Assembly: GCF_964355755.1 (NCBI RefSeq) | Contig: NC_092675.1 | Coordinates: forward strand, 24,400,912-24,464,911 | DNA: 64,000 nucleotides | From: Antedon mediterranea | Lineage: Eukaryota; Animalia; Echinodermata | Direction of reading: 5' to 3' | In this document: piece by piece, positions 1 through 64,000 of the stretch | Layout: every line of letters starts with the position of its first letter | Position numbering within the stretch: the first letter of the stretch is position 1 | The notes under the pieces: model-generated | Told to the model about the DNA's origin: nothing | The model's database searches: none | What the model saw: only the letters and a program-made list of their open reading frames with translations | Translations under genes and position numbers: made by a program

Positions 1-3000
1 CGCTAAAACAAAACAGGTAAACAAACAATAGTAAATGTAATAGAAAATAATATCATCAATGAAAATACGGCATCAATACTTAATTTCTATCAATAATGGA
101 AGAATAACTTTGATTTGTTACCGAAACATATTATTTAAAACTTACGTTATGTTTGTAAAAATAACTTTTTCAAGACACTGGTCGTCAGCACAAGTTTGAA
201 TATGAACACAACCCATTACATACGGTGTAGTAAATATTTCTGGTAATTGTGTTGTTTGTTCCCGACATTGGAGAATAAGAGCAACTTCGCTACAAGTTCC
301 TAAAACACAATCACTGGTGGTCTCCGGAGTTACTGTTGCATTGGCAATTGATCCATCTTCACATAACGCAGAAACAGTAATTGATTCACCGACCGTAGCA
401 GCAACACATACAGTACCGTTAACATTAGTGGTATGCATTTCAATTATTCCTGATGACTTCTCCAACACGCTAAAACAAAACAGGTAAACAAACAATAGTA
501 AATTTAACAGAAAATAATATCATCAATGAACATACAGCCTCAATACTTCATTTCCATAAAATATGGAAGAATAACTTTGGTTTGTAACCGAAACATATTA
601 TTAAAAACTTACGTTATGTTTGAAAAAATAACTGGTTCAAGACACTGGTCGTCAGCACAAGTTTGAATATGAACACAACCCATTGCATACGGTGTAGTAA
701 ATATTTCTGGTAATTGTGTTGTTTGTTCCCGACATTGGAGAATAAGAGCAACTTCGCTACAAGTTCCTACTTGACAATCACCGGTGGTTTCCGGAGTGAC
801 TGTTGCATTGGCAATTGATCCGTCTTCACATAACACAGAAACAGTAATTGATTCACCGACCGTAGCAGCAACACATACAGTACCGTTAACATTAGTGGTA
901 TGCATTTCAATTATTCCTGATGACTCCAACACGCTAAAACAAAACAGGTAAACAAACAATAGTAAATTTAACAGAAAATAATATCATTAATGAACATACA
1001 GCCTCAATACTTAATTTCCATAAAATATGGGAGAATAACTTTGATTTGTAACCGAACATATTATTTAAAACTTACGTTATGTTTGTAAAAATAACTGGTT
1101 CAAGACATTGGTCATCACCACAAGTTTGAATATGAACACATCCCATTGCATACGGTGTAGTAAATGTTTCTGGTAATTGTGTTGTTTGTTCCCGACATTG
1201 GAGAATAAGAGCAACTTCGCTACAAGTTCCTACTTGACAATCACCGGTGGTTTCCGGAGTGACTGTTGCATTGGCAAATGATCCATCTTCACATAACGCA
1301 GAAACAGTAATTGATTCACCGACCGTAGCAGCAACACATACAGTACCGTTAACATTAGTGGTATGCATTTCAATTATTCCTGATGACTTCTCCAACACGC
1401 TAAAACAAAACCGGTAAACAAACAATAGTAAATTTAACAGAAAATAATATGATCAATGAACATACAGCCTCAATACTTAATTTCCATAAAATATGGGAGA
1501 ATAACTTTGATTTTTAACCAAACATAGTATTTAAAACTTACGTTATGTTTGTAAAAATAACTGGTTCAAGACATTGGTCATCACCACAAGTTTGAATATG
1601 AACACATCCCATTGCATACGGTGTAGTAAATGATTCTGGTAATTGTGTTGTTTGTTCCCGACATTGGAGAATAAGAGCAACTTCGCTACAAGTTCCTACA
1701 ACACAATCACCGATGGTTTCCGGAATGACTGTTGCATTAGCAATTGAGCCATCCTCACATAACGCAGAAATAGTAATTGATTCACCGACCGTAGCAGCAA
1801 CACATACAGTACCGTTAACATTAGTGGTATGCATTTCAATTATTCCTGATGACTTCTCCAACACGCTAAAACAAAACAGGTAAACAAACAATAGTAAATG
1901 TAATAGAAAATAATATCATCAATGAAAATACGGCATCAATACTTAATTTCTATCAATAATGGAAGAATAACTTTGATTTGTTACCGAAACATATTATTTA
2001 AAACTTACGTTATGTTTGTAAAAATAACTGGTTCAAGACACTGGTCGTCAGCACAAGTTTGAATATGAACACAACCCATTACATACGGTGTAGTAAATAT
2101 TTCTGGTAATTGTGTTGTTTGTTCCCGACATTGCAGAATAAGAGCAACTTCGCTACAAGTTCCTAAAACACAATCACTGGTGGTCTCCGGAGTTACTGTT
2201 GCATTGGCAATTGATCCATCTTCACATAACGCAGAAACAGTAATTGATTCACCGACCGTAGCAGCAACACATACAGTACCGTTAACATTAGTGGTATGCA
2301 TTTCAATTATTCCTGATGACTTCTCCAACACGCTAAAACAAAACAGGTAAACAAACAATAGTAAATTTAACAGAAAATAATATCATCAATGAACATACAG
2401 CCTCAATACTTCATTTCCATAAAATATGGAAGAATAACTTTGGTTTGTAACCGAAACATATTATTAAAAACTTACGTTATGTTTGAAAAAATAACTGGTT
2501 CAAGACACTGGTCGTCAGCACAAGTTTGAATATGAACACAACCCATTGCATACGGTGTAGTAAATATTTCTGGTAATTGTGTTGTTTGTTCCCGACATTG
2601 GAGAATAAGAGCAACTTCGCTACAAGTTCCTAAAACACAATCACTGGTGGTCTCCGGAGTTACTGTTGCATTGGCAATTGATCCATCTTCACATAACGCA
2701 GAAACAGTAATTGATTCACCGACCGTAGCAGCAACACATACAGTACCGTTAACATTAGTGGTATGCATTTCAATTATTCCTGATGACTCCAACACGCTAA
2801 AACAAAACAGGTAAACAAACAATAGTAAATTTAACAGAAAATAATATCATCAATGAACATACAGCCTCAATACTTAATTTCCATAAAATATGGGAGAATA
2901 ACTTTGATTTGTAACCAAACATATTATTTAAAACTTACGTTATGTTTGTAAAAATAACTGGTTCAAGACATTGGTCATCACCACAAGTTTGAATATGAAC

Positions 3001-6000
3001 ACATCCCATTGCATACGGTGTAGTAAATGTTTCTGGTAATTGTGTTGTTTGTTCCCGACATTGGAGAATAAGAGCAACTTTGCTACAAGTTCCTACTTGA
3101 CAATCACCGGTGGTTTCCGGAGTGACTGTTGCATTGGCAATTGATCCATCTTCACATAACGCAGAAACAGTAATTGATTCACCGATCGTAGCAGCAACAC
3201 ATACAGTACCGTTAACATTAGTGGTATGCATTTCAATTATTCCTGATGACTTCTCCAACACGCTAAAACAAAACAGGTAAACAAACAATAGTAAATTTAA
3301 CAGAAAATAATATCATCAATGAACATACAGCCTCAATACTTAATTTCCATAAAATATGGGAGAATAACTCTGATTTGTAACCAAACATATTATTTAAAAC
3401 TTACGTTATGTTTGTAAAAATAACTGGTTCAAGACATTGGTCATCACCACAAGTTTGAATATGAACACAACCCATTGCAAACGGTGTAGTAAATGTTTCT
3501 GGTAATTGTGTTGTTTGTTCCCGACATTGGAGAATAAGAGCAACTTCGCTACAAGTTCCTACTTGACAATCACCGGTGGTTTCCGGAGTGACTGTTGCAT
3601 TGGCAATTGATCCATCTTCACATAACGCAGAAACAGTAATTGATTCACCGACCGTAGCAGCAACACATACAGTACCGTTAACATTAGTGGTATGCATTTC
3701 AATTATTCCTGATGACTTCTCCAACACGCTAAAACAAAACAGGTAAACAAACAATAGTAAATGTAATAGAAAATAATATCATCAATGAAAATACGGCATC
3801 AATACTTAATTTCTATCAATAATGGAAGAATAACTTTGATTTGTTACCGAAACATATTATTTAAAACTTACGTTATGTTTGTAAAAATAACTTTTTCAAG
3901 ACACTGGTCGTCAGCACAAGTTTGAATATGAACACAACCCATTACATACGGTGTAGTAAATATTTCTGGTAATTGTGTTGTTTGTTCCCGACATTGGAGA
4001 ATAAGAGCAACTTCGCTACAAGTTCTTAAAACACAATCACTGGTGGTCTCCGGAGTTACTGTTGCATTGGCAATTGATCCATCTTCACATAACGCAGAAA
4101 CAGTAATTGATTCACCGACCGTAGCAGCAACACATACAGTACCGTTAACATTAGTGGTATGCATTTCAATTATTCCTGATGACTTCTCCAACACGCTAAA
4201 ACAAAACAGGTAAACAAACAATAGTAAATTTAACAGAAAATAATATCATCAATGAACATACAGCCTCAATACTTCATTTCCATAAAATATGGAAGAATAA
4301 CTTTGGTTTGTAACCGAAACATATTATTAAAAACTTACGTTATGTTTGAAAAAATAACTGGTTCAAGACACTGGTCGTCAGCACAAGTTTGAATATGAAC
4401 ACAACCCATTGCATACGGTGTAGTAAATGATTCTGGTAATTGTGTTGTTTGTTCCCGACATTGGAGAATAAGAGCAACTTCGCTACAAGTTCCTACAACA
4501 CAATCACCGATGGTTTCCGGAATGACTGTTGCATTAGCAATTGAGCCATCCTCACATAACGCAGAAATAGTAATTGATTCACCGACCGTAGCAGCAACAC
4601 ATACAGTACCGTTAACATTAGTGGTATGCATTTCAATTATTCCTGATGACTTCTCCAAAACGCTAAAACAAAACAGGTAAACAAACAATAGTAAATTTAA
4701 CAGAAAATAATATCATCAATGAACATACAGCCTCAATACTTCATTTCCATGAAATATGGAAGAATAACTTTGGTTTGTAACCGAAACATATTATTTAAAA
4801 CTTACGTTATGTTTGAAAAAATAACTGGTTGAAGACACTGGTTGTCAGCACAAGTTTGAATATGAACACAACCCATTGCATACGGTGTAGTAAATATTTC
4901 TGGTAATTGTGTTGTTTGTTCCCGACATTGGAGAATAAGAGCAACTTCGCTACAAGTTCCTAAAACACAATCACCGGTGGTTTCCGGAGTGACTGTTGCA
5001 TTGGCAATTGATCCGTCTTCACATAACGCAGAAACAGTAATTGATTTACCGACCGTAGCAGCAACACATACAGTACTGTTAACATTAGTGGTATGCATTT
5101 CAATTATTCCTGATGACTTCTCCAACACGCTAAAACAAAACAGGTAAACAAACAATAGTAAATTTAACAGAAAATAATATCATCAATGAACATACAGCCT
5201 CAATACTTAATTTCCATAAAATATGGGAGAATAACTTTGATTTGTAACCAAACATATTATTTAAAACTTACGTTATGTTTGTAAAAATAACTGGTTCAAG
5301 ACACTGGTCGTCAGCACAAGTTTGAATATGAACACAACCCATTGCATACGGTGTAGTAAATTTTTCTGGTAATTGTGTTGTTTGTTCCCGACATTGGAGA
5401 ATAAGAGCAACTTCGCTACAAGTTCCTATTTGACAATCACCGGTAGTTTCCGGAGTGACTGTTGCATTGGCAATTGATCCATCTTCACATAACGCAGAAA
5501 CAGTAATTGATTCACCGACCGTAGCAGCAACACATACAGTACCGTTAACATTAGTGGTATGCATTTCAATTATTCCTGATGACTTCTCCCACACGCTAAA
5601 ACAAAACAGGTAAACAAACAATAGTAAATGTAATAGAAAATAATATCATCAATGAACATACAGCCTCAATACTTAATTTCCATAAAATATAGGAGAATAA
5701 CTTTGATTTGTAACCAAACATATTATTTAAAACTTACGTTATGTTTGTAAAAATAACTGGTTCAAGACACTGGTCATCACCACAAGTTTGAATATGAACA
5801 CATCCCATTGCATACGGTGTAGTAAATGATTCTGGTAATTGTGTTGTTTGTTCCCGACATTGGAGAACAAGAGCAACTTCGCTACAAGTTCCTACCACAC
5901 AATAACCGGTGGTTTCCGGAATGACTGTTGCATTAGCAATTGATCCATCCTCACATAACGCAGAAACAGTAATTGATTCACCGACCGTAGCAGCAACACA

Positions 6001-9000
6001 TAAAGTACCGTTAACATTAGTGGTATGCATTTCAATTATTCCTGATGACTTCTCCAACACGCTAAAACAAAACAGGTACACAAACAATAGTATATGTAAT
6101 AGAAAATAATAACATCAATAAAAATACGGCATCAATACTTAATTTCTATCAATTATGGAAGAATAACTTTGATTTGTTACCGAAACATATTATTTAAAAC
6201 TTACGTTATGTTTGTATAAATAACTGGTTCAAGACACTGGTCATCACCACAAGTTTGAATATGAACACATCCCATTGCATACGGTGTAGTAAATGTTTCT
6301 GGTAATTGTGTTGTTTGTTCCCGACATTGGAGAATAAGAGCAACTTCGCTACAAGTTCCTACTTGACAATCAGCGGTAGTTTCCGGAGTGACTGTTGCAT
6401 TGGCAATTGATCCATCTTCACATAACGCAGAAACAGTAATTGATTCACCGACCGTAGCAGCAACACATACAGTACCGTTAACATTAGTGGTATGCATTTC
6501 AATTATTCCTGATGACTTCTCCCACACGCTAAAACAAAACAGGTAAACAAACAATAGTAAATGTAATAGAAAATAATATCATCAATGAACATACAGCCTC
6601 AATACTTAATTTCCATAAAATATAGGAGAATAACTTTGATTTGTAACCAAACATATTATTTAAAACTTACGTTATGTTTGTAAAAATAACTGGTTCAAGA
6701 CACTGGTCATCACCACAAGTTTGAATATGAACACATCCCATTGCATACGGTGTAGTAAATGATTCTGGTAATTGTGTTGTTTGTTCCCGACATTGGAGAA
6801 TAAGAGCAACTTCGCTACAAGTTCCTACTTGACAATCACCGGTGGTTTCCGGAATGACTGTTGCATTAGCAATTGATCCATCCTCACATAACGCAGAAAC
6901 AGTAATTGATTCACCGACCGTAGCAGCAACACATACAGTACCGTTAACATTAGTGGTATGCATTTCAATTATTCCTGATGACATCTCCAACACGCTAAAA
7001 CAAAACAGGTAAACAAACAATAGTATATGTAATAGAAAATAATATCATCAATAAAAATACGGCATCAATACTTAATTTCTATCAATTATGGAAGAATAAC
7101 TTTGATTTGTTACCGAAACATATTATTTAAAACTTACGTTATGTTTGTATAAATAACTGGTTCAAGACACTGGTCGTCAGCACAAGTTTGAATATGAACA
7201 CAACCCATTGCATACGGTGTAGTAAATTTTTCTGGTAATTGTGTTGTTTGTTCCCGACATTGGAGAATAAGAGCAACTTCGCTACAAGTTCCTATTTGAC
7301 AATCACCGGTAGTTTCCGGAGTTACTGTTGCATTGGCAATTGATCCATCTTCACATAACGCAGAAACAGTAATTGATTCACCGACCGTAGCAGCAACACA
7401 TACAGTACCGTTAACATTAGTGGTATGCATTTCAATTATTCCTGATGCCTTCTCCCACACGCTAAAACAAAACAGGTAAACAAACAATAGTAAATGTAAT
7501 AGAAAATAATATCATCAATGAACATACAGCCTCAATACTTAATTTCCATAAAATATAGGAGAATAACTTTGATTTGTAACCAAACATATTATTTAAAACT
7601 TACGTTATGTTTGTAAAAATAACTGGTTCAAGACACTGGTCATCACCACAAGTTTGAATATGAACACATCCCATTGCATACGGTGTGGTAAATGATTCTG
7701 GTAATTGTGTTGTTTGTTCCCGACATTGGAGAATAAGAGCAACTTCGCTACAAGTTCCTACCACACAATAACCGGTGGTTTCCGGAATGACTGTTGCATT
7801 AGCAATTGATCCATCCTCACATAACGCAGAAACAGTAATTGATTCACCGACCGTAGCAGCAACACATACAGTACCGTTAACATTAGTGGTATGCATTTCA
7901 ATTATTCCTGATGACTTCTCGAACACGCTAAAACAAAACAGGTAAACAAACAATAGTAAATGTAATAGAAAATAATATCATCAATAAAAATACGGCATCA
8001 ATACTTAATTTCTATCAATTATGGAAGAATAACTTTGATTTGTTACCGAAACATATTATTTAAAACTTACGTTATGTTTGTATAAATAACTGGTTCAAGA
8101 CACTGGTCGTCAGCACAAGTTTGAATATGAACACAACCCATTGCATACGGTGTAGTAAATTTTTCTGGTAATTGTGTTGTTTGTTCCCGACATTGGAGAA
8201 TAAGAGCAACTTCGCTACAAGTTCCTATTTGACAATCACCGGTAGTTTCTGGAGTGACTGTTGCATTGGCAATTGATCCATCTTCACATAACGCAGAAAC
8301 AGTAATTGATTCACCGACCGTAGCAGCAACACATACAGTACCGTTAACATTAGTGGTATGCATTTCAATTATTCCTGATGACTTCTCCCACACGCTAAAC
8401 AAAACAGGTAAACAAACAATAGTAAATGTAATAGAAAATAATATCATCAATGAACATACAGCCTCAATACTTAATTTCCATAAAATATAGGAGAATAACT
8501 TTGATTTGTAACCAAACATATTATTTAAAACTTACGTTATGTTTGTAAAAATAACTGGTTCAAGACACTGGTCATCACCACAAGTTTGAATATGAACACA
8601 TCCCATTGCATACGGTGTAGTAAATGATTCTGGTAATTGTGTTGTTTGTTCCCGACATTGGAGAACAAGAGCAACTTCGCTACAAGTTCCTACCACACAA
8701 TAACCGGTGGTTTCCGGAATGACTGTTGCATTAGCAATTGATCCATACTCACATAACGCAGAAACAGTAATTGATTCACCGACCGTAGCAGCAACACATA
8801 AAGTACCGTTAACATTAGTGGTATGCATTTCAATTATTCCTGATGACTTCTCCAACACGCTAAAACAAAACAGGTAAACAAACAATAGTATATGTAATAG
8901 AAAATAATATCATCAATAAAAATACGGCATCAATACTTAATTTCTATCAATTATGGAAGAATAAATTTGATTTGTTACCGAAACATATTATTTAAAACTT

Positions 9001-12000
9001 ACGTTATGTTTGTATAAATAACTGGTTCAAGACACTGGTCGTCAGCACAAGTTTGAATATGAACACAACCCATTGCATACGGTGTAGTAAATTTTTCTGG
9101 TAATTGTGTTGTTTGTTCCCGACATTGGAGAATAAGAGCAACTTCGCTACAGGTTCCTACTTGACAATCACCGGTGGTTTCCGGAGTGACTGTTGCATTG
9201 GCAATTGATCCATCTTCACATAACGCAGAAACAGTAATTGATTCACCGACCGTAGCAGCAACACATACAGTACCGTTAACATTAGTGGTATGCAATTCAA
9301 TAATTCCTGATGAATTCTCCAACACGCTAAAACAAAACAGGTAAACAAACAAAAGTAAATTTAACAGAAAATAATATCATCAATGAACATACAGCCTCAA
9401 TACTTAATTTCCATAAAATATGGGAGAATAACTTTGGTTTGTAACCGAAACATATTATTTAAAACTTACGTTATGTTTGTAAAAATAACTGGTTCAAGAC
9501 ACTGGTCGTCAGCACAAGTTTGAATATGAACACAACCCATTGCATACGGTGTAGTAAATATTTCTGGTAATTGTGTTGTTTGTTCCCGACATTGGAGAAT
9601 AAGAGCAACTTCGCTACAAGTTCCTACTTGACAATCACCGGTGGTTTCCGGAGTGACTGTTGCATTGGCAATTGATCCATCTTCACATAACGCAGAAACA
9701 GTAATTGATTCACCGATCGTAGCAGCAACACATACAGTACCGTTAACATAAGTGGTATGCATTTCAATTATTCCTGATGACTTCTCCAACACGCTAAAAC
9801 AAAACAGGTAAACAAACAATAGTAAATTTAACAGAAAATAATATCATCAATGAACATACAGCCTCAATACTTAATTTCCATAAAATATGGGAGAATAACT
9901 CTGATTTGTAACCAAACATATTATTTAAAACTTACGTTATGTTTGTAAAAATAACTGGTTCAAGACATTGGTCATCACCACAAGTTTGAATATGAACACA
10001 ACCCATTGCATACGGTGTAGTAAATGTTTCTGGTAATTGTGTTGTTTGTTCCCGACATTGGAGAACAAGAGCAACTTCGCTACAAGTTCCTACTTGACAA
10101 TCACCGGTGGTTTCCAGAGTGACTGTTGCATTGGCAATTGATCCATCTTCACATAACGCAGAAACAGTAATTGAATCACCGATCGTAGCAGCAACACATA
10201 CAGTACCGTTAACATTAGTGGTATGCATTTCAATTATTCCTGATGACTTCTCCAACACGCTAAAACAAAAGAGGTAAACAAACAATAGTAAATTTAACAG
10301 AAAATAATATCATCAATGAACATACAGCCTCAATACTTAATTTCCATAAAATATGGGAGAATAACTCTCATTTGTAACCAAACATATTATTTAAAACTTA
10401 CGTTATGTTTGTAAAAATAACTGGTTCAAGACATTGGTCATCACCACAAGTTTGAATATGAACACAACCCATTGCATACGGTGTAGTAAATGTTTCTGGT
10501 AATTGTGTTGTTTGTTCCCGACATTGGAGAATAAGAGCAACTTCGCTACAAGTTCCTACTTGACAATCACCGGTGGTTTCCGGAGTGACTGTTGCATTGG
10601 CAATTGATCCATCTTCACATAACGCAGAAACAATAATTGATTCACCGACCGTAGCAGCAACACATACAGTACCGTTAACATTAGTGGTATGCATTTCAAT
10701 TATTCCTGATGACTTCTCCAACACGCTAAAACAAAACAGGTAAACAAACAATAGTAAATGTAATAGAAAATAATATCATCAATGAAAATACGGCATCAAT
10801 ACTTAATTTCTATCAATTATGGAAGAATAACTTTGATTTGTTACCGAAACATATTATTTAAAACTTACGTTATGTTTGTAAAAATAACTGGTTCAAGACA
10901 CTGGTCGTCAGCACAAGTTTGAATATGAACACAACCCATTACATACGGTGTAGTAAATATTTCTGGTAATTGTGTTGTTTGTTCCCGACATTGGAGAATA
11001 AGAGCAACTTCGCTACAAGTTCCTAAAACACAATCACTGGTGGTTTCCGGAATGACTGTTGCATTAGCAATTGAGCCATCCTCACATAACGCCGAAATAG
11101 TAATTGATTCACCGACCGTAGCAGCAACACATACAGTACCGTTAACATTAGTGGTATGCATTTCAATTATTCCTGATGACATCTCCAACACGCTAAAACA
11201 AAACAGGTAAACAAACAATAGTAAATGTAATAGAAAATAATATCATCAATGAACATACAGCCTCAATACTTAATTTCCATAAAATATGGGAGAATAACTT
11301 TGATTTGTAACCAAACATATTATTTAAAACTTACGTTATGTTTGTAAAAATAACTGGTTCAAGACATTGGTCATCACCACAAGTTTGAATATGAACACAT
11401 CCCATTGCATACGGTGTAGTAAATGATTCTGGTAATTGTGTTGTTTGTTCCCGACATTGGAGAATAAGAGCAACTTCGCTACAAGTTCCTACCACACAAT
11501 CACCGGTGGTTTCCGGAATGACTGTTGCATTAGCAATTGATCCATCCTCACATAACGCAGAAACAGTAATTGATTCACCGACCGTAGCAGCAACACATAC
11601 AGTACCGTTAACATTAGTGGTATGCATTTCAATTATTCCTGATGACTTCTCCAACACGCTAAAACAAAACAGGTAAACAAACAATAGTAAATTTAACAGA
11701 AAATAATATCATCAATGAACATACAGCCTCAATACTTAATTTCCATAAAATATGGGAGAATAACTCTGATTTGTAACCAAACATATTATTTAAAACTTAC
11801 GTTATGTTTGTAAAAATAACTGGTTCAAGACATTGGTCATCACCACAAGTTTGAATATGAACACAACCCATTGCATACGGTGTAGTAAATGTTTCTGGTA
11901 ATTGTGTTGTTTGTTCCCGACATTGGAGAATAAGAGCAACTTCGCTACAAGTTCCTACTTGACAATCACCGGTGGTTTCCAGAGTGACTGTTGCATTGGC

Positions 12001-15000
12001 AATTGATCCATCTTCACATAACGCAGAAACAGTAATTGATTCACCGATCGTAGCAGCAACACATACAGTACCGTTAACATTAGTGGTATGCATTTCAATT
12101 ATTCCTGATGACTTCTCCAACACGCTAAAACAAAAGAGGTAAACAAACAATAGTAAATTTAACAGAAAATAATATCATCAATGAACATACAGCCTCAATA
12201 CTTAATTTCCATAAAATATGGGAGAATAACTCTCATTTGTAACCAAACATATTATTTAAAACTTACGTTATGTTTGTAAAAATAACTGGTTCAAGACATT
12301 GGTCATCACCACAAGTTTGCATATGAACACAACCCATTGCATACGGTGTAGTAAATGTTTCTGGTAATTGTGTTGTTTGTTCCCGACATTGGAGAATAAG
12401 AGCAACTTCGCTACAAGTTCCTACTTGACAATCACCGGTGGTTTCCGGAGTGACTGTTGCATTGGCAATTGATCCATCTTCACATAACGCAGAAACAATA
12501 ATTGATTCACCGACCGTAGCAGCAACACATACAGTACCGTTAACATTAGTGGTATGCATTTCAATTATTCCTAATGACTTCTCCAACACGCTAAAACAAA
12601 ACAGGTAAACAAACAATAGTAAATGTAATAGAAAATAATATCATCAATGAAAATACGGCATCAATACTTAATTTCTATCAATTATGGAAGAATAACTTTG
12701 ATTTGTTACCGAAACATATTATTTAAAACTTACGTTATGTTTGTAAAAATAACTGGTTCAAGACACTGGTCGTCAGCACAAGTTTGAATATGAACACAAC
12801 CCATTACATACGGTGTAGTAAATATTTCTGGTAATTGTGTTGTTTGTTCCCGACATTGGAGAATAAGAGCAACTTCGCTACAAGTTCCTAAAACACAATC
12901 ACTGGTGGTTTCCGGAATGACTGTTGCATTAGCAATTGAGCCATCCTCACATAACGCCGAAATAGTAATTGATTCACCGACCGTAGCAGCAACACATACA
13001 GTACCGTTAACATTAGTGGTATGCATTTCAATTATTCCTGATGACATCTCCAACACGCTAAAACAAAACAGGTAAACAAACAATAGTAAATGTAATAGAA
13101 AATAATATCATCAATGAACATACAGCCTCAATACTTAATTTCCATAAAATATGGGAGAATAACTTTGATTTGTAACCAAACATATTATTTAAAACTTACG
13201 TTATGTTTGTAAAAATAACTGGTTCAAGACATTGGTCATCACCACAAGTTTGAATATGAACACATCCCATTGCATACGGTGTAGTAAATGATTCTGGTAA
13301 TTGTGTTGTTTGTTCCCGACATTGGAGAATAAGAGCAACTTCGCTACAAGTTCCTACCACACAATCACCGGTGGTTTCCGGAATGACTGTTGCATTAGCA
13401 ATTGATCCATCCTCACATAACGCAGAAACAGTAATTGATTCACCGACCGTAGCAGCAACACATACAGTACCGTTAACATTAGTGGTATGCATTTCAATTA
13501 TTCCTGATGACTTCTCCAACACGCTAAAACAAAACAGGTAAACAAACAATAGTAAATTTAACAGAAAATAATATCATCAATGAACATACAGCCTCAATAC
13601 TTCATTTCCATAAATATGGAAGAATAACTTTGGTTTGTAACCGAAACATATTATTAAAAACTTACGTTATGTTTGAAAAAATAACTGGTTCAAGACACTG
13701 GTCGTCAGCACAAGTTTGAATATGAACACAACCCATTGCATACGGTGTAGTAAATGTTTCTGGTAATTGTGTTGTTTGTTCCCGACATTGGAGAATAAGA
13801 GCAACTTCGCTACAGGTTCCTACTTGACAATCACCGGTGGTTTCCGGAGTGACTGTTGCATTGGCAATTGATCCATCTTCACATAACGCAGAAACAGTAA
13901 TTGATTCACCGACCGTAGCAGCAACACATACAGTACCGTTAACATTAGTGGTATGCAATTCAATAATTCCTGATGAATTCTCCAACACGCTAAAACAAAA
14001 CAGGTAAACAAACAAAAGTAAATTTAACAGAAAATAATATCATCAATGAACATACAGCCTCAATACTTAATTTCCATAAAATATGGGAGAATAACTTTGG
14101 TTTGTAACCGAAACATATTATTTAAAACTTACGTTATGTTTGTAAAAATAACTGGTTCAAGACACTGGTCGTCAACACAAGTTTGAATATGAACACAACC
14201 CATTGCATACGGTGTAGTAAATGTTTCTGGTAATTGTGTTGTTTGTTCCCGACATTGGAGAATAAGAGCAACTTCGCTACAAGTTCCTACCACACAATCA
14301 CCGGTGGTTTCCGGAATGACTGTTGCATTAGCAATTGAGCCATCCTCACATAACGCCGAAATAGTAATTGATTCACCGACCGTAGCAGCAACACATACAG
14401 TACCGTTAACATTAGTGGTATGCATTTCAATTATTCCTGATGACATCTCCAACACGCTAAAACAAAACAGGTAAACAAACAATAGTAAATGTAATAGAAA
14501 ATAATATCATCAATGAACATACAGCCTCAATACTTAATTTCCATAAAATATGGGAGAATAACTTTGATTTGTAACCAAACATATTATTTAAAACTTACGT
14601 TATGTTTGTAAAAATAACTGGTTCAAGACATTGGTCATCACCACAAGTTTGAATATGAACACATCCCATTGCATACGGTGTAGTAAATGATTCTGGTAAT
14701 TGTGTTGTTTGTTCCCGACATTGGAGAATAAGAGCAACTTCGCTACAAGTTCCTACCACACAATCACCGGTGGTTTCCGGAATGACTGTTGCATTAGCAA
14801 TTGATCCATCCTCACATAACGCAGAAACAGTAATTGATTCACCGACCGTAGCAGCAATACATACAGTTCCGTTAACATTAGTGGTATGCATTTCAATTAT
14901 TCCTGATGACTTCTCCAACACGCTAAAACAAAACAGGTAAACAAACAATAGTAAATGTAATAGAAAATAATATCATCAATGAAAATACGGCATCAATACT

Positions 15001-18000
15001 TAATTTCTATCAATTATGGAAGAATAACTTTAATTTGTTACCGAAACATATTATTTAAAACTTACGTTATGTTTTTAAAAATAACTGGTTCAAGACACTG
15101 GTCGTCAGCACAAGTTTGAATATGAACACAACCCATTACATACGGTGTAGTAAATGTTTCTGGTAATTGTGTTGTTTGTTCCCGACATTGGAGAATAAGA
15201 GCAACTTCGCTACAAGTTCCTACTTGACAATCACCGGTGGTTTCCAGAGTGACTGTTGCATTGGCAATTGATCCATCTTCACATAACGCAGAAACAGTAA
15301 TTGATTCACCGATCGTAGCAGCAACACATACAGTACCGTTAACATTAGTGGTATGCATTTCAATTATTCCTGATGACTTCTCCAACACGCTAAAACAAAA
15401 CAGGTAAACAAACAATAGTAAATTTAACAGAAAATAATATCATCAATGAACATACAGCCTCAATACTTAATTTCCATAAAATATGGGAGAATAACTCTGA
15501 TTTGTAACCAAACATATTATTTAAAACTTACGTTATGTTTGTAAAAATAACTGGTTCAAGACATTGGTCATCACCACAAGTTTGAATATGAACACAACCC
15601 ATTGCATACGGTGTAGTAAATGTTTCTGGTAATTGTGTTGTTTGTTCCCGACATTGGAGAATAAGAGCAACTTCGCTACAAGTTCCTACTTGACAATCAC
15701 CGGTGGTTTCCGGAGTGACTGTTGCATTGGCAGTTGATCCATCTTCACATAACGCAGAAACAGTAATTGATTCACCGACCGTAGCAGCAACACATACAGT
15801 ACCATTAACATTAGTGGTATGCAATTCAATTATTCCTGATGAATTCTCCAACACGCTAAAACAAAACAGGTAAACAAACAATAGTAAATTTAACAGAAAA
15901 TAATATCATCAATGAACATACAGCCTCAATACTTAATTTCCATAAAATATGGGAGAATAACTTTGGTTTGTAACCGAAACATATTATTTAAAACTTACGT
16001 TATGTTTGTAAAAATAACTGGTTCAAGACACTGGTCGTCAGCACAAGTTTGAATATGAACACAACCCATTGCATACGGTGTAGTAAATATTTCTGGTAAT
16101 TGTGTTGTTTGTTCCCGACATTGGAGAATAAGAGCAACTTCGCTACAAGTTCCTACTTGACAATCACCGGTGGTTTCCGGAGTGACTGTTGCATTGGCAA
16201 TTGATCCATCTTCACATAACGCAGAAACAGTAATTAATTCACCGATCGTAGCAGCAACACATACAGTACCGTTAACATTAGTGGTATGCATTTCAATTAT
16301 TCCTGATGACTTCTCCAACACGCTAAAACAAAACAGGTAAACAAACAATAGTAAATTTAACAGAAAATAATATCATCAATGAACATACAGCCTCAATACT
16401 TAATTTCCATAAAATATGGGAGAATAACTTTGGTTTGTAACCGAAACATATTATTTAAAACTTACGTTATGTTTGTAAAAATAACTGGTTCAAGACACTG
16501 GTCGTCAGCACAAGTTTGAATATGAACACAACCCATTGCATACGGTGTAGTAACAATTTCTGGTAATTGTGTTGTTTGTTCCCGACATTGGAGAATAAGA
16601 GCAACTTCGCTACAAGTTCCTACTTGACAATCACCGGTGGTTTCCGGAGTGACTGTTGCATTGGCAATTGATCCATCTTCACATAACGCAGAAACAGTAA
16701 TTGATTCACCGATCGTAGCAGCAACACATACAGTACCGTTAACATTAGTGGTATGCATTTCAATTATTCCTGATGACTTCTCCAACACGCTAAAACAAAA
16801 CAGGTAAACAAACAATAGTAAATTTAACAGAAAATAATATCATCAATGAACATACAGCCTCAATACTTAATTTCCATAAAATATGGGAGAATAACTCTGA
16901 TTTGTAACCGAAACATATTATTTAAAACTTACGTTATGTTTGTAAAAATAACTGGTTCAAGACATTGGTCATCACCACAAGTTTGAATATTAACACAACC
17001 CATTGCATACGGTGTAGTAAATGTTTCTGGTAATTGTGTTGTTTGTTCCCGACATTGGAGAATAACAGCAACTTCGCTACAAGTTCCTACTTGACAATCA
17101 CCGGTGGTTTCCAGAGTGACTGTTGCATTGGCAATTGATCCATCTTCACATAACGCAGAAACAGTAATTGATTCACCGATCGTAGCAGCAACACATACAG
17201 TACCGTTAACATTAGTGGTATGCATTTCAATTATTCCTGATGACTTCTCCCACACGCTAAAACAAAAGAGGTAAACAAACAATAGTAAATTTAACAGAAA
17301 ATAATATCATCAATGAACATACAGCCTCAATACTTAATTTCCATAAAATATGGGAGAATAACTCTGATTTGTAACCAAACATATTATTTAAAACTTACGT
17401 TATGTTTGTAAAAATAACTGGTTCAAGACATTGGTCATCACCACAAGTTTGAATATGAACACAACCCATTGCATACGGTGTAGTAAATGTTTCTGGTAAT
17501 TGTGTTGTTTGTTCCCGACATTGGAGAATAAGAGCAACTTCGCTACAAGTTCCTACTTGACAATCACCGGTGGTTTCCGGAGTGACTGTTGCATTGGCAA
17601 TTGATCCATCTTCACATAACGCAGAAACAGTAATTGATTCACCGACCGTAGCAGCAACACATATAGTACCGTTAACATTAGTGGTATGCATTTCAATTAT
17701 TCCTGATGACTTCTCCAACACGCTAAAACAAAACAGGTAAACAAACAATAGTAAATGTAATAGAAAATAATATCATCAATGAAAATAAGGCATCAATACT
17801 TAATTTCTATCAATTATGGAAGAATAACTTTGATTTGTTACCGAAACATATTATTTAAAACTTACGTTATGTTTGTAAAAATAACTGGTTCAAGACACTG
17901 GTCGTCAGCACAAGTTTGAATATGAACACAACCCATTACATACGGTGTAGTCAATTTTTCTGGTAATTGTGTTGTTTGTTCCCGACATTGGAGAATAAGA

Positions 18001-21000
18001 GCAACTTCGCTACAAGTTCCTAAAACACAATCACTGGTGGTCTCGGGAGTTACTGTGGCATTGGCAATTGATCCATCTTCACATAACGCAGAAACAATAA
18101 TTGATTCACCGACCGTAGCAGCAACACATACAGTACCGTTAACATTAGTGGTATGCATTTCAATTATTCCTGATGACTTCTCCAACACGCTAAAACAAAA
18201 CAGGTAAACAAACAATAGTAAATTTAACAGAAAATAATATCATCAATGAACATACAGCCTCAATACTTCATTTCCATAAAATATGGAAGAATAACTTTGG
18301 TTTGTAACAGAAACATATTATTAAAAACTAACGTTATGTTTGAAAAAATAACTGGTTCAAGACACTGGTCGTCAGCACAAGTTTGAATATGAACACAACC
18401 CATTGCATACGGTGTAGTAAATATTTCTGGTAATTGTGTTGTTTGTTCCCAACATTGGAGAATAAGAGCAACTTCGCTACAAGTTCCTACTTGACAATCA
18501 CCGGTGGTTTCCGGAGTGACTGTTGCATTGGCAGTTGATCCATCTTCACATAACGCAGAAACAGTAATTGATTCACCGACCGTAGCAGCAACACATACAG
18601 TACCATTAACATTAGTGGTATGCAATTCAATTATTCCTGATGAATTCTCCAACATGCTAAAACAAAACAGGTAAACAAACAATAGTAAATTTAACAGAAA
18701 ATAATATCATCAATGAACATACAGCCTCAATACTTAATTTCCATAAAATATGGGAGAATAACTTTGGTTTGTAACCGAAACATATTATTTAAAACTTACG
18801 CTATGTTTGTAAAAATAACTGGTTCAAGACACTGGTCGTCAGCACAAGTTTGAATATGAACACAACCCATTGCATACGGTGTAGTAAATATTTCTGGTAA
18901 TTGTGTTGTTTTTTCCCGACATTGGAGAATAAGAGCAACTTCGCTACAAGTTCCTACTTGACAATCACCGGTGGTTTCCGGAGTGACTGTTGCATTGGCA
19001 ATTGATCCATCTTCACATAACGCAGAAACAGTAATTAATTCACCGATCGTAGCAGCAACACATACAGTACCGTTAACATTAGTGGTATGCATTTCAATTA
19101 TTCCTGATGACTTCTCCAACACGCTAAAACAAAACAGGTAAACAAACAATAGTAAATTTAACAGAAAATAATATCATCAATGAACATACAGCCTCAATAC
19201 TTAATTTCCATAAAATATGGGAGAATAACTTTGGTTTGTAACCGAAACATATTATTTAAAACTTACGTTATGTTTGTAAAAATAACTGGTTCAAGACACT
19301 GGTCGTCAGCACAAGTTTGAATATGAACACAACCCATTGCATACGGTGTAGTAAATATTTCTGGTAATTGTGTTGTTTGTTCCCGACATTGGAGAATAAG
19401 AGCAACTTCGCTACAAGTTCCTACTTGACAATCACCGGTGGTTTCCGGAGTGACTGTTGCATTGGCAATTGATCCATCTTCACATAACGCAGAAACAGTA
19501 ATTGATTCACCGATCGTAGCAGCAACACATACAGTACCGTTAACATTAGTGGTATGCATTTCAATTATTCCTGATGACTTCTCCAACACGCTAAAACAAA
19601 ACAGGTAAACAAACAATAGTAAATTTAACAGAAAATAATATCATCAATGAACATACAGCCTCAATACTTAATTTCCATAAAATATGGGAGAATAACTCTG
19701 ATTTGTAACCAAACATATTATTTAAAACTTACGTTATGTTTGTAAAAATAACTGGTTCAAGACATTGGTCGTCAACACAAGTTTGAATATGAACACAACC
19801 CATTGCATACGGTGTAGTAAATGTTTCTGGTAATTGTGTTGTTTGTTCCCGACATTGGAGAATAAGAGCAACTTCGCTACAAGTTCCTACTTGACAATCA
19901 CCGGTGGTTTCCGGAGTGACTGTTGCATTGGCAATTGATCCATCTTCACATAACGCAGAAACAGTAATTGATTCACCGACCGTAGCAGCAACACATACAG
20001 TACCGTTAACATTAGTGGTATGCATTTCAATTATTCCTGATGACTTCTCCAACACGCTAAAACAAAACAGGTAAACAAACAATAGTAAATGTAATAGAAA
20101 ATAATATCATCAATGAAAATACGGCATCAATACTTAATTTCTATCAATTATGGAAGAATAACTTTGATTTGTTACCGAAACATATTATTTAAAACTTACG
20201 TTATGTTTGTAAAAATAACTGGTTCAAGACACTGGTCGTCAGCACAAGTTTGAATATGAACACAACCCATTACATACGGTGTAGTAAATATTTCTGGTAA
20301 TTGTGTTGTTTGTTCCCGACATTGGAGAATAAGAGCAACTTCGCTACAAGTTCCTAAAACACAATCACTGGTGGTCTCGGGAGTTACTGTTGCATTGGCA
20401 ATTGATCCATCTTCACATAACGCAGAAACAATAATTGATTCACCGACCGTAGCAGCAACACATACAGTACCGTTAACATTAGTGGTATGCATTTCAATTA
20501 TTCCTGATGACTTCTCCAACACGCTAAAACAAAACCGGTAAACAAACAATAGTAAATTTAACAGAAAATAATATCATCAATGAACATACAACCTCAATAC
20601 TTAATTTCCATAAAATATGGGAGAATAACTTTGATTTGTAACCAAACATAGTATTTAAAACTTACGTTATGTTTGTAAAAATAACTGGTTCAAGACATTG
20701 GTCATCACCACAAGTTTGAATATGAACACATCCCATTGCATACGGTGTAGTAAATGATTCTGGTAATTGTGTTGTTTCTTCCCGACATTGGAGAATAAGA
20801 GCAACTTCGCTACAAGTTCCTACAACACAATCACCGATGGTTTCCGGAATGACTGTTGCATTAGCAATTGAGCCATCCTCACATAACGCAGAAATAGTAA
20901 TTGATTCACCGACCGTAGCAGCAACACATACAGTACCGTTAACATTAGTGGTATGCATTTCAATTATTCCTGATGACTTCTCCAACACGCTAAAACAAAA

Positions 21001-24000
21001 CAGGTAAACAAACAATAGTAAATTTAACAGAAAATAATATCATCAATGAACATACAGCCTCAATACTTCATTTCCATGAAATATGGAAGAATAACTTTGG
21101 TTTGTAACCGAAACATATTATTTAAAACTTACGTTATGTTTGAAAAAATAACTGGTTCAAGACACTGGTCGTCAGCACAAGTTTGAATATGAACACAACC
21201 CATTGCATACGGTGTAGTAAATGATTCTGGTAATTGTGTTGTTTGTTCCCGACATTGGAGAATAAGAGCAACTTCGCTACAAGTTCCTACCACACAATCA
21301 CCGGTGGTTTCCGGAATGACTGTTGCATTAGCAATTGAGCCATCCTCACATAACGCAGAAATAGTAATTGATTCACCGACCGTAGCAGCAACACATACAG
21401 TACCGTTAACATTAGTGGTATGCATTTCAATTATTCCTGATGACATCTCCAACACGCTAAAACAAAACAGGTAAACAAACAATAGTAAATGTAATAGAAA
21501 ATAATATAATCAATGAACATACAGCCTCAATACTTAATTTCCATAAAATATGGGAGAATAACTTTGATTTGTAACCAAACATATTATTTAAAACTTACGT
21601 TATGTTTTTAAAAATAACTGGTTCAAGACATTGGTCATCACCACAAGTTTGAATATGAACACATCCCATTGCATACGGTGTAGTAAATGATTCTGGTAAT
21701 TGTGTTGTTTGTTCCCGACATTGGAGAATAAGAGCAACTTCGCTACAAGTTCCTACCACACAATCACCGGTGGTTTCCGGAATGACTGTTGCATTAGCAA
21801 TTGATCCATCCTCACATAACGCAGAAACAGTAATTGATTCACCGACCGTAGCAGCAACACATACAGTACCGTTAACATTAGTGGTGTGCATTTCAATTAT
21901 TCCTGATGACATCTCCAACACGCTAAAACAAAACAGGTAAACAAACAATAGTATATGTAATAGAAAATAATATCATCAATGAAAATACGGCATCAATACT
22001 TAATTTCTATCAATTATGGAAGAATAACTTTAATTTGTTACCGAAACATATTATTTAAAACTTACGTTATGTTTTTAAAAATAACTGGTTCAAGACACTG
22101 GTCGTCAGCACAAGTTTGAATATGAACACAACCCATTGCATACGGTGTAGTAAACGTTTCTGGTAATTGTGTTGTTTGTTCCCGACATTGGAGAATAAGA
22201 GCAACTTCGCTACAAGTTCCTACTTGACAATCACCGGTGGTTTCCGGAGTGACTGTTGCATTGGCAATTGATCCATCTTCACATAACGCAGAAACAGTAA
22301 TTGATTCACCGACCGTAGCAGCAACACATACAGTACCGTTAACATTAGTGGTATGCATTTCAATTATTCCTGATGACTTCTCCAACACGCTAAAACAAAA
22401 CAGGTAAACAAACAATAGTAAATTTAACAGAAAATAATATCATCAATGAACATACAGCCTCAATACTTAATTTCCATAAAATATGGGAGAATAACTTTGA
22501 TTAGTAACCGAACATATTATTTAAAACTTACGTTATGTTTGTAAAAATAACTGGTTCAAGACACTGGTCGTCAGCACAAGTTTGAATATGAACACAACCC
22601 ATTGCATACGGAGTAGTAAATGTTTCTGGTAATTGTGTTGTTTGTTCCCGACATTGGAGAATAAGAGCAACTTCGCTACAAGTTCCTACAACACAATCAC
22701 CGGTGGTTTCCGGAGTGAGTGTTGCATTGGCAATTGATCCATCTTCACATAACGCAGAAACAGTTAGAGATTCACCGACCGTAGCAGCAACACATACTGT
22801 ACTGTTTTCATTAGTGGTGTACTTTTCAATTCTACCTGATGAAATCTCCAGCACACTAAAATATAGGTTACAAAATAAACATTTTTAATTGCATTTTTTT
22901 CAAATACAACTCCATTATTATAAATATACAATAGTGAGAAAGAGTAATCTTTTTTTTTTATTAATAATTCGATTATTTGAAACTTACCTTATGTTTCTGA
23001 ACATAACTGGTTCAAGGCATTTTTCGTCACCACAAGTTTTTATACGAACACAACCCATTTCATATGGTGTAGTAAATGATTCTGGTAATTGTGTTGTTTG
23101 TACACGACATTGCAGGATAAGAGCAACACTGCTACAAGTTCCTACTTGACAATTACCAGTGCTTTCCGGAGTTACTGTTGCATTTGCCATTGATCCATCT
23201 TCACATAACGCAGAAACAGTTACGGATTCACCGACCGTAGCAGCAACACATACTGTACCATTTTCATTAGTGGTGTACTTTTCAATTCTACCTGATGAAA
23301 TGTCCAGCACACTAAAAAATAGGTTACAAAATAAACATTTTTAATTGCATTTTTTTCAAATACAACTTCATTATTATAAATATACAATAGTGAGAAAGAG
23401 TAATCTTTTTTTTAATTAATAATTCGATTATTTGAAACTTACCTTATGTTTCTGAACATAACTGGCTCAAGGCACTTTTCGTCACCACAAGTTTTTATAC
23501 GAACACAACCCATTTCATATGGTGTAGTAAATGATTCTGGTAATTGTGTTGTTTGTAAACGACATTGGAGGATAAGAGCAACACTGCTACAAGTTCCTAC
23601 TTGACAATCACCAGTGCTTTCCGGAGTTACAGTTGCATTTGCCACTGATCCATCTTCACATAACGCAAAAACAGTTACGGATTCACCGACCGTAGCAGCA
23701 ACACATACTGTACCGTTTTCATTACTAGTGTACTTTTCAATTCTACCTGATGAAATCTCCAGCACACTAAAATATAGGTTACAAAATAAACATTTTTAAT
23801 TGCATTTTCTTAAATACAACTCCATTATTATAAATATACAATATTGAGAAAGAGTAAATTTTTTTTTAATTAATAATTCGATTATTTGAAACTTACCTTA
23901 TGTTTCTGAACATAACTAGCTCAAGGCACTTTTCGTCACCACAAGTTTTTATACGAACACAACCCATTTCATATGGTGTAGTAAATGATTGTGGTAATTG

Positions 24001-25122
24001 TGTGGTTTGTACCCGACATTGGAGGATAAGAGCAACACTGCTACAAGTTCCTACTTGACAATCACCAGTGCTTTCTGGAGTTATAGTTGCATTTGCCATT
24101 GATCTATCTTCACATAACGCAGAAACAGTTAGAGATTCACCGACAGTAGCAGCAACACATACTGTACCGTTTTCATTAGTGGTGTATTTTTCGATTCTAC
24201 CTGATGAATTTTCCAGCACACTAAATATAGGTAACAAAATAAACATTTTTAATTGCATTTTTTTCAAATACAACTCTATTATTATAAATATATAATAATA
24301 AGAGTAAAAATTGTTTTATTAATAATTCGATTATTTGAAACTTACCTTATGTTTCTGAACATAACTGGTTCAAGGCATTTTTCGTCACCACAAGTTTTTA
24401 TACGAACACAACCCATTGCATACGGTGTAGTAAATGATTCTGGTAATTGTGTTGTTTGTACACGACATTGGAGGATAAGAGCAACACTGCTACAAGTTCC
24501 TACTTGACAATCACCAGTGCTTTCCGGAGTTACAGTTGCATTTGCCATTGATCCATCTTCACATAACGCAGAAACAGTTACGGATTCATCGACCGTAGCA
24601 GCAACACATACTGTACCGTTTTCATTAGTGGTGTACTTTTGAATTCTACCTGATGAAATCTCCAGTACACTGAAATGTAGGTTACAGAATAATCACTTTT
24701 AATAGCATTTTTTCAAATACAACTCCATTATTATAAATATATAATAGTGAGAAAGAGTAATTTTTTTTTAATTAATAATTCGATTATTTTAAACTTACCT
24801 TATGTTTCTGAACATAACTGGTTCAAGGCACTTTTCGTCACCACAAGTTTTTATACGAACACAACCCATTTCATATGGTGTAGTAAATGATTCTGGTAAT
24901 TGTGTTGTTTGTACACGACATTGGAGGATAAGAGCAACACTGCTACAAGTTCCTACTTGACAATTACCAGTGCTTTCCGGAGTTACAGTTGCATTTGCCA
25001 TTGATCCATCTTCACATAACGCAGAAACAGTTACGGATTCACCGACCGTAGCAGCAACACATACAGTACCGTTATCATTAGTGGTGTACATTTCAATTTT
25101 TCCAGATGAAATATCCAGCACA
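1..25122 (-). repeat. Tandem exon-plus-intron array, unit about 466 bp (about 450-456 bp at the right end), 54 complete units plus the start of a 55th at positions 1-2
   Basis: Each unit has an acceptor such as ttttgttttag|CGTGTTGGAG (AG at 470-471, exon 469-146) and a donor AAC ATA AC|GTAAGT (plus strand 'acttac', 140-145). Each exon encodes 8 invariant Cys and usually the sequons NGT, NAT and NI(T/S). Confidence 0.95.
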
Positions 25123-28100
25123 CTAACACAGGTTAAATAACAAGAATATTTGTATTGTACATTGTTTAAACAATAAGTCTATCTTGATTATATTATTCTA
25201 ATGAAATCTCCAACAAACTAAACAGAACTTGTAACACATTATTAAAGTATTAAAACGTAAAACAATCTAATCTGCATAGTATTTAATGTGCAATGAAATT
25301 TAGTTGTTCTGTCGAAAACCAAAAATTGTTATGAGAAACTCTCCACATGTTAAATGTGTAATGGTGGTGATTGCGCTAAAACTAATAATGGGTGTATTAA
25401 ACTTACTTGACATCGTAATCGGGGACATAAGTTAGACATTTGTCATCACTACAAGTCATTATACGAACACACCCCGATTGGGTACAGTTAAATTCATCAC
25501 TTCCGTCACTACAGTCCATTTTTCCATTACATAATGTATCATATCCAATACATTCACCACTTCCACACATAAAACCATTACATGTAAGACATTTCATAAG
25601 AAAAAGAGCTTTAGAACATTCTGCATCTTGGTTGGTTGTATTCAATTGTATAGTAATGGTTTCATTATTGATGGTGCAACGGGTTGTCACATTTACTTCA
25701 GAGTTTGTCTTGACAGTGAAAACTACTTTTCCACTCGCATCAGTGAAATTTGAGTATCCATATGAATAACTATGTCCGACAATTCTGGAGAAAAAAAAAA
25801 CAACCGAAAATTAATTATGGTTATATGTCTGCTGGATATATGGCTATGACAAAACGTTCGAACCTATGACTATGGCAACAATGTGAAAAAAAGAAATACA
25901 CAGTCTTAGTATATGACCGGCATTGAATCATCCAACTAACTTTTAATCATGTGTGTATGGTTATTTTTATTCCATTGACATTAATATAAAGAAGCCGATA
26001 CAAGAGGTGGTTTATTTTATAGATAGGGTTCTTTTTAGTCAAATATAATTGTAGTTTACGTCTATAATATTACTGTTGAATGCGTATAAAAAACAAAATG
26101 GTAAATTTTATACGGCGGACACTGCAGGTTGACAGGTTGCTCGAATGTGATCAGTCAAAGCCTCATATCGCGCATGTGGTTTCTCACTGTTTAACAAAAC
26201 TAAACGCCCAAACCGAAATTGCAGTATTCGCATATAAAGACATTGCACACTCAATAACGTAATAATATTTCACTAAAACATTGATTGAATATTATAACCT
26301 ACAATCCTCAAAGACAAAAACCTACTTAGGTATGTTAATTACAATCATAATAAATACTTACTCAACGTAATGGTCAGGAACAGGTTGCGTACAATCATAA
26401 TCTAAACACACAGATACATTAAGACAAGTTTGCTCATCAGAAACAATTCCTCCCTGCCACAGTGACAAATGTGGGAGTGATGCTACCCAGTACAGCTCAC
26501 CAGAAAACACCTCAATATGTCCATAGTCTTGTGGTTTCCATGCACCTAATATGTATTACAGTAAAACCTGTTTTAGTGTACTATAATTTGTTGTTTATTT
26601 ATTGTTCTTTGTATGTTTCATTACATGACAATAAAATGACAATATAATTTACTCTGAATCTTCATTATCATAAATAATAAGTGTTGTTAGTTTATCAATA
26701 ATAGGATAATAAAATGTTAAATATTTTTCCCCCCTGTACACTAAATTTCAGCTTAATATTTAATTTAACAAAGTAAAAAACACACATAATGACAAGTCCT
26801 TTTTTGTTATGTTAAAATACCTTTTCCACTTTAGCGAATGACAATATATTATCAAGTCGGCGCTGGATGAGGTCGTGCAGTATATTGAGTTACTGTGTTT
26901 AGTGTATCTAAGACTATATATAAATTTACGTAAAGGCAAAATTCGGTAAATCGCGTGTTATTTCTAAAATATTTACTCGATGGTATATAAAGTTGGTTAG
27001 AATCTCGGTACTGATTTTAACCACCTGATTTAACCCTTTTTACTAATTAAATTTAGTTAGATAATTAGTTATTGACAATTAAAACGAATTTAGGTTCAAC
27101 GATTTGCCCCCAATAGGGGTGTTTTCTGATCGTGGTATACACTGTCTAATGGATATCCTCATGAAAAAATACCTGCACACAATAATACGAGGATACTTCG
27201 CATTTTCCTATCTCCTCCTACGATAATTGTTTTCAATAGCTGAAAACCGGTTGAACAGCTCGAGTACAGTATCATAATGTTGAAGACAGACCGAGAATCT
27301 CGGTACTGATTTTAACCTGATGTAACCCTGTTTACTAATTCAATTTAGTTAGATAATAAGTTATTGACAATTAAACGAATTTAGGTTCAACGATTTGAAC
27401 AGCTCGAGTACAGTATCATAATGTTGAAGACAGGCCGATTTTCTTTAAAAAATAATATTTTGATAGATTTAATATACGTTTATACAAATGTATTGATTTG
27501 CAATGAATGGAACATTCCCAATTATTTGGTTTAACCATGCTTGCATACATCCATAGTTTAACACAAGTAAGTAAATTTATGGGCCCTTGGAGAATAAACA
27601 TAAACAGTATTGTAATGCTATACAATACTATAGGTATTAACCACGTTTGATCATCATAGTCATATATACTTTATTGTCCATTTAAAAAACAGAAATGTGA
27701 TTTGAAAACTGGCAAAATACAAAAATATAAAATACAATTTACAAAAACACACACAAAAAGTTAAGAGGCTAAAAATTGTTAAAATTAGATAAAAATTATT
27801 ATTATTTAATTATATTATATGATTTATTATTATATTGAACTAACGATGATTTAAAGTTTATATAAAAGCATTAAAACTATAAAAATAAACAAAAGCGGTT
27901 ACATTTTACCTTTGTACTCTGGAGTTATATAAGTGTATAGCATTAGGTACAAACGAGCACCTAAACCGTTTTGTTTTGGTATTAAGTGCACGTAGTCTTA
28001 TCGCCATTTAAATCGCATTTAATTTCTTATTGTGTGTGTTTGTACCGCTAGATATAATATAAACAAATATACTAATAAACTTTATTACTGTGAGTGTGGG

Positions 28101-31100
28101 TAGCCCCTACTTTTAGATTATAAACACATAACAATAATTATAATAATTTATTACTGACAGTTGCTTCTCATCTTTTGTATAAATTAATAATTACAAAAAA
28201 ATATAAACGTCGTAGTGGTGTATCGTTACACGTACTTTACTATTTCAATCGACTATGACAGTGACAATTTTAACATAGTTATTAAATCGGAAATGTTTTA
28301 CTCTATTTAGTGGTATATTATTTATAAGCCTATAAAAAAATATGTCGTTACTTATAAAAATAAATATAAATAATAAAGAAATATAAAGAATAATTTATTA
28401 TAAAGAATATATTAAAAAAGTGTTCCTCTTTGTATCCCTCATCCCTAACCCTCAACAATAATGTTAGATAGAAAACAAAAATTGGGTTTGTTAAATAAAT
28501 CCAAATCAAACATTTGGACTCATTTTGTGACAAGTTTCTCTTTTGGAAGTAATTTCCAGGGTGCTAATTTTGGTTGACTACATAAATTATTGTGTCTATT
28601 TATTTGTTTATGTAAACGACAATGTTTTATAGTCATGCGTTACGTACATTTGAAATCGCCAGTTCTTTTACGCTGAAATTACTATGTAGGCCTATTCGAG
28701 AACCATCTGTGGACATGATCTAGTAATACATAATTGAAGCTAAAGTAATTTTGGTAAATAATTATTTCTAGATTGTACATGAATTGGATAAAGTATAATA
28801 TACGGAAATCAGCAAGCCATGACGTTTACTTTCATTATTCATGGTAGTTGTAATATTGTGATAAGTGGTGTCACTTTAATGGGCCATCATTAGTAAAACT
28901 ACCTTATGTAAGTCAGGATTCAGAACCTTTTTTCTGCGAAACCAACATACATAACCATACATGTATAGCGTTCTGATTTTTTTACTGATAATGATACTCG
29001 TCGTGAAGGTAGCGATAAATCATCGCTTGTTTGGGTTGTTCCATACCTTTTCTGGCATTCTACAATTTGTTTCTTGGCTCGTTTTACTTCAAAATCCGAG
29101 TCGATGGCAATTTGCGTTATTTTTAGTTCATATATTTCGGCCTTAACTATGGATAAGTTATAGGCCTATGCTCTGTTTCTATAACTTGGTTCACGTAAAG
29201 ATTTTATTTGTTCTTCTTTGTTTATTATACATCTTGTCCATGATTTTAGTTTTGAGTCGGGTGGGGGGGGGGGGAGTGGTAGTTTAATTAAATTTAAATT
29301 AATTAAGATTTCAGAGATTTAATTTCCGTTCTGAGATTTATATTTTCAGTTCCAATAGAGAGTTTCAGATTTTTTAATTATCGCAAATTTTCAACACCAC
29401 TCACGTTAGACAGAACGCTTACAGTTTAAAAGTAGCGATTGTGAACAAAACAACGATTACGTAACATGAACAAAAGGCACGAGTGGAGAAAGCACTGAAC
29501 TCAGTAGACCGTGAAGAATGTTAGAAATCTCTCAGTGAAAAAAAAACCAATATATTTGTTAGCCCAGAAAATAAACGCTAATTACAGGGCAAAGGTACAG
29601 TCAGAGTCGGTACAGTTCGTTATAGTGGTGGTCTATTTTAAGTGACTTAGCTTAGAAAAACAAAGGTTGTTTCTACTCTCCAGTATTTGAAAATCATGCC
29701 TTTATTTCCCCATCAAGCTAAGATAAAGTTATTCCTGAATTTACCTGTGCAGTTGTGGTTACCTAATTGATAGATTTGAGCACAAAATTGAGATATCAGT
29801 TCAAATGTACAGTGTACTTGTGTTAGACTGCCTTCGGTATTAACGGCATCAAGGGGGAAGACAGGATGTACCATGACAAGCTAACTTTGGTTAGGTAGGC
29901 CTAAGTAAAATAATTGTAATTAATAAATGAAACATTTGCTTACCGGTTAACTTCTCGTAATAAAAGGATTGGACGACATCACCTTGTTTTGCTGAACCAG
30001 GTAGTATAGGAACAGAAACAATAATTGATTCATTTAAATTAACCTCCTGACCAGTGTTTTTGTCTATCAACGTCAGATCAAAACGGGTTATCGGCTGAAT
30101 GAGTTTACCTGTAGAGAAATTGTACAGTTAGATAAAACATACAAATCAAATAGATGACAGCGTATGTTTTTAGGGCAATATAAAATAAAAAAGATGACAG
30201 TTTTTATATTTCGTTACAAAGTCTTCATTTTGTCCTCTTTCGAGTTCCCCGTGTTGTCCTGTTTTTTTTTATATTTCAATGTTATGGGCTGCCTCTCACG
30301 AGCTTTGCTTTTCTCATTTACAGCTGAGTGCACTGGGAGTTGTCGGGAATTGAACCCGGGTCTGTGTGGTAGGGTGGCCAGTTCCTTTCCACGCCGCCTT
30401 TTTCTCCCTAGTATTTTCAACTAGGTACTCATTTACAGCTGAGTGGACTGGGAGTTGTCGGGAATTGAACCCGGGTCTATCTGTATGACAGTCAAGTGTC
30501 CTAACCACTCGGCTATCCAACTCCAACTCTTTAAATAATAAAATACAAATACAAACAAAATAACATTACAATATACTAATAGTGACGGATACAAACACTA
30601 ATAAATAATAAATTCTCTTATATTATGAGGAAATAGCAAAACAGAGTGATACATGTTATGATTACAATATCTATATGAAGAAATAGTAAAACGAACATAT
30701 TATTACAAGTGATACAGGACAGTATTATATGGACAAATAGTTAACTATTTAATTATTATAATTTATTATTATTAAATTATTCTCTCCATTCAATCACACA
30801 AGCCCACAAGAGAACCACGTTTTATCACGGTATCTAAATATTCCCACAAAAACAAGTTAGTAAGCTTTCTTCGAGAGTTATATAAATCATATATTATGTA
30901 TATAATTATATAATTTTTACAATATATTGTAATAATATGTATTTCAACAAAATGATTAACACAAGCTCTTACAGTTGTAGTTTGATTGTTAATGCCGATT
31001 AAAGAATTTCGTTTACGTGGGACTCAAACGCTATGCTCTGATTCTACTGTATTCCAAAGAAGAAGAAACTAAATATATTCAATGAAATCTAAAAGCGTAG

Positions 31101-32396
31101 CCAATGCCAAATCGAATCTATTATCCTTAAAGTTTAACAGTCAAGGTAAATCTAATGAATCTAATAGATTAGTCTACACCTACTTAAAAAAAAATAAAAA
31201 CCTTTCATTTTAGGTATACAATAGTTGTTTAAAGGTATTTAAACAGTTCGACTCACCTTTCGGATCAACAGACGTAGGTATGTTTAATAACTGGGTTTCA
31301 TCACCAATGTTAGTAAAACAAACTGAAATGTCCACTGTATCGTTACCAAGGTTATCTAAACTTCCTGAAAATGTAAGGTAGTTTATAATTTATTCAAGAT
31401 GAATTTTGCAAACTTTGTTATATATTTTGTTATATATTATAAATAACAAACTAAAACAAAACAGAACATATTTTCGAAATGTATGGTCCTACAAATAATA
31501 CAATAATGTTCAGTGCATTCATCTTCTGAAACCAATAACTTTCTTTTATGAATCATCATAACAAACTTTATGAACCTAATTAAAAATTAATCATGTGAGC
31601 ATGATAGTAATTATATATATAATAATATAGGCCTACATTAATTATATAATAATTTTTTTTAATCAAAGATTCATTAATTCTCTCATTTATCTTCTCATTT
31701 ATCTTTGAACGCAAGATGCTATTACTTTAACTAATATCGCTAATGATAATAAATATTACTGATTAATATACTGGGGCAAATTCATAATTATGTGGTATGG
31801 ACGCGAGATTAATATGGACCTCTAGTTGGCCAACAAATTACAGAACCAGTACAATGTCTGGAAGTATGTAAAGTGAAAATGTATTAACTGACCAGGATTG
31901 ATATGAAAATTTGCAGTAGGGGTGGAGCTGGGAGTACTTAGCCGTGTTTGGAGGGAGAGAGAAGAACATGTTTAACCAGGAAAAGATATCATTTGTGAGC
32001 GACACTTGAAAACTCTATATCACCTTTTTAAGTATGCAAACTTACCAGGTGTAAATAAAATTGACATTTGTCCTCCCGACGGCATATCAATTTCCACCGA
32101 CGTACTCAAAGTAGTATCTACTTTTATTGTTGAGACAATCGTTAGTGGTATCAGCTCAAATTCAAAGGTTGTGTACGATGAAGTATGTTCTGGAGTTTGC
32201 CAAATTTTACTTGCTTCCAAAAAACCATGTACGTCTATGGTTATTGTGCCACTTGAATTCCCTGGTAAAAGAAAAACGTTTTCCTGTCCATCGTAGATTA
32301 TAATCAGACCACCACTTGTATGTTGAACAACTGTTACAGACGGGTTGTTTAGGTCAGCCCAACGTATGTTCGTTGGCCTTAAATAGACATAAGAAT
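1..32396 (-). CDS. Giant multi-exon extracellular protein gene: FAM171/CILP-like N-terminal region, diverged beta-sandwich repeat, LDLa, then at least 54 tandem 108-aa Cys-rich exon repeats (first exon not found; 3' end outside window)
   Basis: Phase-compatible GT-AG exon chain read by hand: 32396-32046 (phase 1-1), 31364-31257 (1-1), 30108-29944 (1-1), 26545-26362 (1-2), 25784-25407 (2-2), then 54 phase 2-2 exons from 25122-24799 down to 469-146. No stop codon seen in the spliced frame; about 18.7 kb of CDS in the window. Confidence 0.85.
25407..25784 (-). CDS. Exon of giant gene: diverged repeat domain, LDL-receptor class A module (25484-25582), and start of the first repeat
   Basis: Acceptor tttttctccag| and donor |GTAAGT; 378 nt. 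Translates IVGHSYSYGYSNFTDASGKVVF...CNGFMCGSGECIGYDTLCNGKMDCSDGSDEFNC-TQSGCVRIMTCSDDKCL. The six Cys and DCSDGSDE match the LDLa signature. Confidence 0.9.
26362..26545 (-). CDS. Exon of giant gene (end of FAM171-like domain)
   Basis: tag|GT GCA TGG ... GTT GA|GTAAGT; 184 nt; GAWKPQDYGHIEVFSGELYWVASLPHLSLWQGGIVSDEQTCLNVSVCLDYDCTQPVPDHYVE. Confidence 0.85.
26912..27600 (+). mobile_element. Dispersed non-coding repeat, copy 1, with an internal duplication of about 100 bp
   Basis: Highly similar to about 36575-37140 (tatataaatttacgtaa.ggcaaaattcg ... gaatggaacat). The block starting gaatctcggtactgatttt occurs at about 27000 and again at about 27295. Confidence 0.75.
27650..28015 (-). mobile_element. 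3' fragment of a non-LTR retrotransposon (Rex1/CR1-group-like)
   Basis: Minus strand near 27920-28005 reads IRLRALNTKTKRFRCSFVPNAIHLYN, the TxRFxxSFxPxAIxLxN type of LINE ORF2 C-terminus, followed by an AT-rich tail. Confidence 0.55.
29944..30108 (-). CDS. Exon of giant gene (FAM171-like domain)
   Basis: tttctctacag| ... |GTAAGC; 165 nt; KLIQPITRFDLTLIDKNTGQEVNLNESIIVSVPILPGSAKQGDVVQSFYYEKLTG. Confidence 0.85.
30313..30525 (-). mobile_element. tRNA-derived SINE (Deu/Nin-domain-like) with partial internal duplication
   Basis: A box TAGCCGAGTGG, GTC in the anticodon-like loop, B box GGTTCAATTCC, then ccactcagctgtaaatgagtacctag and aaggcggcgtggaaaggaactggccaccctacc. The B box to ctgtaaatgag segment is repeated at about 30313-30365. 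Confidence 0.75.
31257..31364 (-). CDS. Exon of giant gene
   Basis: attttcag| ... |GTGAGT; 108 nt; SLDNLGNDTVDISVCFTNIGDETQLLNIPTSVDPK; phase 1-1 fits both neighbours. Confidence 0.8.
32046..32396 (-). CDS. Most 5' identified exon of giant gene
   Basis: attttgcag| ... |GTAAGT; 351 nt open; SYVYLRPTNIRWADLNNPSVTVV...TITIDVHGFLEASKIWQTPEHTSSYTTFEFELIP...ILFTP. Confidence 0.8.
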
Positions 32397-32399
32397 CTG

Positions 32400-32560
32400 C
32401 AAAATAATGTAAATTGTTTCAACAAAAATGACTACTTCCCAGAAAACTGTTGCAACAAAAGCGATTAATCTACTTACCAAAAATAACATAAATTGGTTCA
32501 ACAAAAGTGTCTACTTCCCAAAATAATATAAATTGGTTCAACAAAAGTAGCTATACTTCA
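32400..32560. repeat. Short imperfect tandem repeat of about 41 bp, three to four copies
   Basis: aaaataa(t/c)(g/a)taaattg(t/g)ttcaacaaaa...ctacttccca repeated next to the 32396 acceptor. Confidence 0.7.
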
Positions 32561-34835
32561 TATACCAAAAAAATGTTTATATATATTTACATACCGTTAG
32601 ATAATACCAATTTTCATAGATAGACTATTTTATTGAATCATTATCGACCAATGGACTGCAACGTATCTTATTTATTATATTTATTTATAACTGTGTAGGA
32701 CTTAATTAATTACAGTAACTAAATTTAGTAATTATTTTCATACTGATAGCATAAATACTATATATTTTTCTATAACCAATTATTTAATTGTCAGTTACAC
32801 TAATTGTTCTGTTTGTATTTTTCACTTTTTATGTCATGTTTGTTTTGTTGCTGTATTTATTATCTCGTCTTGAATTTTATACCCAGGTAACCACATATCA
32901 TGTATGTATTTATATGACGATGAATAAAGAATCTTGAAAGTTTTAAAAAGGGCGTTACATATTTCTTTATTCAAAATATTTATAATATTTTGTTGATTTG
33001 ATTGAGAAAACGTTTTACTTCTAAACCAGATCCTCAAAAAAAAAGAAACAACATCTTTATATTAACATTTAAATATGTTATATATTTATGTTAAATATTT
33101 ATGTACTAATATACTTTTTTTCTTGCTTGAATACATAATACTATTATTGCGAAACTGAATATTTGAATAAAGAGAATAAATCATTTTGAGCACTTATTTC
33201 TGTAATAACACACTTGGCAGCCATATTAGGCCCACAGCAAATGTATTCATCGTTTTGCCCTTTGTATTTAACAACAACGATATTCAAGTATTGGTATTAT
33301 GTTATACTGCAAAGAATTGAAGAGACAGAAAAGATTTAGGTTAGGGCCTAGAGAAATAGGTGCCGCGACTATGGTCCAACAAAAGGCTGTACAACGTCAA
33401 CTGTTTAGTCTGATAAATTGTATAGAGGTAATATTGACAGTGTGGAAACAAAGTGTACAGCGATAGTGCAATGTTGTCAAAGTACATCCAGTGTCATTTT
33501 AAATAATTCAGAAAACTGGGATGATAAAAAAAAAAGATATTTTAATTGATGTACTTTAAAAAGGTATATTTTTCTAACACCATGATCACGTAAAGATTCG
33601 AGTGAGACATTAAATTTAAAGTTTGTTAGCGTACAGTGTCTCTGGTGACACGTACTTCATGCATGGCACACTAGACACTGTTGTCTGTTTTGTATAGACA
33701 GACATTAATAGCAATTAATTGTAATATTCCTATTTTATATTAATTTATTTTACTTTCGCATCTATAAACCTTTTCTCACTATTCATAGCAAAATCGTTAT
33801 TAACCATTAAATTAGTTGATTCACTGTGCCTAACTAACTATAGTCAGTAGCCACTAACCTGTTTCCCTGGCATTTATAGAGGTGTGTGTTGAAACAAAGA
33901 GAAAAAATGACAAGATTAACCGCTTCATTTTTCTCGATAGACCGTAAGCACGTCTCAATCTTTAATAGGCCTACTTATCCATGATATGCGGCAAAATCAG
34001 TTATATTTCCTACAGTATGTTTCGATATGTGTTTGTAATATCAGAGCTAGTTAAATATTGGTTATTGAAAGGCAAATTGTATTGTATCCTTTATGAAGGT
34101 TCTGCTTAGCCAAGCATATACAACTGATCAGTACAATTCAATTTCAACAGAATGTGTGTGTATTGTATTGGTTAAAAGCAATTGGATAAGTGAATTGACG
34201 TTGATTTATCTGTATTTTGACTTTTATATCCCAATTTAGAAAGTCATGGTGAGATGGAATGGGAAAATAACTAGTGGACAAATGGATGGAACATTTTCTT
34301 ATTTTAACTTTTAAAGGGCACTATAGTATTTTATTTAGTGACATATATTTTAATTTTAATTTGAAAAATGTATTTTTTATGCCCGTTTTTATGTCATTTA
34401 TTTACTTTTTGTTAATTAAAATCAATCAAACTACCACTTCTATTCAGTCTACATTTTCAGATTATTGTTTTCTAACAATATATAAACACGAATGCTTATG
34501 AGTGTAATGTGGCAAATAATTTCAGGTGAAAAACAAAAATATGAAATGTCATCTTTACACTGAATGAACTTATATGCCTCACATGCACGAATGTAAAACA
34601 TAAAACGCTTTAGGAGTGCTTCATAAAATGTATTTAATTGAAAACCATGTGGCCCACAATTGTCCCATCAAATGACAAGAATCTAGGCTACGTGTGGGTT
34701 ATAAAAAATATAGGTCTATGCCTATGTATAAATGTTATACTATTCGCCATCTTCTCCCTCTCACGCGCGCCAGAGCGTAAAATATCGAAAGTTTGCCAAC
34801 TTCAATAATATTACACGCATGGCGTTCCATACCCC

Positions 34836-34848
34836 GGTGCCTGGAAAC
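34836..34848. promoter_or_regulatory. Weak candidate RFX X-box upstream of CCDC178
   Basis: GGTGCCTGGAAAC in a locally CpG-rich patch (about 34740-34915) about 600 bp before the proposed ATG. Confidence 0.3.
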
Positions 34849-35455
34849 GGGAAAACAATAATAACTTGCATACAAAGGGTTTTCCCCGTAGTAGGCCGTG
34901 CCGCGACGGTCTCTTCTTGTTGGGCAAATATTTATAAATATGTTGTGGGTCAATGGCAGCTCAAGGAAGGCCAAGGCATTTTTGGTAGGCAAATGTAATT
35001 GAAATAATTAGCATAGTTAGCAGCAGTAGCTAGGGCTAGGTTGTGCCGAATAGGCCTATATACCTAGTACCTAGGCCTAGCCTATTATTAGGCCTAGTTA
35101 GGCCTAGCCTACTAGACAGGGGCGCGGTGGCTTGCCGTTGGGCTAGTGGCTAGCTATCCTAGCCTATAGAGGCCTGGTGGCCTAGCTAGACAGGCTATAC
35201 TACGCATAGGCTCAATTATGGGACTACTACTACTATATAGTATAGACATAGGCCTAGCCTAGGCTAGGCCTACTTAATTTGAGTAATTTTACCATAATTT
35301 TTTATTCTGTCAATTATAGATTATGTTCTTTTCTGCATGATCAACATTCATCTTGATTGAGCATTCCATCTTTTTGCAATATGGAAAACAGCTATTAATA
35401 TTATTGCGACTCTAAAACAATCTATGCATCAGTAAATGAGAATCCAGCACTACCT

Positions 35456-38400
35456 ATGGATACAGAGGTTTTCATTACAGAGCCAGGTGGTGTAGTGTCA
35501 TACACAAGAAGTTCAAGATCCTCTACCAACAGTAATAACAATTAATATATAAGACAAGGGCGTATCACTTGTTTTTGTATTGTGAATTGGATCCACAATA
35601 CTGATTTAAATAATATTATTTATTTTATTTTGTTGGTATTTTACATGATAAAATCCCTAGGGTTAATGGTGGGATGTCATATCAACCAGAACATTTTACA
35701 CTTCACCAGGAGGAGAAAATATGTGACTGGTCCCTGCTTTATTAACTGCATGTTAATCAATCGTAATGCTTTTTCATGAGAATCATGCTGCCTACCACAG
35801 CTGTCAATGGGAGATGCTTTTGTGTCTTGACACAAAGGCCGATATTGACATATATTACAAAATACTATCTTAACAGTTTAATAAATTTGGCTATACAATA
35901 CCACTGTCATACGTTAGAATGTATACTGATTTAAAAATCCTTGACTATAAATATATTTATTAGGATAGTTAAACGTTTCAATTTTGTACTATGCTATTAG
36001 GTGAAGGAGATCAGGAACCTGGTGAACTTCTAGAAACCAAACCAAAAGGTATGAATATGAGACATTACAGATACGTCAATTTACAAACAGTCAAAAAATT
36101 TCCAATAAATAAATTCACAGGAAAAATTTAGACTTTTCTCTCCATGAAAATAAATGTATGCTTGCCCTTGCCCTAACTAATACCGAGAAAGACTTATTTT
36201 TTATTCATAATAAATACTATTCATAATGTAGTGGGTTAAACTTTTTTTTTCAAGCTTATCAGATTCCAGAAGGATGGCCAAAGCTTCATGAAGTTATATT
36301 TAAAAAACGGGCACTTTACTTCCAAAAGCCTGCCTCAAATAGCGTCAACAGAGTTGCAGAGAATCTTCAGAAACTGCAGGACCGTCTTGAAGAATGGAGT
36401 AAAGATGTTGAGTTGGAAATTCTATCTAGTTGTGGATCTAATCTTTCAGCTTCCAAACTGGCCAAACTCGTTACCTCAAGAAAATCATCAGAAGATAAAG
36501 GTGAATTGACAATAATAATAATAGTTTGTAAAAATCATGAACAACATGAGAGACAGTGAGCATTCCCATGTTATCTATATATAAATTTACGTAAGGGCAA
36601 AATTCGATAAATCTCGGTTTATTTCTAGAATTTTTACTCGATGGTATATAAAGTTGGTTCATACTTTCGGTACTCATTTTAACCATCTGATGTAACCCTG
36701 TTTACTAATTAAATTGAGTTAGGTAATTAGTTATTAACGATTAAAACGAATTTAGGTTCAACGATTTGCCCCAAATAGGGGTGTTTTCCAATCGTGGTAT
36801 ACACTGTCTAATGGATGTCCATCTTGAAAAATACCCGCCACAAAAATGCGAGGAGGCTTCGCATTTTCCTATTTCCTCCTACGATAATTGTTTTTAATAG
36901 CTGAAAACTGGTTGAACAGCTAGAGTACAGCATCATAATGTTGAAGACAGGCCGATTTTCTTAAAAAAATACTATTTTGATAGATTTAATATACGATTAT
37001 ACAAATGTATTGATTTGCGATGAATGGAACATCCCAATCTCACAGTCTGCCAGAGTTTGGTTTAACACAAGTAGGTAAATTTATGAGCCCTTGGTTTAAC
37101 ACATACGGTAGGTAAAATATATGGGCCCTTTGAGAATAAACTTGCAATAATTTGACAATACTGTAAATACATATTAACTATTTTTGGTCCTCAATGCCTG
37201 GATGTCCATCTTGAAAAATCGAAGCGAGCGTACCATCTAGTAATAACAATTCATTGTATTCATTCCATTGCAACTGGTACCAAGATTGAATTTATTATTG
37301 AATTTGTTTTCAATTAATATTGTTTTTCTTTTTAGCATCAAGAAGGATTCGATTTGCAAGTCATTCAAGTCATTATGATTCCTCTTTGTTACCATTTAGT
37401 ATGAGTAAGCATAGCAGGCCAGAATTGGTGTCGACTTCGGATGATGGAATAAGTGAAGAATTGTCAATCCAAGGAATTGGAGCTGTCATACCAACTTCCA
37501 TTTCAGGTATAATCATTTCTTTTTTCATAATACAGAAAATCTTTGTTACCAGTGTGTAACAAAGGTTTTACAATAAAATTTAATTTAATCAAATGTATTA
37601 CTTGATTATTGTTTATTTATAGATATCATATTGTTTCGATATTATTAAATTAAAAATTATGCTCCATCTGTTGGATACAGTCCAGTTTTTCTTCGAATTT
37701 GTTGTTCACCTTTTAATTAACATCTATGGTTTAACAAATACAGAAACCAAAGCTGCTGAAAATATTGATGAAGAATCTGAAATACCAAACTTAGGAGCAG
37801 AACCAGTAATAGATGAAGTTGTAACATTGTTAGGACGACTCGAGTCTGACCGTGTTGATACTGAAAAGGCACTTTCAAAAGAAAAACAGAGGGTCGTCTG
37901 GCTTCAAGAAAGAATTGATAAGCTGGCCAATCAAAGGATGCAAGAACTGCCTAAAGCTGTTCAAAATGGTCTGTATTCATTGTATTATTAAAGAACTTAA
38001 TGTTTGGAATTATTGTTTGTTACTGTATTTCCAATTAAAATCAGTGTATCTTGTAGGCCCCAACTACATCTTATTTAATAAGAATGTAATAATCCTACTT
38101 GTACCTTGCTCTGTTTTGAATGTTCCATTTACAATGTTAAAAAGCAAAACAAAATTGTGTTTTATTTTCCATTCTAGAACATGAAGCTTGCTCAATGGAT
38201 ATCAGTGAATTAAAATGGCATTGTTCATATCGTAATCGACAAAAATCCCGCAAACAAAGCCATGTTGAGGTGGCGCAGACATTAAATTCACGTCTCAAGG
38301 AGGACATAAGCTTTGTCACAAAGCATTGGTTTGTATTTATTAGCAATATCAACAATTACTATACAACTAAATATATTTATCACATTAGAATTGATTTCAT

Positions 38401-41400
38401 AATAATCTTTTTAGTTTTTCCTTAGCTTCATTTAAATACACAATCCTAATGTTAAATCATGGTTCCTACTAGAGGCGGCAAACAAGAACGTAGATGCAAC
38501 ACAACTGAGTTGACCTATGGCAAGCAACAGTTCAAATAATCCTTCGCTTGTGATAGGTCAAATCACTTGCACTTACATCCTTATGCGTTGTGTCTTAAGC
38601 CTGGTTTCCATAAAATCGCTACATGACAGAGCGGTAGCGATTCTATGGAAACGCTAGAATTTATCGGGGATCTAGTACGCGAGCGCTAAATATTCTTTGG
38701 TACGCGTATACGATTCATTGCAGACACAATCGGCAAAGTTGAACATGGTTGAACTTTGCCGATTTGACTGCGATGAATCGGGGAGCCTTCCCGATTGCGT
38801 CGGCGACATCTGCGCGTGTAGCGATTTTAATGGAAACCAGGCTTCACTGGGAACTAAGCCTTAAAGTGCAGTCACTCTTATTCCTGACATAATTTAAATG
38901 CATATGATCTCAACCACGTTCTTTCATTTGGTGATTTAGTACTTTTTAGCTTATTGTAATGTTTAATATTTTATTTAATATGATTATTATTTTATTTAGT
39001 CCTCTTGTTGAAGAGAAGTTAGAACTTGAAAGAGGTGCAATGGCATTGATTGACAATGCACAAAAACAGGTATTTATTTTTTATTTATTTAGGATATTTA
39101 AATGGCATTGTATTGAGTGATAAATAATAAATAACTGATCCACTAAATGTTCTGAATTGTAATACTACATATTTTATTACACTTACTTATTTACTATTAC
39201 AATAAAAATAAGTGCAATTTCTGGTATATATTTTTTTTTCTCATATCAGGTCTCATAGGGGTCAATGTTTTCAAATCTACCCCTACCACCAAATCATGCC
39301 TCAGCCCTATAAAACATTTTTTTATTTTACAGTATATTACAAATCCAGCATCACAACAAAATATGCTCTCAGTTACACATTGATTTAATTATTTAATTTA
39401 AAGAGTGATTGTAGTAATTATATTCCTTGACGTTCCATTTCTTAAAGAAGATAGTTTAATATACAGTAATTGATTTTTTTGTGTTAAATATTGCATTGCA
39501 GACTACACTAGAGCAACTGAAAACAGAAGCCAAGTTAAAGCGTACAAAAGATAAATCAAGAGAGGCTCATGGGAAGGCTAACATGGAGCGTGCTCATATG
39601 AGAAAGGAGCTAGACTCTGTCTGGGAAGTTCTGAAAGAGATTAAGTAATCATAATAAACTTATAAATGATTTACAAAAGAAACCAATATAATAATATACT
39701 GGCTTAATTGTACCCCTTCTGACTAAACCAAGTCTATTAGTTTTATTACCACTTGTTAGTATTATTGATACCAAAATTGTGTTGTTTTTTGTTGGGGCCA
39801 TTTAGTATTCAAGATTCAATTTATTGTCATATAATATTACATACATGACATTTGTTTCCTGAGCTTAGAAACATAGTACAATACAATTTAAAACACAATA
39901 TAAAAACTTAACAGCTTTACAAATTATCTTGAAAAATGTGAAAATGCACAAATATTCAGACATCAAATTAAGTTTAATTATTTGGAAAATTACCATTCAT
40001 AAATGTATTATTATTATTATTATGCCACTTTTACCTAATTTGTATACATTTTTATTTTGTATTATGTTTTGTTGGGTCTTTCTGAGACAGGCCTTGGCCT
40101 CTAAGTCTGATCCAAATTAATGATATCTTTATTTGTTTATATTGTTTACATTGTTTAAGTTTCCATTAATTGAATAAATGTGAAATGAAATGAAAAATGT
40201 ACATTATATAGATGAAAAGTATAGAAAAAAAGAGTCTCTAAATCGGTTGGTTTTAACTTTGCATTGCCAATTTCTCAGACCAGATCTATTAAAACTTACA
40301 ATACTATCTAGTGTTGTAAGTTTTAAAAGATCTGGTAGAAATTGTCAATGTTAGTAATTTATCGTTAATTATACATACTAAATTTCAAAATTCATATTTT
40401 GTTTTGTGGGTTTGTTATTATAGAATGGAGTTAGATGAAGCTAAGGCCTTACATTTAAGCTATTCTCACAACTGTACTGACTTAAGAGATAAATTGAATG
40501 CAGACAAACAAGAGAAAATAATACTTGGTATGTTAGCTATATTATTAGATCAGAAATCTCTGATTTTGTTGGATGTAGTATTGTGATTATAGTAAAGAAC
40601 CTTTCTTATTCTTGGTTGTTTATCCAGAATTTTGTCCTGTAGCTTTTTCTACAATCCATCTAATCTATAAATTATATGTCATAAAAAAAGCAGCTGCCAT
40701 GTTTACAGAATCAGTAACTGATTGTCTTTGTAAGTAAAATTAATTTTCCAATGTGTAGCAATATGTGAAAATGGAGGCTGTCTACTCTTAGTAAAGCTTT
40801 TACTTATTTTCAAGAAAGGCCCGTTTTCACACAAACACGTCAAATTTAACGGATGTATAACAGCGTAATTTAGTGAATGAATAATGTAGTGTTTTTAATA
40901 CAGCATGGTTTCCATATTAATAGTAATTTCATTGTATTTAAAATTAAACACATTTACATTTACAGAAACAAAGAGTCAAAATGCAAAAATATCTGAAAAA
41001 ATGACAGCTAACAAGGTTAAGACAATACAAGAGAGTATAGTGAATGCTGAATATGAACACAGAAAACTGGCTGATGATAATTATGTTATCATTAATGCAA
41101 TTGATGAAACAGTGAGTATATAGTTTCTTTTTGTTATTCTCCACAATTTAGTTTTGAATGAGAACAAATAAGGTTTTAATCAGTGCTATCACAATAGCTT
41201 ACATGCAGTATAATATGGTGGTTATAATATGAATGATTAGATACAATTCCTTACAAGGCATAGTTCATACTAAAAATAATAACATTTTATTTTTACTATT
41301 TAAAGAAGAACCCAATCTGTCTTATTATGTAAATACAAGAGAAAGACCAAAATCAACATGGATGATGAAAGTTAAAAAGGAAATCAAAATTTATGTAGCC

Positions 41401-44400
41401 ACAACTCAAAACCATATCCTTCCCATAACAGAGTAAAATGGCATACAATAGTTGAAAGCATCATTGCAAGATGAGAGGCATGACTGATAAAGATAAATAC
41501 CACTGTAGCGCTCCATATATACAGTGGTGTCATGTAGGATAAACAATTATCCTCCTTCTGGCATGGAAATCACACCAATTGGTGATCTGTACCAGAAGAA
41601 GGATCGCCCAAAAAAAGATTTTTCACAATCACAACTGGTGATCCACTTTTGGGTGTGTCGAGTTGGAAATCTCAAGTGTGTTATTTAGTAGACCAACTTG
41701 ATGATCGATAAAATCGACAGCCCTATGCCTACCGCCAATAACACATTAACATTAATTCATCATTTGTTCATTGTTCAGGTGCTCATACAGTATTTTGAAA
41801 GTTTAATCTTGAAACAATCATAAACTTTAATACGCACAATGCTTTTTTTTTTCTAGAAAAAGAAAACTGAAAAAGTCACAGAGGCAAATGTGAAGATGGA
41901 AAAAACCACATTAGAGGAGTTGCGGCACATGCAACATAGATCAAAAGAACTGCTAATGGAAAATGAAGATATTAGAGAAAAGTTAAGAGGAAGGTTAGTA
42001 TAGTACAATGTATATGAAATCTAAATCTTTCAAGATTCTATGTGAGACATTTTTATCAGCCTTTATTGACATGTATATCAACGGATTTTTCACAATACAC
42101 TGAATTTTCTATGTTTTTAAATGTTCAATTCAATGTTACATTGCATTTGTGCTGGTCACTTAACTCATCCTGGTGAGATGAGTCATTTAGTTCTTTTACT
42201 AATGTTTTCCCCCTCTCTTTATATCTAGTGAAAAACAGAAAGTTTCAAATGCCAAGAATTCTGAAAGGATACGACGTGAATTTGAAAAAGTAGATGTTCA
42301 ATTAAATGTTGTAGATGAAGAGTTTGAAAAAATAAAAGTGATATATGAAGCAATGAAAAACAAACTGTCGGGTGAAGAAGACAAGGCTAGACTATCTGAA
42401 GATAGTTTTCAGGTACACTTCAAAAGATCTTGTTTTGAATCTGAAAAAAGTAAACTTTTCTGTTTTGATTTAAACTTCTTAAAACAAATATAATTTGCAC
42501 ACAATGAGTGAATCTAACTCAAAATACAAAGCCACTTCTATCTATCTATCTTACCAAAATTTGGACCAGAATCATTATAAATTGGGTTTTCCCGATTTGT
42601 GATAGTCACAAATACAACAGTTTGAAAGGTTTTAAGAAAAGCTGACCATGTCATCATTGAAGAAGAAAAAATAATGCCCAAAATAGCACATGATACATAA
42701 TCAACCAATCAAATGGCATAGATACAATGTAGTTTTTTGGGATTTTTTTCCTAACCGTTTTACTGTTTAAAGTAATATTATAAATATTTTATAATTAGGG
42801 AACATGTGATAGTTTAAGGAAACAGGTTAAAGAGGAAACTCATTCTAGAACAGTTCTGCAAGCCAGGATTGCATCTGACACAACAGATTTACAGAAGCAA
42901 CGTGTAGAAGCAAGAAAGAAGAAGGCAAAGGTGTCAAAGAAAGCCACTGAACTGCAAAATGCTGTTGCAGTATTGTTAGCAGAAGTAAAGAAACTCCGCC
43001 AAGAACATTTTGAAAAGTCACAGGTATATCAAATCTCAATGACATTTATCTTTGACTTTACTTCTACATTTTCTGCTATAAAGCTGTCTACAATATCAAA
43101 CCTTATGTTACAAAAAAGTGACGTCAATTCACTATCATATTTGGACATATTACTACCATATTTTGACACATCACACCTTTTGCCTACTGTTGATAGTGCA
43201 GAGAGAGCTTAAGAGTCTTTGGAAGTTTTTGTAGATGAATATAAGATTTATTTTTCTTTTAGGCAAATGGTAAATTACGAGCCTTGATTGACAATTCAAA
43301 AACAGAAACTGTAGACACAAATAATGATCTAAAAGGCATGATTGAAAAACTTCAACCAGAAAAGAAAAGATTAGCAGTAAGTATTATTGTGAAGATGGGT
43401 TGGGTGAATTATTTTTTTGTCAAGGGTCAATAATTATTCACATTTTGAGCAATAAGATTGAGTTACTGCTTACTTATTCATTGGCTATCAAATTTAAAAA
43501 AAAAAAAGTGCAAGGAACATGCATAATATAACATATGCAATTCTTGTACATGCAATACTATAATGCAAAATATGTTCATGTAAATGACATGCAAGTCAAT
43601 TGTAGAACTAAAAAACGTATTGTCTGTGATATACGTCATAATAGCATATTACTCTAGATGGGCATTATCTCATAGATATAAAACTATGACTATGGCAGTT
43701 CATCTCATATATCTATATAATAGATCAATTACACATGGTGCCTATAAGTAAATCTGTATTTTCTACCACAGACAGAGAATCTGAACAAAGTGAAACGTAT
43801 AGATCATATGAAGTATCGTACCGACCTCATTCATAACAAGCTAGAAGAAATGGAGCAGTCAGCCAAGTATATGAACAGAGTGATCAACACAACAGAAGAT
43901 GCTATAGAAGATTTAGCGTAGGTTTTTTTTTTGTATAAGAGCGTGTGTGTTGGACATTGCATTTCTGATCGTGAGCTCGAAAGTTTGATTTCAATGCTCA
44001 TTGAATTCACTTTACTTGCTTTTTTTTACTTTGCTAAACTCTACCAACATGTACAAATGGGTACCTGGTAAGCACAAACTGCGCGGCTTTCTATAGCTAC
44101 CAGATATGGAAGTATGTTTCAAAAAATTGAATAGGGTAATAATGTGAAGTGCTTAGAAGCGTTTTTGAAACATTTTATATCTTGTTTATAGGAGTAACAT
44201 ATGGATGTATGTAGGATACTGTTACTACTCGCATTTAAATGCTTTTATTTCAGTGAAGAGATGAATGAGGTATCAGTTCAATTAGAAACAGGTCAAAAAA
44301 TGCAGGAAGAGTTGAAGTCATCTCTTGAAGAAGTATCGCAACAGATCAATGTGCGTAAAAACCGTCATGATGATCATATGACAGAACGACGCAAAGTTTG

Positions 44401-45381
44401 GTATGATCTTGAAGTAAGCTGGTTTTTTGTATTGATTAATAATAGATTAAAATATTTTAGAAGAATATTATATAGCTATAAAAACCATTTACCCTATGAC
44501 TGGAGAGGGACCCCAACATCCATCATTGCATACATATATAAACTAGAAAACATTTTAGTATCCATATAAATATGCAATTGCTGATACAGGGATAAAACTA
44601 TTAAATTAATAATAACTGTAAATAGAATAGGCATAAGTATCAAACATCGCAGATTAATAAATTTCGCTCCTAGTGGCTTCATTTACCCAGTGTCCATAAT
44701 TAAGCCTGATTTTGGGACATTTTTGAGCCTAAATAAAAAAAAAGTTATTGTTTGCATGTTATATTACATTTTTTTAAGGTTGAGCTTTGTCAAAAGTTAA
44801 CAGAGAATAAGAAGCTTGCATCACAGTACCGTGGTAAACAACAGCGAATGTATAGCATTAAAAACAGACTGATGAATCATTTTGAAGATCGTATTAAGAT
44901 GGAATCAAGCTTGAAAGACCACAAACAGGTAATTTAGTATTATTAGTGAAAATATATTCACAAGGTGTATCCACGCAGCCTACAATGTATGATACTGAAG
45001 CCTACAGGAATATTGTGTAGTTTTTCTAGACGCTTTTCTCTCAATACTTCGCTTCACTATAATATGTATATCTTCACAATATAAATTTAAACTTTTTTTT
45101 ATCATTTGTAGTTAAATGGTTTACAAAATCGTTTGCACAACACATTGGCGCAGTACTATAAAATCCGTGGACTGTACAACGAAAATGAACTGTCTCGCTT
45201 TGAGGAGATCTCAGATGCTAATTCTAGTAGAATACTGGATCTCCAAGAAGACATGGACACATGTATCGCTACTGTCAGCAAATTCCTTTTAGATCAGGTT
45301 GATGGAACAGCAGCTAAAATGGTCACAGCTACTGCAAGGGCTGCTCTGAAAGATGACAAGCCTTCTATTCAAGCACAGTAA
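35456..45381 (+). CDS. CCDC178: Coiled-coil domain-containing protein 178-like
   Basis: Exons: 35456-35531 (first coding exon and donor tentative), 36001-36048, 36255-36500, 37336-37506, 37744-37968, 38178-38328, 39000-39069, 39502-39644, 40424-40527, 40966-41111, 41857-41993, 42229-42412, 42799-43023, 43263-43376, 43772-43917, 44254-44413, 44779-44928, 45112-45381, with compatible phases. RLESDRVDTEKAL...LPKAVQNEHEACSMDISELKWH resembles CCDC178 as I recall it. Confidence 0.8.
36551..37140 (+). mobile_element. Dispersed non-coding repeat, copy 2, in a CCDC178 intron
   Basis: Paralogous to 26912-27600. Weak inverted similarity between agacagtgagcattcccatgtt (about 36552) and aacatcccaatctcacagtct (about 37028-37048). 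Confidence 0.7.
38598..38843. mobile_element. MITE (PIF/Harbinger-like) inserted in an older MITE spanning about 38452-38863
   Basis: TIRs agcctggtttccataaaatcgctac / gtagcgattttaatggaaaccaggct; flanks tta / tca. The outer element has degenerate TIRs tcatggttcctactag / cactgggaactaagcc. Confidence 0.7.
40262..40350. repeat. Near-perfect inverted repeat (hairpin) in a CCDC178 intron
   Basis: accagatctattaaaacttacaatacta-tc-tagtgttgtaagttttaaaagatctggt, extended by cattgccaatttct / agaaattgtcaatg. Confidence 0.85.
41400..41735 (+). mobile_element. Highly decayed RTE-like LINE 3' fragment
   Basis: Broken residual motifs resembling the RTE ORF end (RPK ... DR ... ALC); many stops and frameshifts. 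Confidence 0.35.
43935..44180 (+). mobile_element. Degenerate tRNA-derived SINE
   Basis: Decayed head, core tgtacaaatgggtacctgg, and a LINE2-like tail taatgtgaagtgcttaga. Confidence 0.5.
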
Positions 45382-46285
45382 TTGTCGGAATTATCTTAAT
45401 TATTAAATAAAATTAATTTTGTAGGTTGTCAGCTTTGATAAAAGTATTTGTTGTTGGTTTTTTTTTTTATTTACGTATTTAAAATTGGCATTTCAACCAC
45501 ATATAACTTTTGAACAGGACATTAAATACTTTTTTCAGACATAAACTGTGTTATATAATAACTATTGTGCGATAAAGTGTAATACTTATTATTTCATACA
45601 GCACACTGGAGTAATTTTGTGGATTTGTCTGTGTGGATAATGATGTTTACACAGGCCCTAGATTTGAAGGGTGCTACTGGATGTAACAATTACATTTTGT
45701 CATTTTACATCCAGTATATGATTTGTCTTTCAATTTACATTGATGATGATGCTATGTTCTTCCAGATAGTAAATAAGTTTACTTATTTCTTTACTTATTG
45801 TTTGTTTTTTTTGTTGTATATCTTTATTTGCCTGAATAAATGAAATTCTCATATTTACAAAATAAAATTTGTCTTTTTTTCATTCTGTAACTTTAATTAA
45901 TCTTTTTTTAATATAGCAATAACAATGAAATAAATAACATTTCTATATACAATTGTTGTAATTTTAGTTTGATTGTATTTTGTTAAAGATAGTTAAATTA
46001 CCAATCATATTTATTTTATCAAATTGTAATAGCCCTGTTTCTATGTTTTGGAAAGGCCCATTCAGTTTCCTTCGGAATAAAGTACTATTGAATTGAATAA
46101 ATTTCAATATTATTTCCAAAATTACGTCTATTTTTCATATCATAATTACTTAAAAAAGAAGTTTACAGTAATAATATTAAATGATTTAATATGACAATAA
46201 ATGATTTAATCCTATTAACAAACATATCTACAGTACTACACACTGACATTTAAACAAATTATATACAATTTATTTTTAAATGGAA

Positions 46286-49200
46286 TTATAATAATGGACT
46301 GCCTGTTTTGCTATTTCTTTGCATGTGAACTCGTCTCATAGGATGGGCTTTGTCTACATTTGGTCTAGCAAGTGCCTCTTTTAACTTTGCCTGGTAACTT
46401 GCTTCTGCCTCTATTCCTTTAAGGTAATGTCTGTATTCCTCATCTTTCTTAACTTCTTTTTGCCGATTTATGTATTCTGCTTGTTGCAATAGGTCATTCT
46501 GATATTTCAAATTTTGTTGTCTGATATTCAACTGGTGTTCCTCTTCCAGGTGTTTGTGCTCTGTCATTGCAGCCTGCATCAATTCACGCTCCTTCTGTGC
46601 CACCTTTTGAGCTTCAGAATTTGCAATTACTAAATAAATACAATAGAAGTCGTTATCAAATTAATCTATACAAACTTATAATTAGCAAATAATATTACCG
46701 TATGTGACATGGTATCAAGGGCAAGCATTTTTTAAATGGGGGGAATCGCTAAACATATAAAGTCTGTCAAAAATAAATATCAAAAAGTAGTTTGGATCTG
46801 GATTAGACTCCAAGTAGAATCTCATGTTAAGCTTAATTCCACCCCATTATTTAGGCTACATTTAGACAATTATCTTGGAGTATAATCCCATCCTTTAACG
46901 TTCATCAAATTTCATACCCAGATCATATACGGTAAATAATCTAATATTTTTTTTAAAGTAATTATACTGTCCTGAAAGTTATTAATAAAAACAGTTACAA
47001 GATTCAACTTACAACGTTCTTGTACTTGTTTGTGTCTGACACTAAGGACGTTATCCATTAATTGTTTTCGTGCTGCTCGTTCCTTTGCCCATTGGTCTAG
47101 TCTTTTTTGCCATTGTTTACGAACTTCTTGATCAATCATTTGATCGATTGCTTTATCTCTTCTAGCTTCTTCTTTCATTTGTTGTTTTAGATAATCTCTA
47201 TAGACTCTATCTTCTTCTCTTAGCACTTGCTAAAAAAAACAAAGATACAAAAATGTTAACTACAGAAAATTGCATTAATTTGAGTCCAATTCAGCATGTA
47301 CTGCATGAGGTACTATAACATAGTGGGATTTATCCCTTACTCTCTTAAACCCCTAGTTAACAGGTTGCAGGTTCTATTAATTAGTTAGTTCAGGTTCATT
47401 TTTAATACTACCATATATAACATCAGTAAAGAAAAACATAGAATGAATTGTAACAGTAAAGTATACAAAAGACAATTCCTCCAAAAATTGTACTATATAT
47501 TTTTGTGAGAACAAAAATTGGAAATGTCACTCTCACTATGACTTAGTGTTGCCAAAATCAGAAGGAGGTACAGTAGGGCTATAATACTAATTGAGTAAAG
47601 AAGACTTCACAGGCTGTGAGAAGATCATCACCAGCAAAATATGCTAGCAATTTATTTAATGAAAGCTTTCGATGAATAAGACACAATTGTACTCACTTTC
47701 TTCTGGGCAACCTCAAGTGCTTCATTGTGTGTTTCCTGCAAAAGGTTCTCTAAGATGTTCATTTCATGCGCTAATTCCTCCTGCAATTCTCTTGCTTTAA
47801 TCTTCATTTTTAGCTTAATTGACGTATCCAAATCTTGTCTTGTTTCTGCCTGGCTCCTGTGTTTTTCTCGGACAGCCAAGTCTTCTTCAAGTTTGCGAAG
47901 TTCTCTTTCTTCGGACTATGGAGAAATAAACCTTACTGATTATATAAAATCATCAGTGTAATCGACCTTTTAGTCTATATACGATTATTTAAATTTTCTC
48001 AAAAATTTCATTATTCAATGTTGTCACCATCACAATTATGTTTCATGAGTATTACATTACTTTCATTTTAAGACTGAAAAATTTCAGTCATATACCTATT
48101 CAAATAATACAAAATACAAAATACAAAAAAAGTTATGTGCACATATTTTAACATGCAAAAAGTTGTGTTTGCTCAGACCATATAATCAAAGATACTGCAA
48201 ATGATGAATGAATGATTTAATAATATACAAATATGTTTATGAATGTATGGTACAAATAATAGCATGAGGTGAATGATAAAAGGTTATATCAGATTTTTTT
48301 TTTTCGTGCAAGTACTATTAAACAATCGTTTAATAGTGCGTACAATTGCACGCCATGTGATCCACAATCATCCAATCAAATGACAGGAATTTATATAGGT
48401 GTTATATAATATATTACACACATGTCAATCCACAAGTTAAACCCTGTCTCTGTATATAACTTACCAAAAGTCTTCCTTCTTCTTCCTTCAATTGTTTTTC
48501 CTGCTTTCTCTGTTCCTCGAGAGAAGCTCTTTGCTTCTGTAGTGTTTCCACCATCTCTTTATTCCTTTCATGTTGTTTTTGTGACTCATCTGCCTCTCTT
48601 AATGCCTTTGCCTGTCGATCCTGTTCCCAGAGGTCTGCATACATTTTATCTTCATCTCTTTTTTGCATTTGCATTTCACTCTTCATGCGAAGCTGTTCAA
48701 ATCGTTCTGTACACACCTCATCCATATGACGTCTTGAGAGTGTCGCTCTAAGTTCCTCACATTCCTCTCTTTAAAAACATAACATTGAAAGATCATTGAC
48801 ACAGTGCTTCTTGTTTAAAAAATATATCATAAGTATGCTGCAAAAAACTATCCAGTCGACTGGTTTCAATTAGTTGTTTGGAAATTTGAGAGGTTCAATT
48901 CAACAACTAAGATGACACTCCAGTGGAATTAAAACTCATCCTTACTAGCTTTTCCACAAACAATAAATCTACTGAATCGTACAACCCTGGCCTGGTGGTA
49001 TGTGTCTTTATTGGAGTTTTATTTTGATGATTTGCTAATACTAATCTAGAAAGAATTTAATTAAATAACCATAATTTATATACTGTACCTCCATCTTTGA
49101 TCAAGTTTCTCAGCAACTATTTCAAGCCTTTCATTTTCTCGTTTTTCTTTCAAAAACTTTGCTCGTGTTCTCATCTTTGCTTGTCGTTCCAACAGTGTTT

Positions 49201-52084
49201 CTTGGCTGGCTTCCATTTCAATAATGTATCCACGTTCCTCAGTAGCAAGTAGGTTTCTCAATCTAAATTATCCAGAAAAGTTTTTGAAAAGAAAAAGGAA
49301 ATGGAAGTCCAAAAAATTGTAGGTATAACTTAATCAAACCTTGGACAATAAATAAATAATCAATTGAAGAATAACGAAAAAAATCTTTATCATAATACCT
49401 TTCTCTCCTGTCTTCTAATGCAAATTCTTCCTTCTGTAACAAACAGTTAACTCGACCAGTCACTGTGTTGTTCTGAATGCGTTTGTCTGTGATTCTCTCC
49501 CAATCATTTTTCAGATCACACAGCTTGTTATATTTTGTGATTGATTCTGCCTCTTCCCTTAAATCATCTTTACGTCTTCGTTCTAAAATAAGATGATCTG
49601 TAGGCTGCTTGCTGGGATATTTTGCTCTCTAATTTAAATAATAAATGTATTTGTTACATTATTACAGAGATACAGTAGGACCTACCTAGCCTAGGCCTAT
49701 GTACTATTAGTAATAAAACTGGAAGTAGCCTAGGAGGCCTAGCCTACGCATAGGCTAGTATATATTCGTGAATGTCTTAAAAATGCTTCACACCAACCAA
49801 ACATTATGGTACTTGTTATTGTTAAGGCCTAGTTAGTCTAGTAGTACTAGGCCTAGGCCTAGCTAGGCTAGTATCAATACTAGGCCCTATTACTATTAGT
49901 ATAAATGTTATGCGCGATTTGAACGATTTGCGCAATTTGAAATTGCGCAAAAAAAATCCTTGCGCAATTTGAATTGAAACATGTGTTTCAAATTGCGCAA
50001 GCAACGTATTAAATTGCGCAAGTAATCTGCAAATTGCGCAAGGTTTTTTCGACAGATTGTGAAATCATGCACACCCATATTTTTATAGTAATTTCTAAGA
50101 ATGATTCAAAATTAAAGATAAATATCGCATTTCCTTATTTTAGTAGTGCAAATATTGTTATAAGTTAGCATACCGTCGAAGAACCGACGAAGGAAAACGA
50201 AGCGGTGGTGTTCCACCAGGCGGGCGCGGCGCGGGCGGCCGGCTATACTACTCTAGCCTAGCTAGGGTCTGGTGGACTACTGATACTGACTAGGTTACAT
50301 GGCCTAGCTTAAACTAATATTAAAAACTTAATTTTTACATTTATTTTGATTTATTTCAAGTTACAGTGATAATATTATTTAATTGTAATAATAAATGTTA
50401 TGTATTTATTATACACATGTTATCTTCGCATTTATTATGTTTTATTTTGAGTTATTTAGTTTCCAATAAATTATTATACGCCGTGGTTAGGATTCCGGCA
50501 CCGGAACTCAACTGCCCACCGTTAGGGAATCCGACACGCTATTGCGCATGTCCAGAGCTCTGGGAAGTGAATTAATTATAGCTTGCACTAATAATAGTGC
50601 CACACCACGGAGAGTCGGAGTGTTATAGGGATTTACTGTAGCCTAGATAGTCGTTGCGCGAGCGAGAGAGCGATGGATGAAACTTGGCCTATGCCATACA
50701 TGAATTAATAATTAAAATATGACTACGCGTTAAAATAATTATAATGATATTAATAAGTATCAGTATCTATCTAAGAATCGTAATGCTGTTTTTAGCGTTG
50801 TGACCCTGACTTCCCGAACAGTTTTTTCACATCCACGCGGTGGCTGCCTTCAACAAATCAACTTGTGATTGCATGTTGTATATGTAGGCCCTACAGTATA
50901 ATGCGTTATGAAAAATCAAAAAACTAGTCATGTAATTATATAATTCATAATGATATGAATTTAATATATGAATGAAGCAACCACTTTTTAATTACAAAAT
51001 AAATACTATAGGCCCACAACTGGTCACGTAGTCTAACTGGGATGCTAGTCAAGTCGCCCCATCGCAAAGTCGCCCCATACAAAGTCGCCCAATACAAAGT
51101 CGCCCCATCGCAAAGTCGCCCCAAAACAGTCGCCCCATCGCAAAGTCGCCCCATAACAAAGTCGCCCCGGCACAGTCGCCCCATCGCAAAGTCGCTCCAT
51201 CACAAAGTCGCCCCAACACAGATATGATTAAAACAGCGTACTAACTTTGTATTGGGCGACTTTGTATGGGGCGACTTTGCGATGGGGCGACTTGACTGGA
51301 TCCCGTCTAACTGGTAGCCCTAGCTTAGATTAGTGGATCCCATATTAGAAGGCCTCTAGGCTAGTTCGCCGTGTGGCGCAGCTATGAAATAATCCATCGC
51401 TGTTGATAAGTATAGAGTCGCCGATTACCTCGCTCTGGGCATGCGCAATAGCGTGTCGGAATCCCTAACGCTGGGCAGTTGAGTTCCGGTGCCGGAATCC
51501 TAACCACGGCGATTATTATAATACCGATTGTCTGGTAGAATTTTGTTGCGCTATTTGAAAATTTACAGTTCGTTTTCAAATTGCGCAAAGGTGTCATATT
51601 GCGCAAGAACTATCTTGCGCAATTTACAAATTGTGCAGCGCAATTTAAAATTGCGCAAAGATTTTCTTGCGCAATTTGAAATTGCGCAAAAAAATCCTTG
51701 CGCAATTTTAAATTGCGCAAGAATTCTTTGCGCAATTTCAAATTGCGCAAGGATTTTTTTGCGCAATTTCAAATTGCGCAAATCGTTCAAATCGCGCATA
51801 ACATAAATAATAAGTAAATACATTTTAATATCTCAATAAAACTGGAGCCTAGCTAGAGCCATACAACATCATGTCCTGGGCCTAATACCTAGGCCTGGCC
51901 TAGCCTAGTCCTACAGTATATATCCTACATGTTTTATTAACATGCATGCCTAGTAGGGCATAGTAGGCCTAACTAGGCTAGGCCTAGCTAGAGTACTAGC
52001 TAGAAGGCTACTTACGATGGCAACCGAGTGAGGCGTTGGGCCCGTAAATTCACGTGTTTTTCTGGGTTTTTGGGTGGCTAACAT
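46286..52084 (-). CDS. CFAP53: Cilia- and flagella-associated protein 53 (CCDC11)
   Basis: Exons 52084-52016, 49628-49399, 49262-49089, 48768-48465, 47915-47697, 47229-47013, 46629-46286, all GT-AG and phase-compatible. N-terminus MLATQKPRKTREFTGPTPHSVAIRAKYPSK, motifs EDRRERLRNLL and DQRWREECEELR, and a long coiled coil. Confidence 0.92.
50479..51511. mobile_element. Non-autonomous Mutator/MULE-like element, middle layer
   Basis: TIRs of about 80 bp (CGCCGTGGTTAGGATTCCGGCACCGGAACTCAACTGCCCA...) and an exact 9-bp TSD ATTATTATA at 50470-50478 and 51512-51520. Confidence 0.85.
51040..51304. mobile_element. Small MITE with AAAGTCGCCCCA repeats, inner layer
   Basis: TIRs agtcaagtcgccccatcgcaaagtcgcccc / ggggcgactttgcgatggggcgacttgact; direct repeat GTCTAACTG at 51031-51039 and 51305-51313 (TSD of 8 or 9 bp depending on the terminus chosen). 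Confidence 0.85.
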
Positions 52085-52285
52085 GGTAGTTGTTCTCTTC
52101 AAAATTGAACTGTATTAACAAAAAACAATTCAAATTCTGAATATGTATCCAAATAAAATGTTTAACAACAAGAAACCAATTTCATTCTAGGCCTACGTGC
52201 AAGAAAAACCATTTGCTGTCCCACAGTGATACAGCACACAACAACACACATCGTTTTGTGTCATCGCTTGTTGACAGTACATCAC

Positions 52286-52299
52286 GTTGCCGTGGTTAT
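52286..52299. promoter_or_regulatory. Candidate RFX X-box upstream of CFAP53
   Basis: GTTGCCGTGGTTAT about 200 bp upstream of the ATG; near-match to GTTGCCATGGCAAC. RFX regulation is established for ciliary genes. Confidence 0.55.
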
Positions 52300-55200
52300 A
52301 TGGACTACTATGGAACGCCGTTCATGCAATAATTTATGGACCCATAATTTATTGAGTTATTTCACGCGAAATACCAGGGAGTTATAAATAGCCGGTGGTT
52401 ATTTTAATGTAATTCATTGAAATAAAAGCTAGTTCTCATGGAATGAAATATTAGTAAAACTCAAAAGCCTGTTTAGGCCTAAGTATTACTATATTTCATT
52501 TATTCCACATTTATTTAGTCATCAATTACAGTACATCATAATTACAGTACAACTGAGAACAGGGATCCTGCATAAAAAAGCTGTAGCTTCGTTTTTTTGT
52601 AGGACCCTTTTACGTTACATTAGGTGGGAAACCCACCAATCTCATAATCAACTTTGTTCCACACAGCATAAAAATTAATTTAAACTTACAGTTAGTGTAG
52701 TAGTAGAGGCACAGCAAAATCGGTCAATGAGTTCAAATCGGGCATTGCTAAATATTGGTCTGACCACCACATCAAGTTTCGCCCGTACGTTAATGAAGAG
52801 TTTGCAGTTATGACGATGGAGGGACAAATGAGCTAGTTCTCAATGTCCGAAGTTCAAGGTAAATTCAAGGTAAATTCTGAATAAGAATTTCCGAAACTAG
52901 ACATACTGCAAACACTCGTTTTATTGACATCTTGTAAACTAGGACTGAGCATGCTCAAACCCTAAAGCACGTCTTGGGGGAAGAAGCTGGAGGGAGAAGA
53001 AGAGAGAGAGTAGAGTATTATTGTTCTGAAATAAACAAGAAATATTTCTTACAAAAAAGTTGCTCGCTTGTTGACGTAACTGTTTTAAAGATATATTTTC
53101 CCCCTGAAAAATATTTTTTATTTCAAATTTTTTTTTTAATGTGTCATTTTATTGTCACATAATATAGTTATTAATTGCCTGAAGAAAAAAAATGTAATTT
53201 AAAGCAAAAAATACATACTGTCCCTGTCAGACAATGGTTTTTGGGTTATAATTAAACGTTTCTTTTCTGTTTTTATATGTGAATAAATATTTACAGAAGT
53301 GAATTATAACTTGTTTGTATTTGAAGTAAAATACAACAAGATATACTTTGATATGTCATAATTGTGCAATTGAAATTGAAAAATAAAAAATACTGAATCT
53401 CTAAAAGATGTGCTTATTAAATAATTTATAATATTACTTTATTATACTAAACAGACTCAATTTTTGTCACTTTAGTTTATTTTATTGCTAAGGTCAAGTA
53501 TGGGGGTCACTTCATCAAGCCTCAAGCCTTCATTCATAATTCATATCTTTGTTTCTTTGCAAGTACAGATCGTTTCTCGTTCGAAATGCCATTGAAGATG
53601 TTGCCATTTGCTCCCCAGTGTTTTCTTTAACTACAGGTTTTTCCACTATATTGCTTCTTCTGTCTTAAAATATTTTTTTAATGATGGCAAAGTAATAGTA
53701 GGCCCCTAATAGATTTAATGCTCCATCTGCATTCAAAGTTTCGATTCCATTTCCTGAAATTTTTTTTAAATACTGCTTGTTGTAGAAATTTAAATACTGT
53801 AATTAAGTACCAATTATCAATTTATTCACCATTTCAAATTATTTCAAATTCATAAAGATTTATAACAAATGCTGGTGTGGATGACATAAGATCAAAGCTT
53901 GTTTACCGGTCACCGGTAGTGATGGCAAGTTAGAAAATTACCCAAACCCTTTGAATACCGTTGATATGCAGTATCTTTAACTGATGGTTCTTCATCCTTG
54001 TTGGCACAATATAATGTCCTTTATGCTCGATGAATCTTGGAAACAGCATTATAATATAAGCCAAAAAAGTTGTTGACTTGGTCACCAAACAGGTAAAATT
54101 CTAGCAATGAAATAGCAACTTTGATTGCAGATGAAGATGCTCACTTGTTATACCAAAAACTGCAATATGACATTATTTATTTCATGTGTCATTTCAATTT
54201 TGGATGTTTCCATACACGTTTGATCCAATAGACTGGAGTAATAATGTTTCACAACATTAGGCGCTATATAAATCCACGATATTATTGTATGAAAACTATT
54301 AATTTGATATCTAATTATTATACTATATGTGTATAGGCCTACATATTACCACTAATTGCAAAGCATATATAGCTTAATATTTAATGGGCTAGGCCGGCTA
54401 TGTGCAGGTGTTCACGGGTCCCCAGGGCACAGAGAACTACATGCACAACAGGCCTAGGATATGCGCAAAAGCAAGGGCAAGTCAGAAAATTATGCGAGGC
54501 ATCGTTTTACCATCATCAAAAAATGCGAGGCATCATTTTATCATTTCCCAAAATTTAGGATCGATTATTATTCTTTGAAAACAGAACAGTATCAGCAGTA
54601 ACATATTACAGCATTTTTATTGACAAATTAACAAATATATTGAGATTAAACGTGTTTTTCACCAATAAATGCATGAGAAATTGACTCATTCCACTTTGTT
54701 TTAGTCCTCTATTATCATTTTGGCCGTGAAGCTTAATAATTCTATTTCCTTATTCTGAATTGAAGGCATATAATACTGTAGATGAAAAAACCTCAAAAAC
54801 GAAACCTCTACTTCCTCTGGTATCCAGTATCATTTACACTATTGATAATTTTATAAATTACAGTAGGCCTACGTTTTTTTTTGTAAACATTTTGTACTGT
54901 ACTTTTATAAGTGTTACCCTAAATTTCACAACAATCATTAATATAATATGGTAATATCAATGCATAAATAAAATAAATTATACACTACTTTTTAGCAGTT
55001 TTCTCAATTTATATATTATTATTATTATACTGATGTCTTTATCAATTGTTGTTTGTATACATGTAACATGTTTGTTTTTTTACCAATTTTACAATCTATT
55101 TCTATTCCGAGAAATGTTTTGATATAAATACGTTGTTGTTGTATTGAATTAATTCTGTGATGTCTTTTTGACCAACTCTTTCATTATCATTATGAACAAA

Positions 55201-55397
55201 CAATTTGAACATTGTAGTCAACTTATACACGATATGACTTGAATGATAAAATAATAAAAACAGTCGTTACATAAAAATAAACAACATAGCATGATGAGTG
55301 TATACACGAATCTATTTCGATACGCTAGGCCTATTTTAAAAATATAAATAATTAATTATTAGGCCTATAATATAGCATAATAGCACGTTAAGAAATG

Positions 55398-55470
55398 TCT
55401 CGCACCTTTTTGAAATTGTAAACTATATGCCTCGCACCTTTTTGAAATTGTAAACTATATGCCCCGCATG
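55398..55470. repeat. 33-bp tandem duplication within a TGCCTCGCA-rich segment
   Basis: ctcgcacctttttgaaattgtaaactatatgcc occurs twice. Confidence 0.85.
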
Positions 55471-55535
55471 CCTCACACTTATATTTGGTGTGCCTCGCTG
55501 CCTCGCACAATCAAATTGGAACAATACAATGAAAA

Positions 55536-55608
55536 CCCCAGTGGTCTAATGGTTAGGAGATCTGCATATCAAGCAGAAGGTTCCGGGTTTGAATCTCGGA
55601 GAGGGCTT
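55536..55608 (+). pseudogene. tRNA-derived sequence (pseudo-tRNA or SINE head)
   Basis: A box TGGTCTAATGG, anticodon stem tctgc-atatcaa-gcaga, B-box-like GGTTTGAATCT, followed by TTTTT; the acceptor stem is poor. Confidence 0.55.
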
Positions 55609-56029
55609 TTTCTCATTCTCACAGGTTTCGTTATTTTTATTTTTTCTAATTAATTAAATTTCATTATATCGGGCGGATTAGAATTTATTCTGTGATGTTG
55701 ATATACTGTATATATATATTTTTTCTCTTTTGTGGCGCAAACACTACTTTTATTCACATTCCTATTATCTCATGTCATTAAATCATATTATTTAACACAT
55801 TTTGTTAATTCCAAATGTCATCAGTAACATTTTTACATTTATGAATTCCGTATTACCTCCTTTTTTCATTAATTTTCTTATATTTTTCTAAACACTTGAC
55901 AATGATCATCATTATCATCTATCTCGTTTTAAAATATTTTACAAACAAAGAACAATCCCTTTGTGAGTTTTTTATTTTCATTTCTTTGTTTGCCTCGCAC
56001 TTTGTTACTACCCTGTTTGTGTGTGTGTT

Positions 56030-56370
56030 TAAAATAGGCGCCATCTTTGATTTCAACATGGCGGCTGTTTACAACTTTAATAACAATATATTTGGAATCC
56101 TCAGTATCACAAACATAGGTACTGTATAGACATCATTTCTAACCTACTATGTTACTTATATGTCAAGTTATAAGCCAAAATACGTTTTAAATGGCGACCA
56201 TCTTGAATTCCAACATGGAGGCTGAAATAGAATATTTACAACTTTAATAACAATATATTTGGAATCCTCAGTATCACAAACATAGGTATAGACACCATTT
56301 TTAACTTACTACGTCACTTAAAAGTCAAGTTATAAGCCAAAATAAGTCTGAAATGGCGGCCATTTTGTTT
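56030..56370. repeat. Imperfect tandem repeat of about 155-170 bp, two copies plus a partial; likely transposon-derived
   Basis: Repeated tttacaactttaataacaatatatttggaatcctcagtatcacaaacataggta and gtcaagttataagccaaaata ... aaatggcg.ccat. Confidence 0.75.
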
Positions 56371-59055
56371 TTCACATTTTAAGGGTGAAGATCTAAAAAT
56401 TGAGCTGGGTAAACAGCAAATTTGAATTCAGCACCCCAAAATTACCCTAAAACACATGTTTATTCGCTTTTAACACGAAATGCCTACAGCATCTTATTAG
56501 AGTGGAAATATGACTATCTTGACTAGTCTAATATATCTTTATTATTCAAATGTAAACAGTACGATAAATTTGAACAAAGTACATCGTCGAGATTGTACTT
56601 AATGCTTTTAAACGGAGCGAGGTTTTACACCTTTTTACCCACATTGTGTCCGAAGTCATTCTGAATCATGCAACATTCTACCATGGCTTCTTGCTGTGGA
56701 GTCTGGTGTAACTGGTGTCAGTGCAGGGTTGGGCTTAAGAATCTATCATAGGTCATTACGACGAGCTTTGAAGTTAAATTTGACGATGTGTACGTCACTG
56801 GCTATTTTACCTTTTTTACCAATCAACAATGACTCGTTAAGTTGTTGACATCTTGAGGTCGTTGCCTGGAAGTATGATTGAGAAAAATCCCGCCTTTGTC
56901 AACTTACAATTCGTGCTTGCTTACCTTACTAAATGGACCAATGATACAAAACGGAAAATAAATCCGGCTGTCCGGTTGTATTCTTGTCGTCGACCACCTC
57001 TTCCAGAAATCGTCGACCTACGTATACTGCTACATGTTGCTACACGGTTAAAATTCTTGGCATCCTTAATTTTTGATGAGAATTCAAAATGGAACAGTAA
57101 CACCGATTCTCTATTAGACTGGGGGTGTGTGGTGTAGGCCTACTGCTAAAAGGTAAAGGAATACAATGCGAAATTTTATACAATTTGAAATGTCACCAAC
57201 ACCATGATCAACGTTCAATAAGAGAAATCGAAAAGTGTAGTTTAGCTATAAAGTATTTTTTGAAGATATTAATCAGTACAGTACTTTTCATAGTAAGTAA
57301 GCGTCGTAATGTATCTTTAATCACTTACCATGACTTCGGGAATGTGTTCGATTCAAGTTAATATATAAAAAAGGTAATCAGTTTCGCAGCAGCAGCTGCT
57401 AAACACGTTGTTCTTGAAATAAAACAAAAACCATGAGTTTTAAAAAGAAGATTGCAATGTCTTTTGTTAACACATGGGAGCCGCGAAATTATAAACCGAG
57501 CGTGTGTTTTTTATGTTTTTGTTATTTAAGCGGAACGTCCCAGTGACCAGTTCGATTACAATCAAAACGTCCTGCAACACAAGAGTTGTTGTAATTTAAT
57601 TGTGGTGTGATTTACTGTATAAGCCAATAACAAAACAAGTATTCCTGTATTTTTGGGAGTATTTCAAAATTTAATGTATTTCTCTTGCATCAGTTAAAAC
57701 ACGTCATATGAAGAGAATCATTCAATTTTTACGTAATTATTATCGCATCGTTAAAAACAGTATGGTATTCCTAAAGTTGTATTGTCCTCCAAAAATCAGA
57801 CTTTGAAAATGCCATTCAATCGTTTTAATAAGGTCAATAAAAAAAACCCGGAAAAATAATGTGTTCAGTTTAAATAAAAGAATTCAACCTAATTTGTTGT
57901 TTATATTATATTAAATGGCATATTTAACAAATATTTATTTGTTATTGTTTTTTTAGGGGACAATATATCTTTAAATTGTTATTGTTTAGAAATATTAAAA
58001 AAACACAGACTTAATATAAAAGGCAAGACTGAAATGGTTACTGTAGCTTAATAACATTAATAATCTAAATACTGACTACAACGATACTGTAAGAACAGTA
58101 GCTGGCTGTGGCGTAAACACACTCATCGATAAGAAATACTAATAGATCATACATGGTAAAATTCATAACACATTTGACCATACAGGTATTTATTTTCACA
58201 ATGATTTCACCGGCCAATGAATTTCTGTACGGAGAAACAACCGTGATGGTATTTTGACTACTGTTTAATTTCATGGCGGACATGGGCTACAAAGCGTGTG
58301 TTATCACTAATTGCCGTGCAGTTACTTTGCGGTAATTAAGTTATTTACCCGTAAACATGCCCTTTATAAACAAAAAAAGAACAGTAAATTCACACGATAG
58401 TTGACTTTACAAAACCGCCACAAAATTGGCAAGTTTTAGCACAAACTTACATCTACATGAGGGACCGATATCAGCTGCAGGTCTATCAGTAAGTGGCCAT
58501 AGTAGGTTTCAAGTTGATAGAATGGCTACTTACGATTCTTTTTACTGTTTTGCAATCATCCTAAATAGTTTCCAAGGCCCTAAATACCTTCCCATGCACA
58601 CATTTCTATCGGTTAAATTTGGGATAGGATTAGACATGCCAAATTCATAAATAATCTAGCGCTCGCTTTGAAAATTATCATCTATGCAATTTCACATTTT
58701 GGCCCATCCTTCATTAAAGAACTAGACGAAAATAGCGTATTGTTTATAGTTGAGTTGAGTGAATACTTGTTAGATATTATATAAAACTAGAATTCGTGGA
58801 GTTGGTAGATGGCAACATTTCGCATTCGAATAAACCGACGCTTTCGCACAAATAAATTAGTCTCTAGTGGAATATAGGCTTCACTTCTACTCTGTGCCAC
58901 GTTTCGACGTGGAATTCGCTGTTCCCCGCGTTCAGTGCCACCGACATTTACACTTTATAATTGGAATTGTTACGCAGTAAAAACATTCCACAGTTTCAAA
59001 CATGAAAAAAAAACATATATTATTTTAAACTAACAAAGACTAATGTAATTGATTC

Positions 59056-60284
59056 CTAAAACATTGTTGTACTAAGCAGACTTGTGAACATAATAGTTGC
59101 AAGATTAATAACAACACTAACAGCACTTGATGGCGTTGTCATATCTTTGGCTACTGGTTCTGTTGGTTCAGGTTCTGCTACCCCAGCTCCTCCAGCTCCT
59201 CCGGCTCCAGCAGCGTCTCCGGCTCCCCCAGCTCCGCCTGCACCTCCGGTTCCTGCTGCGTCTCCGGCTCCTCCAGCTCCGCCTGCACCTCCGGCTCCGC
59301 CTGCACCTCCTGCTCCGCCTGCAGCAGCAACAAAATCTCCATTGCAGTTATCTGTATCACAGCAACTCATGCATATGTCCATTCCTTCGACATTCATACA
59401 ACCTGCCATACAATATTGCTCGCAAGTCCTGGAGTACAATACCATTTGGTTTCCCATAACATCCATCGTTGTTTGGGAGGTCTGAAAGTGAAAAAATAGA
59501 TTTGTTTACCGTATGTCTATTGCAAAGTTTAACTAATAAAATTAGTGAATTTTTCAACCCTATAATTGTTGAACGGTTACTTATAGTAACTACAGTAGTC
59601 TAAATATAAATAAATAAATACTGTAGAATTATTTTCTATTATGTATGTTGCCGGCCATATTGTTTGAAATAGGATCAACGACGCATGTGAATTAACTCAA
59701 AAAGCGAGAGTAAGATGATTCATCGCGTCGTAATTGGTCAAATTATTCACGATTACGTTGCGTTTCAGTGACAACCAATATTTAATAGTAAAATACCGTA
59801 TGTTCCATAGACTTACCATGCACTTTCCTGTACATGATACTTTTTGAATGCCGGCAGTGGCTCCTAGCGTGGCTCCACAATTAGTTGGATTCTCCATCGA
59901 GGTACAATTGTAACACATGAATGCGTTGCTAACATCTGTAAATCAAAATAATGAGTGTTAATCACATTTTTAGATTTTATGCAATCGTCCATCAAACGTC
60001 TGTGGACAAGCTGTTATTTTAGACTGCAGTATTACGTTAACTTATACCCATTCTAATTTTTATCAAATTGATACAATAAATTGTTGAAACTATTGAAAAT
60101 TAAATTGCCAAGAATAACACAATTGGACAAATTTTCTAAAACGATGCATGTCTGCAAAATGCGTGTTTCATTTTAAAAAGTTAAATTTTAAAGCCATAAA
60201 CATACAACATCATTAGTGTATTGTATTATACTTACCAATCATGTACAGTGTGAACACTGCTAAAAGTAATGATTTTGAGTTCAT
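59056..60284 (-). CDS. Ly6/uPAR three-finger (Quiver/Sleepless-like) GPI-anchored protein with Gly/Ala stalk, about 197 aa
   Basis: Exons 60284-60236 (signal peptide MNSKSLLLAVFTLYMI), 59935-59817 (FMCYNCTS...CTGKCM), 59481-59056 (SRTC...CCDTDNCN, then (GGA)n, then hydrophobic C-terminus). 12 Cys; phases are compatible. Confidence 0.88.
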
Positions 60285-62195
60285 CTTTGGATGTTAGTCT
60301 ATACATAAAAGAAAAAAAAACAATTGTTATTGTATTGAAACTATTAAATCATGATTGATAATGATAATGATAACTGATAGTGATTAAAACCCGAATACAG
60401 TTACTAATTTGTCAGTAGGTCAAAGTATATTTAAGGAAATTTTGTAGGCCTGTTCCTATATTCCAGATATGGAATACAGTACAAATTCTTTCAGGCCGGA
60501 GAGAGATGTGTCCTGTCAACAAGATCTGAAGGACCCACCAGATTGTTACATGAACTTTGTTGTACTTTTCCGAAAACAACATGAATTAGTCTGCAGTTCC
60601 TTATCAAATTAATTCGAACAAGATGGCAGGTGGTCATGTTATACAGTATATAAATTTAGATGCCCCAAAGTCAGTTTCTGACTGAGATTGACGATATTTT
60701 TTAATACATGTCAATATGCTTGAAGAGAAAATGTTATATGTAAATTCAAGGATTGATGACCACAAATATAATAAATGCGTCGACCAATTAATTGTGTGTT
60801 ATAACGCAGCTTATTCTGGCATCTTTCTGAATTTTCTTAAAAGCCAGGTGCGAGCAAAAAATGTTTATTTATCATTAATTCCAATATTTATCAATCTATA
60901 GTTTCCCGGTCCCCTATAATTTTTTTTAATTTATATGTTTTACAAGATCTTTGTTGAAAATAAGCACTATTTACACAGTAAATCTCTAATTTTTTTGTAC
61001 ACTATATTAATGCCGAAAAGCAAGAGGTTCTCGTGGTTAATGGATTAACAATTAATATTTCAGAAGTTACAACCTAGACTAAAAGTTATGTATCGCATTT
61101 AAACGTTAGCCACTACGAATGATTTACGATTAATGAAAACCCTTAAGAAGGACTCGGACTGCGATAAGTCAGTCCTTGGAGCCAAGTGGAAAAAGATATT
61201 TCCGGGAAATTATTAAATTATGATGCTACATCCGTTATCATTATAGGCCTACAATTTTATAGTGATGTACGTATTATTTAGTCTGTCGCCCCCTATAATA
61301 ATTTTAAACGCACTCAACTTACTTTACAATTTATGATTTTTTAGTCAGTATTTATTTTTCAGTCAGTATTAATTATTCGAAACACTTGACACATTTTACG
61401 CCTATTGTGTAAAAGACAGTCTGTGCAGATTTTTAAATATAGGCCTAATCGGTGTTTTTTTTTTTCATTATGAGCATGTATTTATTTTTCACTTTTTAAT
61501 ATCTAAAAAGGATTGAAAAAATCATGATACTATAGGATATTCGTAACGGTTAAATTAATTTAACAAGTTAATACAAATTGCGATAGAGTACTTGAATACA
61601 ATAATAAAAGACAGTTTATACAACATACGACAACTTTGAAATTACAATAAGTTATGCGTTCTATTTTTATAGACGATAATGGCAAACCGGGACGCATTAT
61701 TTTTTCCTGTGAGGTTAAAGCTCGAGTCCCACGATCGGGTTTTTTCTTCAGTCTTCCAAAGGGACACTGTATTGATTGATGGAAAGTGCCTGTTTCCAGT
61801 CACCTTTAGGGTCAAATCTATTATTTTAACTGCTCCCTTGTGTATAAAAGAGAGAAAATAGTGACTTATAAGTTTTAGTGCATGTCCTATTATTAACGAA
61901 ACTGACACCAGTTTTTTACACCAATAGCCAATCAGATGGGCAGGAATTTGGCTTGGTAGGGATCAACATCTGAATATTGTAGCAGAGAGATATAATATAG
62001 TTCTTTTGATTATAGATACCTGAAATAACATTAGTTAGGAGTTGAATGGAATACAAAGATTATAAAGTGTTATTAAAAGTCATAATATATTATATATTTA
62101 TATATAATTATAGATAAAATTATTATATTTTTCTATGTCTTCTACTTCCAGTTCCTTTATTAAATCATGGTATGAGGAAATCTGTGATAATATAT

Positions 62196-62778
62196 CAATC
62201 AATCAATCAGATTTATATATCGCCAGTATCCATAATAATGTTCAAAGGCGCTTGACAAAGTTAAGCAGAAAATGCCTCTGTGTAAAAATGGGTTTTTAGT
62301 CGTGTTTTGAAAGTGTTGATGTTTTCAGATGTCTTTATGTCGATTGGCAGTTTATTCCACAAAATGGGTGCTGCACAGGAAAATGCACGATGGCCTCCAT
62401 ATGTCTGAAGTTTCCATTTAGGAACATGAAGGAGAAGTTTATTAGATGAACGCAGTGTACGAGACTAAGTGTAAAGTACAAGAAGATCAGCAATATACTG
62501 AGGTGCAAGTCCATTTAGAGCTTTGTATGTAATGAAAAGCAGTTTGAATTTAATACGGAATTGAACGGGCAGCCAATGCAAGTTCCGAAGTACTGGTGTG
62601 ATGTGTTCATGTTTTCTAGTACTGTACGAGTGATGATCAGATTCTGGCAGCAGTGTTCTGAGCACGCTGAAAAAGAGATACCGTATGAATCCGGTAGGTA
62701 GTCCAAACAAGAGTGCGTTTCCATAGTCGAATTTAGCAGAGAGTACAGCGTAGATTATGGTTTTACATGATTCCGGAG
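62196..62778 (-). mobile_element. 5'-truncated L2-clade LINE
   Basis: EHITPVLRNLHWLPVQFRIKFKLLFITYKALNGLAPQYI is a characteristic L2 ORF2 C-terminal motif; 3' end aagcgcctttgaac...tatataaatc followed by a (TGAT)n tail. Confidence 0.88.
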
Positions 62779-64000
62779 ATAAATATATTATATATACAGT
62801 ATAAATAGCGACTTAGTAGTAGTAGTAGTAGTAGTTTAGTAGTAGTTAAACCGAATATAGGAAAAGGTACATACAAATGATTTCTCTAGAAATCAACATA
62901 CATCTTAATTTGTATATTGTTGCTTTTTGCGAAAGTTTCGGGTTTTTTCTAAAAAGAAAATTAAACCACACCCTAGCAGATCAGATGGTGATTGTTGTTT
63001 TTGTCTACAGTATATTTTTTTATGACGATGGTTCTGACCTCGCATTGACCTGGGTTGCATGAGGTATCCTCCACGAGTGCGGTCTCCCAACATGGTCGTC
63101 TTTGACATTTTTGTGATACAAGGAGAGAATAGCTATACTTTTCTTTAACCACGGTGTTAAATTAAAATACAGTATATATTTTTATAATATTTCTATAATA
63201 AAAGATAATTTAAATGTATGTGATTTCTTTTAAATGTCAATAAACTGAAAACTTTGAGCTAATACAAACAAGATACTGTACATAAAATTGGAATTGCAAG
63301 ATATCTAAAAACCAATAAAAAGTACAGAAAAGCAAACATTTAGAATTCGAAATTGCGACGTACGACGAGAGAAATTAAACTAAAAGATTAGAACTATAAC
63401 CACTAGAGGTGTGTATTATCATCATTCTAAAGATTTACTTCTTTCTGATCATCAAATATTCGATGACACGCGAACTTCCACATAATAAAATCTATATTTT
63501 TTTCGGACATACAGGTTTTTCTCTTTTCATAAGCTTTACATAAATAGGTTGCAAAAGACTAAATTTTTTGGGTTTCATTGTTTACAAACATATTTTTTAA
63601 CATGTATACATTTAAATCAGAGATACATTTTTTTCTTAATGTTTTTATAAAAAGGACAATAAAAAGAAAATGTTTTTCATCTTCTAAACTTAATTGATCA
63701 CAAAACATACATATTCTAGATTATCGGTTAATTTTTAAATGTCGTCCCTTTTCAATGAACAGATTATGGCACGATAATCTAAAGCGTGATATTAGTGTTC
63801 TATACTTAAAATTTAAATCATAAAAAACTCATCGTAAAAATGGTCAAACTTATTATTTTTATAAAAATTAAGACGTGTATTATTACTAATAACAAGACAA
63901 GAATTGAATATCGTATAAAGCTAAACTTATATTGTTTTAAACATAAATCCAAGGCTCGGGCGTGGCACTTGGCTACTCAACTTCTTCACAAGATTGTGTC

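What the first reader, a model, noticed from the sequence alone, without database searches (positions are those of the whole stretch)
1..32396. One giant gene built from at least 54 tandem, frame-symmetric, near-identical exons encoding an 8-Cys module
Seen: every unit carries a polypyrimidine-AG acceptor and a GT donor that cut out a 324-nt phase 2-2 exon. All 54 are stop-free and splice in frame to unique upstream exons. The exonic indels I found are whole codons (units 613-933 and 2476-2796 lack Lys), while introns tolerate 1-nt indels (for example near 8396). Full inclusion gives over 6,200 aa, 432 Cys in the repeats and about three N-glycosylation sequons per repeat, and the array is still open at the window edge. 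Inference: a very long beaded extracellular glycoprotein (adhesive, mucus or matrix component, or a stalked receptor). I do not recognise the architecture FAM171-like + LDLa + (repeat)n from any characterised protein.
Basis: partly seen in the sequence, partly recalled or inferred. Interest (0 to 1): 0.9.

Follow-up and report, generated by a model that had tools for sequence, protein, structure and literature searches.

The report
Giant beaded feather-star surface protein
A feather-star gene lines up at least 54 near-identical exons in one open reading frame behind a likely secretion signal, and would make a giant beaded glycoprotein whose tip domain is predicted to cut itself and whose far end is likely anchored in the cell membrane, as predicted for a related gene in the same animal.

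Summary
The N-terminus equals RefSeq XP_071954229.1 of Antedon mediterranea, which stops after six repeats. One RNA run splices the unique exons and one repeat-to-repeat junction. The repeat is not a new fold: it is predicted as a transthyretin/CnaB-type sandwich (pLDDT 93.5, Z about 10), amplified from the module after the LDLa. The FAM171-like head superposes on ZU5 and GAIN domains and carries an H-L-S motif in register with CD97's cleavage site. This motif is in 52 of 56 relatives and absent from human FAM171A1/A2. A paralog ends in mucin stalk, SEA-EGF and a transmembrane helix. Best reading: a membrane-tethered, mucin-like stalk with a self-cleaved cap. The C-terminus, cleavage and full-length transcript are unshown. 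New variant of known kinds.

The parts
33859..33928 (-). Exon 1 coding part: ATG and likely signal peptide (aa 1-23); 5' UTR reaches at least 34044
   Evidence: identical to the RefSeq N-terminus; RNA contig piece 33859-34044
32046..32396 (-). Exon 2 (aa 24-140): first beta domain (likely TTR-like, FAM171 domain 1 type) and start of the ZU5/GAIN-like domain
31257..31364 (-). Exon 3 (aa 141-176), ZU5/GAIN-like domain
29944..30108 (-). Exon 4 (aa 177-231), ZU5/GAIN-like domain (FAM171-N match)
26362..26545 (-). Exon 5 (aa 232-292): end of the ZU5/GAIN-like domain, start of module 0
26457..26471 (-). H257-L-S259-L-W261, predicted autoproteolysis site (cut L258/S259)
25407..25784 (-). Exon 6 (aa 293-418): rest of module 0, LDLa, first ~21 residues of repeat module 1
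25484..25582 (-). Single LDLa domain (aa 361-393) with the D-C-x-D-x-S-D-E motif
22988..25122 (-). Repeat units 1-5 (subfamily A; introns 125-132 nt)
22532..22855 (-). Repeat unit 6, chimera: 5' part subfamily A, 3' part subfamily B
146..22389 (-). Repeat units 7-54 (subfamily B; introns 141-143 nt; exons about 96% alike)
22390..22531 (-). 142-nt intron skipped by an RNA contig (repeat-to-repeat junction)
   Evidence: table 5
1..145 (-). Intron 54 and first two bases of a 55th repeat exon: array open at the window edge

Best explanation
This is one spliced Antedon gene that would encode a giant, likely membrane-tethered, mucin-like surface glycoprotein: a signal peptide, a FAM171-type head predicted to cut itself at H-L/S, and at least 55 predicted transthyretin-like modules strung as a stalk. 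Mechanism: (1, shown) exons splice in one frame, and the array was multiplied and homogenised by recombination of whole exon+intron units. (2, predicted) Each 91-residue module is a 7-strand sandwich with four disulfides and three N-glycans, joined by 17-residue Thr/Pro-rich linkers; each unit is strongly acidic, giving a hydrated, protease-resistant rod of roughly 0.3-0.5 micrometre for 54 units (my estimate from typical domain size). (3, inferred) In the secretory pathway Ser259 attacks the Leu258 bond, as in GAIN and PIDD ZU5 domains; the ~26 kDa cap (aa 21-258) stays bound non-covalently on the last strand. (4, inferred from the paralog) SEA-EGF domains and one transmembrane helix beyond the window anchor the base. 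The stalk would hold the cap and the LDLa above the glycocalyx as a binding tip that can be shed under pull or on ligand binding: a surface-coat, barrier or reversible-adhesion role.
For: Gene: 54 of 54 exons in frame; first 1060 of 1069 aa of RefSeq XP_071954229.1 identical. RNA-guess run X1 has a 1435-nt contig joining exons 1-2 and 5-6 (a 274-nt middle, not listed, fits exons 3+4 = 273 nt) and a GT..AG joint skipping the 142-nt repeat intron at depth 716, seen in 1 of 4 runs and in 0 of the 3 genomic-looking runs. Selection; the junction keeps an N-x-S/T sequon in 52 of 53 joins. Recombination: four-gamete incompatibility rises from 7% to 41% with distance (0 of 2000 permutations). Module: a profile without the repeats finds them at E 1e-11; AF2 pLDDT 93.5; Z 10.1, rmsd 2.3, 81 aligned to the TTR domain of carboxypeptidase D, and Z 10.7 to pilin CnaB. 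Head: Z 9.9/rmsd 3.4/146 aligned to CD97 GAIN, Z 9.8/3.5/129 to ankyrin ZU5, Z 9.2 to BAI3 GAIN; the range end 268 to 540 in 9mqr puts S259 on S531 if the last strand is ungapped, and S531 is CD97's cleavage residue (PMC12519206, passage). H-[FLM]-[ST]-x-W is in 52 of 56 head domains, the window's included, although its head is on a long branch. PIDD cleaves at HF/S after its ZU5 domains (PMC3210808, passages). Paralog XP_071959542.1 shares module-LDLa-module (36% over 260 aa), then a 50% S/T/P stalk, two SEA-EGF and a hydrophobic helix at 995-1013; the repeat groups with the paralog's post-LDLa module (99/93).
Against: The C-terminus is outside the window; no transmembrane helix in 6,248 aa (best 19-mer 1.72). 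The closest head relatives in other echinoderms and amphioxus end in a Sushi domain and look secreted. The exon 6 to repeat 1 joint was not among the rows shown (125 joints not shown), and the RNA contig runs 63 nt into the intron after exon 6, where a stop follows at once. The repeat joint has only 30 letters on its short side and is a collapse of many units; X1 also has intronic contigs at depth 4-7. An HLS motif is not enough for cleavage: BAI2 has one and stays uncleaved (PMC13062082, abstract). Z near 10 shows a fold, not a function; S259/S531 is read from range ends, not from a residue alignment. AU tests did not reject other groupings of the modules (p 0.09 and 0.15). Synonymous excess within units 7-54 is marginal (25 against 18.4, p 0.054).
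Confidence: 0.5

Rival explanations
1. Same giant beaded protein, but secreted (no membrane anchor): a mucus, cuticle, egg-coat or larval-adhesive component that polymerises or is cross-linked through its head.
For: Signal peptide and no TM in 6,248 aa; EGF..FAM171-N..Sushi relatives in urchins, holothurians, brittle star, crinoid and amphioxus lack a TM; one unpaired Cys156 in the head.
Against: The only relative sharing module-LDLa-module ends in SEA-EGF-TM.
Confidence: 0.25
2. The head is a non-cleaving FAM171-like binding domain; H-L-S is kept for folding only, and the protein is an ordinary stalked receptor or adhesin.
For: Human FAM171A1/A2 have Q-L-G-Y-W at this place and purified ectodomain masses match the whole chain (bioRxiv 10.1101/2025.09.18.675241, passage); BAI2 keeps HLS uncleaved; 4 of 56 relatives lack the motif.
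Against: His plus Ser/Thr, exactly the catalytic pair, is kept in 52 of 56 heads from sponge to bacteria at the GPS position.
Confidence: 0.15
3. The array is a cassette pool: transcripts use a few, variable repeat exons (skipping or intronic stops), giving many short isoforms rather than one giant chain.
For: All exons are phase-symmetric; 53 of 54 donors read through into a stop; RefSeq splits the locus into at least three short models; the RNA contig enters intron 6.
Against: Repeat-to-repeat splicing exists, and repeat contigs are 73-83 times deeper than the unique-exon contig (716 and 812 against 9.8; a hint only, as contig depth is no copy number and 3' bias is possible). Units are 96% alike, so choice would add little diversity.
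Confidence: 0.07
4. Non-coding satellite or assembly over-expansion of a short repeat.
For: Units 26/30 and 27/31 are identical; 6% of shuffles give as long an ORF.
Against: 52 of 54 exons are distinct; no Cys loss or stop; spliced joint; homologous domain in other animals and bacteria; genomic runs show summed repeat depth far above single copy.
Confidence: 0.03

Closest known systems
FAM171A1/A2/B (astroprincin family)
   Same: Head of carboxypeptidase-regulatory-like domain plus ZU5-like domain; a profile of the window's head and 46 relatives hits human FAM171A2 and A1 at E 5e-28 and 6e-26 (structure paper sections read).
   Different: FAM171 goes straight into a TM helix and has Q-L-G-Y-W; here H-L-S-L-W is followed by module 0, LDLa and at least 54 repeats.
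GAIN/GPS (adhesion GPCRs such as CD97) and ZU5 (PIDD, ankyrin, UNC5) autoproteolytic domains
   Same: Fold Z 9-10 and H-x-S at the start of the last strand.
   Different: The domain sits at the distal N-terminal tip, thousands of residues from any membrane; no 7TM or death domain seen; cleavage untested.
SEA-EGF transmembrane mucins (MUC1/3/12/13/17 type; family features recalled) and the Antedon paralog XP_071959542.1
   Same: Long glycosylated, acidic, repeat-built stalk; the paralog has a PTS tract, two SEA (each with G-S-I-I), EGF and TM.
   Different: The stalk here is folded disulfide-rich modules with short Thr/Pro linkers (39% S/T/P), not a PTS tract; SEA/TM not seen in the window.
Homogenised exon-intron arrays: LPA KIV-2, spider MaSp2, tenascin-X
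   Same: Whole exon+intron units multiplied and homogenised; KIV-2 5.6-kb units at 1-40 copies (search listing and abstract starts); MaSp2 introns 97.6% alike (PMC9779670, passages).
   Different: One 467-bp unit, at least 54 copies, a folded 8-Cys domain cut across the exon boundary, two subfamilies with unrelated introns.
Bacterial CnaB/pilin/SdrD B-repeat stalks and CarboxypepD_reg surface lipoproteins
   Same: Same module fold; bacterial proteins share the whole head-plus-module cassette and HFS motif.
   Different: Animal, spliced, disulfide-stabilised, N-glycosylated; trees give no sign of recent transfer.

Membership tests
FAM171 | Ectodomain of CarboxypepD-like domain 1 plus ZU5-like domain 2 | tested here: met
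   Family profile hits FAM171A1/A2; PF10577 E 1.6e-5 but 24.8 bits under the 31.2 cut-off; domain 2 fold shown, domain 1 less sure (pLDDT 60-87)
FAM171 | Type I TM helix directly after domain 2 | tested here: not met
   Domain 2 is followed by about 6,000 extracellular residues; best hydropathy 1.72
FAM171 | Homotrimeric ectodomain | not testable with these tools
   Needs SEC-MALS or AUC on the expressed head
ZU5/GAIN autoproteolytic superfamily | ZU5/GAIN-B beta-sandwich | tested here: met
   Z 9.9/rmsd 3.4/146 (CD97), Z 9.8/3.5/129 (ankyrin ZU5), pLDDT 85-97 over aa 105-270
ZU5/GAIN autoproteolytic superfamily | H-x-S/T before the last strand | tested here: met
   H257-L-S259; 52 of 56 heads; register with CD97 S531 from range ends
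ZU5/GAIN autoproteolytic superfamily | Actual self-cleavage (and the helper Phe that stacks on the His) | not testable with these tools
   No coordinates or biochemistry; the motif can be silent
Adhesion GPCRs | GAIN domain directly before a 7TM | tested here: not met
   The domain is N-terminal; no TM follows within 6,000 aa
SEA-EGF transmembrane mucins | Long PTS tandem-repeat domain | tested here: not met
   Repeats are folded modules; only the 17-aa linkers are 39% S/T/P
SEA-EGF transmembrane mucins | SEA, EGF and TM at the C-terminus | not testable with these tools
   Outside the window, no genome held; present in the paralog
LDL-receptor family | LDLa clusters with EGF and YWTD propellers | tested here: not met
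   One LDLa, no EGF or YWTD in the N-terminal 1069 aa or the repeats
Transthyretin-like / CarboxypepD_reg / CnaB fold (module) | Seven-strand prealbumin-type sandwich | tested here: met
   Seven strands, pLDDT 93.5; Z 10.1-10.7; 21 of 36 aligned modules match PF13620, the repeat itself does not
CILP (resemblance recalled from memory) | CILP Pfam domains | tested here: inconclusive
   None listed (one search showed 25 of 77 families)
Concertedly evolving exon-intron arrays | Introns homogenised with exons; recombination among units | tested here: met
   Core exon p 0.040, intron p 0.050; four-gamete test; chimeric unit 6

The most novel reading that the evidence does not exclude
An inverted GPS design: a self-cleaving ZU5/GAIN-type cap held at the tip of a half-micrometre, membrane-anchored stalk of transthyretin-like modules, working as a force-release fuse or sheddable decoy on the crinoid surface. 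It is the extreme member of an overlooked family of extracellular H-F/L-S/T autoproteolytic FAM171-like proteins, from bacteria and sponges to echinoderms and amphioxus, from which vertebrate FAM171 receptors arose by losing the catalytic motif.
Probability: 0.3. Interest if true: 0.8.

Novelty: new variant of a known kind. Interest (0 to 1): 0.6.

Why it matters
It adds an undescribed architecture (FAM171-type head, LDLa, at least 54 TTR-like modules) of at least 660 kDa, which RefSeq breaks into three or more fragments. It is a clean case of concerted evolution of an exon-intron unit, with a copy number above the 40 quoted for LPA KIV-2. The wider point is testable with a small construct: the FAM171-type domain 2 carries a GPS-like catalytic motif in most invertebrate and bacterial relatives found here but not in human FAM171A1/A2, linking a disease-associated orphan receptor family to ZU5/GAIN autoproteolysis. 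No paper in the library joined FAM171 with autoproteolysis, GAIN or ZU5 at three of four terms; ZU5 autoproteolysis in bacterial surface proteins and a sponge expansion was already proposed (PMC3482391, passages).

Tried and rejected
No whole genome is held, so the C-terminus could not be read. Word-based homolog searches with the repeat (2 hits among 90 candidates, both this locus) and the head (self only among 3272) found nothing else; the profile search added bacterial CarboxypepD_reg proteins but no other animal repeat array. The repeat alone matched no PDB sequence. Pfam and NCBIfam hits summed over repeats (EKR, Lamp2, PLCC, RNase P and others) were rejected as artefacts of repetition. 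One search listed no holder on record as RNA; X1 is a guess, supported only by its spliced joints. Absent X1 cover over most of repeats 1-5 is not used as evidence. A second read-laying aimed at the exon 6/repeat 1 joint gave no answer. Summed contig depths in the genomic runs differed several-fold between runs and were not used as a copy number. Foldseek on the 1069-aa model was dominated by poor multi-domain matches, and repeats in that model had low pLDDT; the single-module model was used instead. Trimer prediction for the head: no answer, score 0.00, alignment not used, no evidence either way. ESM Atlas hits for the repeat were under 0.9, leads only. A bacterial promoter scan and ARAGORN were uninformative. 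Recent horizontal transfer: the head is a long branch of unsure place, and in the smaller module tree the Antedon modules were not resolved from bacterial ones; not supported, not excluded. Earlier scan notes: none. Paper searches for a described crinoid protein found none; the echinoderm ECM review PMC10381214 has no mention of FAM171 or transthyretin (passages). Supplements were not read; those of the FAM171 preprint and Additional File 1 of PMC3482391 may bear on whether this motif was noted before.
Full report
OBSERVATION. The array is real: period 467, 54 copies, 94% matches at 1-25130. On the minus strand 54 of 54 exons lie between AG and GT, 52 of 324 nt and 2 of 321 nt, all phase 2-2, stop-free, with 8 Cys. 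Six unique exons (33928-33859, 32396-32046, 31364-31257, 30108-29944, 26545-26362, 25784-25407) join them into one open frame of 6,248 aa, 659 kDa, pI about 4, with 432 Cys and 165 sequons in the repeats. A 55th acceptor at the edge shows that the array goes on.

SOURCE AND ANNOTATION. The first 1060 of 1069 residues of RefSeq XP_071954229.1 (Antedon mediterranea, a feather star) equal this frame; that model stops after six repeats. XP_071953125.1 is a patchwork of units 23-39, and XP_071954228.1 matches only in part and probably lies beyond the edge. All are named 'uncharacterized'.

IS IT CODING AND SPLICED? ORF length alone is weak (126 of 2000 shuffles). Selection is clearer: among 88 distinct alleles in units 7-54 none removes a Cys or makes a stop, against 4.6 and 4.1 expected (0 of 20,000); pN/pS is 0.58 in units 7-54, 0.30 in units 1-5 and 0.42 between them; exons of the two subfamilies stay 81-87% alike while their introns are about 50-55%. 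The synonymous excess inside units 7-54 is marginal (p 0.054). In one search (4 of 5 listed runs laid) run X1, only guessed to be RNA, has a 1435-nt contig joining exon 1 to 2 and exon 5 to 6, and a joint skipping exactly the 142-nt repeat intron at depth 716, absent from the three genomic-looking runs. Against: the joint has 30 letters on its short side and collapses many units; the exon 6 to repeat 1 joint was not among the rows shown; the long contig ends 63 nt inside the next intron. The link of head and array rests on phase, on module 1 beginning inside exon 6, on the RefSeq model and on the paralog.

HOW THE ARRAY AROSE. Exons (p 0.040) and introns (p 0.050) are equally homogenised in units 7-54. 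Incompatible site pairs rise from 7% under 30 nt to 41% over 200 nt (0 of 2000 permutations); unit 6 is an A/B chimera, and units 26/30 and 27/31 are identical. This is unequal crossing-over and conversion of whole exon+intron units, known from spider MaSp2 (PMC9779670, passages), LPA KIV-2 (search listing) and described as rare in metazoan domain repeats (PMC5100051, passages).

THE MODULE. In domain register the unit is a 91-residue module plus a 17-residue linker (39% S/T/P), with sequons at three fixed places in 52 of 54 units and 13 acidic against 2 basic residues in a typical unit. A profile built from module 0 and relatives, without the repeats, finds them at E about 1e-11. AlphaFold on a 36-row alignment gives seven strands at pLDDT 93.5; matches are transthyretin-like, CnaB and pilin domains (Z 10.1, rmsd 2.3, 81 aligned to carboxypeptidase D; Z 10.7 to BcpA). 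Cys co-occurrence in the 36 rows suggests C4-C6, C2-C3, C1-C7 and, by elimination, C5-C8 (inferred, rows are related).

THE HEAD. A search of 1.84 billion proteins with aa 24-358 gave 57 hits: echinoderm and amphioxus EGF..FAM171-N..Sushi proteins, a sponge protein and many bacterial-type surface proteins (20 of 57 looked up by name; 20 scanned). 37 of 47 aligned rows match PF10577, and their profile hits human FAM171A2 and A1, whose ectodomain is a carboxypeptidase-regulatory-like domain plus a ZU5-like domain (bioRxiv 10.1101/2025.09.18.675241, abstract, two sections and passages). The model of aa 105-270 (pLDDT 85-97) superposes on GAIN domains of CD97, BAI3, BAI2 and CELSR1 and on ankyrin ZU5 (Z 8.6-9.9). 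At the start of its last strand is H257-L-S259-L-W. H-[FLM]-[ST]-x-W is present in 52 of the 56 sequences that have the domain (2 of 58 lack it), and the alignment end in 9mqr places S259 on S531, CD97's cleavage residue (PMC12519206, passage). PIDD cleaves at HF/S after ZU5 with the fragments staying together (PMC3210808, passages). Human FAM171A1/A2 have Q-L-G-Y-W here. Caveat: BAI2 has HLS and is not cleaved (PMC13062082, abstract).

THE MISSING END. The top hit, Antedon XP_071959542.1 on another chromosome, shares module-LDLa-module (36% over 260 aa), then has a 50% S/T/P stalk, two SEA-EGF pairs and a TM helix (hydropathy 3.66 at 995). The window's repeat groups with the paralog's post-LDLa module (99/93), though AU tests do not reject alternatives. 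The paralog repeats the module before the LDLa, this gene the one after it. A like C-terminus here is an inference (about 0.6).

MECHANISM. Shown: gene structure, splicing of unique exons and of one repeat joint, selection, homogenisation. Predicted: module fold, head fold. Inferred: self-cleavage at L258/S259 leaving a 26-kDa cap bound to the tip; a glycosylated acidic stalk of about 0.3-0.5 micrometre (my estimate); a membrane anchor; a barrier or reversible-adhesion role with a sheddable tip. Rivals: secreted matrix or adhesive protein (0.25), non-cleaving head (0.15), cassette pool (0.07), satellite or mis-assembly (0.03).

NOVELTY. Every part has a known fold and the gene layout is a known kind; the combination, the scale and the N-terminal GPS-like site in a FAM171-type head were not found in print. 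It is not a FAM171, adhesion GPCR, LDL receptor or classical mucin by the features tested. Verdict: new variant of a known kind, interest 0.6.

Noticed in passing
window 46286-49628 (-): Multi-exon CFAP53 orthologue: one exon hits human CFAP53 at E 1e-12.
   Followed up: partly
window about 36200-45400 (+): Multi-exon coiled-coil gene, head-to-head with the giant gene about 2 kb away; not identified; CCDC178-like is a guess from memory.
   Followed up: partly
window 59056-60260 (-): Small Ly6/uPAR-like gene (weak Toxin_TOLIP match, E 0.007) with a Gly/Ala-rich spacer and a hydrophobic, GPI-like end.
   Followed up: no
window 26700-28900 and 30313-30530: Very high-copy elements in introns of the giant gene (summed depth 1e4-1e5 in genomic runs); the second looks like a tRNA-derived SINE with a duplicated 56-nt part (label is my reading).
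   Followed up: no
window 62261-62812 (-): Broken ORF pieces that look like the 3' end of a LINE reverse transcriptase (recalled pattern; no Pfam hit).
   Followed up: no
window 51051-51293 and 51617-51782: Short tandem arrays of 15-16 nt and 31 nt upstream of CFAP53.
   Followed up: no
P0004 (XP_071959542.1): The paralog model starts mid-module, so it is probably also a fragment of a longer repeat gene; both SEA domains carry F-S-Q-G-S-I-I, like the recalled SEA self-cleavage motif.
   Followed up: partly
P0006-P0011, P0013, P0014, P0031: An uncharacterised deuterostome family EGF(n)..FAM171-N..TTR module..Sushi in urchins, sea cucumbers, brittle star, sea star, crinoid and amphioxus; most keep H-F/L-S/T-W-W, the amphioxus protein does not.
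   Followed up: partly
window 31257-31364 (exon 3): Cys156 is the only Cys in the first 270 residues, so it is unpaired or bonds to another chain.
   Followed up: no
repeat junctions, 146-25122: One N-glycosylation sequon is completed across the splice junction and is kept as N-I-S in subfamily A and N-I-T in subfamily B.
   Followed up: yes

What the first reader, a model, noticed from the sequence alone, without database searches (positions are those of the whole stretch)
24799..26545. Exon boundary is offset from the domain boundary, and the LDLa exon reveals the true module and origin of the array
Seen: the 25784-25407 exon is a diverged repeat exon. FTDASGKVVF aligns with TTNVNGTVCV, CSKALFLMKC with CSEVALILQC, and GCVRIMTCSDDKCL with GCVHIQTCADDQCL. 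The LDLa module sits exactly where the repeats have the Thr/Pro linker REQTTQLPEIFTTPYAM. The previous exon also ends in a homologous stretch, TCLNVSVCLDYDCTQPV. So the folded unit probably runs from GCVHIQTC to ALILQC, with the phase 2 intron inside it. Inference: the P-V-x4-I-T-V ... T-T-N-x-N-G pattern suggests a prealbumin-like (CarboxypepD_reg / Cna-B type) beta-sandwich stabilised by up to four disulfides. The array would have arisen by intron-to-intron duplication.
Basis: partly seen in the sequence, partly recalled or inferred. Interest (0 to 1): 0.7.

Follow-up and report, generated by a model that had tools for sequence, protein, structure and literature searches.

The report
Feather star giant beaded secreted protein
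A feather star gene carries at least 54 near-identical exons, each encoding the back three-quarters of one predicted transthyretin-like protein bead and the front quarter of the next, which would give a secreted chain of over 6,200 residues, likely a long glycosylated stalk behind a head that may cut itself.

Summary
The LDLa exon's two ends and the end of the exon before it align with the repeat (z 5.6-8.6), and the phase-2 intron falls in the same column each time. The folded unit is GCV…LQC (91 aa) plus a 17-aa Thr/Pro linker. A paralog and other echinoderm proteins border the domain at these points, and an AlphaFold model aligns residues 89-179 to whole transthyretin-like domains (Z 10-11). 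That model's alignment was built in this register; the alignment-poor control was inconclusive. The origin story needs correcting. Domain 0-LDLa-domain 1 is an older cassette shared with the paralog. The array groups with domain 1, not with the LDLa exon's first half (support 97/97, AU p=0.064). The intron site also appears in sea cucumber fragments. Two of three visible array edges lie inside exons. So a domain-register duplication around an old intron probably made the permuted exon, and unequal crossing-over amplified it. The head is FAM171/ZU5/GAIN-like with an HL-S motif. Known folds, an unusual giant assembly that NCBI annotates only in pieces.

The parts
33859..33928 (-). Coding part of exon 1, predicted signal peptide (MKRLILSFFLFVS…)
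   Evidence: spliced in run X1 contig; signal peptide judged by eye, no predictor run
32046..32396 (-). Exon 2: eroded first domain in the CarboxypepD_reg position (aa 24-108, low pLDDT) and start of the ZU5-like domain
31257..31364 (-). Exon 3: ZU5/GAIN-B-like (FAM171_N-like) domain
29944..30108 (-). Exon 4: ZU5/GAIN-B-like domain
   Evidence: (PF10577 E 0.017)
26362..26545 (-). Exon 5: end of ZU5-like domain, then N-part (first strand, 3 Cys; 26429-26362) of domain 0; phase-2 end
   Evidence: same two borders in 72-aa ORFs P0064/P0067 of a sea cucumber cluster
26463..26471 (-). H257-L258-S259, candidate autoproteolysis motif just before the last strand of the ZU5-like domain
   Evidence: coordinates; H[FL][ST]xW in 50 of 57 relatives; strand E260-266
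25589..25784 (-). C-part of domain 0 (3 Cys; lacks the position 44/77 Cys pair)
25475..25588 (-). LDL-receptor class A module, no flanking introns
   Evidence: PF00057 E 8e-10
25407..25474 (-). N-part of domain 1 (GCVRIMTC…DYDV), first member of the array lineage
24799..25122 (-). First repeat exon: C-part of domain 1 (to 24918), Thr/Pro linker (24917-24867), N-part of domain 2
22988..24669 (-). Four more type A repeat exons, introns 125-132 nt
22532..22855 (-). Hybrid exon switching from type A to type B between 22765 and 22732, inside the exon
   Evidence: 41 diagnostic sites
146..22389 (-). 48 type B repeat exons (46 of 324 nt, 2 of 321 nt), introns 141-143 nt; the array runs off the window
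   Evidence: repeat intron spliced in run X1 (joint 22389/22532)

Best explanation
The gene has a signal-peptide-like start, a FAM171/ZU5-like head, one old bead, an LDLa module and at least 54 near-identical repeat exons; each bead is a predicted 91-aa disulfide-bonded transthyretin-like beta-sandwich that an ancient intron cuts in its second strand, so the product would be a likely secreted, glycosylated beaded stalk of over 6,200 residues. Shown: exon structure, phase-2 symmetry, 8 invariant Cys, offset of exon against homology unit, splicing of the head and of a repeat intron. Predicted: fold and borders (model plus natural borders in relatives). Inferred history: an old single domain behind the ZU5-like domain already held the intron; it duplicated to give domain 0-LDLa-domain 1, shared with a paralog; domain 1 then duplicated with breakpoints in coding sequence, fusing C-part, a piece of Thr-rich stalk and N-part into one exon; unequal crossing-over amplified and homogenised that exon. 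Inferred working: because all repeat exons are phase 2-2, gain, loss or skipping of any exon joins one N-part to another C-part and still gives whole beads, so length can vary freely; the chain most likely acts as a spacer or mucus/matrix filament that carries the head, which may self-cleave at HL/S.
For: Natural borders: paralog P0004 has LDLa-GCLIIEAC…IVVNC-mucin stalk, and domain-0-type repeats whose linkers differ in length at the same place; echinoderm relatives have the domain between HFSWW and Sushi. Model of P0002 (two exon units): best block 88-178 at pLDDT 89-96, minima at the linker (74-82, 184-187), exon junction inside strand E109-114. VIA: range 89..179 on 5aq0 (Z 10.1, 81/82, rmsd 2.3), 3e8v (Z 11.1, 79/82, 2.5), BcpA 3kpt (Z 10.9, 91 aligned, 2.6); domain 0 at 271..360 on 5aq0 (Z 10.3, 81/82, 2.6). 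22 of 41 alignment rows match CarboxypepD_reg at E<=0.01. Cys 44/77 covary 23/0/0/14 in 37 rows. Array C-part with paralog domain 1 at 97/97, and Cys spacing 18 versus 20. pN/pS 0.30-0.56. Head: ZU5 3f59 Z 9.6 (126/149, rmsd 3.1), CD97 GAIN 8ikj Z 9.9 (144 aligned, 3.1); profile hits FAM171A2 at 4.9e-31.
Against: The P0002 alignment was built in the permuted register, so that model is not an independent test. In the P0001 model the repeats with 0-6 alignment rows stayed at pLDDT about 30-70 and gave no verdict; LDLa was also unfolded there. Foldseek gave no E<=0.001 hit for the P0002 model. The window protein itself scores below Pfam cut-offs for CarboxypepD_reg (13.8 vs 32.3) and FAM171_N (24.8 vs 31.2). 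AU test did not reject a clade of domain-0 C-part plus array (p=0.064), and support fell to 94/95 under the simpler model. No listed RNA row shows the LDLa exon joined to the first repeat exon; the X1 contig runs 63 nt into that intron (tables cut). The 5' edge of the homogeneous tract does lie at an intron/exon border, as intron-to-intron duplication predicts. The C-terminus is outside the window; function and cleavage are untested.
Confidence: 0.75

Rival explanations
1. One reading: the repeat exon is a copy of the LDLa exon made by intron-to-intron duplication, with LDLa lost or swapped for a linker.
For: Same layout, same phase, same intron column. Homogeneous tract begins at the acceptor of the first repeat exon (TRF edge 25130). 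AU test does not reject domain-0 C-part plus array as a clade (p=0.064).
Against: Array C-part scores 89-102 against paralog domain 1 and 40-46 against window domain 0; tree 97/97; Cys spacing 18 matches domain 1. No LDLa remnant in the linker. A/B switch and distal edge are inside exons. Introns of domain 0, domain 1, type A and type B are not significantly alike (z -1.6 to 1.7), so they neither support nor exclude it.
Confidence: 0.12
2. The exon is the folding unit in the array: each C-part takes the following N-part as a circular permutant through the 17-aa linker, that is, a fixed tandem domain swap.
Against: All relatives have N-part then C-part with natural borders. The N-part of domain 0 has three Cys with no upstream C-part to pair with. 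ESM Atlas gave full-length CarboxypepD_reg clusters for the permuted unit (144-157 shared features in the top three) and mostly short or unnamed clusters for the exon unit (102-126), both under 0.9 and so only leads.
Confidence: 0.06
3. The head plus LDLa is a short separate product that ends at the stop in the LDLa exon's donor (…DYDVK*), and the array is expressed apart from it or as an alternative form.
For: The X1 contig carries exons 1 to LDLa and reads 63 nt into the next intron; no listed joint from 25407 to 25122.
Against: Canonical GTAAGT donor and in-frame acceptor; NCBI model P0001 joins them; no other start for the array was seen; a short form would end in an orphan strand. Intron-side contigs are also seen for repeat introns in X1 at low depth, as expected of pre-mRNA or DNA.
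Confidence: 0.07

Closest known systems
Transthyretin-like / CarboxypepD_reg domain (human carboxypeptidase D 5aq0; PF13620) and Cna-B pilin domains (BcpA 3kpt, 8bdw)
   Same: Predicted fold and domain extent; relatives match PF13620; tandem use as a stalk in bacterial pilins and adhesins (own knowledge).
   Different: 8 Cys, three N-glycosylation sequons and a Thr/Pro linker; below Pfam cut-off; no Asn in the last strand for a Cna-B isopeptide; at least 54 copies about 93% identical in one animal chain.
FAM171A1/A2 ectodomain (9y63, 9y6n; PF10577)
   Same: CarboxypepD_reg-like domain followed by a ZU5-related domain (bioRxiv 10.1101/2025.09.18.675241, abstract and passages); profile E 4.9e-31 and 9.2e-27.
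   Different: FAM171 has QLG where this has HLS and is a short type I membrane protein; here the head is followed by domain 0, LDLa and the array, as in bacterial-type and echinoderm relatives that keep H[FL][ST].
ZU5 / GAIN-B / Nup98 autoproteolytic domains
   Same: Fold and an HL-S motif before the last strand, as in PIDD, Nup98 and CARD8 (PMC3210808 and PMC3482391, passages).
   Different: Followed by a transthyretin-like domain instead of UPA or a 7TM region; cleavage not shown.
Antedon paralog XP_071959542.1 (P0004)
   Same: Domain 0-LDLa-domain 1 cassette, 8-Cys pattern, tandem copies with Thr-rich linkers.
   Different: It amplified domain 0 upstream of LDLa (at least three copies) and ends in mucin-SEA-EGF-SEA-EGF-TM; the window gene amplified domain 1 downstream.
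Repeat-protein genes built from intron/exon modules (Street et al. 2006, seen only as cited in PMC4585158 and PMC11252736)
   Same: Exons of exactly one repeat length with conserved intron position and phase.
   Different: Those are described for repeat proteins in general; here the unit is an independently folding globular domain and the exon is its circular permutation.

Membership tests
Prealbumin/transthyretin-like fold | Beta-sandwich superposes over a whole known domain | tested here: met
   81 of 82 residues of 5aq0, Z 10.1 and 10.3; predicted models, alignment-guided
Pfam CarboxypepD_reg PF13620 | Score at or above the curated cut-off | tested here: not met
   13.8 bits vs 32.3 for P0001; only relatives match (22 of 41 rows at E<=0.01)
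Cna-B pilin domain | Lys (first strand)-Asn (last strand) isopeptide bond with a catalytic acid (definition recalled) | tested here: not met
   Last strand reads VALILQC with no Asn; the first-strand Lys of type A is Gln in type B and Met in domain 1
Disulfide-stabilised domain, four bonds | Eight conserved Cys in defined pairs | tested here: inconclusive
LDL receptor class A module | PF00057 above cut-off, six Cys, acidic DxSDE cluster | tested here: met
   39.2 bits vs 24.1; Cys 361-393 and DCSDGSDE
FAM171 family | PF10577 above cut-off | tested here: not met
   24.8 vs 31.2 bits, E 1.6e-5; homology is by profile of relatives
FAM171 family | Transmembrane helix directly after the two-domain ectodomain | tested here: not met
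   Domain 0, LDLa and repeats follow instead
FAM171 family | Trimeric ectodomain | not tested
ZU5/GAIN-B autoproteolytic superfamily | ZU5/GAIN-B fold | tested here: met
   3f59 Z 9.6 over model 108-266; CD97 8ikj Z 9.9; pLDDT 85-97
ZU5/GAIN-B autoproteolytic superfamily | H-F/L-S/T motif before the last strand | tested here: met
   H257-L258-S259 before strand 260-266; conserved in 50 of 57 hits
ZU5/GAIN-B autoproteolytic superfamily | Actual self-cleavage | not testable with these tools
   Needs expression and an S259A control

The most novel reading that the evidence does not exclude
An animal has built, from a module shared with bacterial-type surface proteins (CarboxypepD_reg, ZU5-like HFS domain, CarboxypepD_reg), a single-chain pilus-like filament: a self-cleaving head on 54 or more disulfide-locked beads about 93% identical. 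Because each exon is the tandem-swap permutant of the bead, exon skipping or unequal crossing-over yields length variants made of chimeric but intact domains. Two paralogs amplified the two sister domains independently on either side of one LDLa.
Probability: 0.3. Interest if true: 0.62.

Novelty: new variant of a known kind. Interest (0 to 1): 0.42.

Why it matters
It is a clean natural case where the unit of gene duplication and the unit of protein folding are circular permutations of each other, with the older steps still readable at the array's edge and in a paralog. It shows that an intron inside a domain does not block modular amplification. The array of near-identical neighbours is a ready test object for tandem domain swapping and for whether disulfides and glycans suppress it. 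It also points to an uncharacterised echinoderm family with FAM171-like heads that keep the autoproteolysis motif. The principle (repeat-length exons with a conserved intron) is known, and no function is shown, which limits the score.

Tried and rejected
No whole genome was held, so the C-terminus and the paralog's introns could not be read. Direct searches with one repeat: Pfam gave only sub-threshold noise (EKR, Lamp2, PLCC hits are weak per-repeat scores summed over copies and were set aside), PDB sequences 0 hits. Word-based protein searches found only Antedon pieces or bacterial-type CarboxypepD_reg proteins; no other animal array was listed, which is weak evidence. No RNA holder is on record as such; X1 is treated as RNA only because its contigs are spliced. 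Contig depth was not used for copy number. LDLa-to-linker homology rejected. Intron-to-intron homology not significant in 7 of 7 comparisons, one of them a control. First domain (24-108) vs repeats: no direct similarity (z 0.0-1.1). FAM171 structures were not among the VIA rows for the full-length model. Alignment-poor folding of repeats 2-6 gave no verdict. P0036 was a low-complexity false hit and was left out. Trimer prediction of the head was not available. Earlier findings: 3 look-ups, none returned. Paper searches: (offset or permuted repeat exons; crinoid proteins) found no description of this gene or of such an array; Liao et al. 2014 was not held and Street et al. 2006 was seen only as cited.

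Full report
What is in the sequence. The window's first 25 kb is one tandem array of period about 467 on the minus strand. It holds 54 repeat exons (52 of 324 nt, 2 of 321 nt), all phase 2-2, all with 8 Cys and no stop. Upstream lie six more coding exons; the splice model equals NCBI protein P0001, labelled Antedon mediterranea (a feather star), for 1060 aa. NCBI stops that model after six repeats and annotates other stretches as separate fragments (P0002, P0003). Head plus repeats in the window give about 6,250 aa, and the array runs off the window. One run with spliced contigs (X1, one study) joins exon 1 to the LDLa exon and skips a repeat intron with canonical ends. The join from the LDLa exon to the first repeat exon was not among the listed rows, and that contig reads 63 nt into the intron.

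The observation. The alignment is ungapped for 59 residues and puts the intron at position 23 in domain 0, domain 1 and all repeats. LDLa scores 39.2 bits, occupies the linker's place and shows no homology to it (z -0.5).

Where the domain begins and ends. A search of 1.84 billion representatives with residues 24-358 gave 57 hits. The best is a paralog on another contig, P0004: three domain-0-type repeats with linkers of different length, LDLa, one domain-1-type unit, then mucin-SEA-EGF-SEA-EGF-TM. Its domain 1 is bordered by LDLa and by a Cys-free stalk exactly at GC…C. In sea urchin, sea cucumber, brittle star and another crinoid a single copy sits between an HFSWW-type motif and a Sushi domain. 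An alignment of P0002, two window exons, P0004 and 37 single-domain rows (38 of the 57 hits; 19 weak, truncated or false rows left out) matches a SusC N-terminal extension at 4.4e-6 from the first strand on, and 22 of its 41 rows match CarboxypepD_reg. AlphaFold of P0002, which is two exon units, gave one high block at 88-178, minima at the linker and the exon junction inside strand 109-114. VIA-align placed 89..179 on whole transthyretin-like domains: 3e8v Z 11.1, BcpA Z 10.9, carboxypeptidase D 5aq0 Z 10.1 with 81 of 82 residues. Foldseek listed mostly the same fold types but none at E<=0.001. Domain 0 behaves alike in the P0001 model (strands 270-278 and 291-296, intron at 293; 5aq0 Z 10.3). 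Caveat: both alignments favour this register. The repeats of P0001 that had almost no alignment rows stayed low in confidence, so the unbiased check failed to decide. The natural borders, not the models, carry the argument.

Disulfides. Cys 44 and 77 are present or absent together in 37 of 37 rows (23 both, 14 neither), and domain 0 lacks both. Cys 2 and 82 are absent together in P0006, which suggests a bond across the intron; this is inference. The other four Cys covary with animal origin and cannot be paired from these data. Sequons occur at positions 21 (50 of 52), 40 and 66 (52 of 52); the first is completed by the split codon.

History. (1) The intron is old: two 72-aa ORFs in the cluster of a sea cucumber relative begin and end at the residues that match both borders of window exon 5. 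They look like genomic exon read-outs; their DNA was not seen. (2) Domain 0-LDLa-domain 1 predates the paralog split. (3) The array descends from domain 1: its C-part groups with the paralog's domain 1 at 97/97 and shares its Cys spacing of 18 against 20. Under a simpler model support was 94/95 and the AU test did not reject the alternative (p=0.064), so this is likely, not proven. If so, the permuted exon was not copied from the LDLa exon; it needed a duplication with breakpoints in coding sequence (or an intron loss). (4) Amplification: five type A exons, one hybrid and 48 type B. The hybrid switches inside the exon (22765-22732). A loose end shared by X1, X2 and X5 shows, outside the window, an array exon that diverges ten codons before its donor (NIPIERHNIS for LEPVIFTNIT, read by hand from a 30-base consensus), keeps the phase-2 site and continues into unlike sequence; it is probably the last one. 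The proximal edge lies at an acceptor. pN/pS is 0.30 (A-A), 0.56 (B-B) and 0.42 (A-B) over 51 of 54 exons, pairs not independent; neighbouring domains are 92.8% identical (52 of 54 domains).

The head. A profile of P0001, P0002 and 41 of the 57 hits matches FAM171A2 and A1 at 4.9e-31 and 9.2e-27. Residues 109-266 fold at pLDDT 85-97 and superpose on ankyrin ZU5 and on GAIN domains of CD97, CELSR1, GPR126, BAI3 and GPR110 (Z 8.2-9.9). H-L-S stands just before the last strand; H[FL][ST]xW is kept in 50 of 57 hits while FAM171 has QLG. Self-cleavage at such motifs is reported for PIDD, Nup98 and CARD8 (PMC3210808 and PMC3482391, passages seen). The FAM171 preprint describes a carboxypeptidase-like plus ZU5-related pair that forms trimers (10.1101/2025.09.18.675241, abstract and passages). 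That FAM171 and CILP were linked to ZU5/GAIN by Liao et al. 2014 is recalled; only its citation was seen.

How it most likely works. A secreted or surface glycoprotein whose array is a long spacer or filament. At roughly 4-5 nm per bead and linker (my estimate) it would exceed 200 nm. The paralog's membrane-mucin tail suggests a surface or mucus role; this gene's anchor is unknown. Since every repeat exon is phase 2-2 and cuts at the same column, adding, losing or skipping exons re-pairs N- and C-parts into whole domains. [quoted passage not shown]

Novelty. Folds and the principle of repeat-length exons are known (PMC4585158 and PMC11252736, passages citing Street et al. 2006; PMC5100051 passages added nothing). 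Five searches of the open library returned no description of this gene or of a permuted-exon array of this domain; subscription papers and supplements were not seen. Verdict: real, register and fold right, origin partly revised; a new variant of known kinds, interest 0.42.

Noticed in passing
window 18332 (-): One repeat donor reads GTTAG instead of GTAAG; exon 1 uses the same GTTAG donor and is spliced in run X1, so it is probably functional.
   Followed up: partly
window 25406-25344 (-): The X1 contig runs 63 nt into the intron after the LDLa exon, where an in-frame TAA lies in the donor: pre-mRNA or a short 419-aa form.
   Followed up: partly
window 25475-25588 (-): The LDLa module has no flanking introns, whereas LDLa modules are usually phase 1-1 exons (recalled); suggests intron loss or exonic insertion.
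   Followed up: no
P0001 residue 156 (exon 31364-31257): A single Cys in the ZU5-like head with no obvious partner in the head.
   Followed up: no
P0006-P0011, P0013, P0014 (echinoderm hits): An uncharacterised echinoderm family, (EGF or Ig)n-CarboxypepD_reg-FAM171_N with HF[ST]WW-type motif-transthyretin-like domain-Sushi; the Sushi domain carries an extra Cys in those inspected (P0006, P0007, P0008), which may bond to the preceding domain.
   Followed up: partly
window 45000-49700 (-): Exons of a coiled-coil protein that resemble ciliary CFAP53 by recall; no Pfam hit for two single exons.
   Followed up: no
window 36200-44600 (+): Exons of another coiled-coil protein on the opposite strand; no Pfam hit for two single exons.
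   Followed up: no
window 59056-59505 (-): Last exon of a Ly6/uPAR-like protein (CCDTDNCN; PF00087 E 0.007, below cut-off) with a Gly/Ala repeat and a hydrophobic, GPI-signal-like end.
   Followed up: partly
window 26900-28950 and 30250-30650: High-copy interspersed repeats in the introns of the gene (very high summed contig depth).
   Followed up: no
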